Assembly (NCBI GenBank): GCA_002327235.1 | Contig: DCUX01000046.1 | Span: 4,032 to 68,031, forward strand | Origin: Firmicutes bacterium UBA2203 | Lineage (GTDB): Bacteria > Bacillota > Desulfotomaculia > Desulfotomaculales > Nap2-2B | Direction: 5' to 3' | DNA: 64,000 nucleotides | Shown: positions 1 to 64,000 of the stretch, one piece after another | Numbering within the stretch: the first letter of the stretch is position 1 | How the letters are laid out: the number at the start of each line of letters is the position of its first letter | The notes under the pieces: generated by a model | The model's database searches: none | What the model was told of the DNA's origin: nothing | The model's input: the letters and a program-made list of their open reading frames with translations, nothing else | Program-made: the position numbers and the translations under genes

Positions 1-76
1 GAATAAAAATTAGTTATATGTCAAAGCACGCGACTGGCACATTCCTTGTCCTGTAAAGCTTTAAAGGTGGTGAAAA

Positions 77-1003
77 TTGTGCATGATTGACACGAAAATA
101 TTTTTATTTATTTCTAAGAAAAACAAGGAATTCATTTCGGTAAGACAAAACAAACTTGAAGTACCTTTTTTATATCTGACTAATAGTTTTCTTGCTTCCC
201 TGGAAGGAAAAAAGGTAGAGGTTTTATCAGAAGGAATAAAAACATGGTCTAGCAATATTTTCAATGACTTAGAAGTTTCAAAACTGTTGCCCGAAGAAAA
301 ACCAGGGGAGGAAACAAAACAGGACTTTGCAAAAGTCCTGGTTAAGATTGCTGTCAACGCACCTATAAAAAACATGGTGGGAGGGCTTACTGAAAAACCT
401 GTCTGTTTATCAGGTTTTGCATTGGAAGAAGATATAGTTTTTTGGCTTGAATATTTGTTAGTCTTTTGGACTATTCATTCTTGGCTTATTCCTCAAGGAA
501 AAGGTCGGGCAGGCACAAAGGGCAGGGAAACGCCTTCCCAACGGTACGCTAAGACTTACGGGACAATGCTTTTATTCCCCAATCTGCTGGACGCATTACC
601 TTTGTTGGTGCGTATTCCAGACTTACTCCAGGTGAGCACAAAAGGAAAAATGAATGTGGACTTGTGGCATTTCTGCGCCCAGAGGTGTAAGCAGTTTTCT
701 ACCCAACCGACTTCAATTGAAATTGAAGCAACGAGTAGAAAGGCTGATACAAAAGACGGCACATTAAAAACCGTCTTAGAAAAAAGAATATTTGCCGAAC
801 AATATGCTTCCAATAGTTTACTTCCTCTTGTCTGGGCTGAATTGTTGTACTGTGTTAAGAATGATATTTTTGTTCAGTTTTGCCAGGTTTGTGGCCGTCT
901 ATTCCCGGTTTGGAAAAACCTGAAAGGTATTTACTGTTCAAGGAAGTGCTATTCGGAAGGTAAACGAAGGAAGGAAACTGCAAGAAGAAAAAGCTTCCGT
1001 TGA
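77..1003 (+). CDS. Hypothetical protein with C-terminal Cys-rich (CQVCG...CSRKC) zinc-ribbon-like and basic tail
   Basis: 308-aa ORF. Start is TTG77 or ATG83 after AAAGGTGG. No family recognised. Last gene before the partial-tRNA att-like site. Confidence 0.45.
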   Translation: MCMIDTKIFLFISKKNKEFISVRQNKLEVPFLYLTNSFLASLEGKKVEVLSEGIKTWSSNIFNDLEVSKLLPEEKPGEETKQDFAKVLVKIAVNAPIKNMVGGLTEKPVCLSGFALEEDIVFWLEYLLVFWTIHSWLIPQGKGRAGTKGRETPSQRYAKTYGTMLLFPNLLDALPLLVRIPDLLQVSTKGKMNVDLWHFCAQRCKQFSTQPTSIEIEATSRKADTKDGTLKTVLEKRIFAEQYASNSLLPLVWAELLYCVKNDIFVQFCQVCGRLFPVWKNLKGIYCSRKCYSEGKRRKETARRKSFR

Positions 1004-1170
1004 CTAACTAACCCCTTTTCTTTCCTGGTCTTAACGGCTATAAATTTTCTACTAATTTTCTACCGGATGTAGCGTTAAACTATAAAACAAGACAGGAAAA
1101 CAAGTGTTCTAAATCCAGTAAAATCAACAGTTCCAGGACAGTATAAAACACCATAAAACCTAAACTAACA

Positions 1171-1216
1171 ACTGCAAAACCGTTATTCCCCGGTTCGAAT
1201 CCGGGTGCCGCCTCCA
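1171..1216 (+). other. Partial tRNA, 3' half only (anticodon loop CTGCAAA = GCA, Cys; T-arm CCCGG-TTCGAAT-CCGGG; acceptor 3' strand + CCA). Att-like remnant.
   Basis: GGTTCGAATCC T-loop and TGCCGCCTCCA 3' end are present. No complementary 5' acceptor strand (GGCGGCA), D-arm or 5' anticodon stem lies upstream. Confidence 0.6.
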
Positions 1217-1225
1217 AAAAACTAG

Positions 1226-1270
1226 AAAAGGCAAGAATTCCGAAAGTGGAAGTTCTTGTCTTTTAGTTTT
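1226..1270 (+). terminator. Rho-independent terminator-like hairpin directly after the tRNA fragment
   Basis: AAAAGGCAAGAA...TTCTTGTCTTTT stem followed by a T-rich tail. Confidence 0.55.
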
Positions 1271-1388
1271 AAAGTGATATTTTGCGGTAAACAGAAAAAC
1301 CACCCTACCTTCGTTTACATTTTACGCTGGTTTTGATAAAATGAGAGCGCGAAGAGGGAAGAAATACTTTTAAAGAGGTGTTTTTAAA

Positions 1389-1952
1389 GTGAGAAAGCCG
1401 CAGCCTCCAGCAGGGGAAATCATTCTTAATTATGATGACTATCTTAACCTGCCTGATGATGGCAACCGGTACGAAATTTTAGAGGGGGTTTTATACGTGA
1501 CGCCTTCCCCAAACACGCGGCATCAGCGTATTTCCCGCAATTTAGAATTCCTGCTTTTTGCATTTGTAAAAAAACACGACCTAGGCGAAATTTTTTATGC
1601 CCCCCTGGATGTTATCTTCAGCCACATCAGCATCACTCAGCCGGACCTGATTTTCGTCTCTCGGGAGCGGGAAGATATTCTTACTGAAAAAAACGTTCGC
1701 GGCGCTCCCGATTTGGTGGTGGAAATTCTCTCTCCCGGCACTGCTGAACGGGACCGATTTTTAAAGGCCCAGCTTTACGCCCGCTATGGTGTAGATTACT
1801 ACTGGGTTTTAAATCCGGAAGCAGAAACCATGGAGGAATACCGCCGTGAGGGACAGATCTTTCAGCTCGTAAAACGATATCAGGGACGGGTAATGGCGCA
1901 GCCAGCCCTTTTCCCGGGCCTAACCCTGGATTTAGGAGAAGTATGGGAGTAA
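1389..1952 (+). CDS. Uma2 family (DUF820) putative restriction-type endonuclease
   Basis: 187 aa. Characteristic YEILEG...P...H, PDLIFVS, APDLVVEILSPGT...D...K..Y...GV.YYW layout. Confidence 0.8.
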   Translation: MRKPQPPAGEIILNYDDYLNLPDDGNRYEILEGVLYVTPSPNTRHQRISRNLEFLLFAFVKKHDLGEIFYAPLDVIFSHISITQPDLIFVSREREDILTEKNVRGAPDLVVEILSPGTAERDRFLKAQLYARYGVDYYWVLNPEAETMEEYRREGQIFQLVKRYQGRVMAQPALFPGLTLDLGEVWE

Positions 1953-2028
1953 TAACTAGCGGCTATAATAAACATAGTCAGGGCGAATAACATTATTTAG
2001 AAAAAATCACACATTTTTAGAAAAAAGC

Positions 2029-2057
2029 TTGACATTGTCCGTTCTCGCCTATATAAT
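2029..2057 (+). promoter_or_regulatory. Consensus sigma-A-type promoter (TTGACA-17 nt-TATAAT)
   Basis: TTGACA at 2029-2034, 17-nt spacer, TATAAT at 2052-2057, immediately upstream of the riboswitch. Confidence 0.6.
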
Positions 2058-2060
2058 AAG

Positions 2061-2299
2061 GCAAAAATCGGTTTAAGTATCCCGGAACACGGTGTGAATC
2101 CGTGGCGGTCCCGCCGCTGTAACCGGTGAGGCTCTTTAATAATGGCCAATGGCCCAGTCACTGTCGGGGCACACCCCGGCGGGAAGGCAGTAAAGAGCTT
2201 ATGAACCGGGAGCCAGAAGACCTACGAGAACCAAAACAACCCGGAATCTAATGGTAAAAGGTTCCGACTGACGCCTATAGTCTGTCGGAACCTTTTTTT
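2061..2299 (+). promoter_or_regulatory. Cobalamin (B12) riboswitch with intrinsic terminator expression platform
   Basis: Conserved blocks GGTGTGAATCC, CCCGCCGCTGTAA, GTCACTG (B12-box variant), GGGAAGGC and AGCCAGAAGACCT. Terminator AAAGGTTCCGAC...GTCGGAACCTTTTTTT at 2257-2299. Confidence 0.85.
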
Positions 2300-2356
2300 A
2301 TGGACAATATAAAAACGGGGGATGTTGAATAAATAATACAAGAAAGGAGAATAAAC

Positions 2357-2464
2357 ATGAAGGAAAAGAAAGTAAAAAAAGATGTGATCGCTTATCGCAA
2401 GAGCTGCAAGGCCAAGGGAACCGGCCTATCCCACTATATTCTAATGGACAGAAAAGCGAAGTAA
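2357..2464 (+). CDS. 35-aa Lys-rich peptide (MKEKKVKKDVIAYRKSCKAKGTGLSHYILMDRKAK), candidate RiPP precursor
   Basis: SD AAAGGAG lies about 7 nt upstream. The TAA stop overlaps the ATG of the downstream rSAM gene (TAATG). It sits between the riboswitch and the maturase. Below the ORF-track size cutoff. Confidence 0.55.
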   Translation: MKEKKVKKDVIAYRKSCKAKGTGLSHYILMDRKAK

Positions 2465-3885
2465 TGGTTGCCCCTAAAAACAACAACCTTACGGGTGCGG
2501 CGGCCCCTTCGCGGGGCCGCTTCGTAAACACAGGGAACGGTCCTGTATTTCAGGCTATTGATATCGGTCACGCCGAGTATGCAGCTGTAATCGATCCGAA
2601 TACGGCCTTCTGGTTTTTAGTAAAGAGCGAAAAACTTATTGACGCAATGCTTGGGGGTGATTTAACCAGGGTCTACGCCAAAAAGACTAAACAATTCGCC
2701 GGAGAGATGAATACCCTGCGGTTTGGGCTTACACCTTCGGCGGTCTATTTTAACCCCACCGAGCGGTGCAATATGAACTGTCCCTACTGTTATATTCCCG
2801 AAAATATGCGGCGTAACGGTGAGCACATGCCCGAAAAGAAACTGCTTTTAGCCCTCGAGAAGCTAAAAACATACTTTCACCTGAACCTGCCAAAGGATTC
2901 CACGCCTCAGATCGTCTTTCATGGGGCCGAGCCCTTGCTCAATCGTCAGGCAATCTTTGCGGGCATTAAGGAATATGGCAAGGACTTTCTATTTGGCCTC
3001 CAGACCAACGCCACGCTGTTGGACGATGAGGCCGTAGAGTTTCTGACGAGCCGCAATGTGAGCATCGGACTTTCGCTGGATGCTCCAACTGCTCAGGTTG
3101 CTGCCCGTACGCGCAAGAACTGGGATGGCCAGGGAACTTTCAAGCAGGTGGTTGCGGCCATGAAGCGGCTTAACGGCTATAAAGGCTGGAGCATTATCTG
3201 TACGGTTACCAGCGCAAACCTGCGTCACCTGACAAAGTTGGTGGATTTCTTTCATGAGAAGGAAGTGCCGACGTGCCTCATGAACATCATTCGCTGTACC
3301 CTTCCGTCATCGCGTAGCCTAAAACCCGGCGACGCAGAGGCCGCCAGATGTTTCCTGGCCGCCCTGGACAGAACTTACGAACTGTATCAGCAAACCGGCC
3401 GCAAATTACCGGTGGGTAACTTTGCCAACATCCTGCTTGCCATTATTGCGCCGGCTGCCCGCCGGCTGATGTGTGACATTTCTCCCTGTGGCGGCGGGCG
3501 TTGCTTCTTCGCTTTAGCTCCTAACGGTGATATATTCCCGTGCAGTGAATTTATCGGATTGGATCGCTTCCGGGCCGGAAATTTGTTTACGGACGAAATT
3601 TCCACCGTGCTCGAAACCGAGCCGTTCCGTCTGGTCACCGGCCGAAAGGTTGAAGATATCGAGCCGTGCCGGTGTTGCGCAATACGGCATTTCTGTGGCT
3701 CTCCCTGCCCGGCCGAAGCCTACGAAATGAACGGGGGTATAAATAAGACCGGAGCATTCTGTGAATTTTATGAGGAGCAAGTGCGATATGCTTTTCGCAT
3801 CATAGCCGACGGAAAGGTTGACGCCTACCTGTGGGACGATTGGGATAAAGGCATGAAGGACACCTTTAGCCTGAGTGGCAGCTAA
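2464..3885 (+). CDS. Radical SAM / SPASM-domain peptide-modifying enzyme
   Basis: 473 aa. CNMNCPYC (CX3CX2C) motif. C-terminal Cys clusters (CDISPCGGGRC...PCSEF; CRCCAIRHFCGSPCP...FCEF) are typical of SPASM. About 95 aa of N-terminal extension could be a peptide-recognition domain. Confidence 0.9.
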   Translation: MVAPKNNNLTGAAAPSRGRFVNTGNGPVFQAIDIGHAEYAAVIDPNTAFWFLVKSEKLIDAMLGGDLTRVYAKKTKQFAGEMNTLRFGLTPSAVYFNPTERCNMNCPYCYIPENMRRNGEHMPEKKLLLALEKLKTYFHLNLPKDSTPQIVFHGAEPLLNRQAIFAGIKEYGKDFLFGLQTNATLLDDEAVEFLTSRNVSIGLSLDAPTAQVAARTRKNWDGQGTFKQVVAAMKRLNGYKGWSIICTVTSANLRHLTKLVDFFHEKEVPTCLMNIIRCTLPSSRSLKPGDAEAARCFLAALDRTYELYQQTGRKLPVGNFANILLAIIAPAARRLMCDISPCGGGRCFFALAPNGDIFPCSEFIGLDRFRAGNLFTDEISTVLETEPFRLVTGRKVEDIEPCRCCAIRHFCGSPCPAEAYEMNGGINKTGAFCEFYEEQVRYAFRIIADGKVDAYLWDDWDKGMKDTFSLSGS

Positions 3886-4111
3886 TATTACGCTGGCCTT
3901 TTTGAACGGAACTCACTTTTATGTTGGTGAAGTGTAAGGACCGACATTGCAGATTGATTTTGGATCCCCCGCTTTTATATTTTTTATATTGCCCCTTTAT
4001 AACTGCAGGTAAGCACCCTGTTTAAAAAAATTGAGTAAGATTTTTGAGAGTTTAAAAAAGGAAAACCGGGAATAATGGAGAAATAACAAATAACAACTAA
4101 GATATTTAATT

Positions 4112-5179
4112 ATGAGGTTTATTGATTCCGTGAATACTGTGGAAAATATAAAAGACGCCTATGATGTAGTTATAGTTGGCGCGGGGCCGGCGGGTCTTGA
4201 ATGCGCTAAAAATCTTGGTGGTTCTAATTTAGATGTTTTAATAGTCGAAAAAAACAAGGTCCCTGGTGAAAAAGTTTGCGCCGGCGGGGTTACTTTTAAT
4301 GACCTGGCGTATATTCCAAAGGAAATTTTAAACTTTCCCTTAAATAACTTGCACCTAAAATATAAGAAAACGAATGTTATCCTTTCGTCACCGGAAGGGC
4401 TTATTTCTTCGGTTGATAGAGTTAAGCTGGCTTGTTATCAAATAGACTACTTAAAAAAATTTAAAAATATTCAGCTCTTAACTGGGGTAAGAGTAACAAG
4501 AATAATATCAAATTTTCTTTTAGAATTAAGTCCTGGAAGACAAATTAAATTTAAATTTTTAGTTGGGGCAGATGGTTCTGTTTCTGTGGTAAGAAGGTAT
4601 TTAAGGTTACCGGCAAACAAATTAGGGATAACCTTTCAATATACACTTCATACCCTTCCCAAAAAGCTTGAATTATTTCAAGTATTTTTAGACGACAATC
4701 TTTTTGGGAGTGGTTATCTTTGGATTTTCCCCCACCAAGATTATACCCTGGTTGGTTGTGGAAGTGATCTAAAAATAATAAACCCTAAAATATTAAAATC
4801 TAACTTTAAAAAATGGCTTAGGCTACACAAATTTAATATATCGGAGGCTAAACTCAAATCAGCTTTTATAAACTATGATTACAGAGGCTATAAATTTGAT
4901 AATATTTTTTTAATTGGTGATAGTGCAGGTTTAGCCTCAGGAATAACCGGAAAGGGGATTTACCCTGCCTTCTTATCCGGCACTCAAGCGGCGAGGGATA
5001 TTATTCAGGAGCATCATTCGCAAAATCTTATTAAAGAGTGGTTAGAGAAAAAAGAAAAGCAAGAAAAATATATGTATTTTTTAAAGAATCCTGCTTTAAG
5101 GAAATTTTTTCTTTCATCAGGAATTAAGCTTCTTTCTAATAAAAAAATACAAAAAAAGGGGATCCAGGCTTTTACTTAA
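4112..5179 (+). CDS. FAD-dependent oxidoreductase, geranylgeranyl reductase-like family
   Basis: 355 aa. N-terminal VVIVGAGPAGLECA dinucleotide-binding motif and a GDSAG motif near the C-terminus. The gene is visibly AT-rich relative to its neighbours. Confidence 0.7.
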   Translation: MRFIDSVNTVENIKDAYDVVIVGAGPAGLECAKNLGGSNLDVLIVEKNKVPGEKVCAGGVTFNDLAYIPKEILNFPLNNLHLKYKKTNVILSSPEGLISSVDRVKLACYQIDYLKKFKNIQLLTGVRVTRIISNFLLELSPGRQIKFKFLVGADGSVSVVRRYLRLPANKLGITFQYTLHTLPKKLELFQVFLDDNLFGSGYLWIFPHQDYTLVGCGSDLKIINPKILKSNFKKWLRLHKFNISEAKLKSAFINYDYRGYKFDNIFLIGDSAGLASGITGKGIYPAFLSGTQAARDIIQEHHSQNLIKEWLEKKEKQEKYMYFLKNPALRKFFLSSGIKLLSNKKIQKKGIQAFT

Positions 5180-5294
5180 GGCAAATAATAATTTAAAGGC
5201 AAAAACTCAATCGTCGTCGGTGGATATAATATAAAGATATAATATAAAAATAAAAAGCCTTATTTAAAAAATTTGAGTTTAAAGGATAATCTAA

Positions 5295-5564
5295 ATGCAT
5301 TCAAAGAACAGGGTAAGTACCGCCAAAGATAAACCGGAGTATATAACCAGTATAAATAAAAAATTATGTAAACGCTGCGGTATTTGCGTCCAATTTTGTC
5401 CTCAGGGGGTTTTTACTCAGGACGAAGAAGGGTATCCGGTGGTTAAAGAGCAAGAAAAATGTACTAGTTGCCTGTCTTGTTTTTACTATTGTCCGGATTT
5501 TGCCGTAGAAGTAAAAAAACATGAGGAAGGAAAAGATAAAAAAGATGGCGGGGGAGAAAAATAA
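5295..5564 (+). CDS. 2-oxoacid:ferredoxin oxidoreductase delta subunit (2x[4Fe-4S] ferredoxin-type)
   Basis: 89 aa with two CxxCxxCxxxCP motifs (CKRCGICVQFCP, CTSCLSCFYYCP). First gene of the four-gene OFOR operon. Confidence 0.75.
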   Translation: MHSKNRVSTAKDKPEYITSINKKLCKRCGICVQFCPQGVFTQDEEGYPVVKEQEKCTSCLSCFYYCPDFAVEVKKHEEGKDKKDGGGEK

Positions 5565-6615
5565 AGTCCAGTTTCTTTCCGGTAACGAAGCTTGCGTGTG
5601 GGCCGGTATCCACGCCAAGGCCAGGTTTTTTGCCGGTTACCCGATTAGTCCGGCCACTGAAATTGCGGAAATGTGTGCCCATGAATTACCCAGGCACGGT
5701 GGTTTTTATATTCAAATGGAGGATGAAATTGGCAGTATAGCGGCGGTAATTGGCGCCAGCCTTGGAGGACTTAGAGCCTTTACCGCTACCAGCGGACCTG
5801 GTTTAGCGCTTATGCAGGAGAACATTGGTTTTGCCGCCATGGCGGAAGTTCCTTGCGTAATTATTGAGGTGCAGCGTTTTGGACCGAGTACAGGGATAGC
5901 CACCAAACCGGCCCAGAGTGACGTTATGACTACCCGCTGGGGGACACCGGGGGACCACAGTCTTATCGTTTTGGCTCCTTCCGGAGGACAAGCGTGCTAT
6001 GATTTAACTTTTGCGGCTTTTAACTTGGCGGAATTTTTCCGTACGCCGGTTATTGTCTTAACCGATGCGGTAATTGCTCATTTAAGGGAAAAAGTAACTG
6101 TTAAATCAGAAGAAGAATTATTTTTAGTTAACCGGGATAAACGGCTTTTGCGGGTTACAGGTCTGGTTCACGATAGTTTTGGTTATTCAAGCGATGTGCC
6201 TGAAGTGGCCGGGGAATTAATTACCCGTCTGGCTCAAAAAATTGAAGGACACCAGGCATTGTTACCCGGGCCGCGTTTTTACGGCCCTGAAAGCCCTGAA
6301 GTATTAATAATCTCCTTTGGTATTTCTGCCCGGGCTGCCCGGCAGGCGGTTTTTTTGGCCGAACAAGAGGGCTTAGCGGTAAGTTTACTGGAACTTCAAA
6401 CCCTGTGGCCTTTTCCTGAAGAAGAGATTAGAAAAATGGGCGCCGAAGTAAAAACGGTGTTAGTGGCCGAATTAAACAGGGGACAAGTCCAACGGGAAGT
6501 GAGGGCCTGTGGTATTTCGCCGGAGAAGGTAAGAGGAATAAACAAAATAGACACCACGGTTATTACCCCCCGTGAAATTTTAAATGAAATTTTAACGGTA
6601 ATTATAAATAATTAA
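5545..6615 (+). CDS. 2-oxoacid:ferredoxin oxidoreductase alpha subunit (KorA/VorA-like)
   Basis: The GNEA...GYPISPATEI...MEDEIGS...TATSGPGLALM pattern is typical of OFOR alpha. The ORF opens at 5521. ATG 5545 is assumed as the start. Confidence 0.85.
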   Translation: MAGEKNKVQFLSGNEACVWAGIHAKARFFAGYPISPATEIAEMCAHELPRHGGFYIQMEDEIGSIAAVIGASLGGLRAFTATSGPGLALMQENIGFAAMAEVPCVIIEVQRFGPSTGIATKPAQSDVMTTRWGTPGDHSLIVLAPSGGQACYDLTFAAFNLAEFFRTPVIVLTDAVIAHLREKVTVKSEEELFLVNRDKRLLRVTGLVHDSFGYSSDVPEVAGELITRLAQKIEGHQALLPGPRFYGPESPEVLIISFGISARAARQAVFLAEQEGLAVSLLELQTLWPFPEEEIRKMGAEVKTVLVAELNRGQVQREVRACGISPEKVRGINKIDTTVITPREILNEILTVIINN

Positions 6616-6650
6616 GCCCAGACTAAAAATCATAAAAGACGGAGAAAAAA

Positions 6651-7409
6651 ATGGTTATTCCTGATTATAAAAAATATCTGGCCGTTGAGCGCTTACCTCA
6701 TATTTGGTGTGCCGGTTGTGGAAACGGGATAATTTTAAAGGCTTTGTTGCTAGTTTTGGCGGAGTTAAATTTTAGACCCGGGGAAATTCTTTTGGCGACC
6801 GGTATTGGTTGCATCAGCCGGGCAGGCGATTACGTAAGTTTTCAGCGCTTTCAAGGTACGCACGGCCGCACCCTGGCTTTTGTTACCGGTCTTAAAATAG
6901 CCCGGCCTGCTCTTAAGGTATTTTGTTTAATTGGCGATGGTGATTGCGCCGCTATTGGCATGGGTCATTTAATCCATGCGGCCAGGCGCAATCTCGATGT
7001 TGCTGTGCTGGTGGCCAATAACTTAAATTACGGGATGACCGGGGGACAGTTTTCGCCACTTACCCCAAATAAGAGCTTAACCAGTACCTCGCGGGCGGGA
7101 AAAATCGAAGCCTCGTTAGATATTTGCCGCCTGGCGGAGGTGGCCGGTGCAAATTACGTTGCCCGGACTTCAGTTTTTTACCACGGAGAATTACGGAAAT
7201 ACATCCGGGAGGCTATTTCAAAAACAGGTTTTTCTTTGGTTGAAATATTAACCCCTTGTCCTACCTATTACGGACGTTATAACAAAATTGGCGGCCCGGA
7301 CGAGATGTTAACCTGGTTCCGGGATAAGACCGTTCCTTTAAAAAAATACCTGCAAATGGACAAACAAGAGCAAAAGGATTTTTTTTGGCGGGGTAAATTG
7401 GTGGAGTAA
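6651..7409 (+). CDS. 2-oxoacid:ferredoxin oxidoreductase beta subunit (TPP-binding)
   Basis: 252 aa. WCAGCGNG N-terminal motif and GDGD...GMGH TPP-binding region. Confidence 0.85.
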   Translation: MVIPDYKKYLAVERLPHIWCAGCGNGIILKALLLVLAELNFRPGEILLATGIGCISRAGDYVSFQRFQGTHGRTLAFVTGLKIARPALKVFCLIGDGDCAAIGMGHLIHAARRNLDVAVLVANNLNYGMTGGQFSPLTPNKSLTSTSRAGKIEASLDICRLAEVAGANYVARTSVFYHGELRKYIREAISKTGFSLVEILTPCPTYYGRYNKIGGPDEMLTWFRDKTVPLKKYLQMDKQEQKDFFWRGKLVE

Positions 7410-7462
7410 GATGCCCCTAATTTTTATTCCTATGGCAAAAAAAATGAAGAGCCGGGTGGTTA

Positions 7463-8017
7463 ATGAAGGTGAATAATACGCCTATAAATCAGCAAATAGT
7501 TTTAAGCGGGGCCGGAGGGCAGGGACTGGGCACAGGCGGTAAAATTTTAGCCGAAGCGGCAATTTTTCAAGGATTAAACGCCGCCCAGAGTCAGACGTAT
7601 GGTGCGCAGGCCCGGGGAGGAGCAAGTTACACGGAAGTGATTATCAGTTCCGGGGAAATTTTTTATCCTTTGGTGGAAAGGGCAGATTTGCTCTTAACCT
7701 TAACTCAGCCGGCTTATCATAAATATAAATCTTTTTTAGCCCCACAGGGAATAGTTATTTATGACCTGAATTACGTTCAACCAGAGCCAGATGGCAAAAC
7801 CTATGGTTTTAATATGCTTAAATATATGCGGGAAAGAAAAAATGAAAGAAGCGTAACCATCTTTGCCCTTGGGGTTATGGCCACCCATTGGCTGCCGGTA
7901 AAAAAAGAATTTATATTAGCGGCGATTGAAAACAGTTTTACCGAAAATATAGCCGCAATCAACAAACAATACTTTTTAGCCGGCTTTGATATAGCCAGAG
8001 AATTTTTTGTATTCTAG
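7463..8017 (+). CDS. 2-oxoacid:ferredoxin oxidoreductase gamma subunit
   Basis: 184 aa. The GAGGQG...A...G..A.Q...YGAQARGG pattern is typical of the gamma subunit. Confidence 0.8.
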   Translation: MKVNNTPINQQIVLSGAGGQGLGTGGKILAEAAIFQGLNAAQSQTYGAQARGGASYTEVIISSGEIFYPLVERADLLLTLTQPAYHKYKSFLAPQGIVIYDLNYVQPEPDGKTYGFNMLKYMRERKNERSVTIFALGVMATHWLPVKKEFILAAIENSFTENIAAINKQYFLAGFDIAREFFVF

Positions 8018-8044
8018 GGACACCATACTCAATTGCGCCCCTAT
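8014..8044. repeat. Possible degenerate copy of the family-A palindrome (CTAGGGACAC...GCGCCCCTAT)
   Basis: The ends resemble GTAGGGGC...GCCCCTAC. Its TAG is the stop codon of the gamma-subunit gene. Weak and degenerate. Confidence 0.3.
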
Positions 8045-8200
8045 ATTTTGAGGGCACCATATTTAATTACGTTCTCTAATCTTCCGGATTGACATAGCTT
8101 TTCCACGCGGGGTCAGTTTATACCACCTAACGCGAGCGTTTACCGGCGGTGAGCCAAACGCAGCGAGGTGAAGCCGTCCGGTGCAACGCGTTATTGGACG

Positions 8201-8917
8201 CTATTTTTTCCTTCCGATCTCTGACAGGAGATCAAGTTGTACCTCCTGGATTTGGGCAAGGCGATCCCACTGATGCGAAAGGAGATGGTCGATCTTATCA
8301 TGAAGATGCCGGATTTCAAGTTCCGCTTTCAAGTTCACCTGGTAATCATGCTGTGAGCGAAGTCGGTCCTTTGCCTCTTGTCGATTCTGGCTCATCATGA
8401 TTATCGGTGCCTGGATCGCCGCAAGGCAAGAGAGAATCAGATTCAAAAGGATGAAGGGATAGGGATCCGGAGGATGGACGACCAGTATAACTGAGTTAAT
8501 CCCGATCCACAAAGCAAGGAAAACGCCAAAGCATATAAGGAACGTCCAACTTCCACCAAATGTCGCGATTCGATCTGCTAATCTCTCACCAAAGGACCAC
8601 TTTTGATCGAACTCTTCGTCTACGTTCTTTGCGAGCAGTTCATGGTCCCGAATACTATGCAGAACTTCCTGCTCAAGGCTGGTAATCTCTCCTTTTTCAG
8701 ACTCAAGGAGGGTGTGTACATAGTTTGTTCGGTATCGCGTCAGGTCAGGTCGACAGATGAAACTTTCAGGCGACCAGTCAGAATGATCGCGGACTATTTC
8801 CGCTGAAATAACATCGCGTACGGCCGCGCCCGGAATAAGGTCTCGAAAAGAAAAATTCTTGCCGCAAACAGTACACAAATGCATGTCACTCTTCTTGTTC
8901 ATACTGACGCCTCTCAA
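8201..8917 (-). CDS. DUF1003 family membrane protein with N-terminal CxxC zinc-ribbon
   Basis: 238 aa. Shows ADRIA.FGGSW.F, two TM segments, PYPFILLNL.LS...AIQAPIIMMSQNRQ and a coiled C-terminus. Confidence 0.75.
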   Translation of the reverse strand: MRGVSMNKKSDMHLCTVCGKNFSFRDLIPGAAVRDVISAEIVRDHSDWSPESFICRPDLTRYRTNYVHTLLESEKGEITSLEQEVLHSIRDHELLAKNVDEEFDQKWSFGERLADRIATFGGSWTFLICFGVFLALWIGINSVILVVHPPDPYPFILLNLILSCLAAIQAPIIMMSQNRQEAKDRLRSQHDYQVNLKAELEIRHLHDKIDHLLSHQWDRLAQIQEVQLDLLSEIGRKK

Positions 8918-9090
8918 TAACGCTTAACAATAATTTTATTTCAATCTATAATTTCTTAAAATTTTACGCCTACAAGTGTTTCTTGTCAATCAAGATTTCA
9001 GGGATTTCAAGGATTATGTTTTTCTTTCAAGACAAAAAATAGTAGTGAACAAAACTAAATTTCCATGCTACAATTTTATTAAGAAATAAT

Positions 9091-9122
9091 AAAGGTGCGC
9101 TTGATTAAAAGCGCACCTTTTT
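9091..9122. terminator. Bidirectional intrinsic terminator hairpin downstream of the SASP gene
   Basis: Perfect stem AAAGGTGCGC / GCGCACCTTT with A/T runs on both sides. Confidence 0.7.
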
Positions 9123-9126
9123 GCCC

Positions 9127-9309
9127 TTATTGCTGTCCCTGCGTCATGTTTTTTTCGGCCCGGGCGATGGCCAGGCGGACCAGGTTACCGCAATTTCGAG
9201 AAGAAACGCTTCCCCATCCTTCCTTGCGCACCACATCATCCACACCGAGCTCTTTGGCTAATTCATACTTCAGCCTCTCGGACATTAAGCCGCGACGCCT
9301 TCTTCTCAT
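9127..9309 (-). CDS. Alpha/beta-type small acid-soluble spore protein (SASP)
   Basis: 60 aa. The K(Y)E(L)AKELGV...GWGSVSSRNCGNLV motif is diagnostic. RBS GGAGGAAGG upstream. Confidence 0.9.
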   Translation of the reverse strand: MRRRRRGLMSERLKYELAKELGVDDVVRKEGWGSVSSRNCGNLVRLAIARAEKNMTQGQQ

Positions 9310-9509
9310 TAGCCTTCCTCCTTTTTATTAACGCAGGAACGGTCCGGGCAAGGCAATATTCTTTTTTCGAACGCATTATTAGTATTCCTTTAAAAAAAAG
9401 AAAAATGTCTGTTAAATAAATTTAAGTTTGTTATTAATTTTTAAAAAAATTATTTTTAGGTTTTTTCAAAGGGGTGTCTAGAGCTTAACCAAACACCAAT
9501 AAGGTCTTA

Positions 9510-9977
9510 CTACATTTTTACGGTTACGTTTCTTTCTTTTAGATACTGTTTGGCTTGTAAAATTGAAATTTCTCGAAAGTGAAAAATTGAAGCCGCTAAA
9601 ACTGCTGAAGCTTTACCAATTACTACAGCTTGATAAAGATGTTCTAATTTTCCTGCTCCTCCGGAAGCAATTACAGGGATATTAACTGCTTGGGCAACTG
9701 CCCTAGTCATTTCTAAGTCATATCCATCTTTGGTACCGTCAGCATCTTTGCTGGTAAGCAGTATCTCCCCTGCCCCTAGTTCCTCTACTTTTCTTGCCCA
9801 ATCAACAACATCTATTCCCGTACTTTCGTTTCCACCTTTAATTACCACTTCTAAGTAAGGAATATTGTTCCCCGGCGGATTTTTCTTTCCATCAATAGCA
9901 ACAACAATTTTCTCTTTACCAAACTTCTTTGAAGATTCTCTGATTAACTCGGGGTTCTTTACAGCAGATGAGATCAT
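9510..9977 (-). pseudogene. hisF: hisF-like imidazole glycerol phosphate synthase cyclase, C-terminal ~155 aa only
   Basis: The translation matches the C-terminal 60% of HisF (IVVAID..., [26 protein letters not shown]). The N-terminal ~100 aa are missing and are replaced by IS-derived sequence. Confidence 0.8.
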
Positions 9978-10367
9978 CTTTTCCCGGATTTTCTATGGTG
10001 TAGCGGTAGACTCGCCGCCGAAATTCGTACAAGGTGCGTTCGGCCAGATAGAGTTCACCGAGGTTACGTAGACCAACCGCATACATAACCTGGTAGTTAA
10101 AGCGAAACTGTTCGAGAATGTCTTCGTCGGGGTAATCTTTCATGTGTTTAAGGAACTCTAGGGAAAGCAGAATATTCACGGGGAAGTTGGGACGTCCGTT
10201 ATCCAAGCTGTACAAGTAGGAAAAAGGAGTCTCATCGATTTTACAAAACACATGCTCATAGAAAAGGGGGCCCAGGTTCCCTGCAAACTAGCTTGTATTT
10301 TGGGATTCATCGTCGAGTAACTGTTAAATAGTTCTGTTTGAAGGTGGTCTTTGTTTTCCCGAAACAT
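9978..10367 (-). mobile_element. IS1182/IS5-type (DUF772) transposase N-terminal remnant, frameshifted and truncated
   Basis: Two overlapping ORFs (10367-10176, 10251-9916) read MFRENKDHLQTELF...YSTMNPK... and FCKIDETPFSYLYS..GRPNFPVNILLSLEFLKH. About 130 of the ~450 aa expected remain. RBS AGGAGG upstream. Confidence 0.7.
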
Positions 10368-10591
10368 TTGAATCCTCCTAGAGCTTATTTGTTAGTTTAT
10401 CAGCAGATATCTCTTAATTTCTATAATATACTTCGATATTTAACCACATTTCTCCTGCTTCACCATGAACTAATTTTGGGTATTCTATGGGGTTTTTGCA
10501 GGGGAATCATAATTTTATTTAATTTAACTACCAAATTGAAGGTGATTAGTTTGCGTCCCGGGACAATGAAGATTTTCGTGATCTGAGCATA

Positions 10592-11310
10592 ATGAATCTT
10601 GAAAACGCCAAAAAAAATAAAACAAAAATTGTTGGCCTGTATTGCGCGTTTGCGCCCCAGGAACTTGTTCTAGCCGCGGGGGCTATTCCGGTAGGCCTTT
10701 GCGGGACAAAAAACGAGCCTATCGCGGCTGCTGAAAAGGTATTACCCCGCAACCTTTGTCCGCTAATTAAATCAAGCTTCGGATTTGCCATTACGGATAC
10801 ATGCCCTTTTTTCCGGCTTGCTGATTTTATAATTGCGGAAACCACCTGTGACGGCAAGAAAAAGATGTTTGAATTTTTGCGCCGGTATAAACCGATGCAT
10901 ATAATGCAGCTGCCACAGAGTTCAGACGGAATCAGGGCATTCGATTGGTGGCTGGCTGAGCTCTCGGTTTTGAAAATTAAACTGGAGGAGAATCTGGGCG
11001 TTGGGATTAGCGAAAATTCACTCCGGCAGGCTATTAAACTTGCCAACAGGGAACGGCGGACCATGAAGCGTCTCCATGAAATAAACAAAATCGATCCGGC
11101 TCCTCTGTCCGGTCTTGATCTGATGACAGCCCTCTGGTCTAATAACTTTACTGAAGACAAGGAAGAGGGTATCGAACTGGTTAACGGTTTAATTGGAGAA
11201 GCTGACGAAATTGCCGGCAACGGGACTTCGCCGTTTCCGAAAGGCACGCCGCGCATTCTTTTAACTGGCTGCCCTGTGGGCCTCGGGTCTGAAAAAGTTG
11301 TCATGCTGAT
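10592..11310 (+). pseudogene. 2-hydroxyacyl-CoA dehydratase / double-cubane-cluster reductase family protein, C-terminally truncated
   Basis: IVGLYCAFAPQELVLAAGAIPVGLCG...CPLIKSSFG...ETTCDGKKK fits the HgdB/YjiM-type family. The reading frame runs directly into activase sequence near 11305-11320. Confidence 0.6.
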
Positions 11311-11936
11311 TGAAAGGGGATATCGGTTTTATTGTGGGAACAGGTTATGGAAGGATATCTGTTCCCTTCATTGATCAAGCTGTTACGGAGATTACCTGTC
11401 ATGCCAAAGGGGCTCACTTTTTAGTGAAAGAAATTGACATGGTTATCGATATAGGCGGGCAGGACAGCAAGGTGATCGCCGTCGACCGTTTCGGCAATGT
11501 CACTGACTTTGCGATGAACGACAGGTGCGCAGCCGGGACGGGTAAGTTCCTGGAGGTAATAGCTGCCGCCCTAAGTCTGGACGTCAGTGAACTGGCCATG
11601 CTGTCCAAGAACGCCGATCCAATCCAGACAAGTAATATGTGTACTGTATTTGTCGAGTCGGAAGTAATCAGCCTGCTGGTGGAGGGAGTGAAGAGAGAGA
11701 GAATAATAGCCGGTATCCATCAGTCTGTGGCGGCCAGGGTGGCTGCTATGGCTGAAAGATTAGGCAAAGGTACCCATATTATATTTACCGGCGGAGTGGA
11801 AAGAAATGAGGGTGTGCGGGAGTTCTTGGGTAAAGAACTCGGGAGAGATTTGCTTGTTGTGCCGGAGTCGCAGATTGCCGGCGCCCTGGGAGCGGCTCTT
11901 CTTGCCCAGGAAGAAGTTAAACTAAAATCGCTGTAA
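11310..11936 (+). pseudogene. Acyl-CoA dehydratase activase (BcrA/BadF/HgdC ATPase family) lacking the N-terminal ~60 aa
   Basis: TGYGR...CHAKGA...IDIGGQDSKVI...NDRCAAGTGKFLE...TVFVESEVIS...IAGIHQSVA aligns from about residue 60 of HgdC. The ATP-binding GIDxGST start is absent. Confidence 0.75.
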
Positions 11937-11951
11937 ATTGGGGGGATACGG

Positions 11952-12206
11952 ATGGCGAAAGTGCAGGTTGAGTTTATCAATACCTGCCCGTCGTGCGACG
12001 GGTATGCGCGCATGATTGAAAGTGTGGCCGGCAAATTTGGCGCTGAGGTTGCCGTAAAGATATATTATACCGGCAAAGATATGGACTACATTCGGAAATA
12101 CGGAATGGTGACAAAAGGAACGATGATTATTAACGGCAAAAAGAGAATCGACAATATTACCAGATCGATTATTGAAAAAACTATCGAAGAAGAGCTGGAG
12201 CGATAA
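11952..12206 (+). CDS. Thioredoxin-fold small protein (redox-active disulfide protein-like, CPSC motif)
   Basis: 84 aa with N-terminal CPSC. Typical partner of the downstream ArsP-type permease. Confidence 0.55.
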   Translation: MAKVQVEFINTCPSCDGYARMIESVAGKFGAEVAVKIYYTGKDMDYIRKYGMVTKGTMIINGKKRIDNITRSIIEKTIEEELER

Positions 12207-12209
12207 GAA

Positions 12210-13142
12210 TTGATTTTGGGATTTATTAAGAATGTGCTTATTAACGCCTTTGAAATTTTAAACGGGGCTTCCCTGTGGCTTGTAATCAGCTTTATTCTTG
12301 CGGGACTGCTGCATAATTTTTTAAACGCCGGAAGACTCATGAACATGCTTGGGAATACAAAGATCTCTTCACTAATCAAGGCAACGGTAGCAGGAATGCT
12401 GCTGCCTATTTGCAGCTGCGGGGTGATCCCGCTCGGTTTGGGCCTTTATTACTCCGGGGCTTTTCTTGGACCGACTCTGGCTTTCATGACAGCCACACCT
12501 ATAATAAATCCTGCCGCTGTTCTTCTGGCCTATGGTTTTTTAGGACCTCAGATTGCCACCGTGTATCTTGTCTGCGGTTTAGTGATTCCTCTAATTATCG
12601 GGATGGCAGGAAATAGATTTGCCGGTCCGGAATTAAAAGTTCAGGACATTGAAGATGCTGTTGAGACAGTCAAGCTGGAAAATTCGCAGCGGCCGGGCCT
12701 GGCGGAGAAGCTGTGGTCTGGTTTGCAATGGGGATTTCTCGATCTTGGACTGACAGTGAGCAGGTACGTCTGTTTTGGAATGCTTCTTGCGGGTTTGATA
12801 ATTACACTTGTGCCCGCTGCTTTTATCCAAAAGTATTTGGGAAACCCCGGTCTGCTGTCAATCTTTAGTATAGCTGTTCTCGGGGGAATAATGTATGTCT
12901 GCGCGGTAGGCCATATCCCTTTTATCGCGGCGCTTGTGGCCAGCGGCGCCGCTCCAGGGTTGGCAATAACGTTTTTAATGACCGGCGCTGCTACCAATTT
13001 TCCTGAATTGATCAGTATTTACAAGTTAATTGGGAAAAGGGCCGCAGTAATTTATTTCTCGGTTCTGGTCGGTTTCTCTTTTTTGGCTGGTTACCTTACA
13101 AATGCACAAACTCATTCCCGGCCCCGGTTTCCAATCAGTTAA
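12210..13142 (+). CDS. Permease, COG0701/ArsP-like family
   Basis: 310 aa, multi-TM, with the LLPICSCGVIPL motif. The C-terminus may be altered (see rejected note on 13145-13291). Confidence 0.7.
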   Translation: MILGFIKNVLINAFEILNGASLWLVISFILAGLLHNFLNAGRLMNMLGNTKISSLIKATVAGMLLPICSCGVIPLGLGLYYSGAFLGPTLAFMTATPIINPAAVLLAYGFLGPQIATVYLVCGLVIPLIIGMAGNRFAGPELKVQDIEDAVETVKLENSQRPGLAEKLWSGLQWGFLDLGLTVSRYVCFGMLLAGLIITLVPAAFIQKYLGNPGLLSIFSIAVLGGIMYVCAVGHIPFIAALVASGAAPGLAITFLMTGAATNFPELISIYKLIGKRAAVIYFSVLVGFSFLAGYLTNAQTHSRPRFPIS

Positions 13143-13318
13143 TTTCATTCAGGGATATCGACCGCAAGTCTCCGGTTGAGTTCGTAGTCCAAGGAATGAA
13201 AGGCGCCAAGGTCGGCTATGCCGTATACAGGGTGGAAGGTGCCTTGCTCGAGGATCTTTTTGGCCGGGGAATGAAAGATTGCTGCTAAAACTTTCTAAAA
13301 AAGGAGATAGCTATAAAA

Positions 13319-14572
13319 ATGAAAAAACAAGGATGGGCTGTTTTAATCTTTGTGTGTATTCTTGTTCTTCTGGCAGGATGCTCGAGCAAGAAAACAGAAC
13401 AGAAGGAAACGTCCGTACAGGACAAGGACAAAGACTATATTATCCAGCTTGGTTATTATAACTGCGACCACATGACTGCCGCATGCGTGGCCAAGGACGC
13501 AGGTATTTTCGAACAATTGGGATTAAAAGTGAATGTGACCGGTAACGGAAACGTCCCGGAAGCCATGGCCGCCGGCAGGATGGACGTGGGCTACATCGGG
13601 ACGGAAGGTCTGATGAGGGCATATCTAAAAGGCTCTCCCATTTTTGTGGCGGCGAACAACCACCTGGGCGGCTCTTTTTATCTTGTTGCCTCAAACAAAA
13701 TCAAGGACACCAGAGGCCTGGTAGGTAAAAAGGTGGCGCTGGGCTCGGATCCGGAAAAGACTAATTCATCCTGGATTCAGATCGCCAACAACGCCGGTAT
13801 ACCTGCGGCCGGGGCAAAATACGAGGTCTATGATATGGATTTGAAAAATAGATTTTTAAGCTTGAAATCCGGGAAGATTGATGGTTATCTCACTTGTGAC
13901 CCATGGGCTTCAATGGCTGAATACGATAAATGCGGCCATATTGTTCAGGCGTTGGGAAAACTGCCGGACGGGGACTGGGGTTCCTGTTGTGTATATTCAA
14001 TGAACAAGAATTTTGCCGAAAATCATCCCGAACTGGCCCAAAAAATGATCCTGGCCCATACAAAGGCGCTGGAGTACATCTATACTAATCCTGTCAGCGC
14101 GGCGAAGATCTTTTCGGCCAACTACTTCGTGCCTGAAGAAGTAGCAATGATGACCATTTACGAAAAGACTGCCGGTGAGGGAAGGACCCTGACGTGGAAA
14201 GTCGATCCTAAAAAATTCACTGACGAAATAAACTACGAATTGAGAGTCAAGACTTTCGACAAAGCTCCGAACGCCTACGAAAAAGGAGCGGTTGACGCTG
14301 TTGTGACGGACGCAATTGATGCGCTGTTTCTTAAAGGCGATAAAAAGGCGCTGTCCGTCCGGGATGAAGATGCGGTTACATACACATTGGTGGTCCGAAA
14401 AAGCTTTAAAAAAGATCCCCACTATAAGGAGTTTACCAGATTATATCAAGAGGCGGTTCAGGAACTGAACCGTCCCGAAATAATCCAGAAGGAAATCAAC
14501 AGGTACAAAAAGAACCCGGCTTCAGGGGAAAAGGCGGATGAATGGATCAGGTGGGGGATAAAATTTATTTAA
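13319..14572 (+). CDS. ABC transporter substrate-binding lipoprotein (NMT1/THI5, sulfonate/nitrate/taurine-type)
   Basis: 417 aa. Lipobox LLAGCSS. NMT1-like core plus about 90 extra C-terminal residues. Confidence 0.7.
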   Translation: MKKQGWAVLIFVCILVLLAGCSSKKTEQKETSVQDKDKDYIIQLGYYNCDHMTAACVAKDAGIFEQLGLKVNVTGNGNVPEAMAAGRMDVGYIGTEGLMRAYLKGSPIFVAANNHLGGSFYLVASNKIKDTRGLVGKKVALGSDPEKTNSSWIQIANNAGIPAAGAKYEVYDMDLKNRFLSLKSGKIDGYLTCDPWASMAEYDKCGHIVQALGKLPDGDWGSCCVYSMNKNFAENHPELAQKMILAHTKALEYIYTNPVSAAKIFSANYFVPEEVAMMTIYEKTAGEGRTLTWKVDPKKFTDEINYELRVKTFDKAPNAYEKGAVDAVVTDAIDALFLKGDKKALSVRDEDAVTYTLVVRKSFKKDPHYKEFTRLYQEAVQELNRPEIIQKEINRYKKNPASGEKADEWIRWGIKFI

Positions 14573-15342
14573 AAGAAAAAACAAGCTGGCGAATATTGGA
14601 TAAGGCGCTGTGCAGGCTGCTTATGATAGCTGCGCTTTGTTTTGTCTGGCAACTGGCCGCCAACCACTACCACAGCGAGCTTTTGCTGCCCACCCCCTGG
14701 AAAACGGCATTAGCTTTAGCTTCAGCAGTTCATGATCCGGAAGTGATCAAAAATCTGATTATAACATTAAAAAGAGTCTTGACGGGCCTTGGATTTGCTC
14801 TTGCCGCCGGGTTGCCCATAGGATTTTTGATGGGCTATTCTCAAATTGCGATGCAACTTTTTGATCCCTTAATCGGTTCAGTCAGGCAGGTCCCGATAAT
14901 GGCCTGGGTACCTTTGACAATTGTCTGGTTTGGCCTGGGCGACGGTCCGACGGTATTCTTAATTGCTTTTGCGGGTGTTTTTCCCATTATTTTGAATACA
15001 ATTGCCGGAGTGCGGAATATTTCCAAAAACTATTACAATGCGGCTCACAGTATGGGCGCCGGTCCGTGGAGCATTTTTGCCAATGTTATTGTGCCGTGTT
15101 CTCTGCCGGATATCCTGACCGGGGGCAGAATTGCCGTCGGTTTAGGGTGGATGTCCGTAATATGAGCGGAATTTATTGCGACGAGTGCCGGTTTCGGCTA
15201 CTCCATGGTGGAGGCCCAGACAAGAATGCAAACAGATCTTTTGATAGCGCTGATGATTATGGCGGCTCTCGTGGGGTATGGCATCGACAGGATAATCCTG
15301 GCTTTAGAGAAAGTAATAACTAAATGGAGGTTTGTCCATTAG
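14542..15342 (+). pseudogene. ABC transporter permease (SsuC/TauC-type) interrupted by an in-frame TGA
   Basis: The frame reads ...GLGWMSVI-TGA(15163-15165)-AEFIATSAGFGYSMVEAQ...KWRFVH. Both parts are in the same frame and together form a complete permease. Confidence 0.8.
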
Positions 15343-16176
15343 TGGAGCTTAAGGTCGAGAAGATCAGCAAAGTGTTTCATAGCAACGGAAATATAAACAC
15401 AGTCCTGAAAGAAGTCAGTTTTACCATACGGGAAGGTCAGTTTGTCACTCTTTTGGGCCCGTCCGGGTGCGGGAAGACAACCCTTTTAACCATCATAGCA
15501 GGTTTCCAGAAAGCTTCCGGCGGAAGGATTCTTCTAAATGACCAGGTTGTTCAAAAGCCCGGGTCTGACAGGGGTTTTGTCTTTCAGGATTACGCTCTGT
15601 TTCCCTGGATGACGGTCAGGGAAAATATACTGTTTCCTATGAAACAAAAAGGAGTTCCCAAAAAAGAGCGTGAAGAACGTATGGAGGAACTTCTGGCTAT
15701 GGCGCGGCTTGAAGGCGTAGAACGGCTATATCCCAGTCAGCTTTCCGGCGGGATGAAGCAGCGGGCGGCTTTTATCAGGGCTTTGGCCGGCCGGCCGGCC
15801 GGAAGTGCTGTTGATGGATGAACCGCTTGGAGCGGTTGATTTTCAAATGAGAAAGGCGCTTCAGGAAGAACTGGAAACCTTGTGGAGCAAGAATAAGAAA
15901 ACCGTCTTGATGGTAACTCATGATGTTGATGAGGCTGTCTACCTCAGTGACCGCGTAATTGTTCTTTCCGCCTGGGAGGGAAGAATCTTAGAGGATCTGG
16001 CTATTACAATGGACAGGCCCCGGGACAGACAGTTGAAAGAGTATCTTTTCAATAAAGGATTTTTAGAGGATTTACTTAAAAAAGTTAAAGGAGGCCAGAA
16101 TAATGAAAGTCGCTTACGTTTTCAGCTCGACGAACTCTCAAAAAATATTGGACAAAATGATTATTCCCCAGCTTGA
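15342..16176 (+). pseudogene. ABC transporter ATP-binding protein with frameshift in a (GGCC)n run
   Basis: Walker A GPSGCGKTT, signature LSGGMKQR, then ...RALAGRP / frameshift / LLMDEPLGAVD. (GGCC)x4 lies at 15785-15800. One repeat unit fewer restores RALAGRPEVLLMDEP. GTG start overlaps the permease stop (TAGTG). Confidence 0.85.
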
Positions 16177-16261
16177 GAATCAAAGGCACGGAGCGGATGT
16201 ATTGGGTATGTTTTTCTTTATGGATAATACCTTTGCTCCAAGCTCATGTTGTTTTAAATAG
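16103..16261 (+). pseudogene. DsrE/DsrF-like sulfur-relay protein, N-terminal ~45 aa only
   Basis: The 52-codon ORF MKVAYVFSSTNSQKILDKMIIPQLENQRHGADVLGMFFFMDNTF... follows RBS AAAGGAGG. The family is normally ~115 aa. Confidence 0.45.
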
Positions 16262-16292
16262 ACAAACCGAAAAAATAAAGGGAGGAAAGCAG

Positions 16293-16930
16293 ATGAATAA
16301 AAACTTGGATTGCCGGGGGTTAGCGTGTCCCCAGCCTGTAATAAACACTAAAAAGCGCTGGAAGGAATAGAACAGGGGACCGTTCTAACCGTTATCGTTG
16401 ATAATCAGACTGCGAATGAAAATGTTGCCGCTTTTGCCGAAAATTCAGGTTGCAGTGTGGACGTAAAGGAATCTGGCGGTGATTTCATATTGGAGATAAC
16501 TGCAAAAGATAAATCCGGGGATTTGCAGCGCAGTGCTGAATGTAGTCAAAAAGTGGAAAGCGTTTATCAAAAAGACCAAGCTTACCTGATTAGTACAGGT
16601 CAGGTTTATCTGATCACAACCAACTCGTTTGGACAGGGTTCCCCGGATTTGGGCGAGGTGCTGATGAAGAGTTTCTTTACTGCTTTAATTGAACAGCCGT
16701 GCCCGGAATCTTTGATTTTTATAAACTCCGGAGTTTACCTGACAACCGAAGGCTCGCCGGTAATCGAACAATTGAATTCCCTGGTCAAAAAGGGCGCGCA
16801 GGTTCTATCCTGCGGCACATGCCTGAATTATTACAAGCTTACGGAAAAACTGCTTGTCGGAAAGGTCAGCAACATGTTTGAAATACTTGAACAGCTTACC
16901 AAATCCGGTAAAGTTATTAATATAGCCTGA
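16293..16930 (+). pseudogene. yedF: YedF-type sulfurtransferase-like selenium metabolism protein (TusA-like N-domain + DsrE-like C-domain), frameshifted
   Basis: N-terminal MNKNLDCRGLACPQPVINTKK (CPxP TusA motif). A -1 frameshift in the A5 run at 16350-16354 restores ...KKALEGIEQGTVLTVIVDNQ... continuing into ORF 16457-16930. Confidence 0.7.
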
Positions 16931-17080
16931 CAGGCGATCTCAAAGTACCGCCAATTACAGCTGCGATCAAACGGAACTAAAGCCGCGCTAACTAAAGTAA
17001 ATTTATTTAAGGATTGCCGCCTGTGCTGTTTTTATATAAAATATAGATTAAATAAGGAAAGAATCTTTGGAGGTAATCAC

Positions 17081-17545
17081 ATGGCGGGAAAAATGTTGGC
17101 TAAAGATATAATGACCAAAGAGGTCATTACAGTTAATGAAGATGATACAATAGAAAAAGTTGCCCAACTGATGCTGAAATACCATGTCAGTGGCATGCCC
17201 GTAGTCGACAGTGAAGGAAAACTAACCGGCGTCATCAGTGAGGGCGACTTGGTAATTCAGGATAAGGAAATAAAAGCGCCGGTAATGACTGTTTTTCTCG
17301 GAGGCGTTATTTATTTGGAAAACCCCGGCCGTTTCAACAAAGAATTAAAACGCATTATTGCTCTCAAGGTTAGCGAGTTAATGTCCAAGAAGGTGTATTC
17401 TGTCGGGCCGGAAGACCCGATTGAAAAAGTAATCAAAATTATTTCGGAAAAAGAAGTCAATCGTGTCCCGGTAGTGGATGAAAACAAAAGACTACTGGGA
17501 ATAATCAGCCGCCAGGATATTATCAAAGCCACACATTCCCGGTGA
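17081..17545 (+). CDS. CBS domain pair protein
   Basis: 154 aa with two CBS repeats (IMTKEVITV...MPVVD; LMSKKVYSV...VPVVD). Confidence 0.85.
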   Translation: MAGKMLAKDIMTKEVITVNEDDTIEKVAQLMLKYHVSGMPVVDSEGKLTGVISEGDLVIQDKEIKAPVMTVFLGGVIYLENPGRFNKELKRIIALKVSELMSKKVYSVGPEDPIEKVIKIISEKEVNRVPVVDENKRLLGIISRQDIIKATHSR

Positions 17546-17658
17546 GTTTGTTGCTTATAAAAACAGCGGTATTCTTTAAAAACAGCAGCCCTGCAAATTT
17601 TTTGCGGGGTTTTGACATTTTATACTTTTTTTTAAAAAAGGAAGTTGACCCAGGAGTG

Positions 17659-18235
17659 ATGAATATTCTAAGTAAAAAAGAAGTGGATGTAAACAGGATG
17701 AACAGCGGGGACATTTTGGGGTACAGGTGCCCTGTATTGTAATACTATTTCCTCTAAAGAAGCCAATAACTGCATAGAGTGCGGCCACTGGCTTTTTGAC
17801 CTCAATTTTCCCGGTACGCCAATTTACCGGGAGGGATATTTGGATGAGATTGAAGGAGAGAAAAAACCGGCATCCAAATATCTTGTTGCGCTTGTTGCCG
17901 TTATTCTTTGTGTTGTTATTTTCGCTTCGTTAATCAATATTCCCGATAATAACGTGTCAGCTTTCCTGCCAATTTCTGAAGTGCGGCAGTCTGTAGAGCC
18001 GCTTTCCTTTAACGAAAAGAGCGTAAGTAAGGCTTTTACCTGGAGTTACCAGGGAGTTGCGTATAGCTGGAATATAGGTATTCCCGCAGATTTGCTCGAA
18101 TACAGCAAAAATATAAAAGATATCGTTCAGAAGTATTATGAAAGCGACGGCGCTGAACAAAGAGCCATTTTTATAAGGTCCGACGCCAACCTGAGAAGTT
18201 TTAATCAGTTCTTTAAGGACAACTTCAAACGGTGA
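17659..18235 (+). pseudogene. Zinc-ribbon + single-TM protein, frameshifted near 17734-17738
   Basis: Frame A reads ...GYRCPVL*. Frame B continues YCNTISSKEANNCIECGHWLF...KKPASKYLVALVAVILCVVIF. Removing one T gives CPVC...CIEC. The N-terminus is uncertain (ATG 17659 or 17698). Confidence 0.45.
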
Positions 18236-18248
18236 TTTATCCCCCTGG

Positions 18249-18692
18249 GTGACAGAAGAAAAAAACTATCGATTTGCCGGTTGCATGGGGGAATCGCTGT
18301 CAGCCCTGGCTGCCGAATTAGATTACTTTCACAGGGCTGAATTTGTACTGAGTTTTATCGGAGGCGCTATCCCTTACAAAGTTGCGGATGTCCAGTTGCC
18401 GGTTCAAACACTTGCTGAAAATGGTGATTGTGACTGCAAGTCTATTCTTTTGGCTGCCATTCTGAAAAACATGGGGTATAGAGTTGCTCTGGTAGAGTTT
18501 CCGGATCACTTTGCTGTAGGAATAGCTTTTGAAGATGATCAGGTTCCGTCTAACCGAGACCTCTTATATTACGATTATGAAGGAACAAAAGGAACAAAAT
18601 ATTACTTTGCCGAGACGACAACACCGGGATGGCGAATCGGTGACGCCAGCAGCAAAAGCAGGAAAAACGCATTTTTGTTTCCCGTTAAGTAA
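18249..18692 (+). CDS. Hypothetical protein with transglutaminase-like Cys/His core (GDCDCKSILLAAILKNMGY...PDHFAVG)
   Basis: 147-aa ORF. Its frame is open from 18195 and overlaps the end of the previous ORF, so the two may be one gene split by a frameshift. Confidence 0.4.
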   Translation: MTEEKNYRFAGCMGESLSALAAELDYFHRAEFVLSFIGGAIPYKVADVQLPVQTLAENGDCDCKSILLAAILKNMGYRVALVEFPDHFAVGIAFEDDQVPSNRDLLYYDYEGTKGTKYYFAETTTPGWRIGDASSKSRKNAFLFPVK

Positions 18693-18915
18693 CAACCTGC
18701 AAATACACTTTACCTTTAAATGCTCATATTTATTTGCGCCATAATTCTAAGCCAAGTTCGCCAATTTACCATATACATAATATGGTTGATGTGACATAAT
18801 GTGCCGTCAATTAAAAGAGAAGAATCGCGGGATATTTTTTTTAATAATATTTAAATTTAGATAAAAAAAGTTATAATAATTATAGTCAATAATATTTTCT
18901 TTATTTTGGTGAAAA

Positions 18916-19926
18916 ATGAATTTAAAACAGCTGGAAGTATTTTTATGGGTTGCCGAGTTAAAAGGTTTTAACAAAGCTGCCAAAAGGTTATACATGAGCC
19001 AGCCTGCGGTAAGTTTTCAAATCCAGTCATTAGAAGAATTACTTGGTGTAAAACTCTTCTGGCGAAATGAAAAAAATGTTATTCTTACTGAAGCCGGGAA
19101 ACTGTTATTTGAGCAGGCGAAGCAGGTAGTTGCCCATTATTATAAGATTAAATCAGCCATCAATGATCTGAAAGAATTAAAAACAGGATCTTTTACAATT
19201 GGAGCGAGTACCATTCCTGGTGAATACGTACTGCCGAAATTAATCGGGAACTTTCACCGGCAGTTTCCGGGAATTCAAATAAATATGCGGATAGCGGGAA
19301 GCGCACAGGTTGAAACGTGGCTTTTAAACCGCGATATAGACATAGGTTTTTGCGGCACACCGATTTCAGGCAAGGAAATCGAATGTTTGCCTTTTCTAAC
19401 TGACCACTTGGTTTTGATTGCCCCGCCGGATCATTTCCGGAAAGCCGGCGAGGAAGTAAAGATTAACAATCTAATCAGGGAAAAGTTTATTTTAAGGGAA
19501 AGCGGCTCCGGAACACGGAAAACTTTTGAAGCAAGCCTTGCCAGGAGTGGTATTTCTAAAGAACAATTAAACGTTGTTATGGAAATGGGTAGTACCCGGG
19601 CTATAATTACCGCCGTGGAAGCCGGTTTGGGGGTAAGCGTTGTTTCGTTTTTAGCTGCCCGGGAACCTTTATTGCTTGGATTAATCAAGGAAATTCCTGT
19701 TCATGACCTTGATCTGAACAGAAAGTTATATGTTATTCGCGATCAAATCTGGATGAATAATTTTGCTGCTGAAGCATTCCATAATTTTATTTCCGCAGGG
19801 TCCCCGGATAACCAAGGACCCTTTGCAGATAAACTTTTTTACTCCTGTTTTGTGATGTCAATTTTGACTATTTTTATGTCCTGTGCTGGTTTTCCATTAG
19901 CATCGGTTTTAACGGCGGCTATTTGA
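18916..19926 (+). CDS. LysR family transcriptional regulator
   Basis: N-terminal wHTH LKQLEVFLWVAELKGFNKAAKRLYMSQPAVSFQIQSLE. About 35 aa longer than usual, running 88 nt into the convergent PPIase gene. Confidence 0.85.
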   Translation: MNLKQLEVFLWVAELKGFNKAAKRLYMSQPAVSFQIQSLEELLGVKLFWRNEKNVILTEAGKLLFEQAKQVVAHYYKIKSAINDLKELKTGSFTIGASTIPGEYVLPKLIGNFHRQFPGIQINMRIAGSAQVETWLLNRDIDIGFCGTPISGKEIECLPFLTDHLVLIAPPDHFRKAGEEVKINNLIREKFILRESGSGTRKTFEASLARSGISKEQLNVVMEMGSTRAIITAVEAGLGVSVVSFLAAREPLLLGLIKEIPVHDLDLNRKLYVIRDQIWMNNFAAEAFHNFISAGSPDNQGPFADKLFYSCFVMSILTIFMSCAGFPLASVLTAAI

Positions 19927-20600
19927 TCAACGACATCAATTCCCTCAAAAACCTGGCCAAAAACAGTATGATGGTTGTCAAGCCATGGCGTTCCGCCGTT
20001 ATTTATGTAACTGTCAATGAGTTCCTGATTAAAACCGTTCTGGCGCATCCATTGCTGGAGATTATCTTCAATCGTATTTTTTTGTACGATAAAGAATTGG
20101 CTTCCATTTGTATTGGGCCCGCTGTTGGCCATGGAAAGCGCTCCCCTGTAGTTATGCAGGTTGTCGCTGAATTCATCTTCAAAAGGTTTTTTCCAGATGC
20201 TCTGGCCTCCTGTGCCGTTTCCCAGCGGGTCACCGCCCTGGATCATAAAATTGTTAATTATTCTGTGGAAGGTTAAGCCGTTATAATAACCTGATGCTGC
20301 AAGCTTAGTGAAATTTTCTACGGCTTTGGGCGTCTCTTTGGGGAAAAACTTAACTTTTATGACTCCCATAGTAGTTGTAATAATTGCAATAATATCGCCT
20401 TTTTCGGGAGGGGCTAACTGATCCTGGTCTGGTTTCATTGGGTTATTTGCACCTGCCTCACTTGATTTTGATTCCTGTTTTATAGGTTGGGTAAATTCGG
20501 GTTTTGATGTTTTGCCGCATCCGGGTAAGATTATTAAAAGTAAAATAAGTGATAAGATAAATCTTTTTTTCATTTTTATAGCCATCCCTTTCTGAAGCAT
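19839..20600 (-). CDS. Cyclophilin-type peptidyl-prolyl cis-trans isomerase, lipoprotein
   Basis: 253 aa. Lipobox LPGCGK. FHRIINNFMIQGGDP and HTVFGQV motifs. Confidence 0.9.
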   Translation of the reverse strand: MLQKGMAIKMKKRFILSLILLLIILPGCGKTSKPEFTQPIKQESKSSEAGANNPMKPDQDQLAPPEKGDIIAIITTTMGVIKVKFFPKETPKAVENFTKLAASGYYNGLTFHRIINNFMIQGGDPLGNGTGGQSIWKKPFEDEFSDNLHNYRGALSMANSGPNTNGSQFFIVQKNTIEDNLQQWMRQNGFNQELIDSYINNGGTPWLDNHHTVFGQVFEGIDVVDQIAAVKTDANGKPAQDIKIVKIDITKQE

Positions 20601-21013
20601 AAAATTTCATGAAAGAATTTCTTTCAGATTTGCCCTCCGATAGTACACTCCTTTTTACATGTTGGTATCCTTTTTTTCAAAATATATTGTAACCCAAAAT
20701 CTGTTTTCTTGCATATTTAATTCTAACGGTTTATGGTATTTTCTAGTTTAGACATAATCTTAATCGTAAAAGGGCGCCTGCGTATAAGCTGGTTAACCTT
20801 TTTACCTTTCCTTGTGAGGAGGCGCAAGATGAATTTCAGGTTTATAGTTGGTTTATAGTTTTTAAGGCTTCCGGGCAAGGACCAGGGATGTAATTGATTT
20901 GATTTTATAATTTGTCAGGCGGAACAGACTGCATTAAGAGGAATTTTCTACTTTACCCCAAGTATAATATATCAACGCCTTGAATGTTTATTTAAGAAAA
21001 CAAGCCTGGCTAA

Positions 21014-22156
21014 TTGAAAAAAGGGGGTCGGAAGTTGGGCAGAGGGAAAATAAAACATTTATTTCCGGGAGGAAATACTTCGGTCGGCTTTTTTTCATAT
21101 TACTCAAACATAATCGATCTAACAAGGGCAACCCGTGTTTTTGTAATAAAAGGCGGGCCGGGTGTGGGGAAATCTACCTTCATGCGTAGGATTGGAGATG
21201 AGATGACGGAAAGGGGCTATGATATTGAACACCACCATTGTTCCTCGGACAATGGCTCGCTTGACGGTGTTGTTATTCCTGCGTTTGGGATTGCCCTGAT
21301 TGACGGAACCAGCCCTCATGTAGTTGATCCCCGTTATCCCGGCGCCGTTGATGAGATAATTAACCTTGGGGAATATTGGGACGAGGAAAAGCTCCGGGGA
21401 AGCAGGGAACAGATTTTGGAGGACAGCAATCTTTTGGGACAGCTTTTTCCTGCGGCATACTCTCAGCTTGCGGAGGCTAAAGCTAAAATAGCCCGGGATG
21501 ACGCTGAAGGCTGTGTTGCTGCTTGTATGGATTTCTTTGGTGTCAATAAAATTACGCTTGATTTAATTGGTGAAATAACGGGAGGTTTACGGGGCAGCGG
21601 GAAGAGTTCTCTGAAAAGGCATCTGTTCTGTTCCGCAATTACTCCCGACGGCGTAAAGCACTTTATAGAAAGTCTCCTGGATGGAATTGAGAAAATATAC
21701 CTGATTGAAGGGCGTCCTGGCAGCGGCCGCTCCTGCCTTGTGGAAAAGATAGCCTGGGAAGCGCAGCTTAGGGGACTGGACACAGAAGTTTACCACTGCG
21801 CTTTTGAGCCTCAGAAAGTGATCTTGTGATTATCCCGGAGGCGAAGTCCGCTGTACTCAAGAATGCGGAGGAATTCGGTTTTAAGCCCGAAACAGTGAGT
21901 GGTATAAATACAAATGTAATAAACCTTAACAGCTGCCTTCATCAAACAAGGTTGGAAAGCGGCAATGACCGGCTTTTCAGCGCCGGACAGCGTTTTACAG
22001 CGGCGTTCAACCGGGCGGTAGGTTATCTAAGTGAGGCCAAACAGGTCCATGACCATTTGGAGAGCTTCTATGTACAGGCGATGGATTTTGAACAGCCATA
22101 GAGAAAAAGAGAATTAACATTTTGCAGCGTATCCTCGGTTATGCGCTGGAAAAGTA
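21014..22156 (+). pseudogene. Two-P-loop ATPase of unknown function, split by two frameshifts
   Basis: GGPGVGKST and GRPGSGRS Walker A motifs. ORFs 21014-21829 and 21826-22101 plus a third-frame tail to 22156 (EKKRINILQRILGYALEK*). Adding one G at about 21818 restores ...QKVDLVIIPE... Confidence 0.6.
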
Positions 22157-22238
22157 AGTCTTATGATCGGGTTTTACGAATCAGGGTTTTCCTATTTTCC
22201 TAACCCGGCATAGCCGGAACCAAAAAGGTTTTTAACAT

Positions 22239-22277
22239 CCCATGCTGAAATATATCAGAAAATAATCTCAGCATGGG
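22239..22277. repeat. Perfect 10-bp inverted repeat (CCCATGCTGA ... TCAGCATGGG) 10 nt upstream of the next ORF
   Basis: Read directly from the sequence. Function unknown (operator, terminator or element end). Confidence 0.5.
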
Positions 22278-22286
22278 GGCAAACAA

Positions 22287-23310
22287 ATGTTGCTTACAGA
22301 ACGTTACAAAGAACAGATAACTGGAGTCATCTCCTGCTATGACAGACTGGTTATCCAGGATACTCTCCCGGGATGGTGTTTCGCCGGCGGCATGACATCG
22401 TTTCTCAATGCCAACAAGATCAGAATCTTTGACTACCCGCAGTTTGCCAATGCCTTAAGAGAAGAGATTCGCTCACATGCAGAGGCGATAGCTAGGGAAA
22501 ATGATCTTGAGATGGAGCATCATGCAGGTAGAATACGCAACCGATATTGCCTTCAAGAAACAGGCCGATCTCGGACTGCTTTATGAAACGCTGGTACGTA
22601 CCGCCGTCCACTTTCGTAAAACCGGAAAACATCGCCTCCTTCCTGGGCAGAAACTTCACTGGAACTACCAGGGCGAAATGGGCAACAACTTCAACACACG
22701 CATTCTCGGTACGAGAATCAAGCACCAGATGGGTGCAGCCTCAATTAAGATGTACGACAAGTTTGGGATCGTCTTGCGGATTGAAACAACCACCAACGAT
22801 GTCTCCCAGTTCCGACATAGGCGTGAAGTCCAGCGCCATGACGGGAGCAGGGATAGCAAGGTTGCCCCAATGAAAAAGAGCATTTATAGTCTCTACATCC
22901 TGGCCCAGTTGCTCAAAGACTCTAACCGTCGCTACCTTGAATTTATCTCCACATTTGACGATCCCAGCGACGGAATAAAGAAGCTTTTTAAAATCTCTGA
23001 TCCTGTCAAAGATGATGACAGAAGCTACAAAGGTTTCAATTTCTTCAGCCAGGCTGACCAGAAGCTTTTTGAAGTCCTGGCGCGGGGTGAATTTAACATC
23101 AATGGTTTTCAAAACAAGGTGATCCGTAAATTCATCCCTGACTCGAGCCCTTCATCCGTCACCAGGATCTTGAAGCGTCTTTCGCTCCACGGCCTCATTA
23201 AAAAAGTTGCGAGGTCCCGTAAATACTATCTCACCAAATTGGGGAAGGCCGTCATCACTACTGGATTAAAAACAAGGGCGCTTTTTGTCATCCCCAGTTT
23301 GGTTGTTTAG
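22287..23310 (+). pseudogene. Uncharacterised protein with C-terminal winged-helix-like domain, frameshifted (possibly mobile-element-borne)
   Basis: ORFs 22287-22586 and 22501-23310 overlap in different frames. C-terminus VTRILKRLSLHGLIKKVARSRKYYLTKLGK is MarR/wHTH-like. No transposase family recognised. Confidence 0.35.
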
Positions 23311-23459
23311 AGCTCACTGTTGCGAAATTTTCTTTCCACTTTGCGAAGATGTTCGGATTTAAGGGCCTAAAGAAGTATTCAAAAATGCTTGCTGATATGG
23401 CTGGGGTTGAAGATCTCACCGAGCTTGAAGATGTTTAGCCTAAAAAAATGTTTTTCAAT

Positions 23460-23520
23460 GCTCTTTGGCTAATTCGTACTTCAGCCTCTCGGACATTAAG
23501 CCGCGACGCATTCTTCCCAT
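23460..23520 (-). pseudogene. 5' fragment (about 20 codons) of an alpha/beta-type SASP gene
   Basis: 58/61 nt identical to 9249-9309. Encodes MGRMRRGLMSERLKYELAKE then H-stop. No SD upstream. Confidence 0.8.
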
Positions 23521-23549
23521 AGGCTTTTTCAAATAGGAATGAGAGCTGG

Positions 23550-25334
23550 CTATAATTTTGGGGGTAAATTTTTATCTGGGTTAACTATAATTGTGTGGTG
23601 GTTAGTATAAGTTACAAAACCAGGCCTTGTCCCAGGGGGTTTTTTAACGTGTTTCCGGTCGGTATAATCTACGGGAACATTGTGAGACTGCCGGGCCCGG
23701 CTGTAAAAAGCCGCTAATATTGCCGCTTCCTGAAGGGTGGCAGGGGGTACGGGCTGTCCGTTGGTTTTGATGATCACGTGGGAGCCGGGAATTTCCTTGG
23801 TGTGCAACCATACGTCATTTTCTTGAGCCAGGCGCATGGTCAAATAATCATTTTGCCGGTTATTTTTTCCCACGAGAATGGTTAAGTTATCGGAAGAAAT
23901 AAATTTTAAAGGGAGGCTAGTTTTTTGTTTGGGTTCGGGTTTATCTTTACTTTTTTGGCCGGTGGTTGCTTTAGCAAGGTAACCGGTATTCATAAGCTCC
24001 TGGCTTATTTCGGCCAGGTCGTCTAAGGTACCTGTCTGCTGCAAAGCGGTTTCCACGCTTAAAAGATAAAACCACTCTTGGCGCGCTTTTTCTAGCAAAG
24101 ACTGGACAGCCAGGCGGGCTTTTTTGGCTTTTTGATACTTCTTAAAAAAAGCTTTCGCGTTTTCTACCGGGGAAAACTGCGGGTCCAGGGAAATTAAAAC
24201 GCGGGATGAAGGGTCATGAAAATCGGCTAAACTTACTTCGGTTAGTCCCTTTTCTAAACAATAGGCGTTAGCCAGTAATAATTCACCGTATAACTTAAAT
24301 TTTTCCGCTTTGGCTGCTTCGGTTAGGTTTTCTTCCCAAGTGGAAATTTTTTTGACCTGGTAATCTACTTCTTTTTGTACTAAAGAAATCAAGCGCTGTT
24401 TTTTCTGGTTAAAGCTGGAACGTTCCTCCCGAAAGGTAAAAAATTGGTCAACAAGGGCATTCATGGTAGCCTTATGAGCGGCTAGTTTTTTCAAGTGGGT
24501 TAAGGGAAAAGCAGCAAATTCCACCGGCTCACCGGCTTCATTAACCATAAGCGCAGGCTGAAAGTCTCCCTGTCTGACTTTTGAGCAAAGAAGCTTTAGT
24601 TTTTGCCCCAAGACATTTACTTCGTATTCCCCGCACTCGTTTAAGGTTAGGTCTGCCGACAGCCCGGCATGGTATATTATTTCCCGGCTCATTAAGGTAC
24701 TCAATCCCTCAACGCGCCGCTGTAAAATTTGCTCTAGTTTGGCCGCTAAAGGTTGTTGCCAGATGTCCTCCTGAAAATTTGCTTCATTTAAAGTACTAAG
24801 GGCAAGCTTATCCTGTTTTGGCGGGTGAAGGTAAGGACGGCCCGGCAGGACTTCCCGGTAGCGGCTGATATTAAAAGAGTACCGTTTTATACCGTCAATA
24901 ATTGTTTGGGTGGCCGCGTCAACCAAAATAATGTTGCTATGTTTTCCCATTATTTCACAAACCAGGTTTTTTTGGGTTAACTGGTTTATCTCATTTCTTA
25001 CTTCAATTTGAAAAATTAATATTCTATCTAAACCTTCCTGAACCAGGTTAACAATACGCCCTCCCTCTAAATGTTTGCGTAAAACCATACAAAAAAGAGG
25101 CGGTGAAGCCGGATTCCCCTTGGCGTGTCCGGTCAGGTGAATTCTTGCCTCGCTGGCGTGGGCCGAAATTAAAAGCCGGTACCGTTTTCCCGGCTGGCGC
25201 AAGATAACGTTTAGCTCCAAAGGAGCAGGCTGGTATATCCGGTCAATTCGGCTGCCCAATAGGGGCGTTATATTTAACGTCCCGTCAATTAACTCTTTTT
25301 TTATGGCGGCTAAAACAAGCCCGTCAAAAGGCAT
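23550..25334 (-). CDS. rqcH: RqcH / NFACT-family ribosome quality control protein (fibronectin-binding protein A-like, YloA)
   Basis: 594 aa. N-terminal MPFDG...L, central coiled coil, C-terminal DUF814-like ...WLHTKEIPGSHVII.... Confidence 0.85.
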   Translation of the reverse strand: MPFDGLVLAAIKKELIDGTLNITPLLGSRIDRIYQPAPLELNVILRQPGKRYRLLISAHASEARIHLTGHAKGNPASPPLFCMVLRKHLEGGRIVNLVQEGLDRILIFQIEVRNEINQLTQKNLVCEIMGKHSNIILVDAATQTIIDGIKRYSFNISRYREVLPGRPYLHPPKQDKLALSTLNEANFQEDIWQQPLAAKLEQILQRRVEGLSTLMSREIIYHAGLSADLTLNECGEYEVNVLGQKLKLLCSKVRQGDFQPALMVNEAGEPVEFAAFPLTHLKKLAAHKATMNALVDQFFTFREERSSFNQKKQRLISLVQKEVDYQVKKISTWEENLTEAAKAEKFKLYGELLLANAYCLEKGLTEVSLADFHDPSSRVLISLDPQFSPVENAKAFFKKYQKAKKARLAVQSLLEKARQEWFYLLSVETALQQTGTLDDLAEISQELMNTGYLAKATTGQKSKDKPEPKQKTSLPLKFISSDNLTILVGKNNRQNDYLTMRLAQENDVWLHTKEIPGSHVIIKTNGQPVPPATLQEAAILAAFYSRARQSHNVPVDYTDRKHVKKPPGTRPGFVTYTNHHTIIVNPDKNLPPKL

Positions 25335-25495
25335 GGTCTTTTACTCCCTAATCAATTTAACCATCAGTCATTGGTAGCTCGGGGTGTTTTTCCTATGATT
25401 ACTCCTTTATGGACGAACAGCAGGTCTCCTAGGTAAAAGGCATAGCCATATTCATCACTAACGGTCAATTTTAGTTGCCTGGCTACTGGTTTAAG

Positions 25496-25523
25496 GTAGG
25501 GGCGTTAAATTTAACGCCCCTAC
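25496..25523. repeat. Family-A 28-bp palindrome GTAGGGGCGTTAAATTTAACGCCCCTAC
   Basis: Perfect palindrome. The same 28-mer or near-identical copies occur at 48488, 50487, 52080, 60438 and 62992. Confidence 0.9.
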
Positions 25524-25645
25524 TGATAGCATTATACCAATTTTTTAGCCTCTTCGCCAACTGGATTTATGGTTGGGGTGTTATAATTTTCCTTATTTTT
25601 GCGTATTTATAGTGGTAAATCCTCTATAAAGGGAGGGAAGGTATT

Positions 25646-28417
25646 ATGCACTGGTCTTCTTTAAGCTCAAAAGAGCTGGCGGAAGTTCTGCAAACTGATA
25701 TAAGCAGGGGACTGACGGAGAAAGAGGCCCGAAAAAGGCAAGCCCAGTTTGGCCCCAATCAATTAACGGCGGCCAGGCAAGCTCCTGTATGGATGGTTTT
25801 TATAAATCAGTTTGGGGATTTTATGGTCTTAATTTTACTGGCGGCGACTATTATTTCTGTTTTTTTGAGTGAATTTGCCGATGCGGCCACCATAATGATT
25901 ATTGTTGTTTTAAATGCTTGTTTGGGTTGCTTTCAGGAATACCGGGCCGAACGCTCTTTGAGGGCCTTAAAAGAACTAACCGCTCCTATGGCTTACGTAA
26001 AGAGAAACAACCTGGGACAAAAAATTCCGGCCCAAGAGATTGTGCCGGGCGACCTTGTTTTTTTGGAAACGGGGGACCGGGTACCGGCCGATATACGCCT
26101 TATCCAGGTGACTGATTTTGAAGTTGAAGAAGCCATCTTAACCGGTGAATCAATACCGGTAAAAAAAACCACGCAAACCTTGCCCAAAGCTCCCCCGTCC
26201 TTTCAAGACGCTCATAATATGGTTTATGCCGGTACCATAGTGACCCGGGGGCGGGGTCAAGGGGTAGTGGTGGGCACCGGAATGAGTACGGAAATGGGAC
26301 ATATCGCCACCATGTTACAGGAAATAACTATTCACCAGACCCCCTTGCAACAACAGTTAGCGCATACAGGCCGCTCTCTGGTTATTTTTTGCCTGGGCAT
26401 TTGCGCGCTGCTTATTCTGGCCGGCGTTTACCGGGGGGAGCCGGTTTACCAGATGCTTTTAGCCGGGGTAAGCCTGGCGGTAGCCGCAATTCCAGAGGGA
26501 CTACCGGCCATTGTAACCATAGTTTTAGCGTTAGGGGTGCAGCGAATGATCAAGCGGCAGGCAGTTATCCGGAAACTGCCGGCTGTTGAAACCCTTGGCT
26601 GTACTACGGTTATTTGTGCCGACAAGACAGGCACCCTTACCCAGAATGAAATGACCGTATGCCAAATAACTCTTGGGCAGGAGCGGATAGAGGTAACCGG
26701 GCGCGGCTACGAACCGAAAGGGGAGTTTATCCCGGCCACGGTAGATAGAAAAGATGAATTTTGGTTATTTCTTAAAACTGCCGCTTTATGCAATAACGCT
26801 ATTCTTAAGCGGGGCAAGATTAGCCTTCCCGGCTTTTGGCGGGGAACAAGACAAAATAGGCCGGAATATCTTTGGGGTATTCACGGTGATCCAACCGAAG
26901 GTGCCCTTTTAGTAATGGCCGCTAAAAAAGGAGTTTGGCGGGAAGAACTGGAAAAAAAGGAACAAAGGGTGGCCGAAATTCCTTTTGAGGCGGAGCGAAA
27001 ATTAATGACGGTGGTTTACCGCCAGGCAAATAAAAAACTAACTGCTTATACTAAGGGAGCCCCTGAAGTTTTACTTGGTTTATGTACTCATTATTGTTTA
27101 GGGGGTCGTTATATCCCTCTTAACCAGGGAGACAAGGAAAAAATCCTTAAGCTAAACAATGATTTAGCCGGTCAGGCCTTACGCGTTTTAGCCCTGGCTT
27201 ACCGTGAACTACCGCAAGACTTGGTTGAATTTAGTACTCCCGTGGTAGAGCAAAAACTTATTTTTCTTGGCCTGGTGGCCTGTATTGATCCGCCCCGGTT
27301 GAGCGCAGCGGCGGCAATAAAAAAATGCCGGCAGGCCGGAATTAAGGTTATCATGATTACAGGTGATCATTTGATTACGGCTAAAGCAATAGCCAAAGAA
27401 TTGGGTTTAGATAAACCGGAGAGTCAGGCTTTAACCGGCAATGCCTTAGAGGCTATTTCTGATGAAGAGTTAAGCCGGACCGTTAAAACAGTATCCGTGT
27501 TTGCCCGCGTTTCGCCAAAACACAAGCTGCGAATTGTCCGGTCACTAAAGAAAGCAGGTGAGGTGGTGGCTATGACTGGTGACGGGGTAAATGACGCTCC
27601 GGCCATCAAGGAGGCAAATGTAGGGATTGCCATGGGCCAAAAAGGAACTGACGTAGCCCGGGAGGCAGCCGCTATGGTATTAACGGACGATAACTTTGCT
27701 TCCATTGTGGCGGCGGTTGAAGAGGGCCGCGGGGTATACGCCAATATCCGCAAGTTTATTCGCTACCTCTTAAGCTGCAACATGGGAGAGGTACTGGTAA
27801 TGTTTCTGGCTCTGCTGTCCGGCTTGCCTCTTCCTTTAGTGCCTATTCAAATTTTATGGATGAATCTGGTCACCGACGGATTACCGGCTATGGCCTTGGG
27901 AATTGAACCACCCGAAAAAAATATTATGCACCGGCCCCCTCGCCAACCGAAAGAAAGTATTTTTGCCCAAGGCATGGGGGGACAAATTTTAAGCAGCGGT
28001 TTTTTTATTGGCCTAGGAACGTGGCTGATTTTTGCTTTTTACCTAAGGGAAAGCGGTAATTTAACTTTAGCCCGGACTATGGCTTTTTGTACCCTGGTGT
28101 TTTTCCAGTTATTTTATGTATTTACTTGCCGGACGGAAGATTATACTCTTAAATGGTCTAATCTTTTTACCAATTCCCTGCTGGTTGCGGCGGTGTTATT
28201 TTCCTTGCTATTACAAATAGCGGTAATATACTTCCCATTTTTGCAGGCTGTTTTTCACACCATTCCCTTAAACTTGGAACATTGGGTGGTGATTACTCTT
28301 ACGGCACTTACTTTGCCCTTGTTTAACCTGCTTGTTTATCAAAAAATAAGCCTGCGTAAAAAAAATTTAACTATGGAGATGAAAAAGCAGGAAATAATAA
28401 ATTTAAAGCGAATATAG
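25646..28417 (+). CDS. P-type Ca2+-transporting ATPase (P2A/YloB-like)
   Basis: 923 aa. [15 protein letters not shown] and [10 protein letters not shown] motifs, 10 TM layout. Confidence 0.9.
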
Positions 28418-28464
28418 CCGCATATAAACATAAAATCTGAAGTAGGAGTAAAAATTATAAAAAA

Positions 28465-29325
28465 ATGAAATTTGTAAAGATGCATGGTCTGGGTAATGAC
28501 TTTGTCCTTATTGATTTTGTGGGGGGCGGATCAGGGCAGGTTGGCTCTATTGAAATAAGGGACCTGAAAGCCATGGCGCAAAAAATATGCCTGCGCCGTT
28601 TTGGAATAGGGGCCGACGGATTGGTGATCCTCTTACCCGGCAAAAAAGCAAGGATAAGGATGCGGATATTTAATCCTGATGGCAGCGAAGCCGAAATGTG
28701 CGGTAATGCCATCCGTTGCGTGGCGGCGTACCTTTACCGCCATGGTTTGCTGGAGCAAGATGAAACCAGGGAGATAAATATTGAAACCTTAGCGGGAATT
28801 ATGATTCCTAAATTAATAGTTACCAGAGAAGGAGAAGTGAAAGCCGTTCAAGTAGATATGGGTGAACCCCGCCTGGAAAGGGCGGAAATTCCCATGTTTG
28901 GTCCATCAGGATCGGTAATAAACGAATCCTTAAAAGTTGGGTCAGTTACCGTTAAAATAACCGCTGTTTCCATGGGCAACCCTCACTGTCTGCTTTTTGT
29001 TGATGCGGTCAATAAAGCGCCGCTTACGGAGTTAGGGCCGCAACTGGAAAACCACCCTGTCTTTCCCCAACGGACTAACGTTGAATTTATCCAGGTCTTA
29101 AACCGGAGCCAGATAATGGTGCGGGTTTGGGAACGAGGGGCCGGAATTACTCTGGCCTGTGGGACGGGTGCTTGTGCGGCTTTAGTGGGTTGCGTTTTGA
29201 ATAATTTTACTGACCGCCGGGTAACCATACACCTGCCAGGAGGAGATTTGAACGTGTCCTGGGGGGAGGATAATCACGTATACTTAACCGGTCCGGCAGA
29301 AGAAGTCTTTACAGGAGAATTTTAA
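28465..29325 (+). CDS. dapF: Diaminopimelate epimerase
   Basis: 286 aa. MHGLGNDFV start and two active-site Cys contexts (EMCGNA, ACGTGA). Confidence 0.9.
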
Positions 29326-29374
29326 AAGTTTAAAATAGTTGTTGCCATTACTTTAAACAAGGGGGTTTTTATTT

Positions 29375-30553
29375 TTGCCCTTTATTGAAGCGCAAAGGAT
29401 TAAGGATTTACCGCCTTATTTATTTGCCCGGATTGAACAATTAATTGCCCAAAAACAAAAAGAAGGGGTAGACATTATTAATTTGGGGATTGGTGACCCG
29501 GACCAGCCTACCCCGGAACATATTGTTCAAGCCTTAATTAATGAGGCTCAGAACCCGGTCAATCATCAGTACCCTACTTCAAGCGGCCTGTTGGCCTACC
29601 GCCAGGCGGTAGCCGACTGGTACGAAGACCGCTTTGGTGTTAAACTTAATCCCCAAACAGAAATTGTTTCTTTAATTGGCTCAAAGGAAGGAATAGCTCA
29701 TATATCCTGGTGCTATCTTGACCCGGGAGATGTTGTTTTAGTGCCTGACCCGGCTTATCCTGTTTATGCCGGAGGGGCTGTTTTAGCCGGGGCAGGGCCT
29801 TATTACCTTCCTTTAAAAGAGGAGCGGGGGTATCTGCCCGATCTAGCCGCGATACCTGTCGGGGTGGCTAAAAAAGCCAAGTTAATGTTTCTTAACTATC
29901 CCAACAACCCTACCGGAGCTGTAGCCCCAAGGTCTTTTTTTCAGGAAGTAGTTGTTTTTGCCCGGGAGTTTAACCTTTTAGTATGTCATGATGCTCCATA
30001 TACCGAAATAGCTTACGACGGCTACCGGCCTTTAAGTTTTTTAGAGATTCCTTACGCTAAAGAAATAGGCCTTGAATTTCATTCTTTATCCAAGACTTTT
30101 TGCATGACTGGTTGGCGTATTGGTTGGGCAGCCGGCAACGCGGCCGCAGTTGAGGCTTTAGGGAGGCTTAAAACAAATATTGACTCAGGTCAGTTTCAGG
30201 CCATTCAGTGCGCGGCTATAGCTGCTCTGAAGGGGACTGACCACGCAATCACCCAAGTAAACAAGCTCTACCAAGAGCGGCGGGATATTTTAGTGGACGG
30301 TTTTAACTCCCTGGGTTGGCGTTTAAAAAAACCTCTGGCTAGTATTTACGTTTGGGCTCGTGTACCGTCAGGACATACCTCCGAATCTTTTGCCGAATTG
30401 GTTTTAAACAAAGCCGGGGTAGTGGTTACTCCCGGTACTGGCTATGGGGCCTATGGCGAAGGTTATTTTCGCATGTCTTTAACGGTTAGCACAGAACGCC
30501 TTACAGAAGCAATAAGGCGAATTAAAGAGAATATTGGCCCGGTAAATTTTTAA
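29375..30553 (+). CDS. dapL: LL-diaminopimelate aminotransferase-like class I aminotransferase
   Basis: 392 aa. N-terminal ...[10 protein letters not shown]...[12 protein letters not shown] and the SLSKTF PLP-lysine motif. Adjacent to dapF. Confidence 0.7.
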
Positions 30554-30635
30554 GCCGGAAATTAAGAGGAAAATAAAAAGGTGGTTACGGAGTTATTTAA
30601 AGAATAGCTCCGTAAACTGGGACAGGAGGATAGAT

Positions 30636-31829
30636 ATGCAATTAACTGCCCGGGCGCTTAATATTAGCCCTTCTCCTACTTTAACTATAGATGCCCAAGC
30701 CAAGAAAATGCAAGCGGCCGGCATAAAAGTAATTAACCTTAGCGCCGGCGAACCAGATTTTGATACCCCGGAGCACATTAAACAAGCGGCTATAACGGCT
30801 TTAAAAAAAGGGATGACTAAATATACGCCGGTGGCCGGGGTTCCTGAGCTAAAGGAGGCTATCCGCCAAAAATTAAAAAAAGATAACCAACTTGATTACC
30901 AGCCTGAGGAAATTGTGGTTACAGTTGGGGCAAAGCATGCGTTATACAATGCCTTACAGGTACTTTGCGGGGTGGGCGATGAGGTAATTTTACCCTCTCC
31001 ATATTGGGTAAGTTATTTAGAGCAAATTAAATTAGCGGGAAGTACCCCGGTAATTGTTTCCACCAAAGCAGAAAATAATTTTAAACTTACCCCCGAGGAA
31101 CTGGCGGTGGCAATTAACGAGCGGACTAAACTAGTTATTCTAAACAGCCCGGCTAATCCAACGGGAACAGTGTACACCGCCCAAGAAATGGCGGCTTTAG
31201 GAGAAATTCTGGTTAAATATAAAATCTACCTGATTTCTGATGAAATTTACGAAAAATTAGTTTATAATCAAATTAAACACATAAGTATTGCTGCCCTGGA
31301 CCAGAAATTAAAAGAGTTAACGGTGGTGGTAAACGGCGTATCCAAGACTTACGCCATGACGGGTTGGCGCATTGGTTACGCGGCCGCCCCTTTAGCTATA
31401 GCTAAAGCAATGGCAGACTTGCAAAGCCACTGTACCTCTAACCCTACCTCAATTGCGCAGGCTGCCAGCGTGGCCGCGCTCTCAGGCTCTCAAGAGGACG
31501 TTTTGGCAATGGTGGCCATCTTTCAAAAGCGGCGTGATTTTATGTATCAAGAATTGAGCGCTATTCCCGGTGTATTTTGTAACCTGCCGCAAGGTGCTTT
31601 TTACCTTTTTCCTGATTTTAGCGCTTATTTTGGAAGGCGTTTTCAGGGAAAAGAAATTAAAGGAGCCAGTGATTTAGCATCTGCCTGGTTAGAAAATATT
31701 CAGGTGGCCGCAGTTCCAGGAATTGCTTTTGGAGATGACCGGTTCATCCGTTTATCTTACGCTACGTCTTGGGAAGACATTGAAGAGGGAGTTAACCGGA
31801 TAAAAACTTTTTTGGCGCGCCTTGCATAG
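30636..31829 (+). CDS. Aspartate/aromatic class I aminotransferase (AspB-like)
   Basis: 397 aa. LSAGEPDFDTP, NPTG and GVSKTYAMTGWRIGY motifs. Confidence 0.8.
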   Translation: MQLTARALNISPSPTLTIDAQAKKMQAAGIKVINLSAGEPDFDTPEHIKQAAITALKKGMTKYTPVAGVPELKEAIRQKLKKDNQLDYQPEEIVVTVGAKHALYNALQVLCGVGDEVILPSPYWVSYLEQIKLAGSTPVIVSTKAENNFKLTPEELAVAINERTKLVILNSPANPTGTVYTAQEMAALGEILVKYKIYLISDEIYEKLVYNQIKHISIAALDQKLKELTVVVNGVSKTYAMTGWRIGYAAAPLAIAKAMADLQSHCTSNPTSIAQAASVAALSGSQEDVLAMVAIFQKRRDFMYQELSAIPGVFCNLPQGAFYLFPDFSAYFGRRFQGKEIKGASDLASAWLENIQVAAVPGIAFGDDRFIRLSYATSWEDIEEGVNRIKTFLARLA

Positions 31830-31855
31830 TTATACAGGGGAAAGATGGTGAAAAT

Positions 31856-32740
31856 TTGTTAAGCAGTATGACCGGTTTTGGCCAGGGTGAAGCGTGCGCG
31901 GAAGGAAAAAAAGTTAAAGTAGAAATAAAAACCGTAAACCATCGTTTTTGCGAAATAGGGTTGCGTTTGCCCAAAAACCTTAACTTTTTAGAAGAAAAAA
32001 TCCGGCGGAAAGTTGCCGCATATGTCCGCCGCGGAAGGGTAGATGTATTCGTTACCAGCGAAGATTTAAAAAAGAAAAATGTTACCGTAAAAGTTGACAA
32101 AGCATTAGCGGCCACGTATTATAAAGCCGTAAAAGAGTTGCAGGCTGAGCTAGAAATACCTGGTAAAATTAAACTTATGCCTTTGGTCAGTTTTCCGGGT
32201 GTTTTAGAAGTAGAAGTAATAGAAGAAAATGAAGCTTACGAAGTATGGTGGCCGGCAGTAGAAAAAGCCTTAGAGCAAGCTTTAATTAACTTGAGTTTAA
32301 TGCGTGAAAAAGAAGGCCAACAGTTGAAAAAGGACTTATCCGGCCACCTCATGAGCATGGAGAAATTAAGTCAAAAAATTGAACAGCGTGCCCCTCTGGT
32401 AGCGGAAGAACACCATAAGCGTCTTAAAGGCGCGTTAGCAAAGTGGTTAAATGATGGTCTTTTAGATATAGAAAGAGTGTACGCTGAGGCAGCTCTTTTT
32501 GCGGAACGCGTTAATATTTCCGAAGAGGTAACTCGCCTGTCCAGTCATTTAAATCAAACCCATTCCTGTCTTGAAACAAATGATCCTGTAGGGAGAAAAA
32601 TTGAATTTTTGGTTCAGGAAATGAACCGGGAAATTAACACTATTGCCGCCAAAGCAAATAGCTCAGAAATCAGCCGTTTGGTTATAGAGGTAAAAAGTGA
32701 ATTAGAGAAGATACGTGAACAGGCCCAAAATATTGAATAA
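31856..32740 (+). CDS. yicC: YicC/YloC family endoribonuclease
   Basis: 294 aa. SMTGFG start and C-terminal DUF1732-like [15 protein letters not shown] motif. Confidence 0.85.
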
Positions 32741-32759
32741 TATCAAGAGGAGGGGTTTC

Positions 32760-33050
32760 GTGGAAATCAAATTAGTAAATATCGGTTTTGGTAATATTGT
32801 TTCCGCCAATAGGATTGTGGCTATCGTTAGTCCGGAATCGGCCCCAATTAAAAGAGTTATTAATGAGGCCCGTGACCGGGGTATGTTAGTTGACGCTACT
32901 TATGGACGGCGGACGCGCGCGGTTATAGTTACGGACAGTGACCACATAATTTTATCTGCGGTGCAGCCGGAAACAGTAGCTCACCGTTTAGACAGGGAAA
33001 CAGCATCAGCCCAAACCACGGGGGGAGAGGAAGAGGAAGCTACCAGCTAA
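32760..33050 (+). CDS. remA: Extracellular matrix/biofilm regulator RemA (YlzA) homolog
   Basis: GTG 32760 after [39 protein letters not shown]...[19 protein letters not shown] is diagnostic. Acidic C-terminal extension. Confidence 0.85.
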
Positions 33051-33108
33051 ATTGTAAATAGGGTTACCTATCACAGAAAGGGAGAATAAAGGAGTCTAAA
33101 AGAAACTT

Positions 33109-33696
33109 GTGAGTCAAAACCAGGGTTTGTTGATTGTTTTATCCGGTCCTTCCGGGGTGGGAAAGGGAACAGTTTGTCATGCCCTATTGAATATGCTGCC
33201 GGGCCTTAAGTTATCCGTTTCGGTTACCACCAGACCTCCTAGAGCTGGAGAGGTAGAAGGAATTAATTATTATTTTGTAAGTAAAAAAAAGTTTTTTGAA
33301 ATGGTTGCTCAAGATAAGTTGCTGGAATGGGCGCATACCTATGATTTTTTTTATGGAACACCGCGGGAAGCGGTAAATCACGTTTTAAACCAGGGTAAAG
33401 ATTTAATACTAGAAATTGACGTTCAAGGTGGTATGCAGGTTAAGCAAAGGTTTTCAAGCGCCATAACCATTTTTCTTTACCCTCCATCAATGGAAGAATT
33501 ATTATACAGGTTAAAAAAACGGGCCAGTGATTCACCGGAGGATATTCAAAAGCGGCTACATTGGGCCGCTAAAGAAATGCAGATGTCCACTCAATATGAT
33601 TACGTAGTGGTTAACGATCTAGTAGAAAATGCCGTATCCAAAATCCTGGCTATTTTAACCGCGGAAAAATGTAAAAGGATGAGCAAAGCCCAGTAG
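33109..33696 (+). CDS. gmk: Guanylate kinase
   Basis: 195 aa. GPSGVGKGT P-loop and TTRPPR.GE..G..Y.F motif. Confidence 0.9.
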   Translation: MSQNQGLLIVLSGPSGVGKGTVCHALLNMLPGLKLSVSVTTRPPRAGEVEGINYYFVSKKKFFEMVAQDKLLEWAHTYDFFYGTPREAVNHVLNQGKDLILEIDVQGGMQVKQRFSSAITIFLYPPSMEELLYRLKKRASDSPEDIQKRLHWAAKEMQMSTQYDYVVVNDLVENAVSKILAILTAEKCKRMSKAQ

Positions 33697-33744
33697 GTTA
33701 ATCGTCCCGATTGACATCCAGTAGGTCAATTGTCCCGATTGACC
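33693..33744. repeat. Two tandem family-C hairpin units (GTAGGTTAATCGTCCCGATTGAC / GTAGGTCAATTGTCCCGATTGACC)
   Basis: Related to AGGTCAACCGGGACGGTTGACCT at 54390 and 56087, and in inverse orientation at 53005. The first unit contains the gmk TAG stop. Confidence 0.7.
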
Positions 33745-33783
33745 TTTGAGAGAATAAAGCACGGCGACTTAGGAGGTCAAGTT

Positions 33784-33987
33784 ATGAAGGAAGAGGTATC
33801 CTTTGATGAACTATTAAAAAAAGTAGACAGCCGTTTTACTTTAGTAGTTATTACCGCTAAGAGAGCCAGGGCATTGGCCGAAAAAGAAGCTGAGCAAAAT
33901 AAAAACAACACCGTGAACCCGATAGAGGCAGCTTTAGAAGAGCTAGCTAAAAACAAGATTACTTATCGGTTTCTTAAATCTGAATAA
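33784..33987 (+). CDS. rpoZ: DNA-directed RNA polymerase omega subunit
   Basis: ATG 33784 after AGGAGG. ...DSRFTLVVITAKRAR.L is diagnostic. The ORF track opens it at 33730. Confidence 0.85.
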   Translation: MKEEVSFDELLKKVDSRFTLVVITAKRARALAEKEAEQNKNNTVNPIEAALEELAKNKITYRFLKSE

Positions 33988-34001
33988 GATAAGGATAAAA
34001 T

Positions 34002-35231
34002 ATGCTGACGAAAAAATTTATTACCTTGGGAATTACAGGAGGAATTGCGGCCTATAAAGCCGCTGAATTAGCTAGCACGCTAAATCAGGCCGGGGCCGAA
34101 GTTCACGTAATTATGACCCGGGCAGCCCAAAAATTTATTAGGCCCGTAACATTTCAAGCCTTAACCGGTCAACCGGTCCACACCGCTATGTTTACCCGGT
34201 TAACTGGTTGGCGGGTGGCTCATGTTGATCTGGCTACGCGCTCCGATTTAATCGTTATAGTTCCAGCTACGGCTAATATTTTGGGTAAGTTGGCTCACGG
34301 TATTGCCGATGATTTATTAAGCACCACTCTTTTAGCGGCCACCTGCCCTGTCTTGCTTTGTCCGGCCATGAATACCGGTATGTACCAAAACCCCATTGTG
34401 CAGGCAAATATAAGCCGCTTAAAGGAACTGGGCTATTATATTATAGAACCGGCTACCGGTTGGTTGGCTTGCGGACAGGAAGGCCCTGGCAGGTTACCGG
34501 CGTTAGATTTAATTTTTAATCAGATTAAAGATTTGCTAACGAAAACAAGCAGGGCAGGTTTCCAGACGGCGCGAAGCGACTGGCAAGGACTAACGGTTAT
34601 GATTACGGCCGGAGGAACAAGAGAGCCCCTTGACCCTATCCGACATATTTCCAATCGCAGTTCGGGGAAAATGGGCTACGCTCTAGCCCGGGATGCTCTT
34701 AACCGAGGAGCCCAGGTGATTTTAATTTCCGCCCCTACAAACGTGCCTCCTCCGGTAGGCGCAAAGGTAATTTGGGTTGAAAGGACTAAAGAGATGTACG
34801 AACAGGTTTTAACCCATTTTCCAAAGGTTGACGTAGTTTTTAAAGCGGCCGCAGTAGCCGATTATTCCCCCCGGTTTAAGGCGAACCAAAAGATAAAAAA
34901 AAAGGATGAGGTATATCTGCTGGAACTGGAAAAAACTCCGGATATCCTGCTTGAATTAGGCCAACGCAAACAACCCCACCAAATCCTGGTTGGTTTTGCG
35001 GCCGAAACAGAAAATTTAGAGGAAAATGCCCGGCGTAAACTAGCTCAAAAAAATTTAGATTTAATTGTGGCTAATGACGTCACTCAGCCTGGCTCAGGAT
35101 TTGGCCAGGACACAAATATAGTTAAAATAATTTATCCCGACGGGAAGATTATCTCTTTGCCTCAAATGGAAAAAACAGCCTTAGCCCACCACATTCTTGA
35201 TTTGGTGTTACCTTTACGAGTCAAAAAATGA
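34002..35231 (+). CDS. coaBC: Bifunctional phosphopantothenoylcysteine decarboxylase / phosphopantothenate-cysteine ligase
   Basis: 409 aa. GITGGIAAYK flavoprotein N-domain. ITAGGTREPLDPIRHISNRSSGKMG ligase domain. Confidence 0.9.
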   Translation: MLTKKFITLGITGGIAAYKAAELASTLNQAGAEVHVIMTRAAQKFIRPVTFQALTGQPVHTAMFTRLTGWRVAHVDLATRSDLIVIVPATANILGKLAHGIADDLLSTTLLAATCPVLLCPAMNTGMYQNPIVQANISRLKELGYYIIEPATGWLACGQEGPGRLPALDLIFNQIKDLLTKTSRAGFQTARSDWQGLTVMITAGGTREPLDPIRHISNRSSGKMGYALARDALNRGAQVILISAPTNVPPPVGAKVIWVERTKEMYEQVLTHFPKVDVVFKAAAVADYSPRFKANQKIKKKDEVYLLELEKTPDILLELGQRKQPHQILVGFAAETENLEENARRKLAQKNLDLIVANDVTQPGSGFGQDTNIVKIIYPDGKIISLPQMEKTALAHHILDLVLPLRVKK

Positions 35232-35315
35232 AACCCCAAAAGATTACCCGGCAATCCTTCCTTTTCAAAGCATAAACAGGTCTTACTTTTCCCACATAAT
35301 ATAATAAATAAATTC

Positions 35316-35404
35316 GTAACTACTCAGGTTCAAAGGGGCAAAGGCACAAAGGCACAAAGTTTTTTCATTTTCCCTTGGACTTCTGTGCTTACCTGAATAG
35401 TTAC
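35316..35404. mobile_element. Family-D MITE-like element (89 bp) with terminal inverted repeats GTAACTACTCAGG / CCTGAATAGTTAC and 8-bp direct flank duplication
   Basis: ATAAATTC lies immediately left (35308-35315) and right (35405-35412). Internal CAAAGGCAC repeats. Related copies at 36148, 40706 and 57666. Confidence 0.75.
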
Positions 35405-35454
35405 ATAAATTCAAGGTTAACCTCCTACTTTAAAAATATAAAGCAGGTGAGAGC

Positions 35455-35544
35455 ATGGCCAAAAGGGTGCCGGTTAGTCTTTATTTCGGTATAGCATTAA
35501 TAGGCTTAGGAGGGATTATCTTAATTTTTACCGTCTTGTTTTAA
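35455..35544 (+). CDS. Possible 29-aa hydrophobic peptide (MAKRVPVSLYFGIALIGLGGIILIFTVLF)
   Basis: Short ORF after AGGTGAG. One predicted TM segment. No other support. Confidence 0.25.
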   Translation: MAKRVPVSLYFGIALIGLGGIILIFTVLF

Positions 35545-35609
35545 GAACCTAAGCTTACTCCGGCATTCCCCCGGTAATGCTAACCACCAAAGCCAGGACG
35601 AGCTTTAAT
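35543..35609 (-). pseudogene. Degenerate duplicate of the 3' end of the membrane-protein gene at 40284-40688
   Basis: Aligns with 40287-40353 (AAGA.CCTA..CTTACTCCGG....CCCCGGTAATGC...CCACCAAAGCCAGGAC.AGCTTTAA). A 1-nt deletion and an in-frame TAG are present. Confidence 0.6.
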
Positions 35610-35701
35610 CTTCTGTTGTCCGAAGACATTTTTTAGCCGGGTTAATTTATCATTGTTTTTTTCATGGTTATGGTGTTTAATTTTTATAAGGAAGGTGTTG
35701 G

Positions 35702-36133
35702 TTGATGCTTGAAAAAGAACAAAAGGAAAGATTTTTTGTTGAGGAGTTAAAAATTATTCAAGATATTATTAAACGGATGGCTTTTGATTCTTTTATGATT
35801 AAAGGATGGGCTATCACCCTGGTAATAATTACCCTTCTTTTAAAAGGCGGTAGTTTTCAGGTCTTTATTTCCTTTATTCCCCTCCTGGTTTTCTGGTATC
35901 TTGACGCTTATTTTCTCTGGCAGGAAAGAATGTATAGAAAGTTGTATAATTGGGTGGTCGAAAACAGGCTTAAAACAGAAGACTTTCTCTTTAATATGAA
36001 CGCTTACAGATTTAAAGACAAAGTGCAGGGAAAGTTAAGGATAATGTTTTCTCTTACCCTGGGGTGGTTTTATGGGTCTATAGCCGTGTTAATATTAGTA
36101 TATGCCTTTTTTATTTTAAAATGGAGGATTTAA
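35702..36133 (+). CDS. Hypothetical membrane protein (2-3 TM), AT-rich
   Basis: 143-aa ORF. No family recognised. Lies between two family-D elements. Confidence 0.45.
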   Translation: MMLEKEQKERFFVEELKIIQDIIKRMAFDSFMIKGWAITLVIITLLLKGGSFQVFISFIPLLVFWYLDAYFLWQERMYRKLYNWVVENRLKTEDFLFNMNAYRFKDKVQGKLRIMFSLTLGWFYGSIAVLILVYAFFILKWRI

Positions 36134-36147
36134 AATTAAGACAAAAG

Positions 36148-36352
36148 GTAACTATTCAGGTAGGCACGTAGGTTCAAAAGCCTGCCCGCCAGGCTGGCAG
36201 GCAGGTAATCTACCAAAAAAAGATAAATAGGCTAGCCTGCCAGACAGGCGGGGCACAAAGGTCCAAAGTGAAATGAAAACATATAGAAATTAGAAATCTG
36301 CAAGCCTGGCAAAAAACTTTGTGCCTTTGCCCCTTTGAACCTGAGTAGTTAC
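36148..36352. mobile_element. Family-D MITE-like element (205 bp) carrying a nested family-E palindrome (36181-36255)
   Basis: Ends are GTAACTATTCAGG ... CCTGAGTAGTTAC. The right 36 bp are the exact reverse complement of 35316-35351. Inside is CCTGCCCGCCAGGCTGGCAGG...CCTGCCAGACAGGCGGGGCA. Confidence 0.75.
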
Positions 36353-36381
36353 ATAAAAATTATGGTTAAGGGAGAAAATTT

Positions 36382-37291
36382 ATGGTGCCGGTTGAAAAAG
36401 TTAACCCTCGTTCCTTTGTTACGGCCTATCTTGAACGGGCCGGGGCTGTTTTAGAGGAAGCCGGTTATGAACTGCTGGAAGTACTTTTACCTGAAGGACT
36501 GCCTTTTAAAGACCAGGAAGAACTTTTACTGGCTTTTGACTATGAGGTGGCTCAGGAAAATCCAAAAGCAATCTTTGTTACTTACGGCAGCCTTTTTTTA
36601 GATCGGCGAGTGGTTAGAAGGGCATAACTTAAGGGGTTTTTACTTCCAGGCTGTATTTTCTTCATACGAAAAAACAGAGGAATTATTGGAAATTGTGGTG
36701 GATGGGCACACCGGTCTGGTAGTTTCTGATTTTAACGCCTGGTGGGGAAAGGTAGTAGCTGTAGAAGAACCTTTTTGGCAGTTGCCGCGGGCAAAAAATA
36801 TTTCCCCGGGCAAATTATACCAGGCCGCCTGCCGGGAAGCAGAAAAGCAAGCCAAAGAGCGGGCCTTAGTCTTTCAGTACCAGTCAAAAGAACGGTTAAA
36901 GAAGGAATTGGACAAAGTATCCGGGTATTACACCCAGATGAGCCGGGAAATTAAAAATAAGCTTAAAACAACCGAAGAAAAAGATAAAAGAGAACGCCTG
37001 GCAAAAAAGCTAGCGGCCGTAGAAGCGGAACGTCAGCGCCGGGAAAAGGATGCTCTTGAGCGCTACGCCATAGAAATTGCCCTGCACCTGGACCATATTG
37101 TGGACTACAGCCTGCCCCGCCTGCACGTTAAGCTGGAAGTACAACATAAAAAGCAGCTATTAAATACTACTGTCTTATACAACTTATTAGCCCACCACCT
37201 GGAAGCGCCTGTTTGCCCCCTTTGCGGCCATCCTTCCAAATGCTTGCTTCCGGATGATCAGAAAAACCGGTTTATTTGTCCTCGCCATTAA
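36382..37291 (+). pseudogene. Hypothetical coiled-coil protein with C-terminal CPLCG...CPRH zinc-ribbon-like motif, apparently frameshifted
   Basis: ORF 36382-36627 and the frame open from 36602 (continuing into ORF 36686-37291) overlap at 36602-36627. Both look coding. No family recognised. Confidence 0.4.
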
Positions 37292-37444
37292 ATAGATTTA
37301 ATGACTTGCGTTTTGAGTACCTTTATTTGGGCATTACGTCATTCATTGGGAAGCGCTCAGGTAGCTTCTTACCCTTGATTTCAGCTTCTTAATTATCAAG
37401 GGCTTTGGCGTTTGAAAGGGTGAAGTTGGGTTAACAACCCGTTC

Positions 37445-40015
37445 CTATTTTTCCGAAAATTTAACCTTTCCTGGCCACCAGTTCCATTTCCCAAGTAGAT
37501 AAGCTATGGCTGGGACTAAAATTGCCCGGACAAGAAAAGTATCAATTAAAATTCCAATGGCTACAGAACACCCAATTTGGAAGAGAGTTTGCAAAGGAGA
37601 AGTGGTTAGAGCAGCAAAAGTACCTGCCAGGATTATTCCACAGGCGGTTATCGTCCCGCCCGTTTTACGGGCAGCCTCCCGTACTCCTTGTTTAACCTCC
37701 ATTTTTTCTGATTCTTCCCGAAAACGGGAACTCAAAAAGATATTATAATCTTCCCCTAAAGTAATAAGCAGAACAAAAATTAATATTGGGATGGCATAAC
37801 TTAATCCTCCCTGTCCAAAAACGTCCTGGAATAGCCAGGTAACAATTCCCAGCGTAGTTCCATAGCTTAAGAGAACCGTGGCCAAGAGGTACAAAGGAGC
37901 AACCAGACTTTTCAAGAGGACAATCAGCACCAAAAGAACTCCCGCCATAACCATAACCATTACTTTATTGAAGTCTTTATCGATTACTTCCCGGATATCG
38001 GCAAATTCAGCCGTCTGGCCACCCACATATTTTTCAAACCGGCCGTCAAAATTTTGCCCAAGACATTCCCTTAGCTTATGAACTACCTGAAATGCCTGAG
38101 GTGAGTAAGGGTCCTCTTTTAAAATTACATGGAAGCGAAGGGTTTTTTTATCTTTTGAAAAGTAAAAAGCGGTTAATTTTTGTAATTGCTCATTTTTGGC
38201 TACTAAAGATTGTGGATAAAAATAAGCGTGAGGCTTTCGGGAAAAAACATTTTCTAGTTCGCCCAAATTAACTTCTAGTCTTTTCATGGCGTCTTTTAGC
38301 CTGGTTAAAGCAACGGGGGGAAAGGTGAAAGTCTGAGGAGGTTGACCTCCGTTTTGTTGAAAACTTAAGGTCGCTAGAAGGGCAAAACTTTGCTTATAAG
38401 CAGGATGTTCCTTAATTTCTGGGTAAGTATCCCCTAATTCTGTAAGATAATCACGAAAAGTTTCGGAGAAATCCGCTAAAAAAGCAGGTTTTAATTCTGT
38501 ATTTATTCCCGGTAAGATTAATTCTTTAACCTGGCTAAGTTGGGCTCTTAAACCTTTAAGTTGGTTTTTCACTAAAAATGGAGAATTAGAAAGTTTTCCG
38601 TCCGGGGCGATAATGCTCTCTATTTTGGCCACACCTTCGATTTGCGAAATTTTGCTGATTGCCCTTTCTAAAGTGGAAAAATAAGCCTTTAAATCTTTCT
38701 CTGGCGAGTTAATAATTACCACCAAAGGCATCATTTCCCCTTGAGAAAAGTGGTTTTTTAAAATTTCAAAACCCATGACGGAATCTTTATCTTTAGGTAT
38801 TTCAGCCAGAAGATCAAAAGATGTCTTCAACTGGGGAAGCTTCAAGTAAGGGATGAGCAAAAGAAAAATCAGGAGAGGGACGATTATTTTTGCCTTGTTG
38901 GTAACAAAATCGGTAATTCTGGACCAGTTAAAGAAAAGCGCCTGGCGTGGCCTTTCCACAACTGAAAAAGGCCAGAAAAGTTTGGCGCCCAGGATACTGG
39001 CTAAAGCGGGGGTAAAGGTAAGACTGGCCAAAAGAGTAACGCTGATAGCAATAGCAAGCACCGGCCCGATCGTTTTAAGCATCCCGAAGCTTGCGGTGGC
39101 AAGGCCCAGGAAGCCAATGATAACAGTAGCGGCAGAAGCAGTGATTACTGCCCCAATCTTATTTACCGTGATTAAAGAGGCCTTATCTGGGGAGTTGCCA
39201 CGGGCCATTTCTTCCTTTAGGCGGGAAATAATAAACAAACAATAATCAGTTCCGATTCCAAAACTTAAGACGATTAAAAATGAATCTATGGTGGAGGAAA
39301 TTTTCCACCCGGCCTGAGCCAGAAAACCAACAATACCACGGGAAATAAGAAAAGCAACTGTGATTGTGGCTAGGGGAAGCAAAAAAGCAACCGGCGAGCG
39401 GTAAATAAGTAAAAGTAAGATAATTACTAAAATTATTGTAGTAAGGGTGGTACGGTCAATGCTTTCTTCAACTGTTGTTGCAAGATCGGCGCCTATTCCT
39501 GCAGGACCGGTTAAATGAACGACTAAATTTGCTGGTTTATTTTCTTTTAAATGTTGGCGGATTGCCTTTACAGTTTCCCTGCTCTTTTCCTCAAAAGAAA
39601 GGGTGGTAAAATTAACTTGCATAATCATTGTGGTTTTATCAGCGCTGAGAAAAAGAGAGGCAGTTTCCGGACGGGTAAATGCAGAAAATACTTCTTTAAC
39701 TCCCCGGGGTTTTTGGGTGGAAGACAGCCATCTGGAAATTTTTTGCGCGTAATTAAAATCATTTTTTTGCAACCCCGCGGGGCGGAAAAATACCAGCGTC
39801 CCTGTTCTTGCCAAAGATTCTTCAGGAAATTTTTCTTTAATTAAATCCCGAACTTTTATCGATTCAACATTCCGGGGCAAAAAATCTGAATCATCTATCG
39901 TTCCTACTTTACTAAGCGAAGGGGCTTTCAGGCCAAGAACCAAAGCCAGAATTACCCAGAAGGCGAGAATCAAATAGCGGTAAGAAACAACTTTGGCTCC
40001 GATTTTTTCAAACAT
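37445..40015 (-). CDS. MMPL/RND-superfamily membrane transporter
   Basis: 856 aa with two repeated 6-TM MMPL modules (...GTDYCLF..SR..EE...; ...GEDYNIFLSSRFREE...). Confidence 0.85.
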   Translation of the reverse strand: MFEKIGAKVVSYRYLILAFWVILALVLGLKAPSLSKVGTIDDSDFLPRNVESIKVRDLIKEKFPEESLARTGTLVFFRPAGLQKNDFNYAQKISRWLSSTQKPRGVKEVFSAFTRPETASLFLSADKTTMIMQVNFTTLSFEEKSRETVKAIRQHLKENKPANLVVHLTGPAGIGADLATTVEESIDRTTLTTIILVIILLLLIYRSPVAFLLPLATITVAFLISRGIVGFLAQAGWKISSTIDSFLIVLSFGIGTDYCLFIISRLKEEMARGNSPDKASLITVNKIGAVITASAATVIIGFLGLATASFGMLKTIGPVLAIAISVTLLASLTFTPALASILGAKLFWPFSVVERPRQALFFNWSRITDFVTNKAKIIVPLLIFLLLIPYLKLPQLKTSFDLLAEIPKDKDSVMGFEILKNHFSQGEMMPLVVIINSPEKDLKAYFSTLERAISKISQIEGVAKIESIIAPDGKLSNSPFLVKNQLKGLRAQLSQVKELILPGINTELKPAFLADFSETFRDYLTELGDTYPEIKEHPAYKQSFALLATLSFQQNGGQPPQTFTFPPVALTRLKDAMKRLEVNLGELENVFSRKPHAYFYPQSLVAKNEQLQKLTAFYFSKDKKTLRFHVILKEDPYSPQAFQVVHKLRECLGQNFDGRFEKYVGGQTAEFADIREVIDKDFNKVMVMVMAGVLLVLIVLLKSLVAPLYLLATVLLSYGTTLGIVTWLFQDVFGQGGLSYAIPILIFVLLITLGEDYNIFLSSRFREESEKMEVKQGVREAARKTGGTITACGIILAGTFAALTTSPLQTLFQIGCSVAIGILIDTFLVRAILVPAIAYLLGKWNWWPGKVKFSEK

Positions 40016-40283
40016 TTTTTGTTCCTCGTTTTATCTTTATAAAATTGAAATTAGTTATTTGCTATAAACTTGAGATTTATACTAAGGAAAATCAACTGGG
40101 GAGTAGACGTCGATATATCTGGTATACCGTGAGGGTTCCAAAAATGCTTCATAAACGTCTCGCAATTGAGGCATAAAGGAAAGAGGTATCGCTTAACCAG
40201 TATCTTGTCTATAAGTTGAGCCGCTAAGTTTCCCTATCAGAACTGTACGGTTCATCAACAGCGCAATATATCTCAAAACTCCT

Positions 40284-40688
40284 TTAAGAGCCTAGACTTA
40301 CTCCGGCCGTCCCCCCGGTAATGCCGGCCACCAAAGCCAGGACAAGCTTTAACCCTAAGGGAGCCACGGATACGGAAAAAGAAAAAAATACAGCCGCCGT
40401 AATTAAAGCCAGCAAAAAGAAAAGTACCGCCACCCCCAGTCCATGGTAAATACCCTTGTTTTTTGTTTGTTGGGCGGTCCACCAAGCCCCTAAAAAAATG
40501 CTAAGAAAAAATAGGCCATTTATTATCCAAGGCAAACTGCTTTCGGTAAAATCAGCAAAGTAATAAACAAGCCCAATAATAACACTTCCTAAAACAGATG
40601 CAGCCAAACTTAACAAGGTCCCTTTAATTATAGCCAGCCAATTTAGGAAAGTACCGCGTTCTTGTTTTAAAACAACCACCTTTTTCAC
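40284..40688 (-). CDS. Small 4-TM membrane protein (resembles the TIGR04086-type Firmicute family)
   Basis: 134 aa, four hydrophobic segments. Family assignment is from memory only. Confidence 0.5.
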   Translation of the reverse strand: MKKVVVLKQERGTFLNWLAIIKGTLLSLAASVLGSVIIGLVYYFADFTESSLPWIINGLFFLSIFLGAWWTAQQTKNKGIYHGLGVAVLFFLLALITAAVFFSFSVSVAPLGLKLVLALVAGITGGTAGVSLGS

Positions 40689-40705
40689 CCCTTGCTTTAA
40701 AATAA

Positions 40706-40820
40706 GTAACTACTCAGGCACAAAGGCACAAAGTTTTTGTCTATTTATTACTTAATGTTTTTATTTCCCTTTGTGCCTTTGTGCCTTTGTGCCTTTGCCC
40801 CTTTGTGCCTGAGTAGTTAC
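40706..40820. mobile_element. Family-D MITE-like element (115 bp)
   Basis: GTAACTACTCAGGCACAAAGGCACAAAG ... CTTTGTGCCTTTGTGCCTTTGTGCCTTTGCCCCTTTGTGCCTGAGTAGTTAC. Confidence 0.75.
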
Positions 40821-40935
40821 ATTAATTCTATGTAATAAGGCATAGAAAATATAACCTTTAGATTAGAAAATAAAACGGTCGAAAAATTAGAGAACATGTT
40901 GGTAAATTTTGTTTTAAACAGGCAGGAAATTAAAG

Positions 40936-41940
40936 GTGGAGAAGAGAAATAATGTATTAAGGAGGGATGCTAAAGTGCTTAAGTCAACTAAACTACCAAG
41001 AGTACTTGCCAAAGGTGTTTTAGGGCGGGTAATAGCCTTAATATTGGAGGTTTTGGGGGCAGAGGAGCAAGCCTTACGTTGGGTTAGCCGCAGCTTAAAA
41101 TGGGTTTCTGAGCCGTCCCAGGTACATTTTCAAGCGACCAGGCTTTGTTTAAAAAGGGGCCGGGTAGACCAGGCTATGTGGCACTGGAAAAAAGCGGTTG
41201 GTGAAGAGCAAAGTAAAGCCAGTTTACTTTACTGGTTAAAGCGTACCAATCACCTCCCCGATTCACCAGCGTATTTAGTTTCTTTTCCGGGTAAGCTCAA
41301 TTCCAATTTTTCTCACGACAGGCTTGACTCTTGCGCTCTTCTTTTTAACTTAAGCCTGGCCTTAAGCAAGACAGGCTACCATCAAAAAGCGCTAGAATGT
41401 TATCAGCTTTTACAGGCAAAAGGCATAAACACGGTAGAGTTATTAAACAATAAGGGCTATAACTTTTATCATCTGGGGCGTTACGAAGAGGCTGTCTTAT
41501 GTTACGAACTGGCCAGGGAAATGTCTTTGGGAAACGGATTATTACTAACCAACCTGGCTGCCTGTTACCAGCGGTTAAAAATCTATCCGCAAGCCTTAAA
41601 ACATTACGAAGCCGCCCTGCAAAGTGCGGCTAACGACACGATAACCCTTAATAATTATGCTTGTTGCTTAATGGAAATAGGCCGGCCCGAAGAAGCGCTT
41701 GAATTATATAACCGGGCTCTAGCGATTTCTCCTGAGCATAAAACTTATTTATTGAATAAAGCTGTTTGTTTATTTACCCTCCAGCGTAATAAAGATTCAT
41801 TGATTATTTGTGATCAAGTCCTGGCCCAAGAACCCTATTGTTTTGAAGCCTGGGGGCTGCGGGGTAATTTATTAAATGTAACCGGTCAATCCAAAGAGGC
41901 CGCGTTTTGTTACTGCCGGGCTTTAGGACTGGCCTGTTGA
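40936..41940 (+). CDS. Tetratricopeptide repeat protein
   Basis: 334 aa with several 34-aa TPR-like units (...YHQKALECYQLL..., GRYEEAVLCYELA, IYPQALKHYEAAL, GRPEEALELYNRAL). Confidence 0.75.
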   Translation: MEKRNNVLRRDAKVLKSTKLPRVLAKGVLGRVIALILEVLGAEEQALRWVSRSLKWVSEPSQVHFQATRLCLKRGRVDQAMWHWKKAVGEEQSKASLLYWLKRTNHLPDSPAYLVSFPGKLNSNFSHDRLDSCALLFNLSLALSKTGYHQKALECYQLLQAKGINTVELLNNKGYNFYHLGRYEEAVLCYELAREMSLGNGLLLTNLAACYQRLKIYPQALKHYEAALQSAANDTITLNNYACCLMEIGRPEEALELYNRALAISPEHKTYLLNKAVCLFTLQRNKDSLIICDQVLAQEPYCFEAWGLRGNLLNVTGQSKEAAFCYCRALGLAC

Positions 41941-42584
41941 GGCACGATAAGGATCATTTTGCCTAAACGCCGTAAAAACCTGCCCAGGAAATAAAAAAGG
42001 AATATAATCATAATTTTTATCCCGGCCATTAAAAAATAACCTGCCCGGACGGTAAAGACGCTGTTTATTAAAAAAACAAAAGCAGACCTAGAAAAATCAG
42101 GTGTTACGACCACCACCGGCTTAGTGGCGGGCGGACCTATATAACGATAAATTATAGCTAGAAATAACCCTTTAATTGACCAGACCCAACCTGTGGCCAT
42201 GGCGGTTAAAGCTGCATCAGACAGCCCAATTTTCGTCTGCCAGTATAGTTGTTGAGGTTTTAATTTTTTTATAAAATATAACATAACAGGGAATAGTTTT
42301 AATAACAAGGGCCGGTAATAAACAATAAACCGAAAAATATTCCCCAGGGGTGAATCAGGGCATTTCTTTTTTCCCTCGCCTTTAAATTTGTTTTTAAAAA
42401 ATAATTTCCGGTAAACACGTATCCCAGGCCATAATTTTATTTCCAGCCTAAAATAACTGTTTTCCCCCTGGTAAAAATAACGCAGCTTTATTTTTAAGGG
42501 GAGTAAGATAAAGATGAAACCAAAAACAAAAAGTAGGCTGATTAAAAATAAAGAAAAAAATAAACCTAAAGGCATAATTTTCAT
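41910..42584 (-). CDS. Hypothetical membrane protein (possibly DUF2953/YtfI-like)
   Basis: 224 aa. N-terminal TM then ...LKIKLRYFYQGENSYFRLEIKLWPG.... Overlaps the TPR gene end by 31 nt. Confidence 0.35.
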   Translation of the reverse strand: MKIMPLGLFFSLFLISLLFVFGFIFILLPLKIKLRYFYQGENSYFRLEIKLWPGIRVYRKLFFKNKFKGEGKKKCPDSPLGNIFRFIVYYRPLLLKLFPVMLYFIKKLKPQQLYWQTKIGLSDAALTAMATGWVWSIKGLFLAIIYRYIGPPATKPVVVVTPDFSRSAFVFLINSVFTVRAGYFLMAGIKIMIIFLFYFLGRFLRRLGKMILIVPQQASPKARQ

Positions 42585-42631
42585 CTCTTTTCTTCTTGCG
42601 TTTATTTTACCTTTGGAGGTATTATTTTATT

Positions 42632-43012
42632 ATGTATGAAATAACCGTTAAAAAAACTTTTGCGGCAGCGCACCGTTTACCTAATTACAAAGGACGGTGC
42701 GCTGCCGTGCACGGACATACCTGGACGGTGGAAGTCTCGGTAGCTGGAGTATCTTTAGATGAAAACGGTATGCTTATAGATTTTATCCAGCTTAAAGAAA
42801 TGGTGACGCAAATTACTATAGATTTCGACCACCAGTATTTAAATGAGTTAAAATTAGCCGATTCAGCAGTTACTGCTTATCCTACGGCGGAAAATTTAGC
42901 GGGTTATATTTTTAAGCAGTTAGGTAAATTACTGCCGCCTAACCTTAGTTTAACCAAAGTAAAGGTGTGGGAATCAGCAGATGCTGCTGCTTCTTATCAG
43001 GAGGGGGTTTAG
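42632..43012 (+). CDS. queD: 6-carboxy-5,6,7,8-tetrahydropterin synthase
   Basis: The MYEITVKKTFAAAHRL....C...HGHTW pattern is diagnostic. The ORF track opens it at 42596. Confidence 0.85.
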   Translation: MYEITVKKTFAAAHRLPNYKGRCAAVHGHTWTVEVSVAGVSLDENGMLIDFIQLKEMVTQITIDFDHQYLNELKLADSAVTAYPTAENLAGYIFKQLGKLLPPNLSLTKVKVWESADAAASYQEGV

Positions 43013-43684
43013 TTGCTTTTGAAAAGTGTTGTTTTGCTTTCTGGCGGCCTTGATTCTACCGTTTCTTTGGCCCAGGCCATGCGGGAAAGCAAAGTAGAAC
43101 TTTGTTTAACCATGGATTATGGTCAACGGGCGGCCCCCCGGGAAATAAAAGCGGCTAAGGAAATTTGCCTTTATTACCATATACCCCATCAGGTGATAGA
43201 ATTACCTTTTTTAAAACAAATTACGCGTACGGCTCTAACTGACCGGGAAGCTAAAATACCTGAACCGGCCGAAGAAAGTTTAAACGACCTGACTATTATC
43301 CGGGGTACCGCGACGGAGGTTTGGGTTCCCAACCGCAATGGTTTGTTTATTAACCTGGCGGCTTGTTTTGCGGAAAGCCTGGGCTGCAATTTGATTGTTA
43401 CCGGTTTTAACCGGGAAGAAGCCGCTACTTTTCCTGATAACAGTGAAGATTTTGTTCACGCCGTTAATCGCGCCCTAAACTTTACGCTTACCTCCCGTAA
43501 GGTTAAGGTGGTCAGTTACACCCAAAGACTGGATAAAGCAGAAATCGTTTATTTAGGACAACGTCTGGGTATTCCTTGGGGCTTGTTATGGAGTTGCTAT
43601 TTTGGCGGGCAAGCGGCTTGCGGGCGGTGTGAAAGCTGTCTTCGTTACAGGCGGGCTTGTAAATCGGCAAATCTTTCTTTATAA
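43013..43684 (+). CDS. queC: 7-cyano-7-deazaguanine synthase
   Basis: VVLLSGGLDSTV PP-loop and C-terminal CGRCESC zinc site. TTG start abuts the queD stop. Confidence 0.9.
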   Translation: MLLKSVVLLSGGLDSTVSLAQAMRESKVELCLTMDYGQRAAPREIKAAKEICLYYHIPHQVIELPFLKQITRTALTDREAKIPEPAEESLNDLTIIRGTATEVWVPNRNGLFINLAACFAESLGCNLIVTGFNREEAATFPDNSEDFVHAVNRALNFTLTSRKVKVVSYTQRLDKAEIVYLGQRLGIPWGLLWSCYFGGQAACGRCESCLRYRRACKSANLSL

Positions 43685-44253
43685 TGACTATGCATACTTA
43701 TTATTTGGCGGAAAAATTGTTATATGACGGTACTCAACTGGCTTCTTTATGGGCCCTGCGGAATTTTCGCCTGCAAGGGGACAGTATTGTTAGTTTTCGG
43801 GGTCCCTGCCGGGTGGATTGTTCGGCGCTGGTTGACGTAAAAGATGTTCTTGATCAAGCACCCATTTTTAGTGAAGATATGCTGCATTTTATTGTGGAGC
43901 ATTTTGAGCTGGATTTATCTAAAACTATTTTGCGGCAACGGATTTTAATATCCTTAATTAAAGAAATTTTAGAGACCAAAGGGAACTTGAGTTGTAACCG
44001 CCGCGGTGATGACCTTTTTATAGCGGGAAAAAAGCTTTCGGTTTCTATTGCTACTCTTACGCCGGTATCCACCATGATTCATGTCGGGTTAAATACAACC
44101 AGCAAAAATACCCCGGTGGTAACCATAGGACTTTTAGAAATGGGTTGGACCGAAAAAGAGCTTCCGGTCCTGGCAGAATTGATCTGCCAGTCATACGCCC
44201 GTGAAATGCGGGAAGTACAGCAGGCCCGGTGTAAAGTGAGGGGTGTGGGATAA
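43684..44253 (+). CDS. DUF366-like protein embedded in the queuosine operon
   Basis: 189 aa. ATG overlaps the queC stop (TAATG). Family assignment is from memory of DUF366/COG2029 co-occurring with que genes. Confidence 0.45.
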   Translation: MTMHTYYLAEKLLYDGTQLASLWALRNFRLQGDSIVSFRGPCRVDCSALVDVKDVLDQAPIFSEDMLHFIVEHFELDLSKTILRQRILISLIKEILETKGNLSCNRRGDDLFIAGKKLSVSIATLTPVSTMIHVGLNTTSKNTPVVTIGLLEMGWTEKELPVLAELICQSYAREMREVQQARCKVRGVG

Positions 44254-44307
44254 ATAAAAGGGGGGACTGCCGGAAACGCGTGCTCTTTAAGAGAAATCTT
44301 TTCTTCT

Positions 44308-45009
44308 ATGCAGGGGGAAGGTTTAGCTTTAGGGCAGCGTCATATTTTTTTACGTTTTCCTGCCTGCAACCTTAATTGTGCTTATTGCGATACTCCCCGG
44401 GACCCTTACCCTGACTTTTGTTATTGGGAGCGGACGCCAGGAAAACGGGACTTTGAACTTTTGCCTAACCCGCTTACGCCAGACCAAATCATAGCGGCCG
44501 TAAATAAATGGGACTTGACTTTGCCCCACGCATTTAGCTTAACCGGGGGGGAGCCCCTTTTGTACGCGGATTTTCTAACCCGGTTAATCCCCTTATTAAC
44601 CAAAACCCGGAAGGGCATTTATCTGGAAACTAATGGTACCTTACCGGAGCAGCTAAAGCAGATTATTTCACGGGTAAATATAATCGCCATGGACTTTAAA
44701 TTGCCAAGTTCTTCCCGTTTACCGCCGCTTTGGGAAAAACACTGGCAATTTTTAAGTGTAGCGCAGCAAAAAGATGTTTTTGTAAAAATTGTAGTTACGG
44801 AAAATACTACTGATGAGGAAATAAAACAGGCCCTTAAAGTAATTAAAGCGGTAAAGGAAGTAGCTGTAATTATTCAGCCCGTAACCTTACCCGTTAATAG
44901 ACCAGGGGTTAGCCCGGCAAGAGTACTGGCTATTCAGGAACTGGCTTTACGTGAACTAAATGAAGTCAGGATAATTCCCCAGGTCCATAAATGGTTACAA
45001 CAACTTTAG
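44308..45009 (+). CDS. queE: 7-carboxy-7-deazaguanine synthase (radical SAM)
   Basis: QGEG...FLRFPACNLNCAYCDT motif. The conserved EIFSS residues lie in frame upstream of ATG 44308 without a canonical start codon. Confidence 0.8.
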   Translation: MQGEGLALGQRHIFLRFPACNLNCAYCDTPRDPYPDFCYWERTPGKRDFELLPNPLTPDQIIAAVNKWDLTLPHAFSLTGGEPLLYADFLTRLIPLLTKTRKGIYLETNGTLPEQLKQIISRVNIIAMDFKLPSSSRLPPLWEKHWQFLSVAQQKDVFVKIVVTENTTDEEIKQALKVIKAVKEVAVIIQPVTLPVNRPGVSPARVLAIQELALRELNEVRIIPQVHKWLQQL

Positions 45010-45035
45010 GTAAATTAGGGAGAAAATTAAATTAA

Positions 45036-45599
45036 ATGATTGACCGGCCAAAGGTAGAACAAGCAGTACGTTTATTTTTAGAGGCAATTGGCGAGGACCC
45101 TATCCGGGAAGGCTTACGGGAAACACCGGCTCGGGTGGCCAGCATGTGTCAGGAAATTTTTTGCGGTCTATGGGAAGATCCCCAGGAACACCTGCAAACT
45201 GTTATTTCCGAAGAGCATGACGAAATGATTTTAGTTAAAGATATTCCTTTTTACGCTATTTGTGAACACCACTTGTTACCATTTTTTGGCAAGGCGCACG
45301 TGGCTTACATTCCTCGGCACAATAAACTAACCGGTCTTTCTAAATTAGCCCGGGTAGTCGCAGGTTTTTGTACCCGTCCGCAATTACAGGAACGGTTAAC
45401 CACTCAAATAGCCGATACTATTAATACTAAACTCAATACTATGGGTGTACTGGTGGTAATTGAAGCTGAACATATGTGCATGACTATGCGGGGGGTAAAA
45501 AAACCTGGTTCAAAAACAATTACTTCGGCCGTACGCGGCGTTTTCCGTAAAAATGCCGTTACCAGGGCCGAAGCTTTAGCGTTAATTAAAGACAAATAA
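45036..45599 (+). CDS. folE: GTP cyclohydrolase I
   Basis: 187 aa. ...[17 protein letters not shown] and ...QERLT.QIA motifs. Confidence 0.9.
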
Positions 45600-45691
45600 A
45601 ATGTATAAACCTAAAAACAAAAGAGCAGCCGTTTTGCTTAAAATTCGTTTTCTGAAGCCTGGTGACTGACGACTATTTTTGGAGGTTGTTT

Positions 45692-46444
45692 ATGCGCATT
45701 TTAATTAGTAATGATGACGGTATTCAGGCTGAAGGGCTAAAGGCTCTGATTAACAGCTTACAGGAAGTAGAAGATATTAAGTTATATGTAGCGGCTCCCG
45801 ACCGGGAACGCAGCGCGGCCGGCCACGGGATTACCGTTCACCGCCCCTTACGCGTGCAAACGGTAGATATTTCTTTTGGTCAGGGATGGGCAGTAGACGG
45901 AACGCCGGCTGATTGTGTTAAGTTGGCCATTGAAGCCTTGCTGCCTGAACCGCCAGATTTAATCATCACCGGCATTAACCAAGGCCCAAATTTAGGAACG
46001 GATGTTTTATATTCAGGAACAGTTTCGGCCGCGATCGAAGGGGTGATTAATGGTTTTCAATCCCTGGCGGTATCCTTAGCCAGTTATGCTTACCATGATT
46101 TTGCCCTGGCCCAAAGTTTTATTAAACAATTGCTGTCCCTGATTAAGAAAAGGGAGATTCCCTCAGGTACTCTTTTAAATATAAATATTCCGGCCGGACA
46201 ATGGCGCGGGGTTAAAATTACCAGACTTGGCAACCGGCGGTACATTAACGTTTTTGATAAACGCACCGATCCCCGCGGGCGGGTTTATTACTGGATGGGC
46301 GGGGAAGCTATGGACGTAGAGGATAATAATAACAACGATACAGACGTTGGCGCCGTAAAAGCCCAATATATTTCCATTACCCCTATCCAGTTGGATTTAA
46401 CCGACTACCGCACCATAATAAAATTGCAGCATTGGCCCTGGTAG
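45692..46444 (+). CDS. surE: 5'/3'-nucleotidase SurE
   Basis: MRILISNDDGI start and GINQGPNLG..V.YSGTV motif. The ORF track opens it at 45662. Confidence 0.9.
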   Translation: MRILISNDDGIQAEGLKALINSLQEVEDIKLYVAAPDRERSAAGHGITVHRPLRVQTVDISFGQGWAVDGTPADCVKLAIEALLPEPPDLIITGINQGPNLGTDVLYSGTVSAAIEGVINGFQSLAVSLASYAYHDFALAQSFIKQLLSLIKKREIPSGTLLNINIPAGQWRGVKITRLGNRRYINVFDKRTDPRGRVYYWMGGEAMDVEDNNNNDTDVGAVKAQYISITPIQLDLTDYRTIIKLQHWPW

Positions 46445-46696
46445 TACGCAGGGTAATTTGTTAGAATAAGACGGAAAAAAATAAAAATAAACGGCATGAA
46501 ATAACATAATATACCAACTCTGGCATTATATAATAGAGCTAGAGTTTTTTATTTTCCAGGTATATTTCTTATGTCCGGGCATATATTTAGGAAAATAAAT
46601 ATTGAGTTAAGACAAGCGCACTCGCAAGAACAAGCTTCCTTTTTAAGGGTGATCAGTAGATTTAATGCCTCTTTTGAAATGAAAAGGGGTTGAATA

Positions 46697-47608
46697 ATGC
46701 AAAATTATATAGTATACGTAGACCAGGTTTTTTTAGCCAATTTGTTTATTAATTACTTAATTTTATGGCTTACCGGCCTGTTTTGCGAGGCAAAAAGCAG
46801 TTTTTTTCGTCTTTTGCTTGGGGCCGCGGCAGGTAGTTTTTATTCCCTGGCCTTATTTTTACCGGAGCTAAGCCCCCTGTTCAGTATCCCTTTAAAACTT
46901 TTATTTTCTCTTTTTATGATTTTAACTGCTTTTGCTCCTTTACCAAAACTACGGTTTTTAAGCTGTTTAGGGATATTTTATTTAATATCCTTTTCATTAG
47001 GGGGGTTTTTATTAGGGTTTCTTTATTTCCTGAATAATACGGCCGGAATAACGGTGAGTCAAGATTTAACGGCTATTAAAGTTTATTTTTGGCCGGGCCT
47101 GCTCCTGGCTTTTTTAGCGGCTTGGTTAGCGTGCCGGACGGGGGCTCAAATTTTATTTAAAAGGTTCCAGCGGCTTCATCTTCAAGTGCTCTTAAAGATT
47201 TACCTGGCGGGAACGGAGGTAGAACTGACGGGTCTTATAGATACAGGCAACAGCTTGAAAGACCCGCTTACCGGTAACCCCGTAATCATAGTCGAGTATA
47301 AGGCTTTAAGTAAAGCATTGCCGGAAAAAATGAAAAAGCTTTTTGAAAGCGGTTTTACGGCAAATAAATTTAACGTTAGAGAATTAGAAACAAATAGTTG
47401 GGCCACTAGGCTACGTTTAATTCCTTACCGGTCCCTGGGACAAAATAATGGTTTTCTAATTGGTCTTAAACCTGACCGGGTGGAGGTTTACCGGGAGGGA
47501 AAAATGATAGTGATAGAAAAAGTTATAATCGGTATTTATTTGAATAGTCTTAATTCCGGTCAAGTCTATCAGGCTTTACTTCACCCTAATCTTTTGGCGG
47601 TGGCTTAA
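46697..47608 (+). CDS. spoIIGA: Sigma-E processing peptidase SpoIIGA
   Basis: 303 aa. N-terminal multi-TM and the DTGNSLKDPLTGNPV aspartic protease motif. Directly upstream of sigE. Confidence 0.85.
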   Translation: MQNYIVYVDQVFLANLFINYLILWLTGLFCEAKSSFFRLLLGAAAGSFYSLALFLPELSPLFSIPLKLLFSLFMILTAFAPLPKLRFLSCLGIFYLISFSLGGFLLGFLYFLNNTAGITVSQDLTAIKVYFWPGLLLAFLAAWLACRTGAQILFKRFQRLHLQVLLKIYLAGTEVELTGLIDTGNSLKDPLTGNPVIIVEYKALSKALPEKMKKLFESGFTANKFNVRELETNSWATRLRLIPYRSLGQNNGFLIGLKPDRVEVYREGKMIVIEKVIIGIYLNSLNSGQVYQALLHPNLLAVA

Positions 47609-47657
47609 ATTTATAATTTTAATATTTTATAATTTAATATTAGGAGTGTGATTAAAA

Positions 47658-48386
47658 ATGAAAATGAAATGGTGGCGGTTCAAATTACTTATTCAGCTAA
47701 CGATAGTTAAGATTTTACAGTGGCTGGGGCAGCAACGCGAAGTTTATTATATCGGAAGCAGCGAGACTTTGCCCCCTCCCCTTACTATTGAGGAGGAATC
47801 TTATCTAATTAATAAACTTGAAGCCGGCGAGGGGGCTGTCCGGACTGTTTTAATTGAACGCAACCTAAGGCTGGTAGTTTATATTGCCCGAAAATTTGAA
47901 AATACCGGGGTAGATGTTGAAGATTTAATTTCTATCGGTACCATTGGTTTAATTAAGGCGGTTAACTCCTTTGACCCCGTCAAAAAAATTAAATTGGCCA
48001 CTTATGCCTCCCGCTGCATTGAAAATGAAATTTTAATGTACTTACGCCGTAATAACAAGACCCGCCTAGAAGTTTCTTTTGACGAGCCCCTAAGTATTGA
48101 TTGGGACGGAAACGAATTGCTTTTTTCTGATGTTTTAGGCACTGAAAACGATCTTACCTATAAAAGCTTAGAGGAAGAGGTAGATAAAAAAGTTCTTTTT
48201 CTGGCTCTGCAAAAACTTAATAAACGTGAGCGTAAGATTATGGAGTTACGTTACGGCTTAAACAACAATACCGAGAAAACCCAAAAAGAAGTAGCTGACT
48301 TGCTGGGTATCTCGCAGTCTTATATTTCCCGGTTGGAAAAAAGAATTATCTTTCGTTTGAGAAGAGAGATGCTCCGGATGGAATAA
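47658..48386 (+). CDS. sigE: Sporulation sigma factor E (pro-sigma-E)
   Basis: 242 aa. [13 protein letters not shown] pro-sequence junction and sigma-70 regions 2-4. Confidence 0.9.
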
Positions 48387-48430
48387 CCTAAGTAATTTAA
48401 GGGACAAAGTTTATAATAGTGGTGCCGTTG

Positions 48431-48596
48431 GTAGAGGCGTTTAATTTAATACCCCTACCAAGTGACACCAACTTGGTAGGTGCGCAAGTAGGGGCGTTAA
48501 ATTTAACGCCCCTATCGGTGCTTTTGGAGATTGGAAGTTGGAAGTTGGAACCAAAAAGTTCTAACCTCTAACCCCCAACCTCCAATTTCCAACTTC
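48431..48596. repeat. Repeat cluster: degenerate family-A palindrome (48431-48458), small hairpin, canonical family-A (48488-48515), family-B hexamer-periodic hairpin (48525-48596)
   Basis: GTAGAGGCGTTTAATTTAATACCCCTAC; GTAGGGGCGTTAAATTTAACGCCCCTAT; GGAGATTGGAAGTTGGAAGTTGGAAC...CCAACCTCCAATTTCCAACTTC. Confidence 0.8.
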
Positions 48597-48798
48597 AAAA
48601 AGGCAGGGTTTGCCTTTAGCCTAATCATATAGCATCTTTTTTGTTTCTCCTTGGTTAGCCAAGGGTTTTTTTATTTTTAACCTTTTTAGTTGTTTCATGG
48701 GAAAAGAATAAAACTATGTTATTAAGGCAATAATGAAATTGAGGTAATACGGAAAATAAGCTAAAAAAGATTAAAAAATTAGGAGTGAAGGAACAACG

Positions 48799-49572
48799 AT
48801 GTTGGTGAATAAGGTAGAAATATGCGGGGTAAATACATCAAAGCTCCCGGTACTTACCGAAAACCAAAAGCGTCAGTTGTTCGAAGCGATGCAGCAGGGA
48901 GATCTTTCAGCCCGGACAAACCTTATTAACGGAAACCTTCGCCTGGTCCTAAGCGTTATTCAGCGTTTTGGCAACCGGGGGGAATATGTGGATGATTTAT
49001 TTCAAGTTGGTTGTATTGGTTTAATAAAAGCAATTGATAATTTTGATTTATCTCAAAACGTAAAATTTTCTACTTACGCTGTTCCTATGATTATTGGCGA
49101 AATACGGCGTTATTTACGGGATAATAATTCGGTCCGGGTTAGCCGTTCCTTACGGGATACAGCTTATAAAGCCCTACAAGTCAGGGATAACCTGGTTAAC
49201 CGGCATTCCCGGGAACCTTCAATTAACGAAATTGCCCGCGAGTTAAAAATGCCCAGGGAAGAGATTGTTTTTGCTTTGGATGCTATTCAAGAACCTATTT
49301 CTCTTTTTGAGCCTGTTTACCATGACGATGGTGACCCTATTTACATAATGGATCAAATAAACGACGAAAAAAGCCAGGACTTATACTGGCTGGAAAATAT
49401 AGCTATTCAAGATGCCTTGCGCAAATTGAGTAACCGGGAAAAACTTATTCTCAATTTGCGCTTTTACGCGGGTAAGACACAAATGGAAGTAGCCGAAGAG
49501 ATTGGAATTTCCCAAGCCCAGGTTTCCCGACTGGAAAAAGCCGCCTTAAATCATATCCGTAAATACCTGTGA
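48799..49572 (+). CDS. sigG: Sporulation sigma factor G
   Basis: 257 aa. N-terminal NKVEICGVNTSKLPVL is diagnostic of SigG. Follows sigE. Confidence 0.9.
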   Translation: MLVNKVEICGVNTSKLPVLTENQKRQLFEAMQQGDLSARTNLINGNLRLVLSVIQRFGNRGEYVDDLFQVGCIGLIKAIDNFDLSQNVKFSTYAVPMIIGEIRRYLRDNNSVRVSRSLRDTAYKALQVRDNLVNRHSREPSINEIARELKMPREEIVFALDAIQEPISLFEPVYHDDGDPIYIMDQINDEKSQDLYWLENIAIQDALRKLSNREKLILNLRFYAGKTQMEVAEEIGISQAQVSRLEKAALNHIRKYL

Positions 49573-49581
49573 ATACCAGGT

Positions 49582-50445
49582 TTGAAAAAGCAAAACCATG
49601 GGAAAACTAACGTTAAAAGTACTTCAAAAAGTATCTTAATTAAGAAGGGACAGGGGCTTATGATTAATAACAACAAAAAAACGCAAAAATATCGAAAATA
49701 TACGGTGATAGGGCTGGTAGGCTTATTAGCCTTAGGACTGGGGCTGAGTGGTTTTTGGTTACACCGGCAAAATGACCAGACTTGTTTTTACCCCGGCTTG
49801 ATTCGCTTTCACGTAATTGCCAACAGCAACAGCGTGGTTGACCAGGCCTTAAAATATCAGGTGCGTGACGTAATTATTAAAGATATGTCTGATAAATTTA
49901 CCGGGGTAAAAGATATAACCACGGCAAGAAAAGTTGCTCAGGTAAATTTAAAGCGTATTCACGATTTAACGAGACAACAAATAAGTAACGAAGGTAAAAA
50001 TTATTCGGCAAGGGTAGAAATGGGAAGATATTTTTTCCCGCCCCGGAAATACAAGTATAAGGTAGCTAGTATGACTAATGTTTCAACCCGGGAAATAACC
50101 TTACCGGCCGGCCGTTATGAAACAGTCCGGGTGGTTATTGGTCAGGGTAAAGGGGATAATTGGTGGTGTGTTTTGTTCCCTCCTTTATGTTTAACTGACC
50201 CGGTAGGAGTTGTTAAAACCACAAAATCACCGTCAAAGGCAAAGGAAACAGAGCCGGCCTTTCGTTTGGATACACCGCAAACAATAACCGCCTGGGCGCC
50301 AATACCGGCGGAAGCAAAGGAAAAAACGCCGGCTGAAGCTAAGGATAAAGCATCGTTAGTTAAAAAGACTCAAAAAACACAGGTTGAATTTCGCTTTAAG
50401 TCCTTGGAATTAATCCGTCAGGCCATAGCCCGGTGGAAGAGCTAA
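49582..50445 (+). CDS. spoIIR: Stage II sporulation protein R
   Basis: IRFHVIANSNS..DQALKYQVRD and GDNWWCVLFPPLC motifs. Lys/Ala/Glu-rich repeat tail. The true start may be the internal ATG (MINNNKK). Confidence 0.8.
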   Translation: MKKQNHGKTNVKSTSKSILIKKGQGLMINNNKKTQKYRKYTVIGLVGLLALGLGLSGFWLHRQNDQTCFYPGLIRFHVIANSNSVVDQALKYQVRDVIIKDMSDKFTGVKDITTARKVAQVNLKRIHDLTRQQISNEGKNYSARVEMGRYFFPPRKYKYKVASMTNVSTREITLPAGRYETVRVVIGQGKGDNWWCVLFPPLCLTDPVGVVKTTKSPSKAKETEPAFRLDTPQTITAWAPIPAEAKEKTPAEAKDKASLVKKTQKTQVEFRFKSLELIRQAIARWKS

Positions 50446-50478
50446 GGTAAAAAAGTCACATCATCATTAATAATTTTG

Positions 50479-50514
50479 TAGGGGTTATAGGGGCGTTAAA
50501 TTTAACGCTCCTAA
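50479..50514. repeat. Family-A palindrome (ATAGGGGCGTTAAATTTAACGCTCCTAA) preceded by a partial GTAGGGGTT duplication
   Basis: 25/28 match to the canonical 28-mer. Confidence 0.75.
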
Positions 50515-50581
50515 TTATTATTTATTATGGTCTACCCAGCCCTCTTTTTAACATAAATATGTACAAGGGGGTGCGGGTAAA

Positions 50582-50827
50582 ATGATCAAAATTTCTGATT
50601 TACGGGTGCGTGAAGTAATTAATATCGTTGATGGGCGGCGCTTGGGACCGGTAAAAGATATTGACCTTGACTTGACCAAAGGTTACCTGAGCGCTTTAAT
50701 TTTGCCCGGACAAAGCCATTTTTTTAGGGGATTTTTTGGCCGGGAAGAGGAAATAATTGTACCCTGGGAAAAGATTGTTAAAATTGGGGTAGACGTAATA
50801 CTGGTTGAATTGGGCAACGGCGGCTAA
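50582..50827 (+). CDS. YlmC/YmxH family sporulation protein (PRC-barrel)
   Basis: 81 aa. The ISDLR.REVINI.DGRRLG...D.D.D pattern. Confidence 0.85.
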   Translation: MIKISDLRVREVINIVDGRRLGPVKDIDLDLTKGYLSALILPGQSHFFRGFFGREEEIIVPWEKIVKIGVDVILVELGNGG

Positions 50828-50917
50828 ACTTTATTTATGCCATTAATAGATAAGGCCCGGTTTTATTGAAAATCACACTCCTTTAACCGTAAACAAAAAA
50901 TAAATTAATAAAAAATG

Positions 50918-50946
50918 TTGCCAAGCAAAAAGTCTTGTGTTAAAAT
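50918..50946 (+). promoter_or_regulatory. Candidate sigma-A promoter TTGCCA-17 nt-TAAAAT
   Basis: Read directly. Lies 220 nt upstream of the pan operon and about 75 nt upstream of two tandem hairpins. Confidence 0.4.
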
Positions 50947-51019
50947 TTTTTCGAGGATAAAATCAACAAAGAAGTATACCTCAAGAATAACTAATTAAAA
51001 AGATTAATACGAAAGTTAT

Positions 51020-51053
51020 CCGCTTGGAGCCAAATGGACCAAGACGGTTTTTT
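51020..51053 (+). terminator. Hairpin with bulged A followed by T6 run
   Basis: CCGCTTGG...CCAAGACGG stem (A51044 bulged) followed by TTTTTT. Confidence 0.55.
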
Positions 51054-51066
51054 GGTCAATGGAATG

Positions 51067-51091
51067 CTTACGGGTAGCCGTAAGTTTTTTT
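51067..51091 (+). terminator. Perfect 7-bp hairpin CTTACGG-GTAG-CCGTAAG followed by T7 run
   Basis: Read directly. Second of two tandem terminator-like hairpins 75 nt before the pan operon start. Confidence 0.65.
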
Positions 51092-51165
51092 ATGTATTAT
51101 GTGTTCAGAAAATTAAAAATTTTAAAATAGCCTAAAAATTTCAAGTTTTAAGGAAATAAAAGCAA

Positions 51166-52083
51166 ATGTTAAAACCTTCATTTGTCTTAATAGGGTGCGG
51201 TAAGGTAGGTAGTGCTCTAGCCTGTCTTTTGCAAGAAAAAAATTACCCGCTAGTTGGGGTAGCGAGTAAAAGCCTTGCTTCGGCTCAAAGATTAGCTGAA
51301 AAATTAAATTGTCAAGCCGCAAATAAACCAGAAAAAATAACCCCTCAAGCAGAGCTGGTTTTTATTACTACGCCTGACCGGGAGATTGCTCAGGTGGCCC
51401 AAAGGGTAGCTAAAAAAGGAGGTTTTCACCGAGGCCAAGTAGTTATTCATACCAGTGGTGTTTGTGAGGCCGGCGAATTACGTGGGGTACGGGAAGCAGG
51501 GGCCTTTGCCGCATCCATGCACCCAATTCAAGCGGTAGCTGATGTAGAAACAGCCCTTAAGAATTTACCGGGCTCTTATTTTGCCCTGGAAGGAGATACC
51601 GAGGCTTTACCGGTAGTAACCACCTTAGTTTCTGATTTAGGAGGACGTTTTTTCTTTATTCAGGCTAAAGATAAGCCTCTTTACCATACCGCGGCCTGCG
51701 TAATTTCAAACTATTTAGTGGGTTTGGCTCATTTTAGTACGGGATTATATCAAAGTTTTGGCTTGTCAAGAAAAGAGGCTTTTCAAGCCTTGTTACCTCT
51801 TATTCGGGGTACGCTTGATAACATTGAGCAAAATGGTCCTATCTTAGCTCTTACCGGGCCGGTAGATAGAGATGACGAAGAAACCATTAAAAGTCATTTA
51901 AATGCATTAACGCAAAAAGTGACCCAGGAGGAAATTAATCTATACTGTGCTCTTGGGCTATACATCATTTCTATTGCCCGGGAAAAGGGGAGTCTTAACG
52001 CTGAGCAGGCCGCAAGATTACAGACAATTTTTACTACAGGAAGAATTCAGCCGCGTATTTTAGAAAGGCTAAAAATCAAGTAG
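51166..52083 (+). CDS. Rossmann-fold / DUF2520-type protein, putative ketopantoate reductase-like first gene of the pan operon
   Basis: 305 aa. N-terminal IGCGKVGSALA dinucleotide-binding motif. The position upstream of panBCD suggests a role in pantoate synthesis (inference). Confidence 0.6.
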   Translation: MLKPSFVLIGCGKVGSALACLLQEKNYPLVGVASKSLASAQRLAEKLNCQAANKPEKITPQAELVFITTPDREIAQVAQRVAKKGGFHRGQVVIHTSGVCEAGELRGVREAGAFAASMHPIQAVADVETALKNLPGSYFALEGDTEALPVVTTLVSDLGGRFFFIQAKDKPLYHTAACVISNYLVGLAHFSTGLYQSFGLSRKEAFQALLPLIRGTLDNIEQNGPILALTGPVDRDDEETIKSHLNALTQKVTQEEINLYCALGLYIISIAREKGSLNAEQAARLQTIFTTGRIQPRILERLKIK

Positions 52084-52107
52084 GGGCGTTAAATTTAACG
52101 CCCCTAC
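52080..52107. repeat. Family-A 28-bp palindrome (canonical)
   Basis: GTAGGGGCGTTAAATTTAACGCCCCTAC. Its TAG (52081-52083) is the stop codon of the preceding gene. Confidence 0.9.
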
Positions 52108-52136
52108 AAGGGTCGTCTTAAAAGGGGGATGTATTT

Positions 52137-52985
52137 TTGAATAAGCAAGTAACTACGGCCTACTTTAGGCAGGCTAAAAAAGAAGGCCAACCAATTACGA
52201 TGCTTACGGCCTATGATTACGCGATGGCCAGGCTTACAGACGCTGCCGGAATAGATGCTATTTTAGTCGGCGATTCCTTGGGTAATGTAATGCTGGGTTA
52301 TAATTCTACTATTCCGGTAACTATGGATGATATGATTCATCACCTTAAAGCAGTATGCCGGGGGGTAAACAGGGCCATGGTAGTTGGTGACTTGCCTTTT
52401 CTTTCTTATCACGGCTCTCTTGAGCAAAGCATAAAAAATGCCGGTCGTATCTTGCAAGAAGGCGGGGCCCAGGCCGTTAAATTAGAAGGGGGACAAGAAG
52501 TTGTACCGGTGATTCGGACCCTTACGGCAGCCGGGATTCCGGTTATGGGTCATTTGGGTCTTACCCCCCAGTCAATTTACCAGTTTGGCGGCTATAAGGT
52601 ACAAGGTAAAGAAGAAGCTGCCGCCAGAAAGCTTATTTATGATGCCCGTGCTCTTCAAGAGGCCGGGGTTTTTGCTTTGGTTTTAGAATGTATCCCGGCT
52701 GCGTTGGCCCGCTATTTGACTGAAAAATTAACTGTTCCTACCATTGGGATTGGGGCAGGGGTAGACTGCAATGGGCAGATTTTGGTAATTCATGATTTAC
52801 TTGGTATGCTTGAGGGACAAGCTCCCAAGTTTGTAAAACAATACGCTAAATTAAGGGAAGAAATTGTTCAGGCTATTCAAACTTACCGGGCAGAAGTACA
52901 AAATAGTATTTTTCCCGGTTCGGAACAAAGTTACACTATGGCTAAAGAAGTTATCGATAAGATAGTAACGGAAGAATTTCTTTAA
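52137..52985 (+). CDS. panB: 3-methyl-2-oxobutanoate hydroxymethyltransferase
   Basis: 282 aa. MLTAYDY, LVGDSLG and KLEGG motifs. Confidence 0.9.
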   Translation: MNKQVTTAYFRQAKKEGQPITMLTAYDYAMARLTDAAGIDAILVGDSLGNVMLGYNSTIPVTMDDMIHHLKAVCRGVNRAMVVGDLPFLSYHGSLEQSIKNAGRILQEGGAQAVKLEGGQEVVPVIRTLTAAGIPVMGHLGLTPQSIYQFGGYKVQGKEEAAARKLIYDARALQEAGVFALVLECIPAALARYLTEKLTVPTIGIGAGVDCNGQILVIHDLLGMLEGQAPKFVKQYAKLREEIVQAIQTYRAEVQNSIFPGSEQSYTMAKEVIDKIVTEEFL

Positions 52986-53004
52986 AAGATAATTATTCAA
53001 TGAT

Positions 53005-53024
53005 AGGTCAACCGTCCCGGTTGA
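53005..53024. repeat. Family-C hairpin in inverse orientation (AGGTCAACCGTCCCGGTTGA)
   Basis: Reverse-complement form of GGTCAACCGGGACGGTTGACC. Confidence 0.7.
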
Positions 53025-53050
53025 TAAAAACAATAGATGGAGCGTAAAAA

Positions 53051-53926
53051 GTGTTAGTTTGCCATACAATTAACGAAATAAAATCTTTTATCCGTCAAGC
53101 CGCGTCTTTGGGAAAAACAATTGGTTTTGTTCCCACTATGGGTTATTTCCACGCCGGCCATTTAGCTTTAATGAGTGAAGCGAAAAAAACCTGTGGCGTG
53201 GTGGTATGCAGTATTTTTGTAAACCAACTCCAGTTTGGTCCGCAAGAAGATTTTGCCTGCTACCCCCGGGATATTGAGCGGGATAAAAGATTAGCTGAAG
53301 AAGTTGGAGTAGATGCTATATTTATTCCCTCGGCGGAAGAAATGTACCCCCCCCGTTTTTCTACCTTTGTGGAGACAAAAAAAATAACCGATTGTTTGTG
53401 TGGAAAGTCGCGGCCTGGTCATTTTCGGGGGGTAACTACGGTAGTAACCAAGCTTTTTAATATTATCCAACCTAATATGGCTTTTTTTGGTCAAAAGGAT
53501 TTTCAGCAAGCGGCTACTATTCAAAGAATGGTGGAAGACCTTAACATTGAGGTAAAAATAGTGCTTGTGCCTACCGTGCGGGATAAAGATGGCTTAGCGT
53601 TGAGTTCACGAAATATTTACCTTAAAGGCGCTCAAAGACAGGCCGCCTTAAACATCCCCCGTAGCCTGGCTTTGGCGGCCCAAGCAGTAGAAAATGGCGA
53701 AAGGGACCCGGCTAAAGTAAAAATGGCCGTTTGTAATAAGCTAACCGCCGAGCCTTTAGTAGAAATAGATTATGTAGAAATTTATTCCTTGCCCTATTTA
53801 GAGGAAATAAGTCTTTTGCAAGGAGAGGTTCTTTTAGCTATAGCCGCTAAAATTGGTAAGACCAGGCTAATTGATAATCTGGTTTTAAAAGTACCAGATA
53901 ATGGTCAATCATCCCCTAAGAGGTGA
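53051..53926 (+). CDS. panC: Pantoate-beta-alanine ligase
   Basis: 291 aa. VPTMGYFHAGHL and FGQKDFQQ motifs. Confidence 0.9.
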   Translation: MLVCHTINEIKSFIRQAASLGKTIGFVPTMGYFHAGHLALMSEAKKTCGVVVCSIFVNQLQFGPQEDFACYPRDIERDKRLAEEVGVDAIFIPSAEEMYPPRFSTFVETKKITDCLCGKSRPGHFRGVTTVVTKLFNIIQPNMAFFGQKDFQQAATIQRMVEDLNIEVKIVLVPTVRDKDGLALSSRNIYLKGAQRQAALNIPRSLALAAQAVENGERDPAKVKMAVCNKLTAEPLVEIDYVEIYSLPYLEEISLLQGEVLLAIAAKIGKTRLIDNLVLKVPDNGQSSPKR

Positions 53927-53931
53927 TTTAA

Positions 53932-54303
53932 TTGTTTTTAACCATGTTGAAATCTAAAATTCACCGGGCCACGGTAACAGAGGCAAACTTGAATTACACC
54001 GGTAGTATTACTATTGACCAGACTTTGCTTGAAGCAAGCAATATTCTGCCTCACGAGAAAGTACAGGTAGTCAACATTAATAATGGCGCGCGCTTTGAGA
54101 CTTATGTAATTACCGGTCCGCCAAATTCAGGAGTGGTTTGTTTAAATGGGGCCGCCGCTAGATTGGTGCAGCCCGGTGATATGATCATTATTATTTCTTA
54201 TATGCTGGTAACTGCAGAAGAGGCGCAAGCTATTAAGCCTACCATCGTGATGGTAAACGAACAAAATCAAATTACGGAAGTAGGCCGATCTGGCGAGAAG
54301 TGA
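53932..54303 (+). CDS. panD: Aspartate 1-decarboxylase
   Basis: [12 protein letters not shown] start and YTGSITID self-processing site. Confidence 0.9.
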
Positions 54304-54417
54304 GAGGTGAAAAGTCGGAAAGGAGAATAAGAAGGGATTTGGTGGTGCCGAATCTCCCTATTAAAGTTCTACCTCCAACTTCTGTTTTTGTCAACCGGGA
54401 CGGTTGACCTACCATTT
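54303..54417. repeat. Degenerate family-B arm(s) plus family-C palindrome (54390-54417)
   Basis: ...GATTTGGTGGTGCC...AGTTCTACCTCCAACTTC...GTCAACCGGGACGGTTGACCTACCATTT. Same module order, inverted, as at 56087-56185. Confidence 0.65.
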
Positions 54418-54467
54418 CTTATCCACGGCCGAACAAACAACCCAGCAAAGGGTTTTAATGAGTTTTA

Positions 54468-56075
54468 ATGAGTTTTAAGGAGGAAGTATATTTGTTCAAA
54501 CCCTATTTAGTAAATTTTGATACCCGGCAGTTACCGGTGGAAACATATGAATATGTTATTATTGGCGGGGGTATTGCCGGGTTATATACGGCTTGTAAAG
54601 TGGCCCGGGAGGGGGGACAGGTTTTGGTCCTTACCAAGCATACCCTGGAAGATACCAGCACTGATAAGGCCCAAGGGGGAATCGCGGCTGCTTTAGGTCA
54701 ATCTGATTCACCGGAATTGCACTTTAAAGATACTATTTTTGCCGGGGCAGGATTATGCGATCCTAAAGCAGTTGAAATATTGGTTAATGAAGGGGTAAGC
54801 CGGGTTAAAGAATTGATTGAGTGGGGGGCTCAGTTTGACTACGATGAAGGGGAGTTGGCGTTAACCAGGGAAGGAGCGCATAGCCAGCGTCGCATTTTGC
54901 ACGCGGCCGGTGACGCTACCGGAGCAGAAATTCAACGTGCTCTTGCCTACCAGGCCAATCAAATTCCTAACCTTAAAATATACGAAAACTATTTTGTAGT
55001 AGATTTACTGGTAGCCGATGATATTTGTTACGGAGTCCTGGCCTGGGATAATGTTAACCAGTGTTTTAAGGTGTTTTACGGCCGGGTGGTTGTTCTGGCT
55101 ACCGGTGGTACGGGCCAGGTATACGAACATAATACTAATCCTGAAATAGCTACGGGTGATGGTATTGCCATGGCTTATCGGGCCGGGGCGGAAGTTATGG
55201 ACATGGAATTTATCCAGTTCCATCCCACCGTGCTTTGTTTACCCGGGGCGCCCTCTTTTTTAATTTCTGAGGCCGTACGTGGTGAAGGCGCCCGGTTGCG
55301 AAATTGTTACGGCGAGCAGTTTATGCCATGTTATCATCAATTGGCAGAGTTAGCCCCCCGCGATATAGTGGTCCAAAGTATGCTTAAAGAAATGGTCCGG
55401 ACAGGTTCAAAAAACGTTTTTTTAGACCTGTCTCCCCTACCGGCGGAGGTAATCCAGCAACGTTTTCCTAATATCACCCGTACATGCGCTACTTACGGCC
55501 TGGATATTACTAAGGACCCTATCCCGGTTGCTCCGGCGGCTCATTATATGATGGGAGGGGTAAAAACTAATCTGCACGGTGAAACCAACATCAAGGGGCT
55601 TTACGCTTGCGGCGAGGTAGCCTGCCAGGGGGTCCACGGGGCTAATCGCCTGGCTAGCAATTCTTTACTGGATGGCTTGGTTTTTGGTTTTCGGATTGTA
55701 AAAGAAAGTATGCGTTTTTTAACCAGTTACGTTCCTTCGTCAGTTGAATTCGTTTGTAATTATTTAAAACCGCCTGAGGAAATAAAAATAAATGGCCTAA
55801 CGCGTGAGTTACGGGCGGTAATGAATAAATGTGCCGGTCCTGTTCGCTCATGCCAAAGATTAACGGGAGCTTTAAGTTTTTTTGAAAACCAGGCTGATTT
55901 GTTCTTAAGTGAAGCAAAAAATATCGCCGAAATGGAGTTACGTAATATGCTCCTGGTTGGTCAACTAATTTGTGAGGCCGCTTTAATGAGGACAGAAAGC
56001 CGGGGGGCGCATTACCGGGAAGATCATCCTGCCGCAAGTGAGCGGTGGGTTAAACATATAATTTTACGTTTATAG
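54468..56075 (+). CDS. nadB: L-aspartate oxidase
   Basis: 535 aa. YVIIGGGIAGL FAD motif and the HYMMGG / RGAHYRED motifs. A likelier start is TTG 54492, 8 nt after AAGGAGG. ATG 54468 lies in a 10-bp tandem repeat (AGTTTTAATG x2). Confidence 0.9.
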   Translation: MSFKEEVYLFKPYLVNFDTRQLPVETYEYVIIGGGIAGLYTACKVAREGGQVLVLTKHTLEDTSTDKAQGGIAAALGQSDSPELHFKDTIFAGAGLCDPKAVEILVNEGVSRVKELIEWGAQFDYDEGELALTREGAHSQRRILHAAGDATGAEIQRALAYQANQIPNLKIYENYFVVDLLVADDICYGVLAWDNVNQCFKVFYGRVVVLATGGTGQVYEHNTNPEIATGDGIAMAYRAGAEVMDMEFIQFHPTVLCLPGAPSFLISEAVRGEGARLRNCYGEQFMPCYHQLAELAPRDIVVQSMLKEMVRTGSKNVFLDLSPLPAEVIQQRFPNITRTCATYGLDITKDPIPVAPAAHYMMGGVKTNLHGETNIKGLYACGEVACQGVHGANRLASNSLLDGLVFGFRIVKESMRFLTSYVPSSVEFVCNYLKPPEEIKINGLTRELRAVMNKCAGPVRSCQRLTGALSFFENQADLFLSEAKNIAEMELRNMLLVGQLICEAALMRTESRGAHYREDHPAASERWVKHIILRL

Positions 56076-56193
56076 GGCGTTAATTTAGGTCAACCGGGAC
56101 GGTTGACCTACCATTTTGGTGGTAAGAGGTTGGAGGTTGGAACTTCTTGATTCCAACTTCCAACTTCCAACTTCCAACTTCCAATCGGAGGTG
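56072..56193. repeat. Mosaic repeat block: family-A half-site (56072-56087), family-C palindrome (56087-56117), family-B hairpin (56125-56185) ending in CCAATCGGAGGTG
   Basis: TATAGGGCGTTAATTTA; AGGTCAACCGGGACGGTTGACCTACCATTTT; GAGGTTGGAGGTTGGAAC...TTCCAACTTCCAACTTCCAACTTCCAATCGGAGGTG. Contains the nadB TAG stop and the nadC SD. Confidence 0.8.
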
Positions 56194-56203
56194 GGTTTAA
56201 AAA

Positions 56204-57052
56204 GTGACTTTAAGTTTTAATATTTTAAGAGAAATAATTGACCGTGCCCTGCATGAGGATATTGGCCCCGGTGATATAACTACTTCAAGCGTAATCGATC
56301 CTGACTTAACTGGCAGAGGCTATATCCGGACCAAAGAAAAGGGTGTAATGGCGGGATTACCTGTGGCGGCTGCTGTTTTTCAGCGTTTGGACCAGGAAAT
56401 ATTATTTACCCCTCAAGTTCGTGAGGGAACTTACGCTAGCGCCGCGCAAATAGTGGCGGTGGTAGAAGGCAGGTTACAGTCTATATTGAGCGGGGAGCGC
56501 TTGGCCTTAAACTTTTTACAGCGCCTATCGGGCATTGCCACCTATACAGCCACCCTTAAAGAAATAATTAAAGATTTTCCGGTAAATATTATTGATACCC
56601 GCAAAACAATCCCGGGATTACGGGTTTTGGAAAAGTACGCCGTACGCGTGGGTGGGGGATATAACCACCGTTTTGGTTTATTTGACGGCATACTAATTAA
56701 AAACAACCATCTTAAGATTGCCGGAGGTGTTACCCGGGCCGTCCAAAAGGCGCGTAAAAATATATCCCCGCTAATAAAGATTGAGGTAGAAGTGGAGGAT
56801 TTAGCCGGGGTGGAGGAAGCGCTGGCGGCGGGGGTAGATATTATTATGCTGGATAATATGGCTCCGGAAGTTATGCGTCAGGCCGTAAAGATAATTGACG
56901 GACGGGCCCGTACAGAAGCTTCAGGGAAAGTTAATGAAGCAAATATTTTAGAGGTGGCAAAATCGGGGGTTGATTTCATTTCGGTAGGGGCAATTACACA
57001 TTCAGCCAGGGCCTTAGACATTAGCTTAAGCGCCGTGCTTGCTGGCAGGTAG
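56204..57052 (+). CDS. nadC: Nicotinate-nucleotide pyrophosphorylase (carboxylating)
   Basis: 282 aa. GTG start. ...ERLALNFLQRLSGIAT..., DTRKT.PG.R and IMLDNM motifs. Confidence 0.9.
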   Translation: MTLSFNILREIIDRALHEDIGPGDITTSSVIDPDLTGRGYIRTKEKGVMAGLPVAAAVFQRLDQEILFTPQVREGTYASAAQIVAVVEGRLQSILSGERLALNFLQRLSGIATYTATLKEIIKDFPVNIIDTRKTIPGLRVLEKYAVRVGGGYNHRFGLFDGILIKNNHLKIAGGVTRAVQKARKNISPLIKIEVEVEDLAGVEEALAAGVDIIMLDNMAPEVMRQAVKIIDGRARTEASGKVNEANILEVAKSGVDFISVGAITHSARALDISLSAVLAGR

Positions 57053-57730
57053 GTGGAAGGGAAAAAAATAAGGGTGAAGCAGCGCTTTTTTTACTGTCCT
57101 AAATGCGGCGGAAATTTAAAATATAAACGGTACCGAGAGCGTCCCCGTTTGGTTTGCGTTAGGTGCAGTTATGTCTTTTATGAAAACCCGGCCGTAGGGG
57201 TAGCCGCCATTGTTTTAAATAAAGACAGGCAGATATTGCTAGGAAGGCGCGGTACCACATTGGTGGATATTAGTCATCAGATGTCGGGCGTTAGAAGAAA
57301 AAAACAAACTAATTCTTCAACCATACCGGCGACCGGCAATGAACAACCGGCGAGCTTATATAAAGGACTTTGGTGCATCCCCTGTGGCTACGTTGAATAC
57401 GATGAAGATGTTTACCAGGCGGTGATCCGGGAATTTAAAGAGGAAACCAATTTGGACATTATCTTAAATGGGGTTTTTACGGTACAGTCTAATTTCCATA
57501 ATCCTGAACTGCATACCGTAGGAATATGGTTTATGGCTAAAGTAACGGGGGGAGAATTGCGGGCGGGAGACGATTTAGACCAACTGGCTTATTGTAGTTT
57601 AACTGACCCGCCACCGCTTGCTTTTCCTACGGATAAAATTGTCCTGGACATGCTGGCTAAAACCTTTCAGGTAGGCACAGAGGAGCAAAGGCACAGAGGC
57701 ACAAAGGGAAATGAAACAACCATGCTGTAG
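57053..57730 (+). CDS. NUDIX hydrolase with N-terminal zinc ribbon, an internal ~30-aa insertion and a repeat-derived C-terminal tail
   Basis: CPKCGG...CVRC ribbon. Nudix box GYVEYDEDVYQAVIREFKEETNL. About 40 residues lie between LLGRRG and GLW, where I recall roughly 8-10 in NUDIX proteins. The last ~20 codons lie in the family-D element. Confidence 0.75.
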   Translation: MEGKKIRVKQRFFYCPKCGGNLKYKRYRERPRLVCVRCSYVFYENPAVGVAAIVLNKDRQILLGRRGTTLVDISHQMSGVRRKKQTNSSTIPATGNEQPASLYKGLWCIPCGYVEYDEDVYQAVIREFKEETNLDIILNGVFTVQSNFHNPELHTVGIWFMAKVTGGELRAGDDLDQLAYCSLTDPPPLAFPTDKIVLDMLAKTFQVGTEEQRHRGTKGNETTML

Positions 57731-57850
57731 GGGCATATTGCAATACGCCCCTACAAAGGAGAATGAAAATCCAAGGATTTTCGGATGAAAACATATAGAG
57801 ATCTGCAGGTCTGGCAAAAAAACTTTGTGCCTTTGAACCTGAGTAGTTAC
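57666..57850. mobile_element. Family-D element lacking its left terminal repeat, carrying a nested variant family-A palindrome (57727-57754)
   Basis: TTCAGGTAGGCAC... shared with 36155. Right end ...CTGGCAAAAAAACTTTGTGCCTTTGAACCTGAGTAGTTAC shared with 36305-36352. Nested GTAGGGGCATATTGCAATACGCCCCTAC contains the NUDIX TAG stop. Confidence 0.7.
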
Positions 57851-57864
57851 ACAATAACGGAAAA

Positions 57865-58842
57865 ATGAAAAAACAAATTTTATATTTATTGAAAAATGGT
57901 TATCCACAAGCTGTTTCAGGAGAAAGTATATGTAAAGCTCTGGGCGTTTCCAGGACCTCGGTATGGAAACATATCCAGGTGCTGCGTAAAGATGGATACG
58001 AAATAGCGGCTCAGCCCAACGTTGGTTACCGCCTGGTGAGTGTGCCTGATTTTTTATACCCGGAAGAAGTTACCTATAATTTGGATACTGATTTTTTGGG
58101 TCGCACGGTTTATTATTATAAGGAGGCAGATTCAACAAATCAAATAGCTAAAGGTTTAGCCAGGCAGGGGGCGGCCGATGGCAGCCTGGTAGTTGCTGAA
58201 GCGCAAAGTGCGGGTCACGGCCGCCTATCGAGAGGCTGGTTTTCCCCTTACGGCAAAGGAATATGGTGTTCGGTTATCCTTTACCCGAAAATTAATCCAA
58301 TTGAGGTACCGCCAATAACTATGTTAACATCGGTAGCCATAGCCCGGGCAATAAAGGAGGTAGTTGGGATCGAAGCCGGCATTAAGTGGCCTAATGATAT
58401 ATACCTTAAGGGGAAAAAGGTGTGTGGCATTCTCACGGAAATGGGGGCCGAGATGGAGCAGGTAAAGTATCTGGTTTTAGGGGTAGGCCTTAATGTAAAT
58501 ATTGAGGCGGAAGACTTTCCCTCCCCTTTAAAAGAAGTAGCCACTTCTTTAAAAATTGAAAGCACTCAGCCCGTAAGCCGGCTGCGTCTTTTGCAGGTGA
58601 TTTTAAAGGAACTAGAAAAGTTATATTTTGTTTGGCTAAAAGAAGGATTTGCTCCGATTCTAATCCAATGGAAAAAGTTATGTGTGCACCTGCCTGGTTT
58701 AGTGCGTCTGGACAGCTTAAAAGAAAGCTGGGAAGGATGGACGGAAGATGTTGATTTAAGTGGGGCCTTATTATTGCGCTTATCCACCGGGGAGATACGT
58801 CGTTTTATCACGGGGGAAATTTCTTTGCGTGAGGTGACTTAA
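57865..58842 (+). CDS. birA: Bifunctional biotin-[acetyl-CoA-carboxylase] ligase / biotin operon repressor
   Basis: 325 aa. N-terminal w[15 protein letters not shown] and KWPNDI motifs. Confidence 0.9.
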
Positions 58843-58847
58843 AATAT

Positions 58848-59630
58848 ATGCTTTTAGGGTTTGATGTGGGCAACACTAATATTGTCTTAGGGGTATATCA
58901 GCATAAAGAATTGCTGAAACACTGGCGTTTGTCTACTTTTCCTTACCGTACGGCTGATGAGTACGGGATGTTGTTAATGGATCTTTTTGGCCATGCCGGT
59001 ATCATTTTTCAAGATATTAAAGCCTTAATTATTTCCTCGGTGGTTCCTCCTCTTATGCTGGCTTTAGAACAAATGGCAAAGAATTACTTTAATTTAACTC
59101 CTTTAATTGTTGGGCCCGGCATAAAAACAGGTATGCCTATAAAATATGAAAATCCGCGTGAAATTGGGGCCGACCGGATTGTCAATGCCGTTGCCGGACA
59201 CGCTTTATACGGTAGCCCGCTTATTATCGTAGATTTTGGCACCGCCACCACTTTTTGCGTTATTTCCGCACACGGGGAATATTTGGGAGGGGCTATCGCT
59301 CCAGGGATTAATATTTCGACCGAAGCCTTGTTTACCCGGGCGGCCAAACTCCCCCGCGTTGAACTGGTAAAACCCCCCACCGTTATCGGTAAAAATACGG
59401 TTAACAGTATGCAGTCAGGTATTCTTTACGGTTTCGTGGGTCAGGTTGACGAAATTGTTCGCCGGATTAGAAAAGAACTGGGGGAGAATCCCTTTGTCCT
59501 GGCTACGGGAGGGTTGGCGGAGCTAATTGCCAAAGAATCAAGCACAATTAACGAGGTTGATCCTTTGCTTACTTTAAAAGGATTACAAATTATTTACGAG
59601 CGCAACAGCCAGTTGGAAGTTGGAAGTTAG
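58848..59630 (+). CDS. coaX: Type III pantothenate kinase
   Basis: 260 aa. [11 protein letters not shown] start, GADR and DFGTATT motifs. The last 6 codons and TAG lie in a family-B repeat. Confidence 0.9.
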
Positions 59631-59682
59631 AAGTTGGAAGTTGGAATTAAAAAGTTCCAACTTCCAACCTCCAATCGGAGGT
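59611..59682. repeat. Family-B hexamer-periodic hairpin ending in CCAATCGGAGGT
   Basis: AGTTGGAAGTTGGAAGTTAGAAGTTGGAAGTTGGAATTAAAAAGTTCCAACTTCCAACCTCCAATCGGAGGT. Holds the coaX stop (59628-59630) and the nadE SD (GGAGG 5 nt before ATG 59687). Confidence 0.85.
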
Positions 59683-59686
59683 AAAG

Positions 59687-61468
59687 ATGAGAATTGCCCT
59701 TGCCCAACTCAACCCTATAATTGCCAATATTAAGTATAATACGGTTAGGATTTTACAGGCTATAGATTTTGCCGGCCGGTTAAAAGCTGATTTAGTTATC
59801 TTTCCTGAACTGGCGATAATAGGTTACCCGCCGCGCGATCTTTTGTGGCGCCAGGATATTTTAGAGCAGGTAGAAACAGCTTTAAAAAAAGATATCGCGC
59901 CCAAAAGCAGAGAGCTAGGAGTGCTAATTGGGGCTCCGGTAGTTGATGCCGGGAATCTTTACAATGCGGCCTTGCTTTTTTACGAAGGCAGGCTATTGGG
60001 TCGCCAGGATAAAACATTGCTGCCGGATTATGATGTCTTTGAAGAAAACCGGTATTTTAAACCGGCCCTAAAACGCGAACCGCTTTTATTTAAAGGAGTA
60101 AAGTTTGGTCTGACCGTTTGCGAAGACATTTGGAACGATAAAGATTACTGGAACAGGCGCCATTACTCGGTTGATCCCGTGGAAGAATTAATTGCCCAAG
60201 GGGCAGATTTGATCATTAATATTTCTGCTTCCCCTTATTATTACGGTAAGATTGATTTGCGCTCCGATATGCTGCAAAAAATGGCCGCTAAGTATCAAAA
60301 AATTTTTATTTACGCTAACCAAGTGGGCGGTAATGATGAGCTTATTTTTGACGGGTCCAGTTTAGCCGTTAATTCTAAAGGGGAAATAATAGGCCGGGCC
60401 GGAAGCTTTGGTGAAGATATGCTGTTCTTTAGCCTTTGGAGGGGCGTTAAATTTAACGCCCCTACTATGTACTTAGAAAGTTGGGCACCTGCCCGTCAGG
60501 CTGGCAGAAGGAATAATGATGGTATGATAAATAATCTAACAGCCTGCCAGACAGGCGGGCAGACAGTCGGGAAGGATAAAGAGGAGCGTTTTCCTCAAAA
60601 AATTTACTACGCGTCCTCGCCGGAGGATATAGGTTGTCTTTATCATGCTCTGGTGCTAGGAATTAAGGATTATTTGCGCAAAACCGGCTTTAAACGGGTC
60701 CTGGTGGGTTTAAGCGGGGGCATTGATTCTTCTGTTGTTGCTGCTCTTTCTGCTGCTGCCTGCGGTAAGGAAAATGTTTTAGGGGTGGCCATGCCCTCAA
60801 AATACTCTTCCCCGGGCAGCCTAGCCGATGCACGCCAGTTGGCTTTAAACCTGGGTATAGCGTACCGGGAAATACCTATTCAAGATATCTTTGATAAATA
60901 TCTGGCCACTTTAAACAAAGAAGGCGTTCCTCTGGTTGATTTGGCCGAAGAAAATATTCAGGCCCGCATTCGCGGCAATATTTTAATGTTCATTTCTAAC
61001 CGGGAGGGTTACCTTACCTTAAGCACGGGAAACAAATCGGAGTTGGCGGTAGGGTACTGCACCCTTTACGGGGACATGTGCGGCGGTCTGGCCGTTATTT
61101 CTGACGTCCCTAAAACAATGGTTTATGTTTTGGCCAGGTACATTAACCGGGAACGGGAAATCATCCCCGCCTCAGTGCTGGTTAAGCCTCCCTCTGCCGA
61201 ACTAAGGCCGAACCAAACCGATCAAGATTCTTTACCCCCTTACGAAATCCTGGACGCTATCTTGCACCTGTATATTGAAGAAAATAAACCGGCGGCCGAA
61301 ATTATCGCCGCCGGCTATGATGCGGCACTAGTGCGGGAAATTATCCGAAAAATTGACCGGGCAGAATATAAACGGCGCCAAGCTGCCCTGGGTCTTAAAG
61401 TAACCACCAAGGCCTTTGGTATGGGGCGGCGGATACCCATTGCGTGGCAGCAGCCAATTAGAAGTTAG
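59687..61468 (+). CDS. nadE: Glutamine-dependent NAD+ synthetase (CN-hydrolase + NAD synthetase domains) with repeat-derived in-frame insertion in the interdomain linker
   Basis: 593 aa. N-terminal nitrilase-type domain (FPELAIIGYPP..., C in GLTVCEDIW). C-terminal GLSGGIDSS PP-loop. Insertion at about residues 251-292. Confidence 0.9.
   Translation: MRIALAQLNPIIANIKYNTVRILQAIDFAGRLKADLVIFPELAIIGYPPRDLLWRQDILEQVETALKKDIAPKSRELGVLIGAPVVDAGNLYNAALLFYEGRLLGRQDKTLLPDYDVFEENRYFKPALKREPLLFKGVKFGLTVCEDIWNDKDYWNRRHYSVDPVEELIAQGADLIINISASPYYYGKIDLRSDMLQKMAAKYQKIFIYANQVGGNDELIFDGSSLAVNSKGEIIGRAGSFGEDMLFFSLWRGVKFNAPTMYLESWAPARQAGRRNNDGMINNLTACQTGGQTVGKDKEERFPQKIYYASSPEDIGCLYHALVLGIKDYLRKTGFKRVLVGLSGGIDSSVVAALSAAACGKENVLGVAMPSKYSSPGSLADARQLALNLGIAYREIPIQDIFDKYLATLNKEGVPLVDLAEENIQARIRGNILMFISNREGYLTLSTGNKSELAVGYCTLYGDMCGGLAVISDVPKTMVYVLARYINREREIIPASVLVKPPSAELRPNQTDQDSLPPYEILDAILHLYIEENKPAAEIIAAGYDAALVREIIRKIDRAEYKRRQAALGLKVTTKAFGMGRRIPIAWQQPIRS
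60438..60562. repeat. Family-A palindrome (60438-60465) plus family-E palindrome (60486-60562) inside the nadE reading frame
   Basis: GGAGGGGCGTTAAATTTAACGCCCCTAC (27/28 to canonical). CACCTGCCCGTCAGGCTGGCAG...AGCCTGCCAGACAGGCGGGCAG resembles 36181-36255. Translated as WRGVKFNAPT...WAPARQAGRR...LTACQTGGQT without stops. Confidence 0.85.
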
Positions 61469-61528
61469 AAGTTAGAATTAAAAAGTTCCAACCTCCAACC
61501 TCCAACCTCCAACTTCCAACTTCCAACC
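61458..61528. repeat. Family-B hexamer-periodic hairpin
   Basis: TTAGAAGTTAGAAGTTAGAATTAAAAAGTTCCAACCTCCAACCTCCAACCTCCAACTTCCAACTTCCAACC. Holds the nadE TAG stop (61466-61468). Confidence 0.85.
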
Positions 61529-61575
61529 ACGATAAGACAGGCCTTCGGCCTGCCCAAGCAAAGCGAGGAATTTAT

Positions 61576-62982
61576 TTGGCGGAGCATTTACAGGTTATTC
61601 TAGCGATTGCTATTTTTTTACTTACTTACGCCGTAATTATATCGGAGAAAATTCACCGGGCCGTGGCCGCCATGATTGGGGCCGCTTTACTGGCCCTAAC
61701 CCAAATTTTAAGCGTTGAACAGGCTGTTCAGGCCATTGACTTTAACACCATCGGTTTATTAATTGGGATGATGATTATTGTCGGTATCACCAGACAAACC
61801 GGTTTTTTTGAGTATATGGCTATAAAAGCGGCCAAGTTAGGAAAAGGCGAGCCTTTTCGAATTATCGGCTCTTTAGCGCTGGTCACGGCAGTAACCTCTG
61901 CTTTTTTAGATAATGTTACTACGGTATTGCTTATTGTTCCCGTGACCTTTGCCATTGCAAAACAGCTTGAAGTCAGCCCTATCCCCTTTTTAGTGGCGGA
62001 AATAATTTCTTCTAATATTGGCGGCACCGCCACGCTTATTGGAGACCCGCCTAACATCATGATCGGCAGCAGGGCCGGCCTGGGTTTTATGGACTTTTTT
62101 CTTAACCTGACCCCGGTTATTATCGTTATTTTTATTATTACCATTTTAGCTATCCAGGTTATTTATCGCCGGCAACTCTTTACCCGCCCGGAATTGCAGG
62201 AAAACATCCAGCAGTTAAACGAAAAAGATGAGATTAAGGATTACCTTTTACTAAAGAAATGTTTGATTGTAATTACCTTGACGGTAGCCGGATTTGTTTT
62301 ACACCAGTACCTGCACCTGGAATCTTCGGTAATTGCCTTAAGCGGGGCTAGTTTGCTGCTCCTGATTACCAGAGAGGACCCGGCTAAGGTCTTTCAGACG
62401 GTAGAATGGCCGGTGATTTTCTTTTTTGTGGGTTTATTTGTTGTCGTTGGGGCCCTGGATAAGGTTGGGGTAATTGAAAAGATAGCCAAATTTTCCTTAG
62501 ACGTAACTAAGGGAGCATTAGTTCCAACCGCCACCTTAATCTTATGGCTTTCGGCAGTTGCCTCTGCCTTTGTAGACAATATTCCTTTTGTAGCCACGAT
62601 GATTCCGCTTATCCAGGATATGGGGAGACTGGGTCACATAAGCAATCTGAACCTGCTTTGGTGGAGCTTGTCTCTGGGAGCTTGTTTAGGGGGCAACGGA
62701 ACGATCATAGGGGCGTCGGCCAACGTGGTGGTGGTTGGAATGGCCGAAAAAAAAGGGTTTCTTATTTCCTTTATTAGCTACCTAAAGGTCGCTTTTCCTT
62801 TAATGATTATGTCTATTATTGTTTCTCACCTTTACTTATTGTTTTGGCACCATTATCCCGGTCTGATATCCTTTGCGGGTACATTGCTGGCCGCGGTTAT
62901 TTTGGGACTAGCTTCAAGGCTGCTTAACGGCCGGTTAATCAAACGAGAGCAGTATAAAACAAAAATTGAACCGGATATTTAA
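61576..62982 (+). CDS. ArsB/NhaD-superfamily permease (YbiR/citrate-transporter-like)
   Basis: 468 aa, about 12 TM. ...FLDNVTTVLL..P... and ...GGTATLIGDPPNIMI... motifs, repeated in the second half (FVDNIPFVATMIP; GGNGTIIGASANVV). Confidence 0.75.
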   Translation: MAEHLQVILAIAIFLLTYAVIISEKIHRAVAAMIGAALLALTQILSVEQAVQAIDFNTIGLLIGMMIIVGITRQTGFFEYMAIKAAKLGKGEPFRIIGSLALVTAVTSAFLDNVTTVLLIVPVTFAIAKQLEVSPIPFLVAEIISSNIGGTATLIGDPPNIMIGSRAGLGFMDFFLNLTPVIIVIFIITILAIQVIYRRQLFTRPELQENIQQLNEKDEIKDYLLLKKCLIVITLTVAGFVLHQYLHLESSVIALSGASLLLLITREDPAKVFQTVEWPVIFFFVGLFVVVGALDKVGVIEKIAKFSLDVTKGALVPTATLILWLSAVASAFVDNIPFVATMIPLIQDMGRLGHISNLNLLWWSLSLGACLGGNGTIIGASANVVVVGMAEKKGFLISFISYLKVAFPLMIMSIIVSHLYLLFWHHYPGLISFAGTLLAAVILGLASRLLNGRLIKREQYKTKIEPDI

Positions 62983-62991
62983 CCCGGATAA

Positions 62992-63019
62992 GTAGGGGCG
63001 TTAAATTTAACGCCCCTAC
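62992..63019. repeat. Family-A 28-bp palindrome (canonical)
   Basis: GTAGGGGCGTTAAATTTAACGCCCCTAC, between the permease stop and the rmuC SD. Confidence 0.9.
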
Positions 63020-63041
63020 TTGGAGGAAAGGAGGAAACAAG

Positions 63042-64000
63042 ATGCCTAACATTATTATCATAGGACTTTTATTTTTGTTGATTTTAGGGGTAATTGTGCT
63101 TCAAATTATTCTCTGGTCAAAATTAAAAGAATTAAACCCTTTAATACGTCCTGTTAACGATAATTTTGTTAACTTAAATAACTCCTTTCAACAGTTAAAT
63201 TTTGGCTTGACCGTCTTAAGTAAAACACAGGAAAAAATCGAATATTCCCTGCGCGAAGAGATAGGGAAAAACAGGGAAGAAGTTACGGGTTCTTTAAATC
63301 TTTTTGGCGGGTCTATATCAGCCCGGATAGCCGAAATGGCAACCCTTCAACAAAACCAGTTGGATGGAGTGTTAAAACAAATCAACGCCCTGACCCAATC
63401 AAACGAACAAAAATTAGAAACAGTAAGAGCCACCGTTGAGGGAAACCTTCGCTACCTTCAGGAAAACAACGCTAAGAAACTGGAAGAAATGCGGGCTACG
63501 GTGGACGAAAAATTGCACCATACGCTGGAGCAAAGATTAGGTGAATCGTTTAAGCTGGTCAGCGAACGTTTAGAACAGGTATATAAGGGCCTGGGGGAAA
63601 TGCAGACGTTGGCCGTCGGCGTGGGTGACCTCAAAAAAGTGCTCACTAACGTTAAGGCCCGGGGTATCTTTGGCGAAATTCAGTTGGGAAATATTCTGGA
63701 AGAAATACTCATTCCTGAACAGTATCTTAAAAACGTACCGACTAAAAAGAACAGCAGTGAAATAGTAGAGTACGCCGTGAAGCTGCCAGGTCCGGATGAT
63801 GCTGGGCCGGTGCTTTTGCCTATTGACGCTAAATTTTCCCAGGAAGACTATTTGCGTTTGTTGGACGCCTATGAAACAGGTAATGTAGAATTAATTGAGC
63901 AGGCAGGTAAAGGCTTGGAAAGCAGGATTAAGTCCCAGGCTAAAGACATTTGCGCTAAGTACATTTCAGTTCCCGAAACTACCGATTTTGGCATAATGTT
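63042..64000 (+). CDS. rmuC: DNA recombination protein RmuC (5' part; runs off the window)
   Basis: ATG 63042 after GGAGGAAAGGAGG. N-terminal TM, long coiled coil, then ...GDLKKVLTNVKARGIFGEIQLGNILEE...LPIDAKF is diagnostic. It has no stop within the window and is therefore absent from the ORF track. Confidence 0.85.
   Translation, partial: MPNIIIIGLLFLLILGVIVLQIILWSKLKELNPLIRPVNDNFVNLNNSFQQLNFGLTVLSKTQEKIEYSLREEIGKNREEVTGSLNLFGGSISARIAEMATLQQNQLDGVLKQINALTQSNEQKLETVRATVEGNLRYLQENNAKKLEEMRATVDEKLHHTLEQRLGESFKLVSERLEQVYKGLGEMQTLAVGVGDLKKVLTNVKARGIFGEIQLGNILEEILIPEQYLKNVPTKKNSSEIVEYAVKLPGPDDAGPVLLPIDAKFSQEDYLRLLDAYETGNVELIEQAGKGLESRIKSQAKDICAKYISVPETTDFGIM

Follow-up and report, generated by a model that had tools for sequence, protein, structure and literature searches.

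Stop codons within GTAG-tagged REPs and heptamer-arm hairpins at gene ends in a Peptococcaceae-lineage Firmicute

Hairpin repeat families of the intergenic spacers

The 64,000-nucleotide stretch analysed here (the window) belongs to an uncultured Peptococcaceae/Desulfotomaculum-like Firmicute, in whose short intergenic spacers small hairpin repeats of several families are packed. Seven genes had been reported in an initial annotation to end within such repeats, and all seven were confirmed as real by Pfam: gmk, a Rossmann/DUF2520 gene, nadB, NUDIX, coaX, nadE and the gene for the gamma subunit of POR (OFOR gamma). The triplet TAG was verified at each of the claimed stops (beginning at 33694, 52081, 56073, 57728, 59628, 61466 and 8015, respectively). 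Location inside a repeat is clear for six of them. OFOR gamma (stop 8015-8017) is a weak case, with only a degenerate A-like sequence at 8015-8075 (plus strand), and an 89%-identical homolog runs 2 aa longer.

Family A is a 28-nt palindrome, GTAGGGGCGTTAAATTTAACGCCCCTAC, with a foot at each end (GTAG-GGGCG...CGCCC-CTAC) and G-C pairs at the foot of the stem, which fits the double-foot pattern. GTAG...CTAC borders 82 of 115 exact family-A cores. As in short-palindrome REPs, the copy at 52080-52107 is predicted to form a hairpin with a 12-bp stem (-22.1 kcal/mol, z = -6.5); the hairpins predicted at the repeats are mostly strong, at -22 to -41 kcal/mol with z from -4.5 to -6.5. There are approximately 10 family-A copies in the window, and the related genomes SCADC1_2_3, UBA9916 and UBA4795 contain the exact 22-nt core at no fewer than 27, 36 and 15 loci, respectively, as in a dispersed high-copy repeat. 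Family C consists of GTAG (ATAG in one copy) followed by an 8-bp stem with a 3-nt loop, with the consensus (CCA)GTAG+GTyAAThGTCCCGATTGAC. Families A and C are GTAG-tagged REPs, whose conserved GTAG head includes the TAG.

In the dispersed hairpins of family B, the arms consist of tandem heptamers, (GTTGGAA)n and (TTCCAAC)n. Period-7 arrays were detected by TRF at 48531, 56151, 59611 and 61487, each paired with an inverted complementary array to give a hairpin, and the units vary across loci and strains (GTTGGAA, GTCGTCA, TAGGCTG, GTGGTTR and others). The TAG of this family lies in a common G-to-A variant of the unit, GTTAGAA; with a period of 7 nt, three of these units place a stop in each reading frame. 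A relative of the palindromic family E occupies the loop of a family-B hairpin in the locus L108. To our knowledge, no mobilising enzyme is known for families B, D (an octamer-array element described below) or E.

Further copies are located elsewhere in the window. Two family-A copies are found at 25256-25523, one degenerate (25256-25285) and one perfect (25496-25523). A cluster 3' of a sigma-factor gene (48428-48600) comprises two family-A REPs (48428-48457 and 48485-48514) and a family-B hairpin (48523-48600), and leaves the TAA stop of the gene untouched; the related locus L035 has an unrelated G-rich heptamer hairpin there instead. A separate, genuine-looking terminator is located farther downstream, at 48648-48665. 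The family-A REP 3' of spoIIR (50484-50513) is shared by L108, L035 and L110 at the orthologous position, and another (62990-63021) lies 9 nt past the TAA of a transporter gene, directly 5' of the SD of the next gene. The ATAG-headed family-C REP occupies the panB-panC spacer (53003-53027, plus strand), which holds a family-A variant in L035 and is empty in L110. Sequence decay in the REP copies is roughly as fast as in the flanking DNA: 3 of 28 positions in the copy at 62990 are changed relative to its counterpart in L012, and the copy at 48428 is degenerate.

Other kinds of element were also considered. Comparison of filled and empty sites at DUF2520, the nadE linker and gmk revealed neither a clean target-site duplication nor a definable insertion target; a TA-duplicating MITE (Correia/Tc1-mariner-like), with terminal inverted repeats and a TA or other duplication, is not supported. 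Intrinsic terminators were rejected as well, as the copies at 52080 and 57725 were flagged on the minus strand only and family-B hairpins were never flagged. An Rfam search of the window at the gathering threshold gave nothing at the repeats; its sole matches were a cobalamin riboswitch (2028-2243) and a pan motif (50954-51051).

Gene ends, protein tails and Shine-Dalgarno sequences

Repeat-encoded C-termini, proposed in the initial annotation, are borne out for NUDIX, coaX and nadE; gmk, DUF2520 and nadB retain native ends. At the gmk end there are two tandem family-C REPs (33690-33745, plus strand; TRF array 33690-33743), and gmk stops at the TAG in the head of the first one (33694-33696); the repeat-free ortholog L117 has AAG TAG at the homologous position. 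The DUF2520 stop (52081-52083) belongs to a perfect family-A double-foot REP (52080-52107), and the ortholog in L110, which has no repeat, ends on the same final lysine with the stop TGA. The nadB stop (56073-56075) sits in an A-like left half, ATAGGGCGTTAA (ATAGGGCGTTAATTTA), fused to a reverse family-C REP at 56086-56110 (whole element 56072-56110). Both the nadB TAG and the A-like half are also present in L110, where the nested element differs. Because the orthologs end alike, the repeats at these three genes share or abut a native end and have not made a new one.

NUDIX ends in a composite insertion (57660-57862, plus strand) made up of a family-D octamer array, AGGCACAr, at 57673-57707, a family-A variant REP, GTAGGGGCATATTGCAATACGCCCCTAC, at 57726-57755 that carries the stop (57728-57730), and a family-D right end with the TIR CCTGAGTAGTTAC at 57796-57862. 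The insertion is present in L113, a 96%-identical relative, and absent in L110; a repeat-encoded tail of 20 aa stands in place of the ...AKALIHRF end of the repeat-free L110 protein. In coaX, the left arm of a family-B hairpin (59607-59675, plus strand; -35.2 kcal/mol, z = -4.5) supplies the 7-aa tail SQLEVGS and, in a GTTAGAA variant unit, the stop (59628-59630). The coaX residues past the conserved ...IYERN are element sequence in the window and L113 alike, but the L113 hairpin is a different one, (GTCGTCA)n/(CGACGAC)n, and the stop within it is TAA. Thus the observation that every repeat-borne stop is TAG is true of the window but is no general rule.

The third rewritten tail is that of nadE, where a family-B element (61455-61528, plus strand) with a weak predicted hairpin (-16.1 kcal/mol, z = -2.2) has three TTAGAAG units, giving TAG in all three frames. 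The nadE stop (61466-61468) is again in a GTTAGAA variant unit of the left arm, and the last 4 aa, PIRS, are repeat-encoded (...WQQPIRS versus ...WQQQ in L113 and L012). These two relatives have a family-A REP at the nadE end instead, with the stop within its GTAG. The same gene contains two in-frame insertions. One, missing from L113, is a family-A REP (60438-60465); it encodes RGVKFNAPT and lies in the linker that joins the CN-hydrolase domain to the NAD-synthase domain. The other, of approximately 84 nt or 28 aa (60488-60571), belongs to family E, CCTGCCCGTCAGGCTGGCAG ... CTGCCAGACAGGCGGGCAG.

The string CCAATCGGAGGT is indeed common to the regions upstream of nadC and nadE, and it had been proposed that family B donates the SD of both genes. 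However, the family-B hairpin 5' of nadC, (GGTTGGA)n ... (TTCCAAC)5 (56126-56185, plus strand; -41.2 kcal/mol, z = -5.0), stops just short of the SD GGAGG at 56187-56191, which serves the GTG at 56204, and in front of nadE (ATG 59687) the right arm ends 1 nt upstream of the GGAGG at 59677-59681. L110 lacks family B before nadC and has GAGGTG at equal spacing, and L113, with its different hairpin before nadE, has the same GAGGT. The repeats contribute one extra G at most. SD donation is not supported by these comparisons: both SDs are native, the repeats merely filling the short gap up to them. The predicted folds of both the window and L113 place the final right-arm unit in a pairing with the nadE SD.

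Position statistics, turnover and comparison with known repeats

Within the window, TAG is used by all 6 repeat-embedded stops and by 13 of the 62 others (Fisher p = 2.5e-4), a result largely due to TAG being the stop triplet built into the repeats. The position of family A relative to genes was surveyed at 201 ends from 106 loci of related and unrelated genomes. No long ORF enters 177 of these ends. Stops were found at most 60 nt upstream of the head in 42 cases and at the head itself in 11, a spike at GTAG compared with approximately 0.8 per nt over the 60 nt downstream of stops. Overlap with gene ends is therefore far above a smooth distribution, and preferential placement at gene 3' ends, as initially suggested, is borne out. 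Among 3'-end overlaps, 12 of 18 are in the TAG frame, where one third is expected (binomial p = 0.004), although the excess shrinks to 12 of 24 (p = 0.07) once fully intragenic copies are counted.

Turnover among relatives is of two kinds. Orthologous sites are filled in some genomes and empty in others at DUF2520, NUDIX, the nadE linker, panB|panC and gmk, and at coaX|nadE, the sigma-gene end, panB|panC and the 3' end of nadE the element itself differs from one close relative to another.

Families A and C share most features of the GTAG-tagged REPs, a class that includes the REPs of E. coli and Pseudomonas and the SMAG elements of Stenotrophomonas (Di Nocera, De Gregorio and Rocco 2013, BMC Genomics 14:522, PMC3733652). 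These are stem-loops of 20-40 bp with a terminal GTAG, dispersed in tens to hundreds of copies, mostly just 3' of ORFs with some in-frame intragenic copies, and present as several families per genome that can be nested in other palindromes. Their termini often supply the TAG stop of flanking ORFs, and REPs are also found inside ORFs (Di Nocera et al. 2013, PMC3733652). Stop-codon overlap by GTAG repeats, like their placement at 3' ends, is thus an effect already published for the REP class and is not new. The host here is a Firmicute of the Peptococcaceae lineage, and that paper nowhere uses the term Firmicutes. GTAG REPs usually have a single, unpaired end tag, whereas family A is tagged at both ends and the tags are paired in the stem. 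In this it matches the double-foot REPs of TnpA_Y1 subclass 2.4 REPtrons, with 5' GT[AG]G, 3' C[TC]AC, G-C foot pairs and a long stem (Quentin, Siguier, Chandler and Fichant 2018, bioRxiv 10.1101/279083).

REPs inside tnpA_REP genes have been described in the same study, and the 28-mer inside RAYT-like genes of L023, L115 and L116 and many homologs, all in other phyla, matches this pattern. The exact 28-mer is found at nt 275-281 of the three genes. In other phyla only, RAYT-like genes contain the identical 28-mer as an in-frame internal sequence and have it a second time at the 3' end, and CRGVKFNAPT follows the MPNHIHG motif in many homologs. The hosts of 28-mer-bearing RAYTs are Edwardsbacteria, a Syntrophaceae-like context and unassigned MAGs. 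No RAYT gene was found in the 64-kb window, in approximately 600 kb of fetched Peptococcaceae-lineage loci, or in metagenomes holding the host organism.

Family B is similar to the cyanobacterial STRR and the Beggiatoaceae TAACTGA repeats in being an intergenic tandem 7-mer that overlaps the upstream ORF end, adjoins the downstream start and gives three-frame stops when the unit contains a stop. The TAACTGA repeats have stops in three frames and overlap ORF ends (MacGregor 2015, Front Microbiol 6:1397, PMC4679880). Family B differs from both sets in that the array is paired with its reverse complement in a long hairpin with a conserved loop. With two palindromic in-frame linker insertions and a repeat-derived C-terminus in its predicted product, nadE is comparable to genes with Rickettsia RPEs or intragenic REPs, although the repeat families and the host differ.

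Origin of the overlap between repeats and stop codons

The observations as a whole are probably best explained by GTAG REPs and heptamer hairpins being kept where they do least harm, so that stops come to fall inside repeats. What is shown directly is the anatomy of the repeats, their copy number and their positions relative to genes, the occurrence of filled and empty sites among orthologs and, in other phyla, a link between REPs and RAYTs. Families A and C would be non-autonomous single-strand-hairpin elements, of the kind tied to RAYT/TnpA_REP tyrosine (HUH-Y1) transposases, and we infer that a RAYT may also have mobilised them in the host lineage. A copy whose GTAG head meets a gene end in the right frame would share or become the stop, and family A can offer TAG to genes from both sides because the palindrome is footed at both ends. 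Spacers, stop codons, variable C-terminal tails and linkers between domains would be the places where copies survive. Filtering of this kind, perhaps together with a tendency to land beside GTAG, could account for the stops inside repeats.

A landing preference might even suffice by itself. IS200/IS605 elements insert 3' of a specific tetranucleotide, and a REP body that integrates in this way beside an existing GTAG would leave a native stop in place, making selection for stops unnecessary. This is possible, though we regard it as rather unlikely. Repeat-free gmk of L117 does end in GTAG exactly where the REP head of the window lies, the nadB TAG is kept across species, and unoccupied GTAG within 0-60 nt of gene ends falls on stops in 14% of cases, compared with 21% (11/53) for REP heads, a difference short of significance (p = 0.17). 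On the other hand, the repeat-free DUF2520 ortholog reads AAG TGA instead of GTAG, the empty nadE-linker site has no GTAG, and the NUDIX, coaX and nadE ends are clearly rewritten rather than just abutted; two informative empty sites in all bear on the question. Pure coincidence, in which TAG-ending genes happen to precede repeats that begin with a TAG-like sequence, is very improbable: TAG is a common stop (19/68 ORFs in the window, 140/716 in related loci), but chance does not account for the spike at the exact head, the TAG share of repeat-embedded stops or the demonstrably rewritten tails.

It had also been proposed that the repeats are co-opted as punctuation. In such a reading the hairpins would be RNA elements under selection between cistrons, where they could stabilise mRNA 3' ends, serve as processing sites, or insulate or couple translation. 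REPs are known to stabilise mRNA in E. coli. Under selection of this type a hairpin would have to bridge the whole interval between the stop of one gene and the SD of the next, so that different families could substitute at one junction, as is seen at the four junctions named above; the predicted pairing of the nadE SD points the same way. Co-option is nevertheless not favoured, and we consider it improbable. UBA4795 (L110) is empty at the DUF2520 end, panB|panC, the NUDIX end and the family-B site before nadC in an otherwise intact operon, REP copies decay about as fast as their flanks, the hairpin at the nadE end is weak, and some copies lie within coding regions. The interpretation first placed on this locus is supported in part, for the 3'-end overlap and three of the tails; donated SDs are not supported, and punctuation is not favoured. 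Like mobilisation by a RAYT in the host lineage, any RNA-level role of the hairpins is inferred.

A narrower proposal concerns the heptamer-arm hairpins, family B and its differently sequenced cousins, which might form a distinct class of fast-turnover intercistronic cassettes serving as modular translational insulators or couplers. Such cassettes would take one another's place, or that of REPs, at precisely one junction when near-identical strains are compared. Each would start inside the variable tail of the upstream gene, to which it gives the stop, and extend as far as the SD of the next gene, which the final unit of the cassette could sequester; some hairpin-specific mechanism would generate or exchange them. 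We offer this as a long shot. What is most unusual at this locus is the substitution itself: in close relatives, differing hairpin elements take each other's place at identical gene junctions.

Repeat families and stop codons

Seven genes of the window, one of them (OFOR gamma) only weakly, had been claimed in the initial annotation to end in TAG stops lying inside repeat units. Pfam identifies their products as guanylate kinase (gmk), a Rossmann/DUF2520 protein, NadB, a NUDIX hydrolase, type III pantothenate kinase (coaX), glutamine-dependent NadE and the POR gamma subunit (OFOR gamma). All seven stops are TAG (33694-33696, 52081-52083, 56073-56075, 57728-57730, 59628-59630, 61466-61468 and 8015-8017, respectively). 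Repeat mapping places six of them within repeats; that of OFOR gamma lies in degenerate sequence only. In a simple set of non-overlapping ORFs, TAG accounts for 19 of the 68 stops in the window, and for 6/6 repeat-embedded stops versus 13/62 others (Fisher p = 2.5e-4), largely because the stop triplet built into the repeats is TAG. The cluster runs in the order pan motif RNA – DUF2520 – panB – panC – panD – nadB – nadC – NUDIX – birA – coaX – nadE. The pan motif RNA (Rfam RF01749) is located at 50954-51051, upstream of the DUF2520-panBCD genes, and a cobalamin riboswitch (RF00174) is found farther upstream in the window, at 2028-2243.

The repeats belong to five families. Family A, a GTAG-tagged REP, is a 28-nt perfect palindrome, GTAGGGGCGTTAAATTTAACGCCCCTAC, with an RNA hairpin of -22.1 kcal/mol (z = -6.5). 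Family C has GTAG followed by GTCAAYCG-TCC-CGRTTGAC, an 8-bp stem with a 3-nt loop. Family B is a hairpin whose arms, (GTTGGAA)n and (TTCCAAC)n, are tandem heptamers separated by a conserved loop (-35 and -41 kcal/mol, z about -4.5 to -5). Family D, which is MITE-like, carries octamer arrays between terminal inverted repeats of 13 bp (GTAACTACTCAGG), and family E is a palindromic element of about 84 nt. The heptamer-arm hairpins were taken from looser scans, as a stricter automated detector that gave 6 was too conservative. No repeat of families A to E in the window matched an Rfam family. Intrinsic terminators were rejected, as the sense strand of most copies is free of a U-run.

Family D resembles a MITE or a larger element, with copies at 35310-36364, 40700-40832 and 57660-57862, and another at about 2250 of the comparison locus L100. 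The L100 mini-copy is missing at the orthologous site of L069. The 1-kb copy encloses an ORF of 143 aa (35702-36133) that has no Pfam match. Within the same copy, at 35540-35608, is a duplicate of a 69-nt stretch (40283-40352) that matches the 3' end of a DUF3792 gene (40284-40688, minus strand).

Gene ends and ribosome-binding sites

Gene ends were compared with loci orthologous to parts of the window (L108, L035, L012 and L110, the last from Firmicutes UBA4795) and with three added by targeted look-up (L113, from a 96%-identical relative, L117 and L118). The REP at the end of the DUF2520 gene is missing in UBA4795, where the protein ends at the same lysine with a TGA stop. For gmk, the repeat-free L117 has AAG TAG at the homologous position; in L118 the stop is TAA and a REP lies farther downstream. 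At nadB, both TAG and an A-like half-site are kept in UBA4795, where the nested element differs. At these three genes, then, the native end is retained and only shared with a repeat; three other ends have been genuinely rewritten, as had been proposed for the C-termini of coaX, nadE and NUDIX. The NUDIX protein of UBA4795, with no repeat, ends in ...AKALIHRF, and that of the window carries a 20-residue tail derived from family-D octamers and ending in an A-variant head. Homologs of coaX continue past ...IYERN for 1-14 variable residues; in the window, 7/7 residues past ERN are family-B sequence. NadE ends in ...WQQQ in L113 and L012, with the stop inside a family-A head, versus ...WQQPIRS in the window, with the stop inside family B.

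At the end of nadE, one element has been swapped for another at the same spot. The coaX/nadE junction likewise carries a different hairpin, (GTCGTCA)n/(CGACGAC)n, in L113 (1960-2059) from that in the window (59607-59675), and the left arm of the L113 hairpin supplies a TAA stop. Further heptamer unit types are TAGGCTG (L062), GTGGTTR (L082), AAGTGRG (L072), AAATTGC (L088) and a G-rich unit (L035).

The nadE gene (59687-61468) has been hit three times. Its C-terminus is repeat-derived, and the linker that joins its glutaminase domain to its synthetase domain holds two palindromic insertions that keep the reading frame: a family-A REP (60438-60465) encoding RGVKFNAPT and an 84-nt family-E element (about 60488-60571) encoding 28 aa. 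Both insertions are missing in L113.

The proposal that repeats give nadC and nadE their Shine-Dalgarno (SD) sequences was based on a shared string, CCAATCGGAGGT, which is present as described. GAGGT nevertheless precedes nadC at the same spacing in UBA4795, without family B, and also precedes nadE in L113, whose hairpin differs. The two SDs are native, and the addition made by the repeat is at most one G. Folding predictions for both the window and L113 pair the SD with the right arm's final CCUCC or CUUCC unit. At birA, an SD was not gained but lost through a repeat: the GAGG that precedes the gene in UBA4795 has been removed by the composite insertion after NUDIX, and the window reads ACGGAAAAATG at 57863-57870.

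Spread of the 28-mer and association with RAYT genes

A search of species-representative genomes with the 22-nt core of family A gave at least 106 loci, including at least 36 in Desulfotomaculum sp. UBA9916, at least 27 in Peptococcaceae bacterium SCADC1_2_3 and at least 15 in Firmicutes UBA4795. Other listed loci are from MAGs labelled Sumerlaeota, Edwardsbacteria, Nitrospinota, Nitrospirae, Cyanobacteria, Ignavibacteriales, Thermodesulfobacteriota, Syntrophaceae and Deltaproteobacteria, and from several unassigned bins. These MAGs with non-Firmicute labels or none range from 34 to 53% GC, and conservation stops at the exact edges of the 28-mer. GTAG...CTAC flanks are present on 82/115 cores. 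The 28-mer is letter-for-letter identical across at least 8 phylum-level groups (L009, L016, L017, L023, L024, L037, L040, L048, L054, L072, L073, L080, L081, L084, L085, L088, L093, L102, L106 and L111), and the associated RAYTs, transposases of the HUH-Y1 type, are only about 55-60% identical. Such identity suggests either horizontal spread or very strong constraint. A literature search found no paper containing the 28-mer sequence itself.

The exact 28-mer occurs in frame, at nucleotides 275-281, within RAYT-like genes of other phyla: L023 (714-1277, minus strand; NF047646 match of 46.7 bits, under the family cut-off of 80), L115 (4001-4552) and L116 (1612-2178). It is placed directly past the HUH motif, and in many RAYT homologs (among proteins P0121-P0240) CRGVKFNAPT directly follows MPNHIHG. 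Other palindrome-encoded peptides at this site in homologs are VGVQNFEPLQ, RGVQLNAPT and RDVACYVST, in some cases as a tandem pair. The RAYT gene of L115 itself terminates at a TAG that belongs to a flanking REP. Searches by tblastn with the L023 RAYT and an E. coli RayT sequence revealed no RAYT of this lineage in the window or any fetched locus, only matches to REP-encoded peptides. Proteins of the window were found on metagenome contigs; a RAYT with an internal REP was found at 8 metagenome loci, 0 of them from samples holding this organism.

Small SCADC1_2_3 contigs (L030, L033, L043, L044, L092, L070), with flanks 97-100% identical, carry multi-copy genes that encode tandem repeats of the peptides GIEK or ARGE; a family-A REP lies after each gene. 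To judge by ORF translation, the proteins of all six resemble recombination-promoting-nuclease/transposase-like proteins, and RAYTs were rejected on this ground for the first five.

GTAG-tagged REPs were defined by Di Nocera et al. (2013, PMC3733652), mostly near the 3' ends of ORFs, with some wholly within ORFs; the REP termini often supply the TAG stop of the neighbouring ORF. REPs of the "double foot" type, 5' GT[AG]G ... C[TC]AC 3', belong to TnpA_Y1 subclass 2.4, for which the palindrome-in-RAYT arrangement is already described (Quentin et al. 2018, 10.1101/279083); the same arrangement was found independently here in L023, L115 and L116. Heptamer direct repeats with stops in three frames that overlap upstream ORF ends are also on record (MacGregor 2015, PMC4679880). 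What is new in the present case is thus the host lineage; both the kind of element and its effect were known.

Placement of the repeats and its significance

Stop-to-repeat distances were determined for 201 family-A ends, both orientations counted, with ORFs of at least 100 codons as a proxy for genes in a REP-enriched sample of loci. The distribution is not smooth, with about 0.8 per nt across the 60 nt downstream of stops and 11 exactly at the GTAG head. An ORF enters the repeat at 24/201 ends, 12 in the TAG frame and 8 and 4 in the other two, where it reads through and gains 10-20 repeat-encoded residues or the repeat is fully intragenic. The TAG frame is used in 12/18 overlaps with 3' ends, versus one third expected (p = 0.004), and in 12/24 when all ORF-entered ends count (p = 0.07). 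In these REP-enriched loci, 16/140 TAG stops carry a REP-type head. Such placement may arise merely because REPs sit at GTAG tetranucleotides, a model that predicts 14% of heads on stops, compatible with the 21% seen (p = 0.17). The empty site at gmk supports a strict GTAG target, but those at DUF2520 and the nadE linker do not, and the filled/empty comparisons at all three revealed no recognisable target-site duplication (TA or other).

The initial annotation had raised the possibility that the repeats were co-opted as punctuation between genes. UBA4795 has no element at several of these junctions and yet keeps an operon that is intact in all other respects; at orthologous sites, REP copies and flanking sequence decay at about equal rates. 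Both observations speak for selfish or neutral elements that are tolerated, rather than for punctuation under selection, and a new gene-punctuation mechanism is not shown by these data. It is striking that different hairpin elements have repeatedly colonised the same short spacers; these may be hot spots, or may simply be the only DNA that tolerates insertions.

These results extend GTAG REPs to a spore-forming Firmicute lineage, and an identical 28-mer associated with divergent RAYTs bears on the question of horizontal REP/RAYT movement. Repeat sequence makes up a noticeable fraction of the stop codons and C-terminal tails of REP-rich lineages, as well as some internal linkers. Such repeat-derived ends affect gene calling, the alignment of ortholog ends and the reading of "variable tails".

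Follow-up and report, generated by a model that had tools for sequence, protein, structure and literature searches.

Family-D elements and genes at the locus

The locus lies within a 64-kb stretch of DNA that was analysed as a whole and is called the window here. Two family-D elements of 89 and 205 bp stand in inverted orientation on either side of a short hydrophobic ORF and the gene for a 143-aa membrane protein. By a terminus search, four family-D copies of 89-205 bp were located in the window (35316, 36148, 40706 and about 57659-57850), the fourth of which was absent from the list of the first-pass annotation. The features are as follows, with the strand where one was assigned.

35308 to 35315: left copy of the 8-bp target-site duplication ATAAATTC, a single-copy site in the relatives L224 and L129/L130
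35316 to 35404, minus strand: 89-bp family-D MITE, with ISBst12-type termini GTAACTACTCAGG / CCTGAATAGTTAC and GGCACAAAG-type octamer repeats
35405 to 35412: right copy of the 8-bp target-site duplication ATAAATTC
35455 to 35544, plus strand: 29-codon hydrophobic ORF, resident, a gene in SCADC1_2_3 (L223 2533-2622), aligning with L129 9032-9139
35542 to 35686: 145-bp stretch at the position of radC (842 bp) in L129/L130, common to SCADC1_2_3
35702 to 36133, plus strand: gene for a 143-aa membrane protein, the orphaned PDC-M50A component of a candidate TIR-based defence pair (from PADLOC and synteny)
36148 to 36352, plus strand: 205-bp family-D copy, without target duplication, its flanks GACAAAAG / ATAAAAAT unrelated, at a deletion breakpoint
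36185 to 36252: G+C-rich internal hairpin of the 205-bp copy, with 18-nt arms 89% complementary
36273 to 36316, plus strand: degenerate remnant of the first ~12 codons of a four-helix-bundle gene (ATGAAAACATATAGAAATTAGAAATCTGCAAGCCTGGCAAAAAA), aligning with 57785-57820 and L028
36382 to 37291, plus strand: homologue of the 350-aa gene of the relatives, likely a pseudogene, broken into ORFs of 81 aa and 201 aa
40706 to 40820: 115-bp family-D copy, without target duplication, hairpin z -8.3
57659 to 57850, plus strand: fourth family-D copy, left terminus degenerate (AAAACCTTTCAGG), with MKTYRDLQVWQK at 57785-57820

The terminus motif was far more frequent in the window than expected from shuffled sequence, and each window copy with both ends carries perfect terminal inverted repeats of 13-14 nt. 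The left 36 bp of the 89-bp element had been described as an exact inverted copy of the right end of the 205-bp element, and the arms 35316-35351 and 36317-36352 were indeed 100% complementary. The inner ends (35375-35404 and 36148-36177) had been described as inverted copies with one mismatch. This holds for the outermost ~17 nt, the terminal 14 nt of which match perfectly, but complementarity falls to 83% over 30 nt. The window copies belong to the GGCACAAAG-repeat subfamily, and all copies fold into long hairpins (z -2.9 to -8.3; z -5.0 on the minus strand for the 89-bp copy), and no Rfam family was detected in 35000-36700. The window copies are intergenic, and the fourth provides the final codons and stop of an upstream 225-aa ORF. 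No 23S motif was found in any locus retrieved, and no copy was seen inside an rRNA gene.

The 8-bp duplication around the 89-bp copy

The octamer ATAAATTC had been read on both flanks of 35316-35404 as the mark of transposition, and both octamers were confirmed at 35308-35315 and 35405-35412. The 89-bp element is missing at the corresponding site in its relatives. A precise empty site was found in Peptococcaceae SCADC1_2_3 (L224), the closest named relative of the source organism, where a single ATAAATTC is present and the difference from the window is 97 bp. In L224 ATAAATTC is followed directly by GAGGTTAATC, while the window has ATAAATTC, the 89 bp, a second ATAAATTC and AAGGTTAACC; in longer context, SCADC1_2_3 has ATAAATAAATTC joined to GAGGTTAATCTCC, and the window has ATAAATAAATTC, the 89 bp, ATAAATTC and AAGGTTAACCTCC. 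A second empty site, also with a single ATAAATTC and no element, was found in the related Peptococcaceae lineage (L129/L130), where 27 bp are missing as well. Since SCADC1_2_3 keeps these 27 bp at its empty site, the gap in L129/L130 represents a separate deletion, and the 27 bp after the second ATAAATTC were rejected as part of the insertion.

Copies in other genomes were surveyed by scanning MAGs, one genome per species, with the end motif CTTTGNNCCTGAGTAGTTAC. More than 112 loci were found among the matches listed, labelled Desulfobacterales, Syntrophobacterales, Nitrospirota, Verrucomicrobiota, Thermotogae, Firmicutes and ANME-1. Termini from these loci were paired into 91 distinct small elements, with ten shifted offsets as the control. 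A perfect 8-bp flanking duplication was observed for 24 of the 91 and a match at 7 of 8 positions for 10 more, with no perfect case at the control offsets; none of the perfect cases fits a length of 9 bp. Given these 24 perfect cases against none, and the empty sites in relatives, the ATAAATTC pair is a genuine footprint of transposition, and the description of the 89-bp element as a transposed MITE with a real 8-bp duplication stands. A coincidence in AT-rich DNA beside a non-mobile, palindromic REP-like element, for which the AT-rich target and the three of four window copies without duplication might speak, has practically no chance against the same counts and empty sites.

The copies at 36148 and 40706 had been noted to lack clean duplications. 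This was confirmed: their ends are intact, and the flanking bases match at 4 of 8 and 3 of 8 positions, respectively. The fourth copy has its degenerate left end. Outside the window, short-read contigs break inside the element (L004-L006); the D repeats interrupt short-read assemblies and are therefore relevant to MAG quality in these lineages. Among viral contigs, a scan with AACCTGAGTAGTTAC gave 66 matches, nearly all of them chance occurrences without repeat context, and L176 was the sole true element.

Residence of the DNA between the two copies

In the first-pass annotation, the two inverted copies were taken either to bound a composite, mobilisable unit with the 143-aa gene as cargo or to be one element split by that cargo. 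Both the 29-codon ORF (35455-35544) and the 143-aa ORF (35702-36133) are present as described. The window was aligned with locus L129 of the related Peptococcaceae lineage as follows.

33765 to 35315: L129 7486-9037, 94% identity
35434 to 35541: L129 9032-9139, aligned
35542 to 35686: radC position in L129 (842 bp), radC missing from the window
35687 to 36136: L129 9982-10438, 89% identity
36137 to 36355, including the 205-bp copy: L129 10439-17803, replaced in the window
36356 to 37292: L129 17804-18885, aligned

In this lineage (L126-L131) the gene order is remA-gmk-rpoZ-coaBC, radC, the M50A gene, the TIR gene, an N6/N4 methyltransferase, ResIII/SWI2-SNF2, an SNF2 helicase and the 350-aa protein, with no D termini at the positions of the 89-bp and 205-bp window copies. 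An intermediate state is seen in SCADC1_2_3: the genes for M50A, the SNF2 helicase and the 350-aa protein are present, the TIR gene is reduced to a 5' stub, and there is again no D element. Relatives thus carry the DNA that lies between the D copies in the same position downstream of coaBC, free of D elements and with a nucleotide identity of about 87-94%. By tblastn, residues 1-76 and 122-350 of the 350-aa protein were detected in different frames of the window, and no remnant of a RadC or TIR protein was detected in 35200-37400.

The 143-aa protein had been assigned to no recognisable family. This holds for Pfam and NCBIfam, in which no match was obtained, but not for PADLOC, whose PDC-M50A model PDLC04684 matches the protein at E 3e-48. 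More than 1250 homologues were found, with about 70-79% identity among the best matches from other phyla. At intact loci (L119, L122, L126-L131), which represent Nitrospirota, another metagenomic lineage and the related Peptococcaceae lineage, the M50A gene is always followed by a ThsB-like TIR gene matching PF08937 and the PDC-M50B/ThsB models. The TIR gene is absent from the window, where homology to the relatives ends at 36136 and no TIR similarity was detected by tblastn.

Because relatives carry the same genes at the same place with no D element, the DNA between the two copies is the resident, syntenic remnant of a decaying defence island and not cargo; such synteny had been named in the first-pass annotation as evidence that would speak against its own reading. 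Mobilisation of the 143-aa gene by the two copies, or the splitting of one element by cargo, is accordingly very improbable. The inverted arrangement with perfect outer 36-nt arms would suit either version, as would the low G+C content of the gene (33% against 43% for the window), its wide transfer between phyla and the agreement of the outer flanks at 5 of 8 bases. However, three relatives that carry no D element there have the 143-aa gene and the 29-codon ORF at this position after coaBC, and in all other genomes examined the 143-aa gene is accompanied by the TIR gene and not by D elements. A perfect duplication and a clean empty site belong to the 89-bp copy by itself; the outer flanks ATAAATTC and ATAAAAAT differ, so that no duplication surrounds the whole unit; and what the 205-bp copy marks is the breakpoint of a deletion, not the end of a transposon. 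The window annotation is to be corrected: the repeats are IS66-type MITEs (see below), and the 143-aa gene is an orphaned component of a defence system.

The 205-bp copy at a deletion breakpoint

The 205-bp copy stands in place of 7.4 kb in L129 (10439-17803) and of 2.4 kb in L224 (3429-5822), and homology to the relatives ends within about 10 nt of either end of the copy. The copy therefore occupies the point at which a deletion took out the TIR gene together with genes further downstream. Judging from this position, the arrangement most likely arose by an adjacent deletion mediated by the element or by recombination between two copies, and either event would explain the missing duplication.

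The deletion might instead have been a matter of ordinary decay, with the element landing near the scar later and its duplication mutating away. SCADC1_2_3 has lost the 3' part of the TIR gene, the methyltransferase and ResIII without any D element, radC is gone from the window without an element, and the 7-mer ACAAAAG, found both to the left of the 205-bp copy and in the right-junction region of the relatives, hints at microhomology. We nevertheless consider an independent deletion rather unlikely, because homology to the relatives stops so close to both element ends and because flanks that match at only 4 of 8 positions are hard to obtain by point mutation while the termini stay intact. The locus records the stepwise decay of a defence island, one breakpoint of which is occupied by a transposon copy.

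Relation of the termini to the ISBst12 group of the IS66 family

In L218 (P0244), a DDE gene abuts CCTGAGTAGTTAC. With the DDE fragment as the query, a complete IS of 1620 bp was recovered from metagenomes (L221/L222, 2060-3679), with the termini GTAACTACTCAGG / CCTGAGTAGTTAC and a single 513-aa ORF matching DDE_Tnp_IS66 (E 7e-36) and zf-IS66. No related loci were detected among viral contigs with the same query. The viral element L176 is a 677-bp deletion derivative with GTAACTACTCAGGTTC at both ends. Between them it encodes an N-terminal protein fragment, and zf-IS66 and DDE_Tnp_IS66 domains are present in longer relatives of this protein; the 135-aa fragment of L176 itself gave a sub-threshold match to DUF6444 only, and the IS66 connection was reached via P0244/L218 and L221, not via this fragment.

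Three plasmid insertion sequences annotated as IS66 family share these ends. That of Segatella copri (L228; 1825 bp) has GTAACTACTCAGC at both ends and the duplication GAAGCGTT, that of Bacillus cereus (L229; 1622 bp) has the duplication GAAAAATT, and that of Deinococcus wulumuqiensis (1454 bp) has none. For ISDge4 of the ISBst12 group, transposition has been observed, with the TIRs GTGACTACTCAGCA / GTAACTGCTCAGCA and the 8-bp repeat CCTCGATG (PMC12898284). The family-D termini 5'-GTAACTACTCAG are identical to the ends of L221, L219, L228, L229 and L230 and close to those of ISDge4, and GTAACTACTCAG(G) is the terminus of ISBst12-group insertion sequences of the IS66 family. The full-length elements most similar in terminus (L219 and L221) have no duplications themselves. 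In the literature, the terminus sequence was found only in unrelated primers.

No ORF for DDE_Tnp_IS66 was detected in any D copy or within the 64-kb window; family D is therefore a derivative and not an IS. From comparison of the termini, family D is best classified as a non-autonomous MITE of the ISBst12 group of the IS66 family, and the conservation of its terminus across phyla reflects the conserved end of one transposase group. In the source organism, family D was presumably mobilised in trans by an IS66-type transposase.

An enzyme other than an ISBst12/IS66 transposase, either the four-helix-bundle protein described below or another enzyme sharing the ends, might move these transposons. 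No transposase adjoins any of the about 290 termini in the MAG loci, and pairs of GTAA...TTAC 0.7-4.5 kb apart in all MAG loci revealed no autonomous IS beside the MITEs. Four-helix-bundle cassettes without GTAAC ends exist (L237, L231-L233), and the hypothesis that the ORF of rRNA intervening sequences (IVSs) is a mobility factor is already in the literature (PMC4990558). Such a mover is improbable, however, since the 12-13-nt terminus and the duplication length are the same as in IS66-family elements of four phyla, and since most copies have lost the ORF, yet perfect duplications persist. We also know of no catalytic motif for strand transfer in a 130-aa helical bundle.

The probable parent cassette with a four-helix-bundle gene

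Many termini in the MAG loci lie directly upstream of ATGAAGATTGAACGGTTTGAAGATATTGAGGC..., which encodes MKIERFEDIEAWQ. After removal of a nested insertion of ~165 bp and a frameshift, the reconstructed ORF of L034 matches two models, PF05635 for the 23S rRNA-intervening sequence protein (E 7e-25) and TIGR02436 for the four helix bundle protein. Similar proteins number more than 3400 in the database, and the best 120 of them share 83-93% identity with it. The ORF was found intact within 459-bp elements that share these termini and are flanked by perfect duplications: one (L135, 1457-1915; duplication TACGAATA) is located exactly between aroA and aroK, and another is in L142 (duplication GAAGGAAT). 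At a third intact cassette site (L234), the flanks match at 7 of 8 positions.

The shorter elements form graded internal deletions of the 459-bp cassette. Both the 57.6-kb copy of the window and a copy in Firmicutes UBA4795 keep ATG AAA ACA TAT AGA GAT CTG CAG GTC TGG CAA AAA (MKTYRDLQVWQK), and alignment with other copies indicated that in the 89-bp copy the former four-helix-bundle gene is reduced to its ATG. At 12 codons (MKTYRDLQVWQK), the window remnant is too short for the PF05635 and TIGR02436 models, but it fits the N-terminal motif M..Y.DL.VWQ, which recurs at the N-termini of bona fide members of the four-helix-bundle family. In six-frame translations of the loci searched, this motif occurred at only four distinct places, each of which is a four-helix-bundle gene or one of these remnants. 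These alignments suggest that family D was derived by internal deletion from the 459-bp cassette.

Some cassettes whose protein is about 85% identical (L237) carry the repeats but no GTAAC ends; L237 is a delta-type copy without TIRs. Distant four-helix-bundle genes on plasmids of Riemerella, Nostoc and Calothrix likewise have no GTAAC ends and are bracketed by inverted tandem arrays of 7-8-nt repeats (GGTTCAAGG..., GGGGAAAAGGG..., GGGTGTAGGGTGT...). As the plasmid and L237 genes have arrays without GTAAC ends, the repeat arrays are part of the gene cassette, and the 13-nt termini come from the IS. The four-helix-bundle cassette may thus move or persist by another route too.

Proposed history of the locus

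The observations can be explained jointly, with a probability of about 0.85, by an ISBst12/IS66 MITE with a cassette-derived interior, a resident decayed island and a 205-bp copy at the site of loss. The 13-nt termini GTAACTAYTCAGG would be recognised by a single-ORF DDE transposase of the IS66 family supplied in trans, and the cut of the target with an 8-bp stagger would give the ATAAATTC duplication around the 89-bp copy. Family D would have arisen by internal deletion from a 459-bp passenger-only cassette (mobile insertion cassette), in which ISBst12 ends enclose inverted arrays of 8-nt repeats together with a gene for a 130-aa four-helix bundle; the longer window copies would still hold the first 12 codons of this gene. 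The ancestral island downstream of coaBC would have comprised radC, PDC-M50A, a ThsB-like TIR gene, a methyltransferase and helicases. The 89-bp copy would have been inserted cleanly upstream of the island remains, and the 205-bp copy would stand at the site of loss of the TIR gene and of one or more helicase genes, through adjacent deletion or recombination between copies.

Comparison with known systems

With ISBst12 and ISDge4 of the ISBst12 group, family D shares the terminal sequence GTAACTACTCAG and the 8-bp target duplication (PMC12898284). It differs in having no transposase gene, in its size (89-205 bp against 1.45-1.8 kb) and in an interior that would come from a four-helix-bundle gene cassette and not from the IS. 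With respect to defence systems, the 143-aa protein corresponds to PDC-M50A, and its usual neighbour to PDC-M50B and the TIR protein ThsB of Thoeris; in the window the TIR partner has been deleted and the membrane component alone is left.

The bacterial MITEs Chunjie (Geobacter), Nezha and Correia are small, with terminal inverted repeats, target duplication and AT-rich targets, and resemble family D in being hairpin-forming and intergenic and in sometimes overlapping gene ends (PMC3184786). Chunjie differs in its reported 21-bp TIRs and 9-bp repeats (PMC3184786), against 8 bp for family D. As compared by description, the 9-bp repeats argue against the identity of family D with Chunjie.

Mobile insertion cassettes such as MIC231 of Bacillus cereus have IS-type ends around a passenger gene, encode no transposase and are mobilised in trans. 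Members of IS66 with passenger genes are also documented (passenger-carrying tIS66; PMC12888890). The parent cassette resembles both in its IS-type ends around a passenger gene, its lack of a transposase and its putative trans-mobilisation, and differs in that the passenger is a PF05635 four-helix-bundle gene with inverted repeat arrays of its own on its flanks.

As an element, family D is a further member of a familiar kind, and the origin of the cassette is the more interesting lead. The 23S IVS of Coxiella has 428-444 nt, a PF05635 ORF after tandem heptamers and complementary ends of 28 bp, and the origin of IVSs has been debated since 1990 (PMC4990558). The 23S IVSs of Coxiella and Leptospira and the parent cassette have in common a size of about 440-460 bp, a PF05635 ORF after tandem 7-8-nt repeats and a long stem formed from complementary ends (PMC4990558); they differ in that no D or cassette copy seen lies in an rRNA gene. 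It is possible, and we put this forward tentatively, that a four-helix-bundle cassette with inverted 7-8-nt arrays was captured between ISBst12 ends in anaerobes, gave rise to the 459-bp transposon and its MITEs, and spread across phyla with 8-bp duplications, the hosts being Desulfobacterota, Nitrospirota, Firmicutes, NC10 and Verrucomicrobiota and apparently also ANME-1 archaea. The terminus motif ties thousands of near-identical four-helix-bundle genes of uncultured anaerobes to a defined transposase family, and a concrete, testable route is offered for the mobility of IVS-type cassettes. If the ORF-bearing IVSs of Leptospira and Coxiella are the same cassette in inserted form, this would supply the long-missing mechanism for the entry of IVSs into rRNA genes.

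Neighbourhood of PDC-M50A

PDC-M50A, the 143-aa membrane-protein gene that is a PADLOC candidate defence component, retained approximately 70-79% identity across Firmicutes, Nitrospirota and Ignavibacteria (loci L119, L122 and L126-L131, together with 1257 database homologues), a level of conservation that is unusual for a small membrane protein. It overlapped or abutted the gene for a ThsB-like TIR protein. Often, radC and restriction-modification-like genes adjoin the PDC-M50A/TIR pair.

Downstream of the 205-bp family-D copy, the following remnant was found:
Window 36382-37291: 81-aa and 201-aa ORFs, two parts of one 350-aa gene, which relatives carry intact.
Because about 45 codons are missing and the frame is changed relative to the intact gene, this homologue is probably a pseudogene. 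The 350-aa protein gave no match in Pfam or NCBIfam, and none convincing in PADLOC. In L227 (another Peptococcaceae MAG; 3490-3903), the helicase and 350-aa genes lie upstream of the M50A gene, elsewhere downstream, and a DDE_5 transposase fragment follows it; this locus is a rearrangement hot spot.

The 7-mer ACAAAAG, located to the left of the 205-bp copy (window 36140-36147), recurs in the relatives L224 (near 5800) and L227 (near 1470), in both cases a short distance upstream of the deletion's right-hand junction; its presence at both places may represent microhomology or chance.

Family-D copies at other sites

A 225-aa ORF (window 57053-57730) runs into the fourth D copy (57659-57850), of which the left terminus is degenerate at the point of entry; the final 20 or so codons (…FQVGTEEQRHRGTKGNETTML) and the stop codon are supplied by D-element sequence. 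In short-read assemblies of the same strain (L004-L006), the contigs end inside the 89-bp element, about 110 bp after coaBC, and therefore this repeat breaks assemblies. D-type elements were also present in four contigs assigned by bin label to ANME-1 (Methanophagales) archaea (L025, L033, L042 and L074), one element carrying a perfect duplication, CTATATAA.

IS66-type insertion sequences and four-helix-bundle genes

The complete 1620-bp IS of L221 lacked a target duplication in its flanks (2040-2059 and 3680-3710). As these flanks are inverted copies of each other (TTGTCATA … TATGACAA), insertion into a palindrome is suggested. On the Bacillus cereus plasmid L229 (300-420), a second GTAACTACTCAGC terminus was observed 120 bp upstream of the IS66-type IS; this could represent a mini-element or a solo end in tandem.

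In L034, a nested element of about 165 bp (approximately 3150-3320, minus strand) splits a four-helix-bundle gene. Bordered on either side by AAGAT and possessing its own inverted ends, GAGACCTTTGCAAAA…TTTTGCAAAGGTCTC, it is a tiny MITE distinct from family D. Distant four-helix-bundle or 'S23 ribosomal protein' genes were detected on plasmids of Riemerella (L231), Nostoc (L232) and Calothrix (L233). GTAAC termini were absent around these three genes. Tandem repeats of 7-8 nt form inverted arrays that bracket each gene, the same architecture as that of the Coxiella IVS.

Follow-up and report, generated by a model that had tools for sequence, protein, structure and literature searches.

In the BIMEs of Escherichia coli, different small palindromic motifs lie side by side in mosaic arrangements. 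Elements of the IS200/IS605 type insert without target-site duplication. REP/RAYT and REPIN systems are known from the work of Nunvar (2010) and of Bertels and Rainey (2011). GTAG REPs and CGTC REPs are described from within genes, where they are enriched in repair and replication functions, and the genes that carry such intragenic copies include uvrABCD, recBCD, polA, and a ligase (Di Nocera 2013, PMC3733652). Clusters of REPs have been described as well (PMC3733652), and in-frame fusions of MITEs are reviewed in PMC3184786. The palindromic elements of Rickettsia (RPEs) go back to Ogata et al. (2000, 2002); as cited in PMC3733652 and PMC3184786, units of the RPE-1 type are about 105 to 146 bp long and encode 30 to 50 amino acids. 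The first-pass annotation of the DNA studied here had held that in-frame palindromes are rare outside Rickettsia, and these two papers show that they are less rare than that (PMC3733652, PMC3184786).

Here we analyze nadE and its surroundings in a 64-kb stretch of DNA (the window, meaning the whole stretch analyzed). Two nonautonomous palindromic repeats, palindrome A and element B, have very probably entered, in succession, the DNA of the interdomain linker of this gene, where they are carried as tolerated passenger sequence.

Palindrome A behaves like a GTAG-tagged REP and is another case of a known phenomenon, here in Peptococcaceae-like Firmicutes. GTAG REPs are short (20 to 40 bp), GC-rich stem-loops with a GTAG end, and palindrome A is likewise short, a 28-bp perfect palindrome. 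Both are found in tens of dispersed copies, mostly downstream of genes; in both a minority of copies lies inside coding regions and in frame, often in repair or replication genes (here mutS2, ligA, and uvrC), and both are found nested in or clustered with other repeats. The GTAG of palindrome A, however, pairs with CTAC, which places the head on both strands, whereas that of the described REPs is unpaired and at one end. Palindrome A also differs in its long stem (12 to 14 bp) with an AT-only center, in the occurrence of the identical 28-mer in many phyla, and in its host phylum, as Firmicutes are not listed for GTAG REPs in the survey in PMC3733652. The sampled carrier genomes yielded no RAYT flanked by the repeat.

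With the RPEs, the repeats at this locus share their in-frame position in housekeeping genes, the tolerance of extra peptides in permissive parts of proteins, and a presence/absence pattern among close relatives that reveals the insertions. The units are different, at 28 bp (a net gain of 4 to 6 amino acids) and about 72 to 84 nt, and the host is a free-living anaerobe instead of an obligate intracellular alphaproteobacterium. From the unit length (28 bp for A, about 80 nt for B) and the host, both of which differ, we class these repeats as working like RPEs and not as members. The placement of A beside B and the tandem arrays of B form a mosaic arrangement like that of BIMEs and REP clusters, but the motifs are unrelated in sequence. 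Element B resembles MITEs and PATEs in its length (about 75 to 85 nt), noncoding origin, and multiple copies and in its inverted arms, each of which forms a small hairpin, with an AT-rich core; like the PATEs of IS200/IS605 elements, it inserted without target-site duplication. Unlike those elements, it has arms that are merely 84% complementary and two interior subtypes. Of the hallmarks of a MITE, element B shows the terminal inverted repeats and lacks the target-site duplication.

Results

The host gene of the insertions (Table 1) encodes an NadE protein of the two-domain type, with an N-terminal CN-hydrolase domain bearing the Glu-Lys-Cys triad (Pfam CN_hydrolase, PF00795; residues 2 to 246; E value, 9.6e-24) and a C-terminal PP-loop NAD synthase domain (Pfam NAD_synthase, PF02540; residues 319 to 566; E value, 3.7e-76). 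Residues E41, K109, and C145 and the S343-GGIDS loop are intact and fall in invariant alignment columns. The gene has no stops or frameshifts: both repeats are read through with the translation quoted in the first-pass annotation, which had also correctly placed the segment between the two domains. nadE is still under purifying selection, with a dN/dS of about 0.1 (0.09 to 0.13 against relatives, at a dS of 0.28 to 0.47).

TABLE 1 Positions in the window of nadE and of the repeats discussed in the text
Feature	Position	Strand	Remarks
nadE, glutamine-dependent NAD+ synthetase, host of the insertions	59687..61468	+	593 aa, single uninterrupted ORF
Palindrome A in nadE, 28-bp REP-like unit	60438..60465	.	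27/28 match to consensus GTAGGGGCGTTAAATTTAACGCCCCTAC
Element B, 84-nt insertion with inverted arms and AT-rich interior	60488..60571	+	Peptide PARQAGRRNNDGMINNLTACQTGGQTVG (28 aa)
Left arm of element B, CTGCCCGTCAGGCTGGCAG	60489..60507	+	84% complementary to right arm
Right arm of element B, CTGCCAGACAGGCGGGCAG	60544..60562	+	
Tandem 12-nt repeat CAGACAGGCGGG / CAGACAGTCGGG, right end of element B	60548..60571	+	DNA alignment
Sole other window copy of element B, intergenic	36179..36255	+	Nested in MITE-like element, ~36150-36364
Second in-frame palindrome A of the window, degenerate, in the rqcH N-terminal domain (ORF 23550..25334)	25259..25286	-	
Palindrome A, intergenic type	52080..52107	.	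GTAG provides the TAG stop of ORF 51166..52083
Palindrome A, intergenic, 10 nt past the ArsB-like gene adjoining nadE	62992..63019	.	Kept in L001, L003, and L004
Family C hairpin, AGAAGTT / AACYTCC heptads, overlaps the nadE stop	61445..61535	.	
Family C hairpin upstream of nadE, overlaps the pantothenate kinase stop (ORF 58848..59630)	59600..59680	.	Family D1

Alignment of NadE with its orthologs delimited the insertions at +18 and +72/+84 nt. Three orthologs with 85% identity (P0004 to P0006) have neither palindrome A nor element B, an ortholog with 89% identity (P0002) has palindrome A alone, and one with 92% identity (P0001) has palindrome A plus a 72-nt element B at the identical nucleotide position. 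Among the loci compared with the window, the linker is empty in L001, holds only palindrome A in L003, and holds both repeats in L004, as it does in the window. NadE is 562 residues long with the palindrome only and 556 residues long with neither insert (UBA4795 lineage), a little above the figure of about 551 expected in the first pass, and the linker insert amounts to 6 + 28 = 34 residues instead of the roughly 42 estimated there. L001 shows the ancestral linker, FFS-YQDNAL-YLEDWV-RTKEE, and orthologs at 60 to 75% identity have a similar one. The alignable distant orthologs examined in that range, from many genera, have a 6-residue linker of the Y-x-D/E-N-x-L type and no element B. As this short linker is shared by the distant orthologs, palindrome A and element B are insertions. 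Orthologs without the DNA repeats carry no homologous linker, which disposes of the objection that the long linker might exist independently of the repeats. In the tree, the carriers of A form a subclade and the carriers of B a subset of it. For palindrome A, no target-site duplication was found, in comparisons with too much divergence to fix its junctions. Desulfofundulus kuznetsovii and Desulfotomaculum copahuensis have long NadE linkers, and no copies of the repeats were found in the 7 to 22 kb compared; other NadE lineages have unrelated inserts at the same interdomain junction.

The inserts fall precisely where the CN-hydrolase domain meets the NAD-synthase domain. The nearest solved structures by fold are 5kha, 4f4h, and 3n05, and residues 255 to 301 are without counterpart in 5kha. 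In the AlphaFold2 model, pLDDT is below 50 at residues 254 to 256 and 267 to 292, where the inserts form a low-confidence loop, and most of both domains is modeled with confidence. The 34 extra residues sit in a junction that is of variable length across the family and predicted to be disordered, which would explain how the enzyme stays functional. The open frame and the purifying selection on both flanking domains suggest that the insert is translated as 34 amino acids.

The nadE copy of palindrome A, called in the first pass as a 27/28 match and found at that position here, contains a 24-nt perfect palindrome, AGGGGCGTTAAATTTAACGCCCCT (60440 to 60463), and reads GGAGGGGCG...CGCCCCTAC with its flanks. 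It encodes (W)RGVKFNAPT, a net gain of 18 nt over the ancestral YQDNAL linker, and as RNA it folds into a hairpin of -18.5 kcal/mol (z, -4.95). At up to three mismatches, the window has six more copies (at 25261, 25498, 48490, 50489, 52082, and 62994), and a further degenerate copy lies at 48428 to 48457. This gives 7 to 8 copies in 64 kb, versus none in dinucleotide-preserving shuffles of the window (up to three mismatches). A 9-nt half-site, GTAGGGGCG, at 34730 to 34738 in a conserved-looking part of ORF 34002..35231 (VILISAPTNVPPP) was judged to be a chance match. Partial samples of three related draft genomes contained 30, 40, and 16 exact copies, with the GTAG head in 25/30, 34/40, and 11/16, respectively. 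The identical 28-mer also occurs in genomes labeled as about ten phylum-level groups, with GC contents from 35% to 51%. A literature search with the sequence of palindrome A found no paper.

On either strand, palindrome A is stop-free in two frames, reading RGVKFNAPT or VGALNLTPL, and its third frame holds TAG and TAA. Of the exact copies, 97 in all, 36 are located no more than 40 nt past an open frame of 100 codons or more, and GTAG is the source of the stop codon in 14 of these gene-end copies. Palindrome A is without a U tract and was not called as an intrinsic terminator in a terminator scan. About 6 of the 97 exact copies are in frame within genes, counting only Pfam-verified host genes. 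Genes enclosed by paired palindromes (L012, L029, L033, L037, and L078) are ordinary housekeeping genes.

Other in-frame copies, which the first-pass annotation had proposed to look for, were found in Pfam-verified genes both in the window (rqcH) and outside it, where the hosts are hisD, mutS2, ligA, and mtnA in relatives, together with a cobI-like gene, uvrC, hypE, and an Eco57I-like methylase. In rqcH, the palindrome encodes IDGTLNITPLLG and the protein is 6 amino acids longer than that of non-carrier orthologs. The net gains in the three comparable host genes were 18, 18, and 12 nt, only multiples of three and never the 28-nt unit length. Gains this irregular are not explained by simple cut-and-paste of a fixed unit. 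The insert length in hisD was taken from close orthologs; lengths estimated through distant PDB homologs (HisD and MtnA) were too imprecise and were discarded.

Element B, the second palindrome that the first pass had placed about 20 nt after the first, lies 22 nt downstream of palindrome A. Its arms (19 nt each, 36 nt apart) are conserved across copies, and the element folds at -30.4 kcal/mol. It sits between GCA/GTA and AAG. Comparison of the empty site in L003 (TGGGTA-AAGGCA, the hyphen marking the insertion point) with the filled sites in L004 and the window gives a clean insertion of 72 or 84 nt, with no target-site duplication; L004 has just the second of the two 12-nt units. The one further copy in the window lies, as had been reported, within a larger MITE-like element. 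Copies were found in the window (2) and in L003, L004, L009, L037, L044, L072, and L097. They often adjoin palindrome A (nadE, L037, L072, and L004) and form tandem arrays in L044 and L037. The interior subtype differs between the window and L004 at the identical nucleotide position, so recombination, array collapse, or a second hit is needed at this site.

A third repeat family (family C) contributes 3 further amino acids at the C terminus of NadE, where its hairpin takes the place of a palindrome A present there in relatives and changes WQQQ-stop to WQQPIRS-stop. The hairpin upstream of nadE folds at -33 kcal/mol (z, -5.8). An Rfam scan of positions 59600 to 61700 at an E value of ≤1 gave only chance matches below threshold.

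We searched for RAYT and IS200-type transposases with tblastn and phmmer in the full set of 2,501 ORFs from the window plus 110 loci. The search turned up no such gene in the window, nor in the loci sampled from SCADC1_2_3, UBA9916, and UBA4795. The only matches were in L021 (Edwardsbacteria) and L055 (UBA4053), and neither of these RAYT-like genes ties palindrome A to a transposase in carrier genomes. The gene in L055, a related Firmicutes MAG, is flanked by a different GTAG REP. The gene in L021 scores 51 bits against NF047646 (below the cutoff of 80), has, directly upstream, a sister palindrome, GTAGGGGCGACCCG.CGGGTCGCCCCTAC, and contains palindrome A inside it. Among the loci with copies of element B, no parent IS or TnpA was identified.

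Discussion

The two repeats are best read as successive passengers of nadE. Palindrome A is a REP-like hairpin of 28 bp with a GTAG head, dispersed through this genome and its relatives and mostly left just after genes. It was the first to enter nadE, in an ancestor shared by the window lineage and two sister lineages, after the split from the UBA4795 lineage. Element B, a dispersed unit of about 80 nt with hairpin-forming arms around an AT-rich core, like a small MITE or PATE, then entered downstream of A in a subset of the A-carrying lineages. B was remodeled later, with an interior subtype that differs by lineage and a 12-nt duplication in the window. Insertion itself is presumably blind to frame, with selection acting as the filter: open-frame copies would persist only in places where added residues do no harm to the protein (loops, linkers, and tails), and stop-frame copies only near the 3' ends of genes, where GTAG would become the stop codon. 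A Y1 (HUH) transposase, either a RAYT or one like that of IS200, may have mobilized the repeats.

The first-pass annotation had left the choice between a tolerated and an exapted insert open; the linker position and the dN/dS of about 0.1 argue for the former, and nothing supports the latter over it. A function gained by the inserted hairpins or their peptide, such as an mRNA structure that sets the pace of translation between the two domains, or a promoter and start codon within B from which the synthetase domain could be produced separately, appears unlikely to us, even though at orthologous sites the 28-mer has diverged less than its flanks (11 of 224 positions differ versus 195 of 960, or 9 of 196 versus 135 of 840 without the pair inflated by the B gap). 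L003 and L004 have one substitution each in the 24-nt core, both synonymous. Such slow evolution implies that something maintains palindrome A and leaves room for function. Two strong hairpins (-18.5 and -30.4 kcal/mol) would also be present in the nadE mRNA, and a sigma-70-like CTGGCA-16-TATGAT with an upstream TG lies within B (60501 to 60528), ahead of an in-frame Met280. The intergenic copies of palindrome A are, however, equally conserved, and the conservation therefore belongs to the repeat family and not to nadE. Promoter-like matches (5 versus 2.9 ± 1.9 in shuffles) are not above background, the insert peptide is predicted to be disordered, and the interior and length of B differ between two carriers. 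Close relatives do without A, without B, or without both, and the presence of palindrome A in many unrelated proteins argues against a protein-specific role.

The other readings fare worse. Palindromes are prone to deletion, and a short sequence in L001, AATGCCCTA, resembles the right arm AACGCCCCTA, as might be expected if the long linker were ancestral and relatives had lost it by deletion of hairpin-prone DNA; we consider this very unlikely given the short, B-free linker of every alignable distant ortholog examined, the nesting of B carriers within A carriers in the tree, and the membership of A and B in dispersed families with near-identical copies elsewhere. Short repeats abound in this genome, and its relatives are represented by MAGs or single-cell assemblies, so that one could think of repeat copies misjoined into nadE during assembly or binning. 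The identical insert sequence in JGI contig P0003 speaks against such an error, although that contig may share its source with the window. Two other species-level lineages (NCBI and ENA assemblies) have the elements at the same nucleotide positions with point substitutions of their own, which makes an artifact, already doubtful with the frame kept in every version (+18, +72, and +84 nt), extremely improbable. Equally hard to credit is that the insertion inactivated nadE and left a decaying pseudogene or a split function. An essential enzyme whose two domains are linked by an ammonia tunnel could be harmed by a stretch of 34 inserted residues, but the gene is free of stops and frameshifts, its catalytic and nucleotide-binding residues are all intact, dN/dS between carriers is about 0.1 despite a dS of 0.28 to 0.40, and at least three carrier lineages have diverged from one another since A came in.

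A broader proposal, which goes beyond the tolerated passengers of nadE and which we put forward only tentatively because we think it more probably wrong than right, is that palindrome A is one tiny, horizontally spreading mobile element. It would recurrently add a fixed cassette of 8 to 10 residues (RGVKFNAPT or VGALNLTPL) to housekeeping proteins and be kept intact by a hairpin-recognizing enzyme or by arm-templated copying instead of by descent. In variants of palindrome A, a change in one arm is matched by a change in the other, and the symmetry remains perfect. Should the cross-phylum 28-mer prove to be a single mobile family, it would provide a handle on how REP-like sequences move between genomes.

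For annotation, the repeats matter in that they provide stop codons, change C termini, inflate protein lengths, and mark sites of gene loss. The interdomain junction of NadE is a permissive site and could serve for the engineering of insertions or tags. Our results extend in-frame insertions of the REP type to anaerobic Firmicutes of hydrocarbon-degrading consortia, and the bias of other REP families toward repair and replication genes recurs here in an unrelated sequence family. The nadE locus offers a dated natural series, from the empty site through +6 amino acids to +6 and +24/28 amino acids, in which selfish hairpin repeats have lengthened an essential enzyme without breaking it.

Two repeats in the nadE reading frame

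A single unbroken ORF, the glutamine-dependent NAD+ synthetase gene nadE, spans palindrome A, a 28-bp REP-like unit, and element B, an insertion with inverted arms that starts 22 nt 3' of A. With its flanks, the nadE copy of A agrees with the family's 28-nt consensus, GTAGGGGCGTTAAATTTAACGCCCCTAC, at all positions but one (27/28). Six further copies with three mismatches or fewer occur in the window (none in shuffled sequence), along with a degenerate eighth at 48428. The 19-nt arms of B are 84% complementary, and its only other window copy sits within a larger MITE-like repeat. The first-pass annotation had described the sequence at 60438-60571 correctly: a family palindrome, a second one otherwise found only nested in a MITE, and read-through without stops between the two enzyme domains.

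Searching with the NadE protein retrieved close orthologs of differing length, whose DNA we fetched and aligned codon by codon across the linker. Empty, A-only and A-plus-B linkers were found. Repeat-free orthologs have no homologous long linker; those at 60 to 75% identity that can be aligned across the stretch share a six-residue linker (Y-x-D/E-N-x-L) and lack B, so the alignment indicates insertion rather than an ancestral long linker. Palindrome A entered nadE first and element B later. The linker of the window protein has 6 + 28 = 34 extra residues, not the roughly 42 first estimated, and the C terminus gains three more. An assembly artifact had also been considered. L003 and L004 (fetched loci of other genomes) have their own point substitutions within the elements, and protein P0003 from a JGI contig, possibly of the same source as the window, has both inserts at 100% identity; these private substitutions, with the P0003 match, for practical purposes exclude an artifact.

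The window nadE probably still works. Pairwise dN/dS was 0.09 to 0.13 (dS, 0.28 to 0.47), carrier-carrier pairs included, and the Glu-Lys-Cys triad and SGGIDS loop are intact in invariant alignment columns. The closest solved NadE (5kha) has no counterpart for query residues 255 to 301, the matched stretches of its chain meeting at residues 253 and 255. An AlphaFold2 model (67 sequences; pTM, 0.80) matched 5kha, 4f4h and 3n05, and its pLDDT fell below 50 at residues 254 to 256 and 267 to 292, which are the inserts at the interdomain junction. Unrelated inserts of 20 to 150 amino acids occupy the same junction in NadE of Desulfofundulus, Moorella and Desulfotomaculum copahuensis; the junction is generally permissive. 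The linker had been proposed to be tolerated or even exapted: dN/dS and the catalytic residues bear out tolerance, and exaptation is not supported. The inserts of Desulfofundulus kuznetsovii and D. copahuensis are long, of low complexity and rich in Ala/Gly/Pro, with no related copies within the fetched flanking DNA; D. copahuensis NadE also carries another insert within its glutaminase domain.

Positions of repeats, inserts and associated genes (L numbers, fetched loci of other genomes)
Feature	Source	Position	Details
nadE	window	59687..61468 (+)	593 aa
Palindrome A in nadE	window	60438-60465	core, perfect 24-nt palindrome AGGGGCGTTAAATTTAACGCCCCT at 60440-60463
Element B in nadE	window	60488-60571	84 nt, with A; same exact site as L004, between GTA/GCA and AAG; arms 60489-60507, 60544-60562
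Element B, other copy	window	36179-36255	
CN_hydrolase domain	window NadE	residues 2-246	N-terminal of both inserts
NAD_synthase domain	window NadE	residues 319-566	C-terminal of both inserts
nadE linker	L001, UBA4795 lineage (85% aa identity, 556 aa)		FFS YQDNAL YLEDWV RTKEE; without A or B
nadE linker	L003, GCA_054600955 (89%, 562 aa)		FFS LCRGVKFNAPTI YLENWV KAKEE; A only, net +18 nt
nadE linker	L004, ENA assembly (92%)		A + 72-nt version of B
NadE insert	D. kuznetsovii, L111	2533-2787	same junction
NadE insert	D. copahuensis, L112	10910-11317	same junction
A in rqcH	window, ORF 23550..25334 (minus strand)	25259-25286	degenerate, in frame; RqcH N-terminal domain
A in hisD	SCADC1_2_3		within Histidinol_dh domain
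A in mtnA	SCADC1_2_3		within IF-2B domain
A in ligA	UBA9916		between HHH_2 and BRCT
A in cobI-like gene	UBA9916		C-terminal tail; B arm also in frame
A in mutS2	UBA4795		two copies, interdomain linkers
A in uvrC	Nitrospiria MAG		within GIY-YIG domain
A in hypE	Edwardsbacteria MAG		immediately before AIRS domain
A in Eco57I-like methylase gene	CSMAG_2279		within matched domain region
GTAG-supplied stop	window, ORF 51166..52083	52080-52083	also nadE of L001 and L003
Variant palindromes	window; other loci	57728-57755; L004 3670, L020 1723, L023 5443, L029 4410, L078 7752	
Identical 28-mer	other loci		L007, L014-L015, L020-L022, L035, L038, L046-L047, L052, L070-L071, L076, L078-L079, L082-L083, L086, L091, L093, L095, L100-L101, L104, L107, L109
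MITE-like family	window	36150-36364, 57660-57862, 40700-40832, 35310-35343	
Third-family hairpins	window	48518-48600, 56110-56190, 59600-59680, 61445-61535	
33-nt repeat	window	54385-54417, 56084-56116	
RAYT-like gene	Edwardsbacteria, L021	717-1317	sister palindrome, second copy at 5508-5536
RAYT-like gene	Firmicutes bacterium UBA4053, L055	7500-8000	cut by locus end

Other in-frame copies of palindrome A

On either strand, two of the frames through palindrome A are free of stops, reading RGVKFNAPT or VGALNLTPL, and the remaining one contains TAG and TAA. The first-pass annotation had suggested looking for other in-frame copies across the genome. Every copy was examined for a long open frame extending to either side of it, and candidates were checked with Pfam. 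In-frame copies were found in rqcH, hisD, mtnA, ligA, mutS2 and others, and are a general feature of the palindrome, not of nadE alone. Repair and replication genes among the hosts match a report by Di Nocera et al. on intragenic hosts of other REP families (PMC3733652). The RqcH peptide IDGTLNITPLLG adds six residues relative to all noncarrier orthologs and is common to relatives down to 87% identity; since these include the UBA4795 lineage, the rqcH insertion is older than that in nadE. The hisD insert (four residues) is common to five close relatives. One of the five, a HisD with 84% identity to that of SCADC (P0245), has an extra 16-aa insertion, PFSHRSSDVRRQEKNI, directly after the in-frame palindrome, mirroring the A-then-B order in nadE and suggesting that palindrome A attracts further insertions.

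Palindrome A and element B as repeat families

A scan with the exact 22-nt core, taking one genome per species, found palindrome A many times among the matches listed. Carriers among these were Peptococcaceae bacterium SCADC1_2_3, Firmicutes bacterium UBA4795 and Desulfotomaculum sp. UBA9916, the last being nearest to the window (about 94 to 95% nucleotide identity). Conservation covers exactly 28 bp: most copies have GTA 5' and TAC 3' of the core, and flank comparison of copies revealed nothing conserved outside this unit. Thirty-six of the 97 exact clade copies listed lie no more than 40 nt past the end of an open frame of 100 codons or more, and in 14 of those 36 the upstream gene ends on a TAG that belongs to the GTAG of A; insertions that put the stop-containing frame in register therefore seem to be retained where genes end. 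The RNA would fold at -18.5 kcal/mol; palindrome A lacks a U tract, and Rfam gave no match to it. GTAG-tagged REPs have the same properties (PMC3733652), resembling palindrome A in hairpin unit, GTAG end and dispersed copies at gene 3' ends. Unlike in those REPs, GTAG is base paired here, and the host is a member of the Firmicutes, which the survey of GTAG REP hosts in that paper does not list. Our literature search found no searchable paper containing the palindrome A sequence.

Variant palindromes have an unchanged outer stem, GTAGGGGC/GCCCCTAC, and differ in the inner stem (GTATTGCAATAC, GTATAGCTATAC, GTATGGCCATAC and GTTTAATTAAAC). The changes are paired in both arms and symmetry stays perfect, which suggests either that the hairpin is under selection or that one arm is copied from the other. 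When orthologous sites were compared, the 28-mer differed at 11 of 224 positions and the flanks at 195 of 960 (9/196 and 135/840 once a pair whose count the B gap had raised was left out), the pairs not being phylogenetically independent. Among the matches listed, the identical 28-mer occurred in genomes whose labels span about ten groups at phylum level (GC content, 35% to 51%). MAG labels included Sumerlaeota, Edwardsbacteria, Nitrospirota/Nitrospinota, Cyanobacteria, Ignavibacteriales, Thermodesulfobacteriota, Syntrophaceae and others; these MAGs often had several 28-mers per genome, and in some MAGs the 28-mer forms part of a longer genome-specific repeat.

Element B also forms a family with copies in relatives. 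Its left arm (CCTGCCCGTCAGGCTGGCAG) and right arm (CCTGCCAGACAGGCGGGCAG), each able to form a small hairpin separately, enclose an AT-rich interior of 30 to 40 nt with two subtypes. Copies are single, in tandem arrays (L044 and L037) or adjoining palindrome A (L037, L072 and L004). Comparison of empty and filled nadE sites revealed no target-site duplication. At this site the interior subtype differs between the window and L004, and the window copy has a 12-nt tandem duplication at its right end; these differences point to array collapse or recombination, or to the same hot spot having been hit twice. Every version (72 or 84 nt) keeps the reading frame. The terminal inverted repeats of the MITE-like family read GTAACTACTCAGG(C/T)ACAAAGG...; its 36-kb copy holds the nested element B, and a variant palindrome occupies the corresponding spot in its 57-kb copy.

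Repeats and genes around nadE

A third family, long hairpins of GGAAGTT/AACTTCC heptads, lies on both sides of nadE. The pantothenate kinase gene has its stop codon within the upstream hairpin; nadE has its own within the downstream one, which changes the NadE C terminus from WQQQ* to WQQPIRS*. In L001 and L003, palindrome A follows nadE where the window has this hairpin. L004 (7455-7560) lacks the ArsB-like transporter gene present between nadE and rmuC in the window (61468-63020), and its nadE-rmuC junction consists of element B and then palindrome A, suggesting gene loss by repeat-mediated deletion. A 33-nt repeat with palindrome GGTCAACCGGGACGGTTGACC lies upstream of both the L-aspartate oxidase-like and quinolinate phosphoribosyltransferase-like genes, which a Nudix-domain gene follows; it could be an NAD-regulon operator, or a terminator.

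Discussion

Beyond the insertions, their order, frame and structural position, purifying selection and the repeat-family behavior of A and B, all documented by these comparisons, we infer that both repeats move as single-stranded hairpins via a RAYT- or IS200-type Y1 (HUH) transposase, and that selection would retain only frame-preserving insertions in permissive protein regions. Evidence for such a transposase is indirect. Neither the window nor the sampled loci of carrier genomes contained a RAYT/IS200-type gene. A RAYT-like Y1 transposase gene in Edwardsbacteria (NF047646, 51 bits; cutoff, 80) carries palindrome A in frame, with the sister palindrome GTAGGGGCGACCCG.CGGGTCGCCCCTAC (GTAGGGGCGACCCGCCGGGTCGCCCCTAC) directly upstream of its start. 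The RAYT-like gene of UBA4053 (NF047646, 76.7 bits) has an in-frame palindrome, GCACAGGCAAGATGCCTGTGC, and a different GTAG REP, GTAGCACAGGCTTCCAGCCTGTGC, comes after it. The net gains from A were 18, 18 and 12 nt, never 28; these gains and the conservation of the 28-mer above its flanks do not fit a simple model.

The first-pass annotation had held in-frame palindromes to be rare outside Rickettsia. Published examples include Rickettsia RPEs, the GTAG and CGTC REPs of several phyla and a variety of MITEs (PMC3733652, PMC3184786), so the nadE case is a further instance of a known phenomenon. The most surprising by-product is the identity of the 28-mer across genomes labeled as different phyla. 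The nadE case itself stands out for its host clade and for a clean stepwise series of insertions in an essential enzyme.
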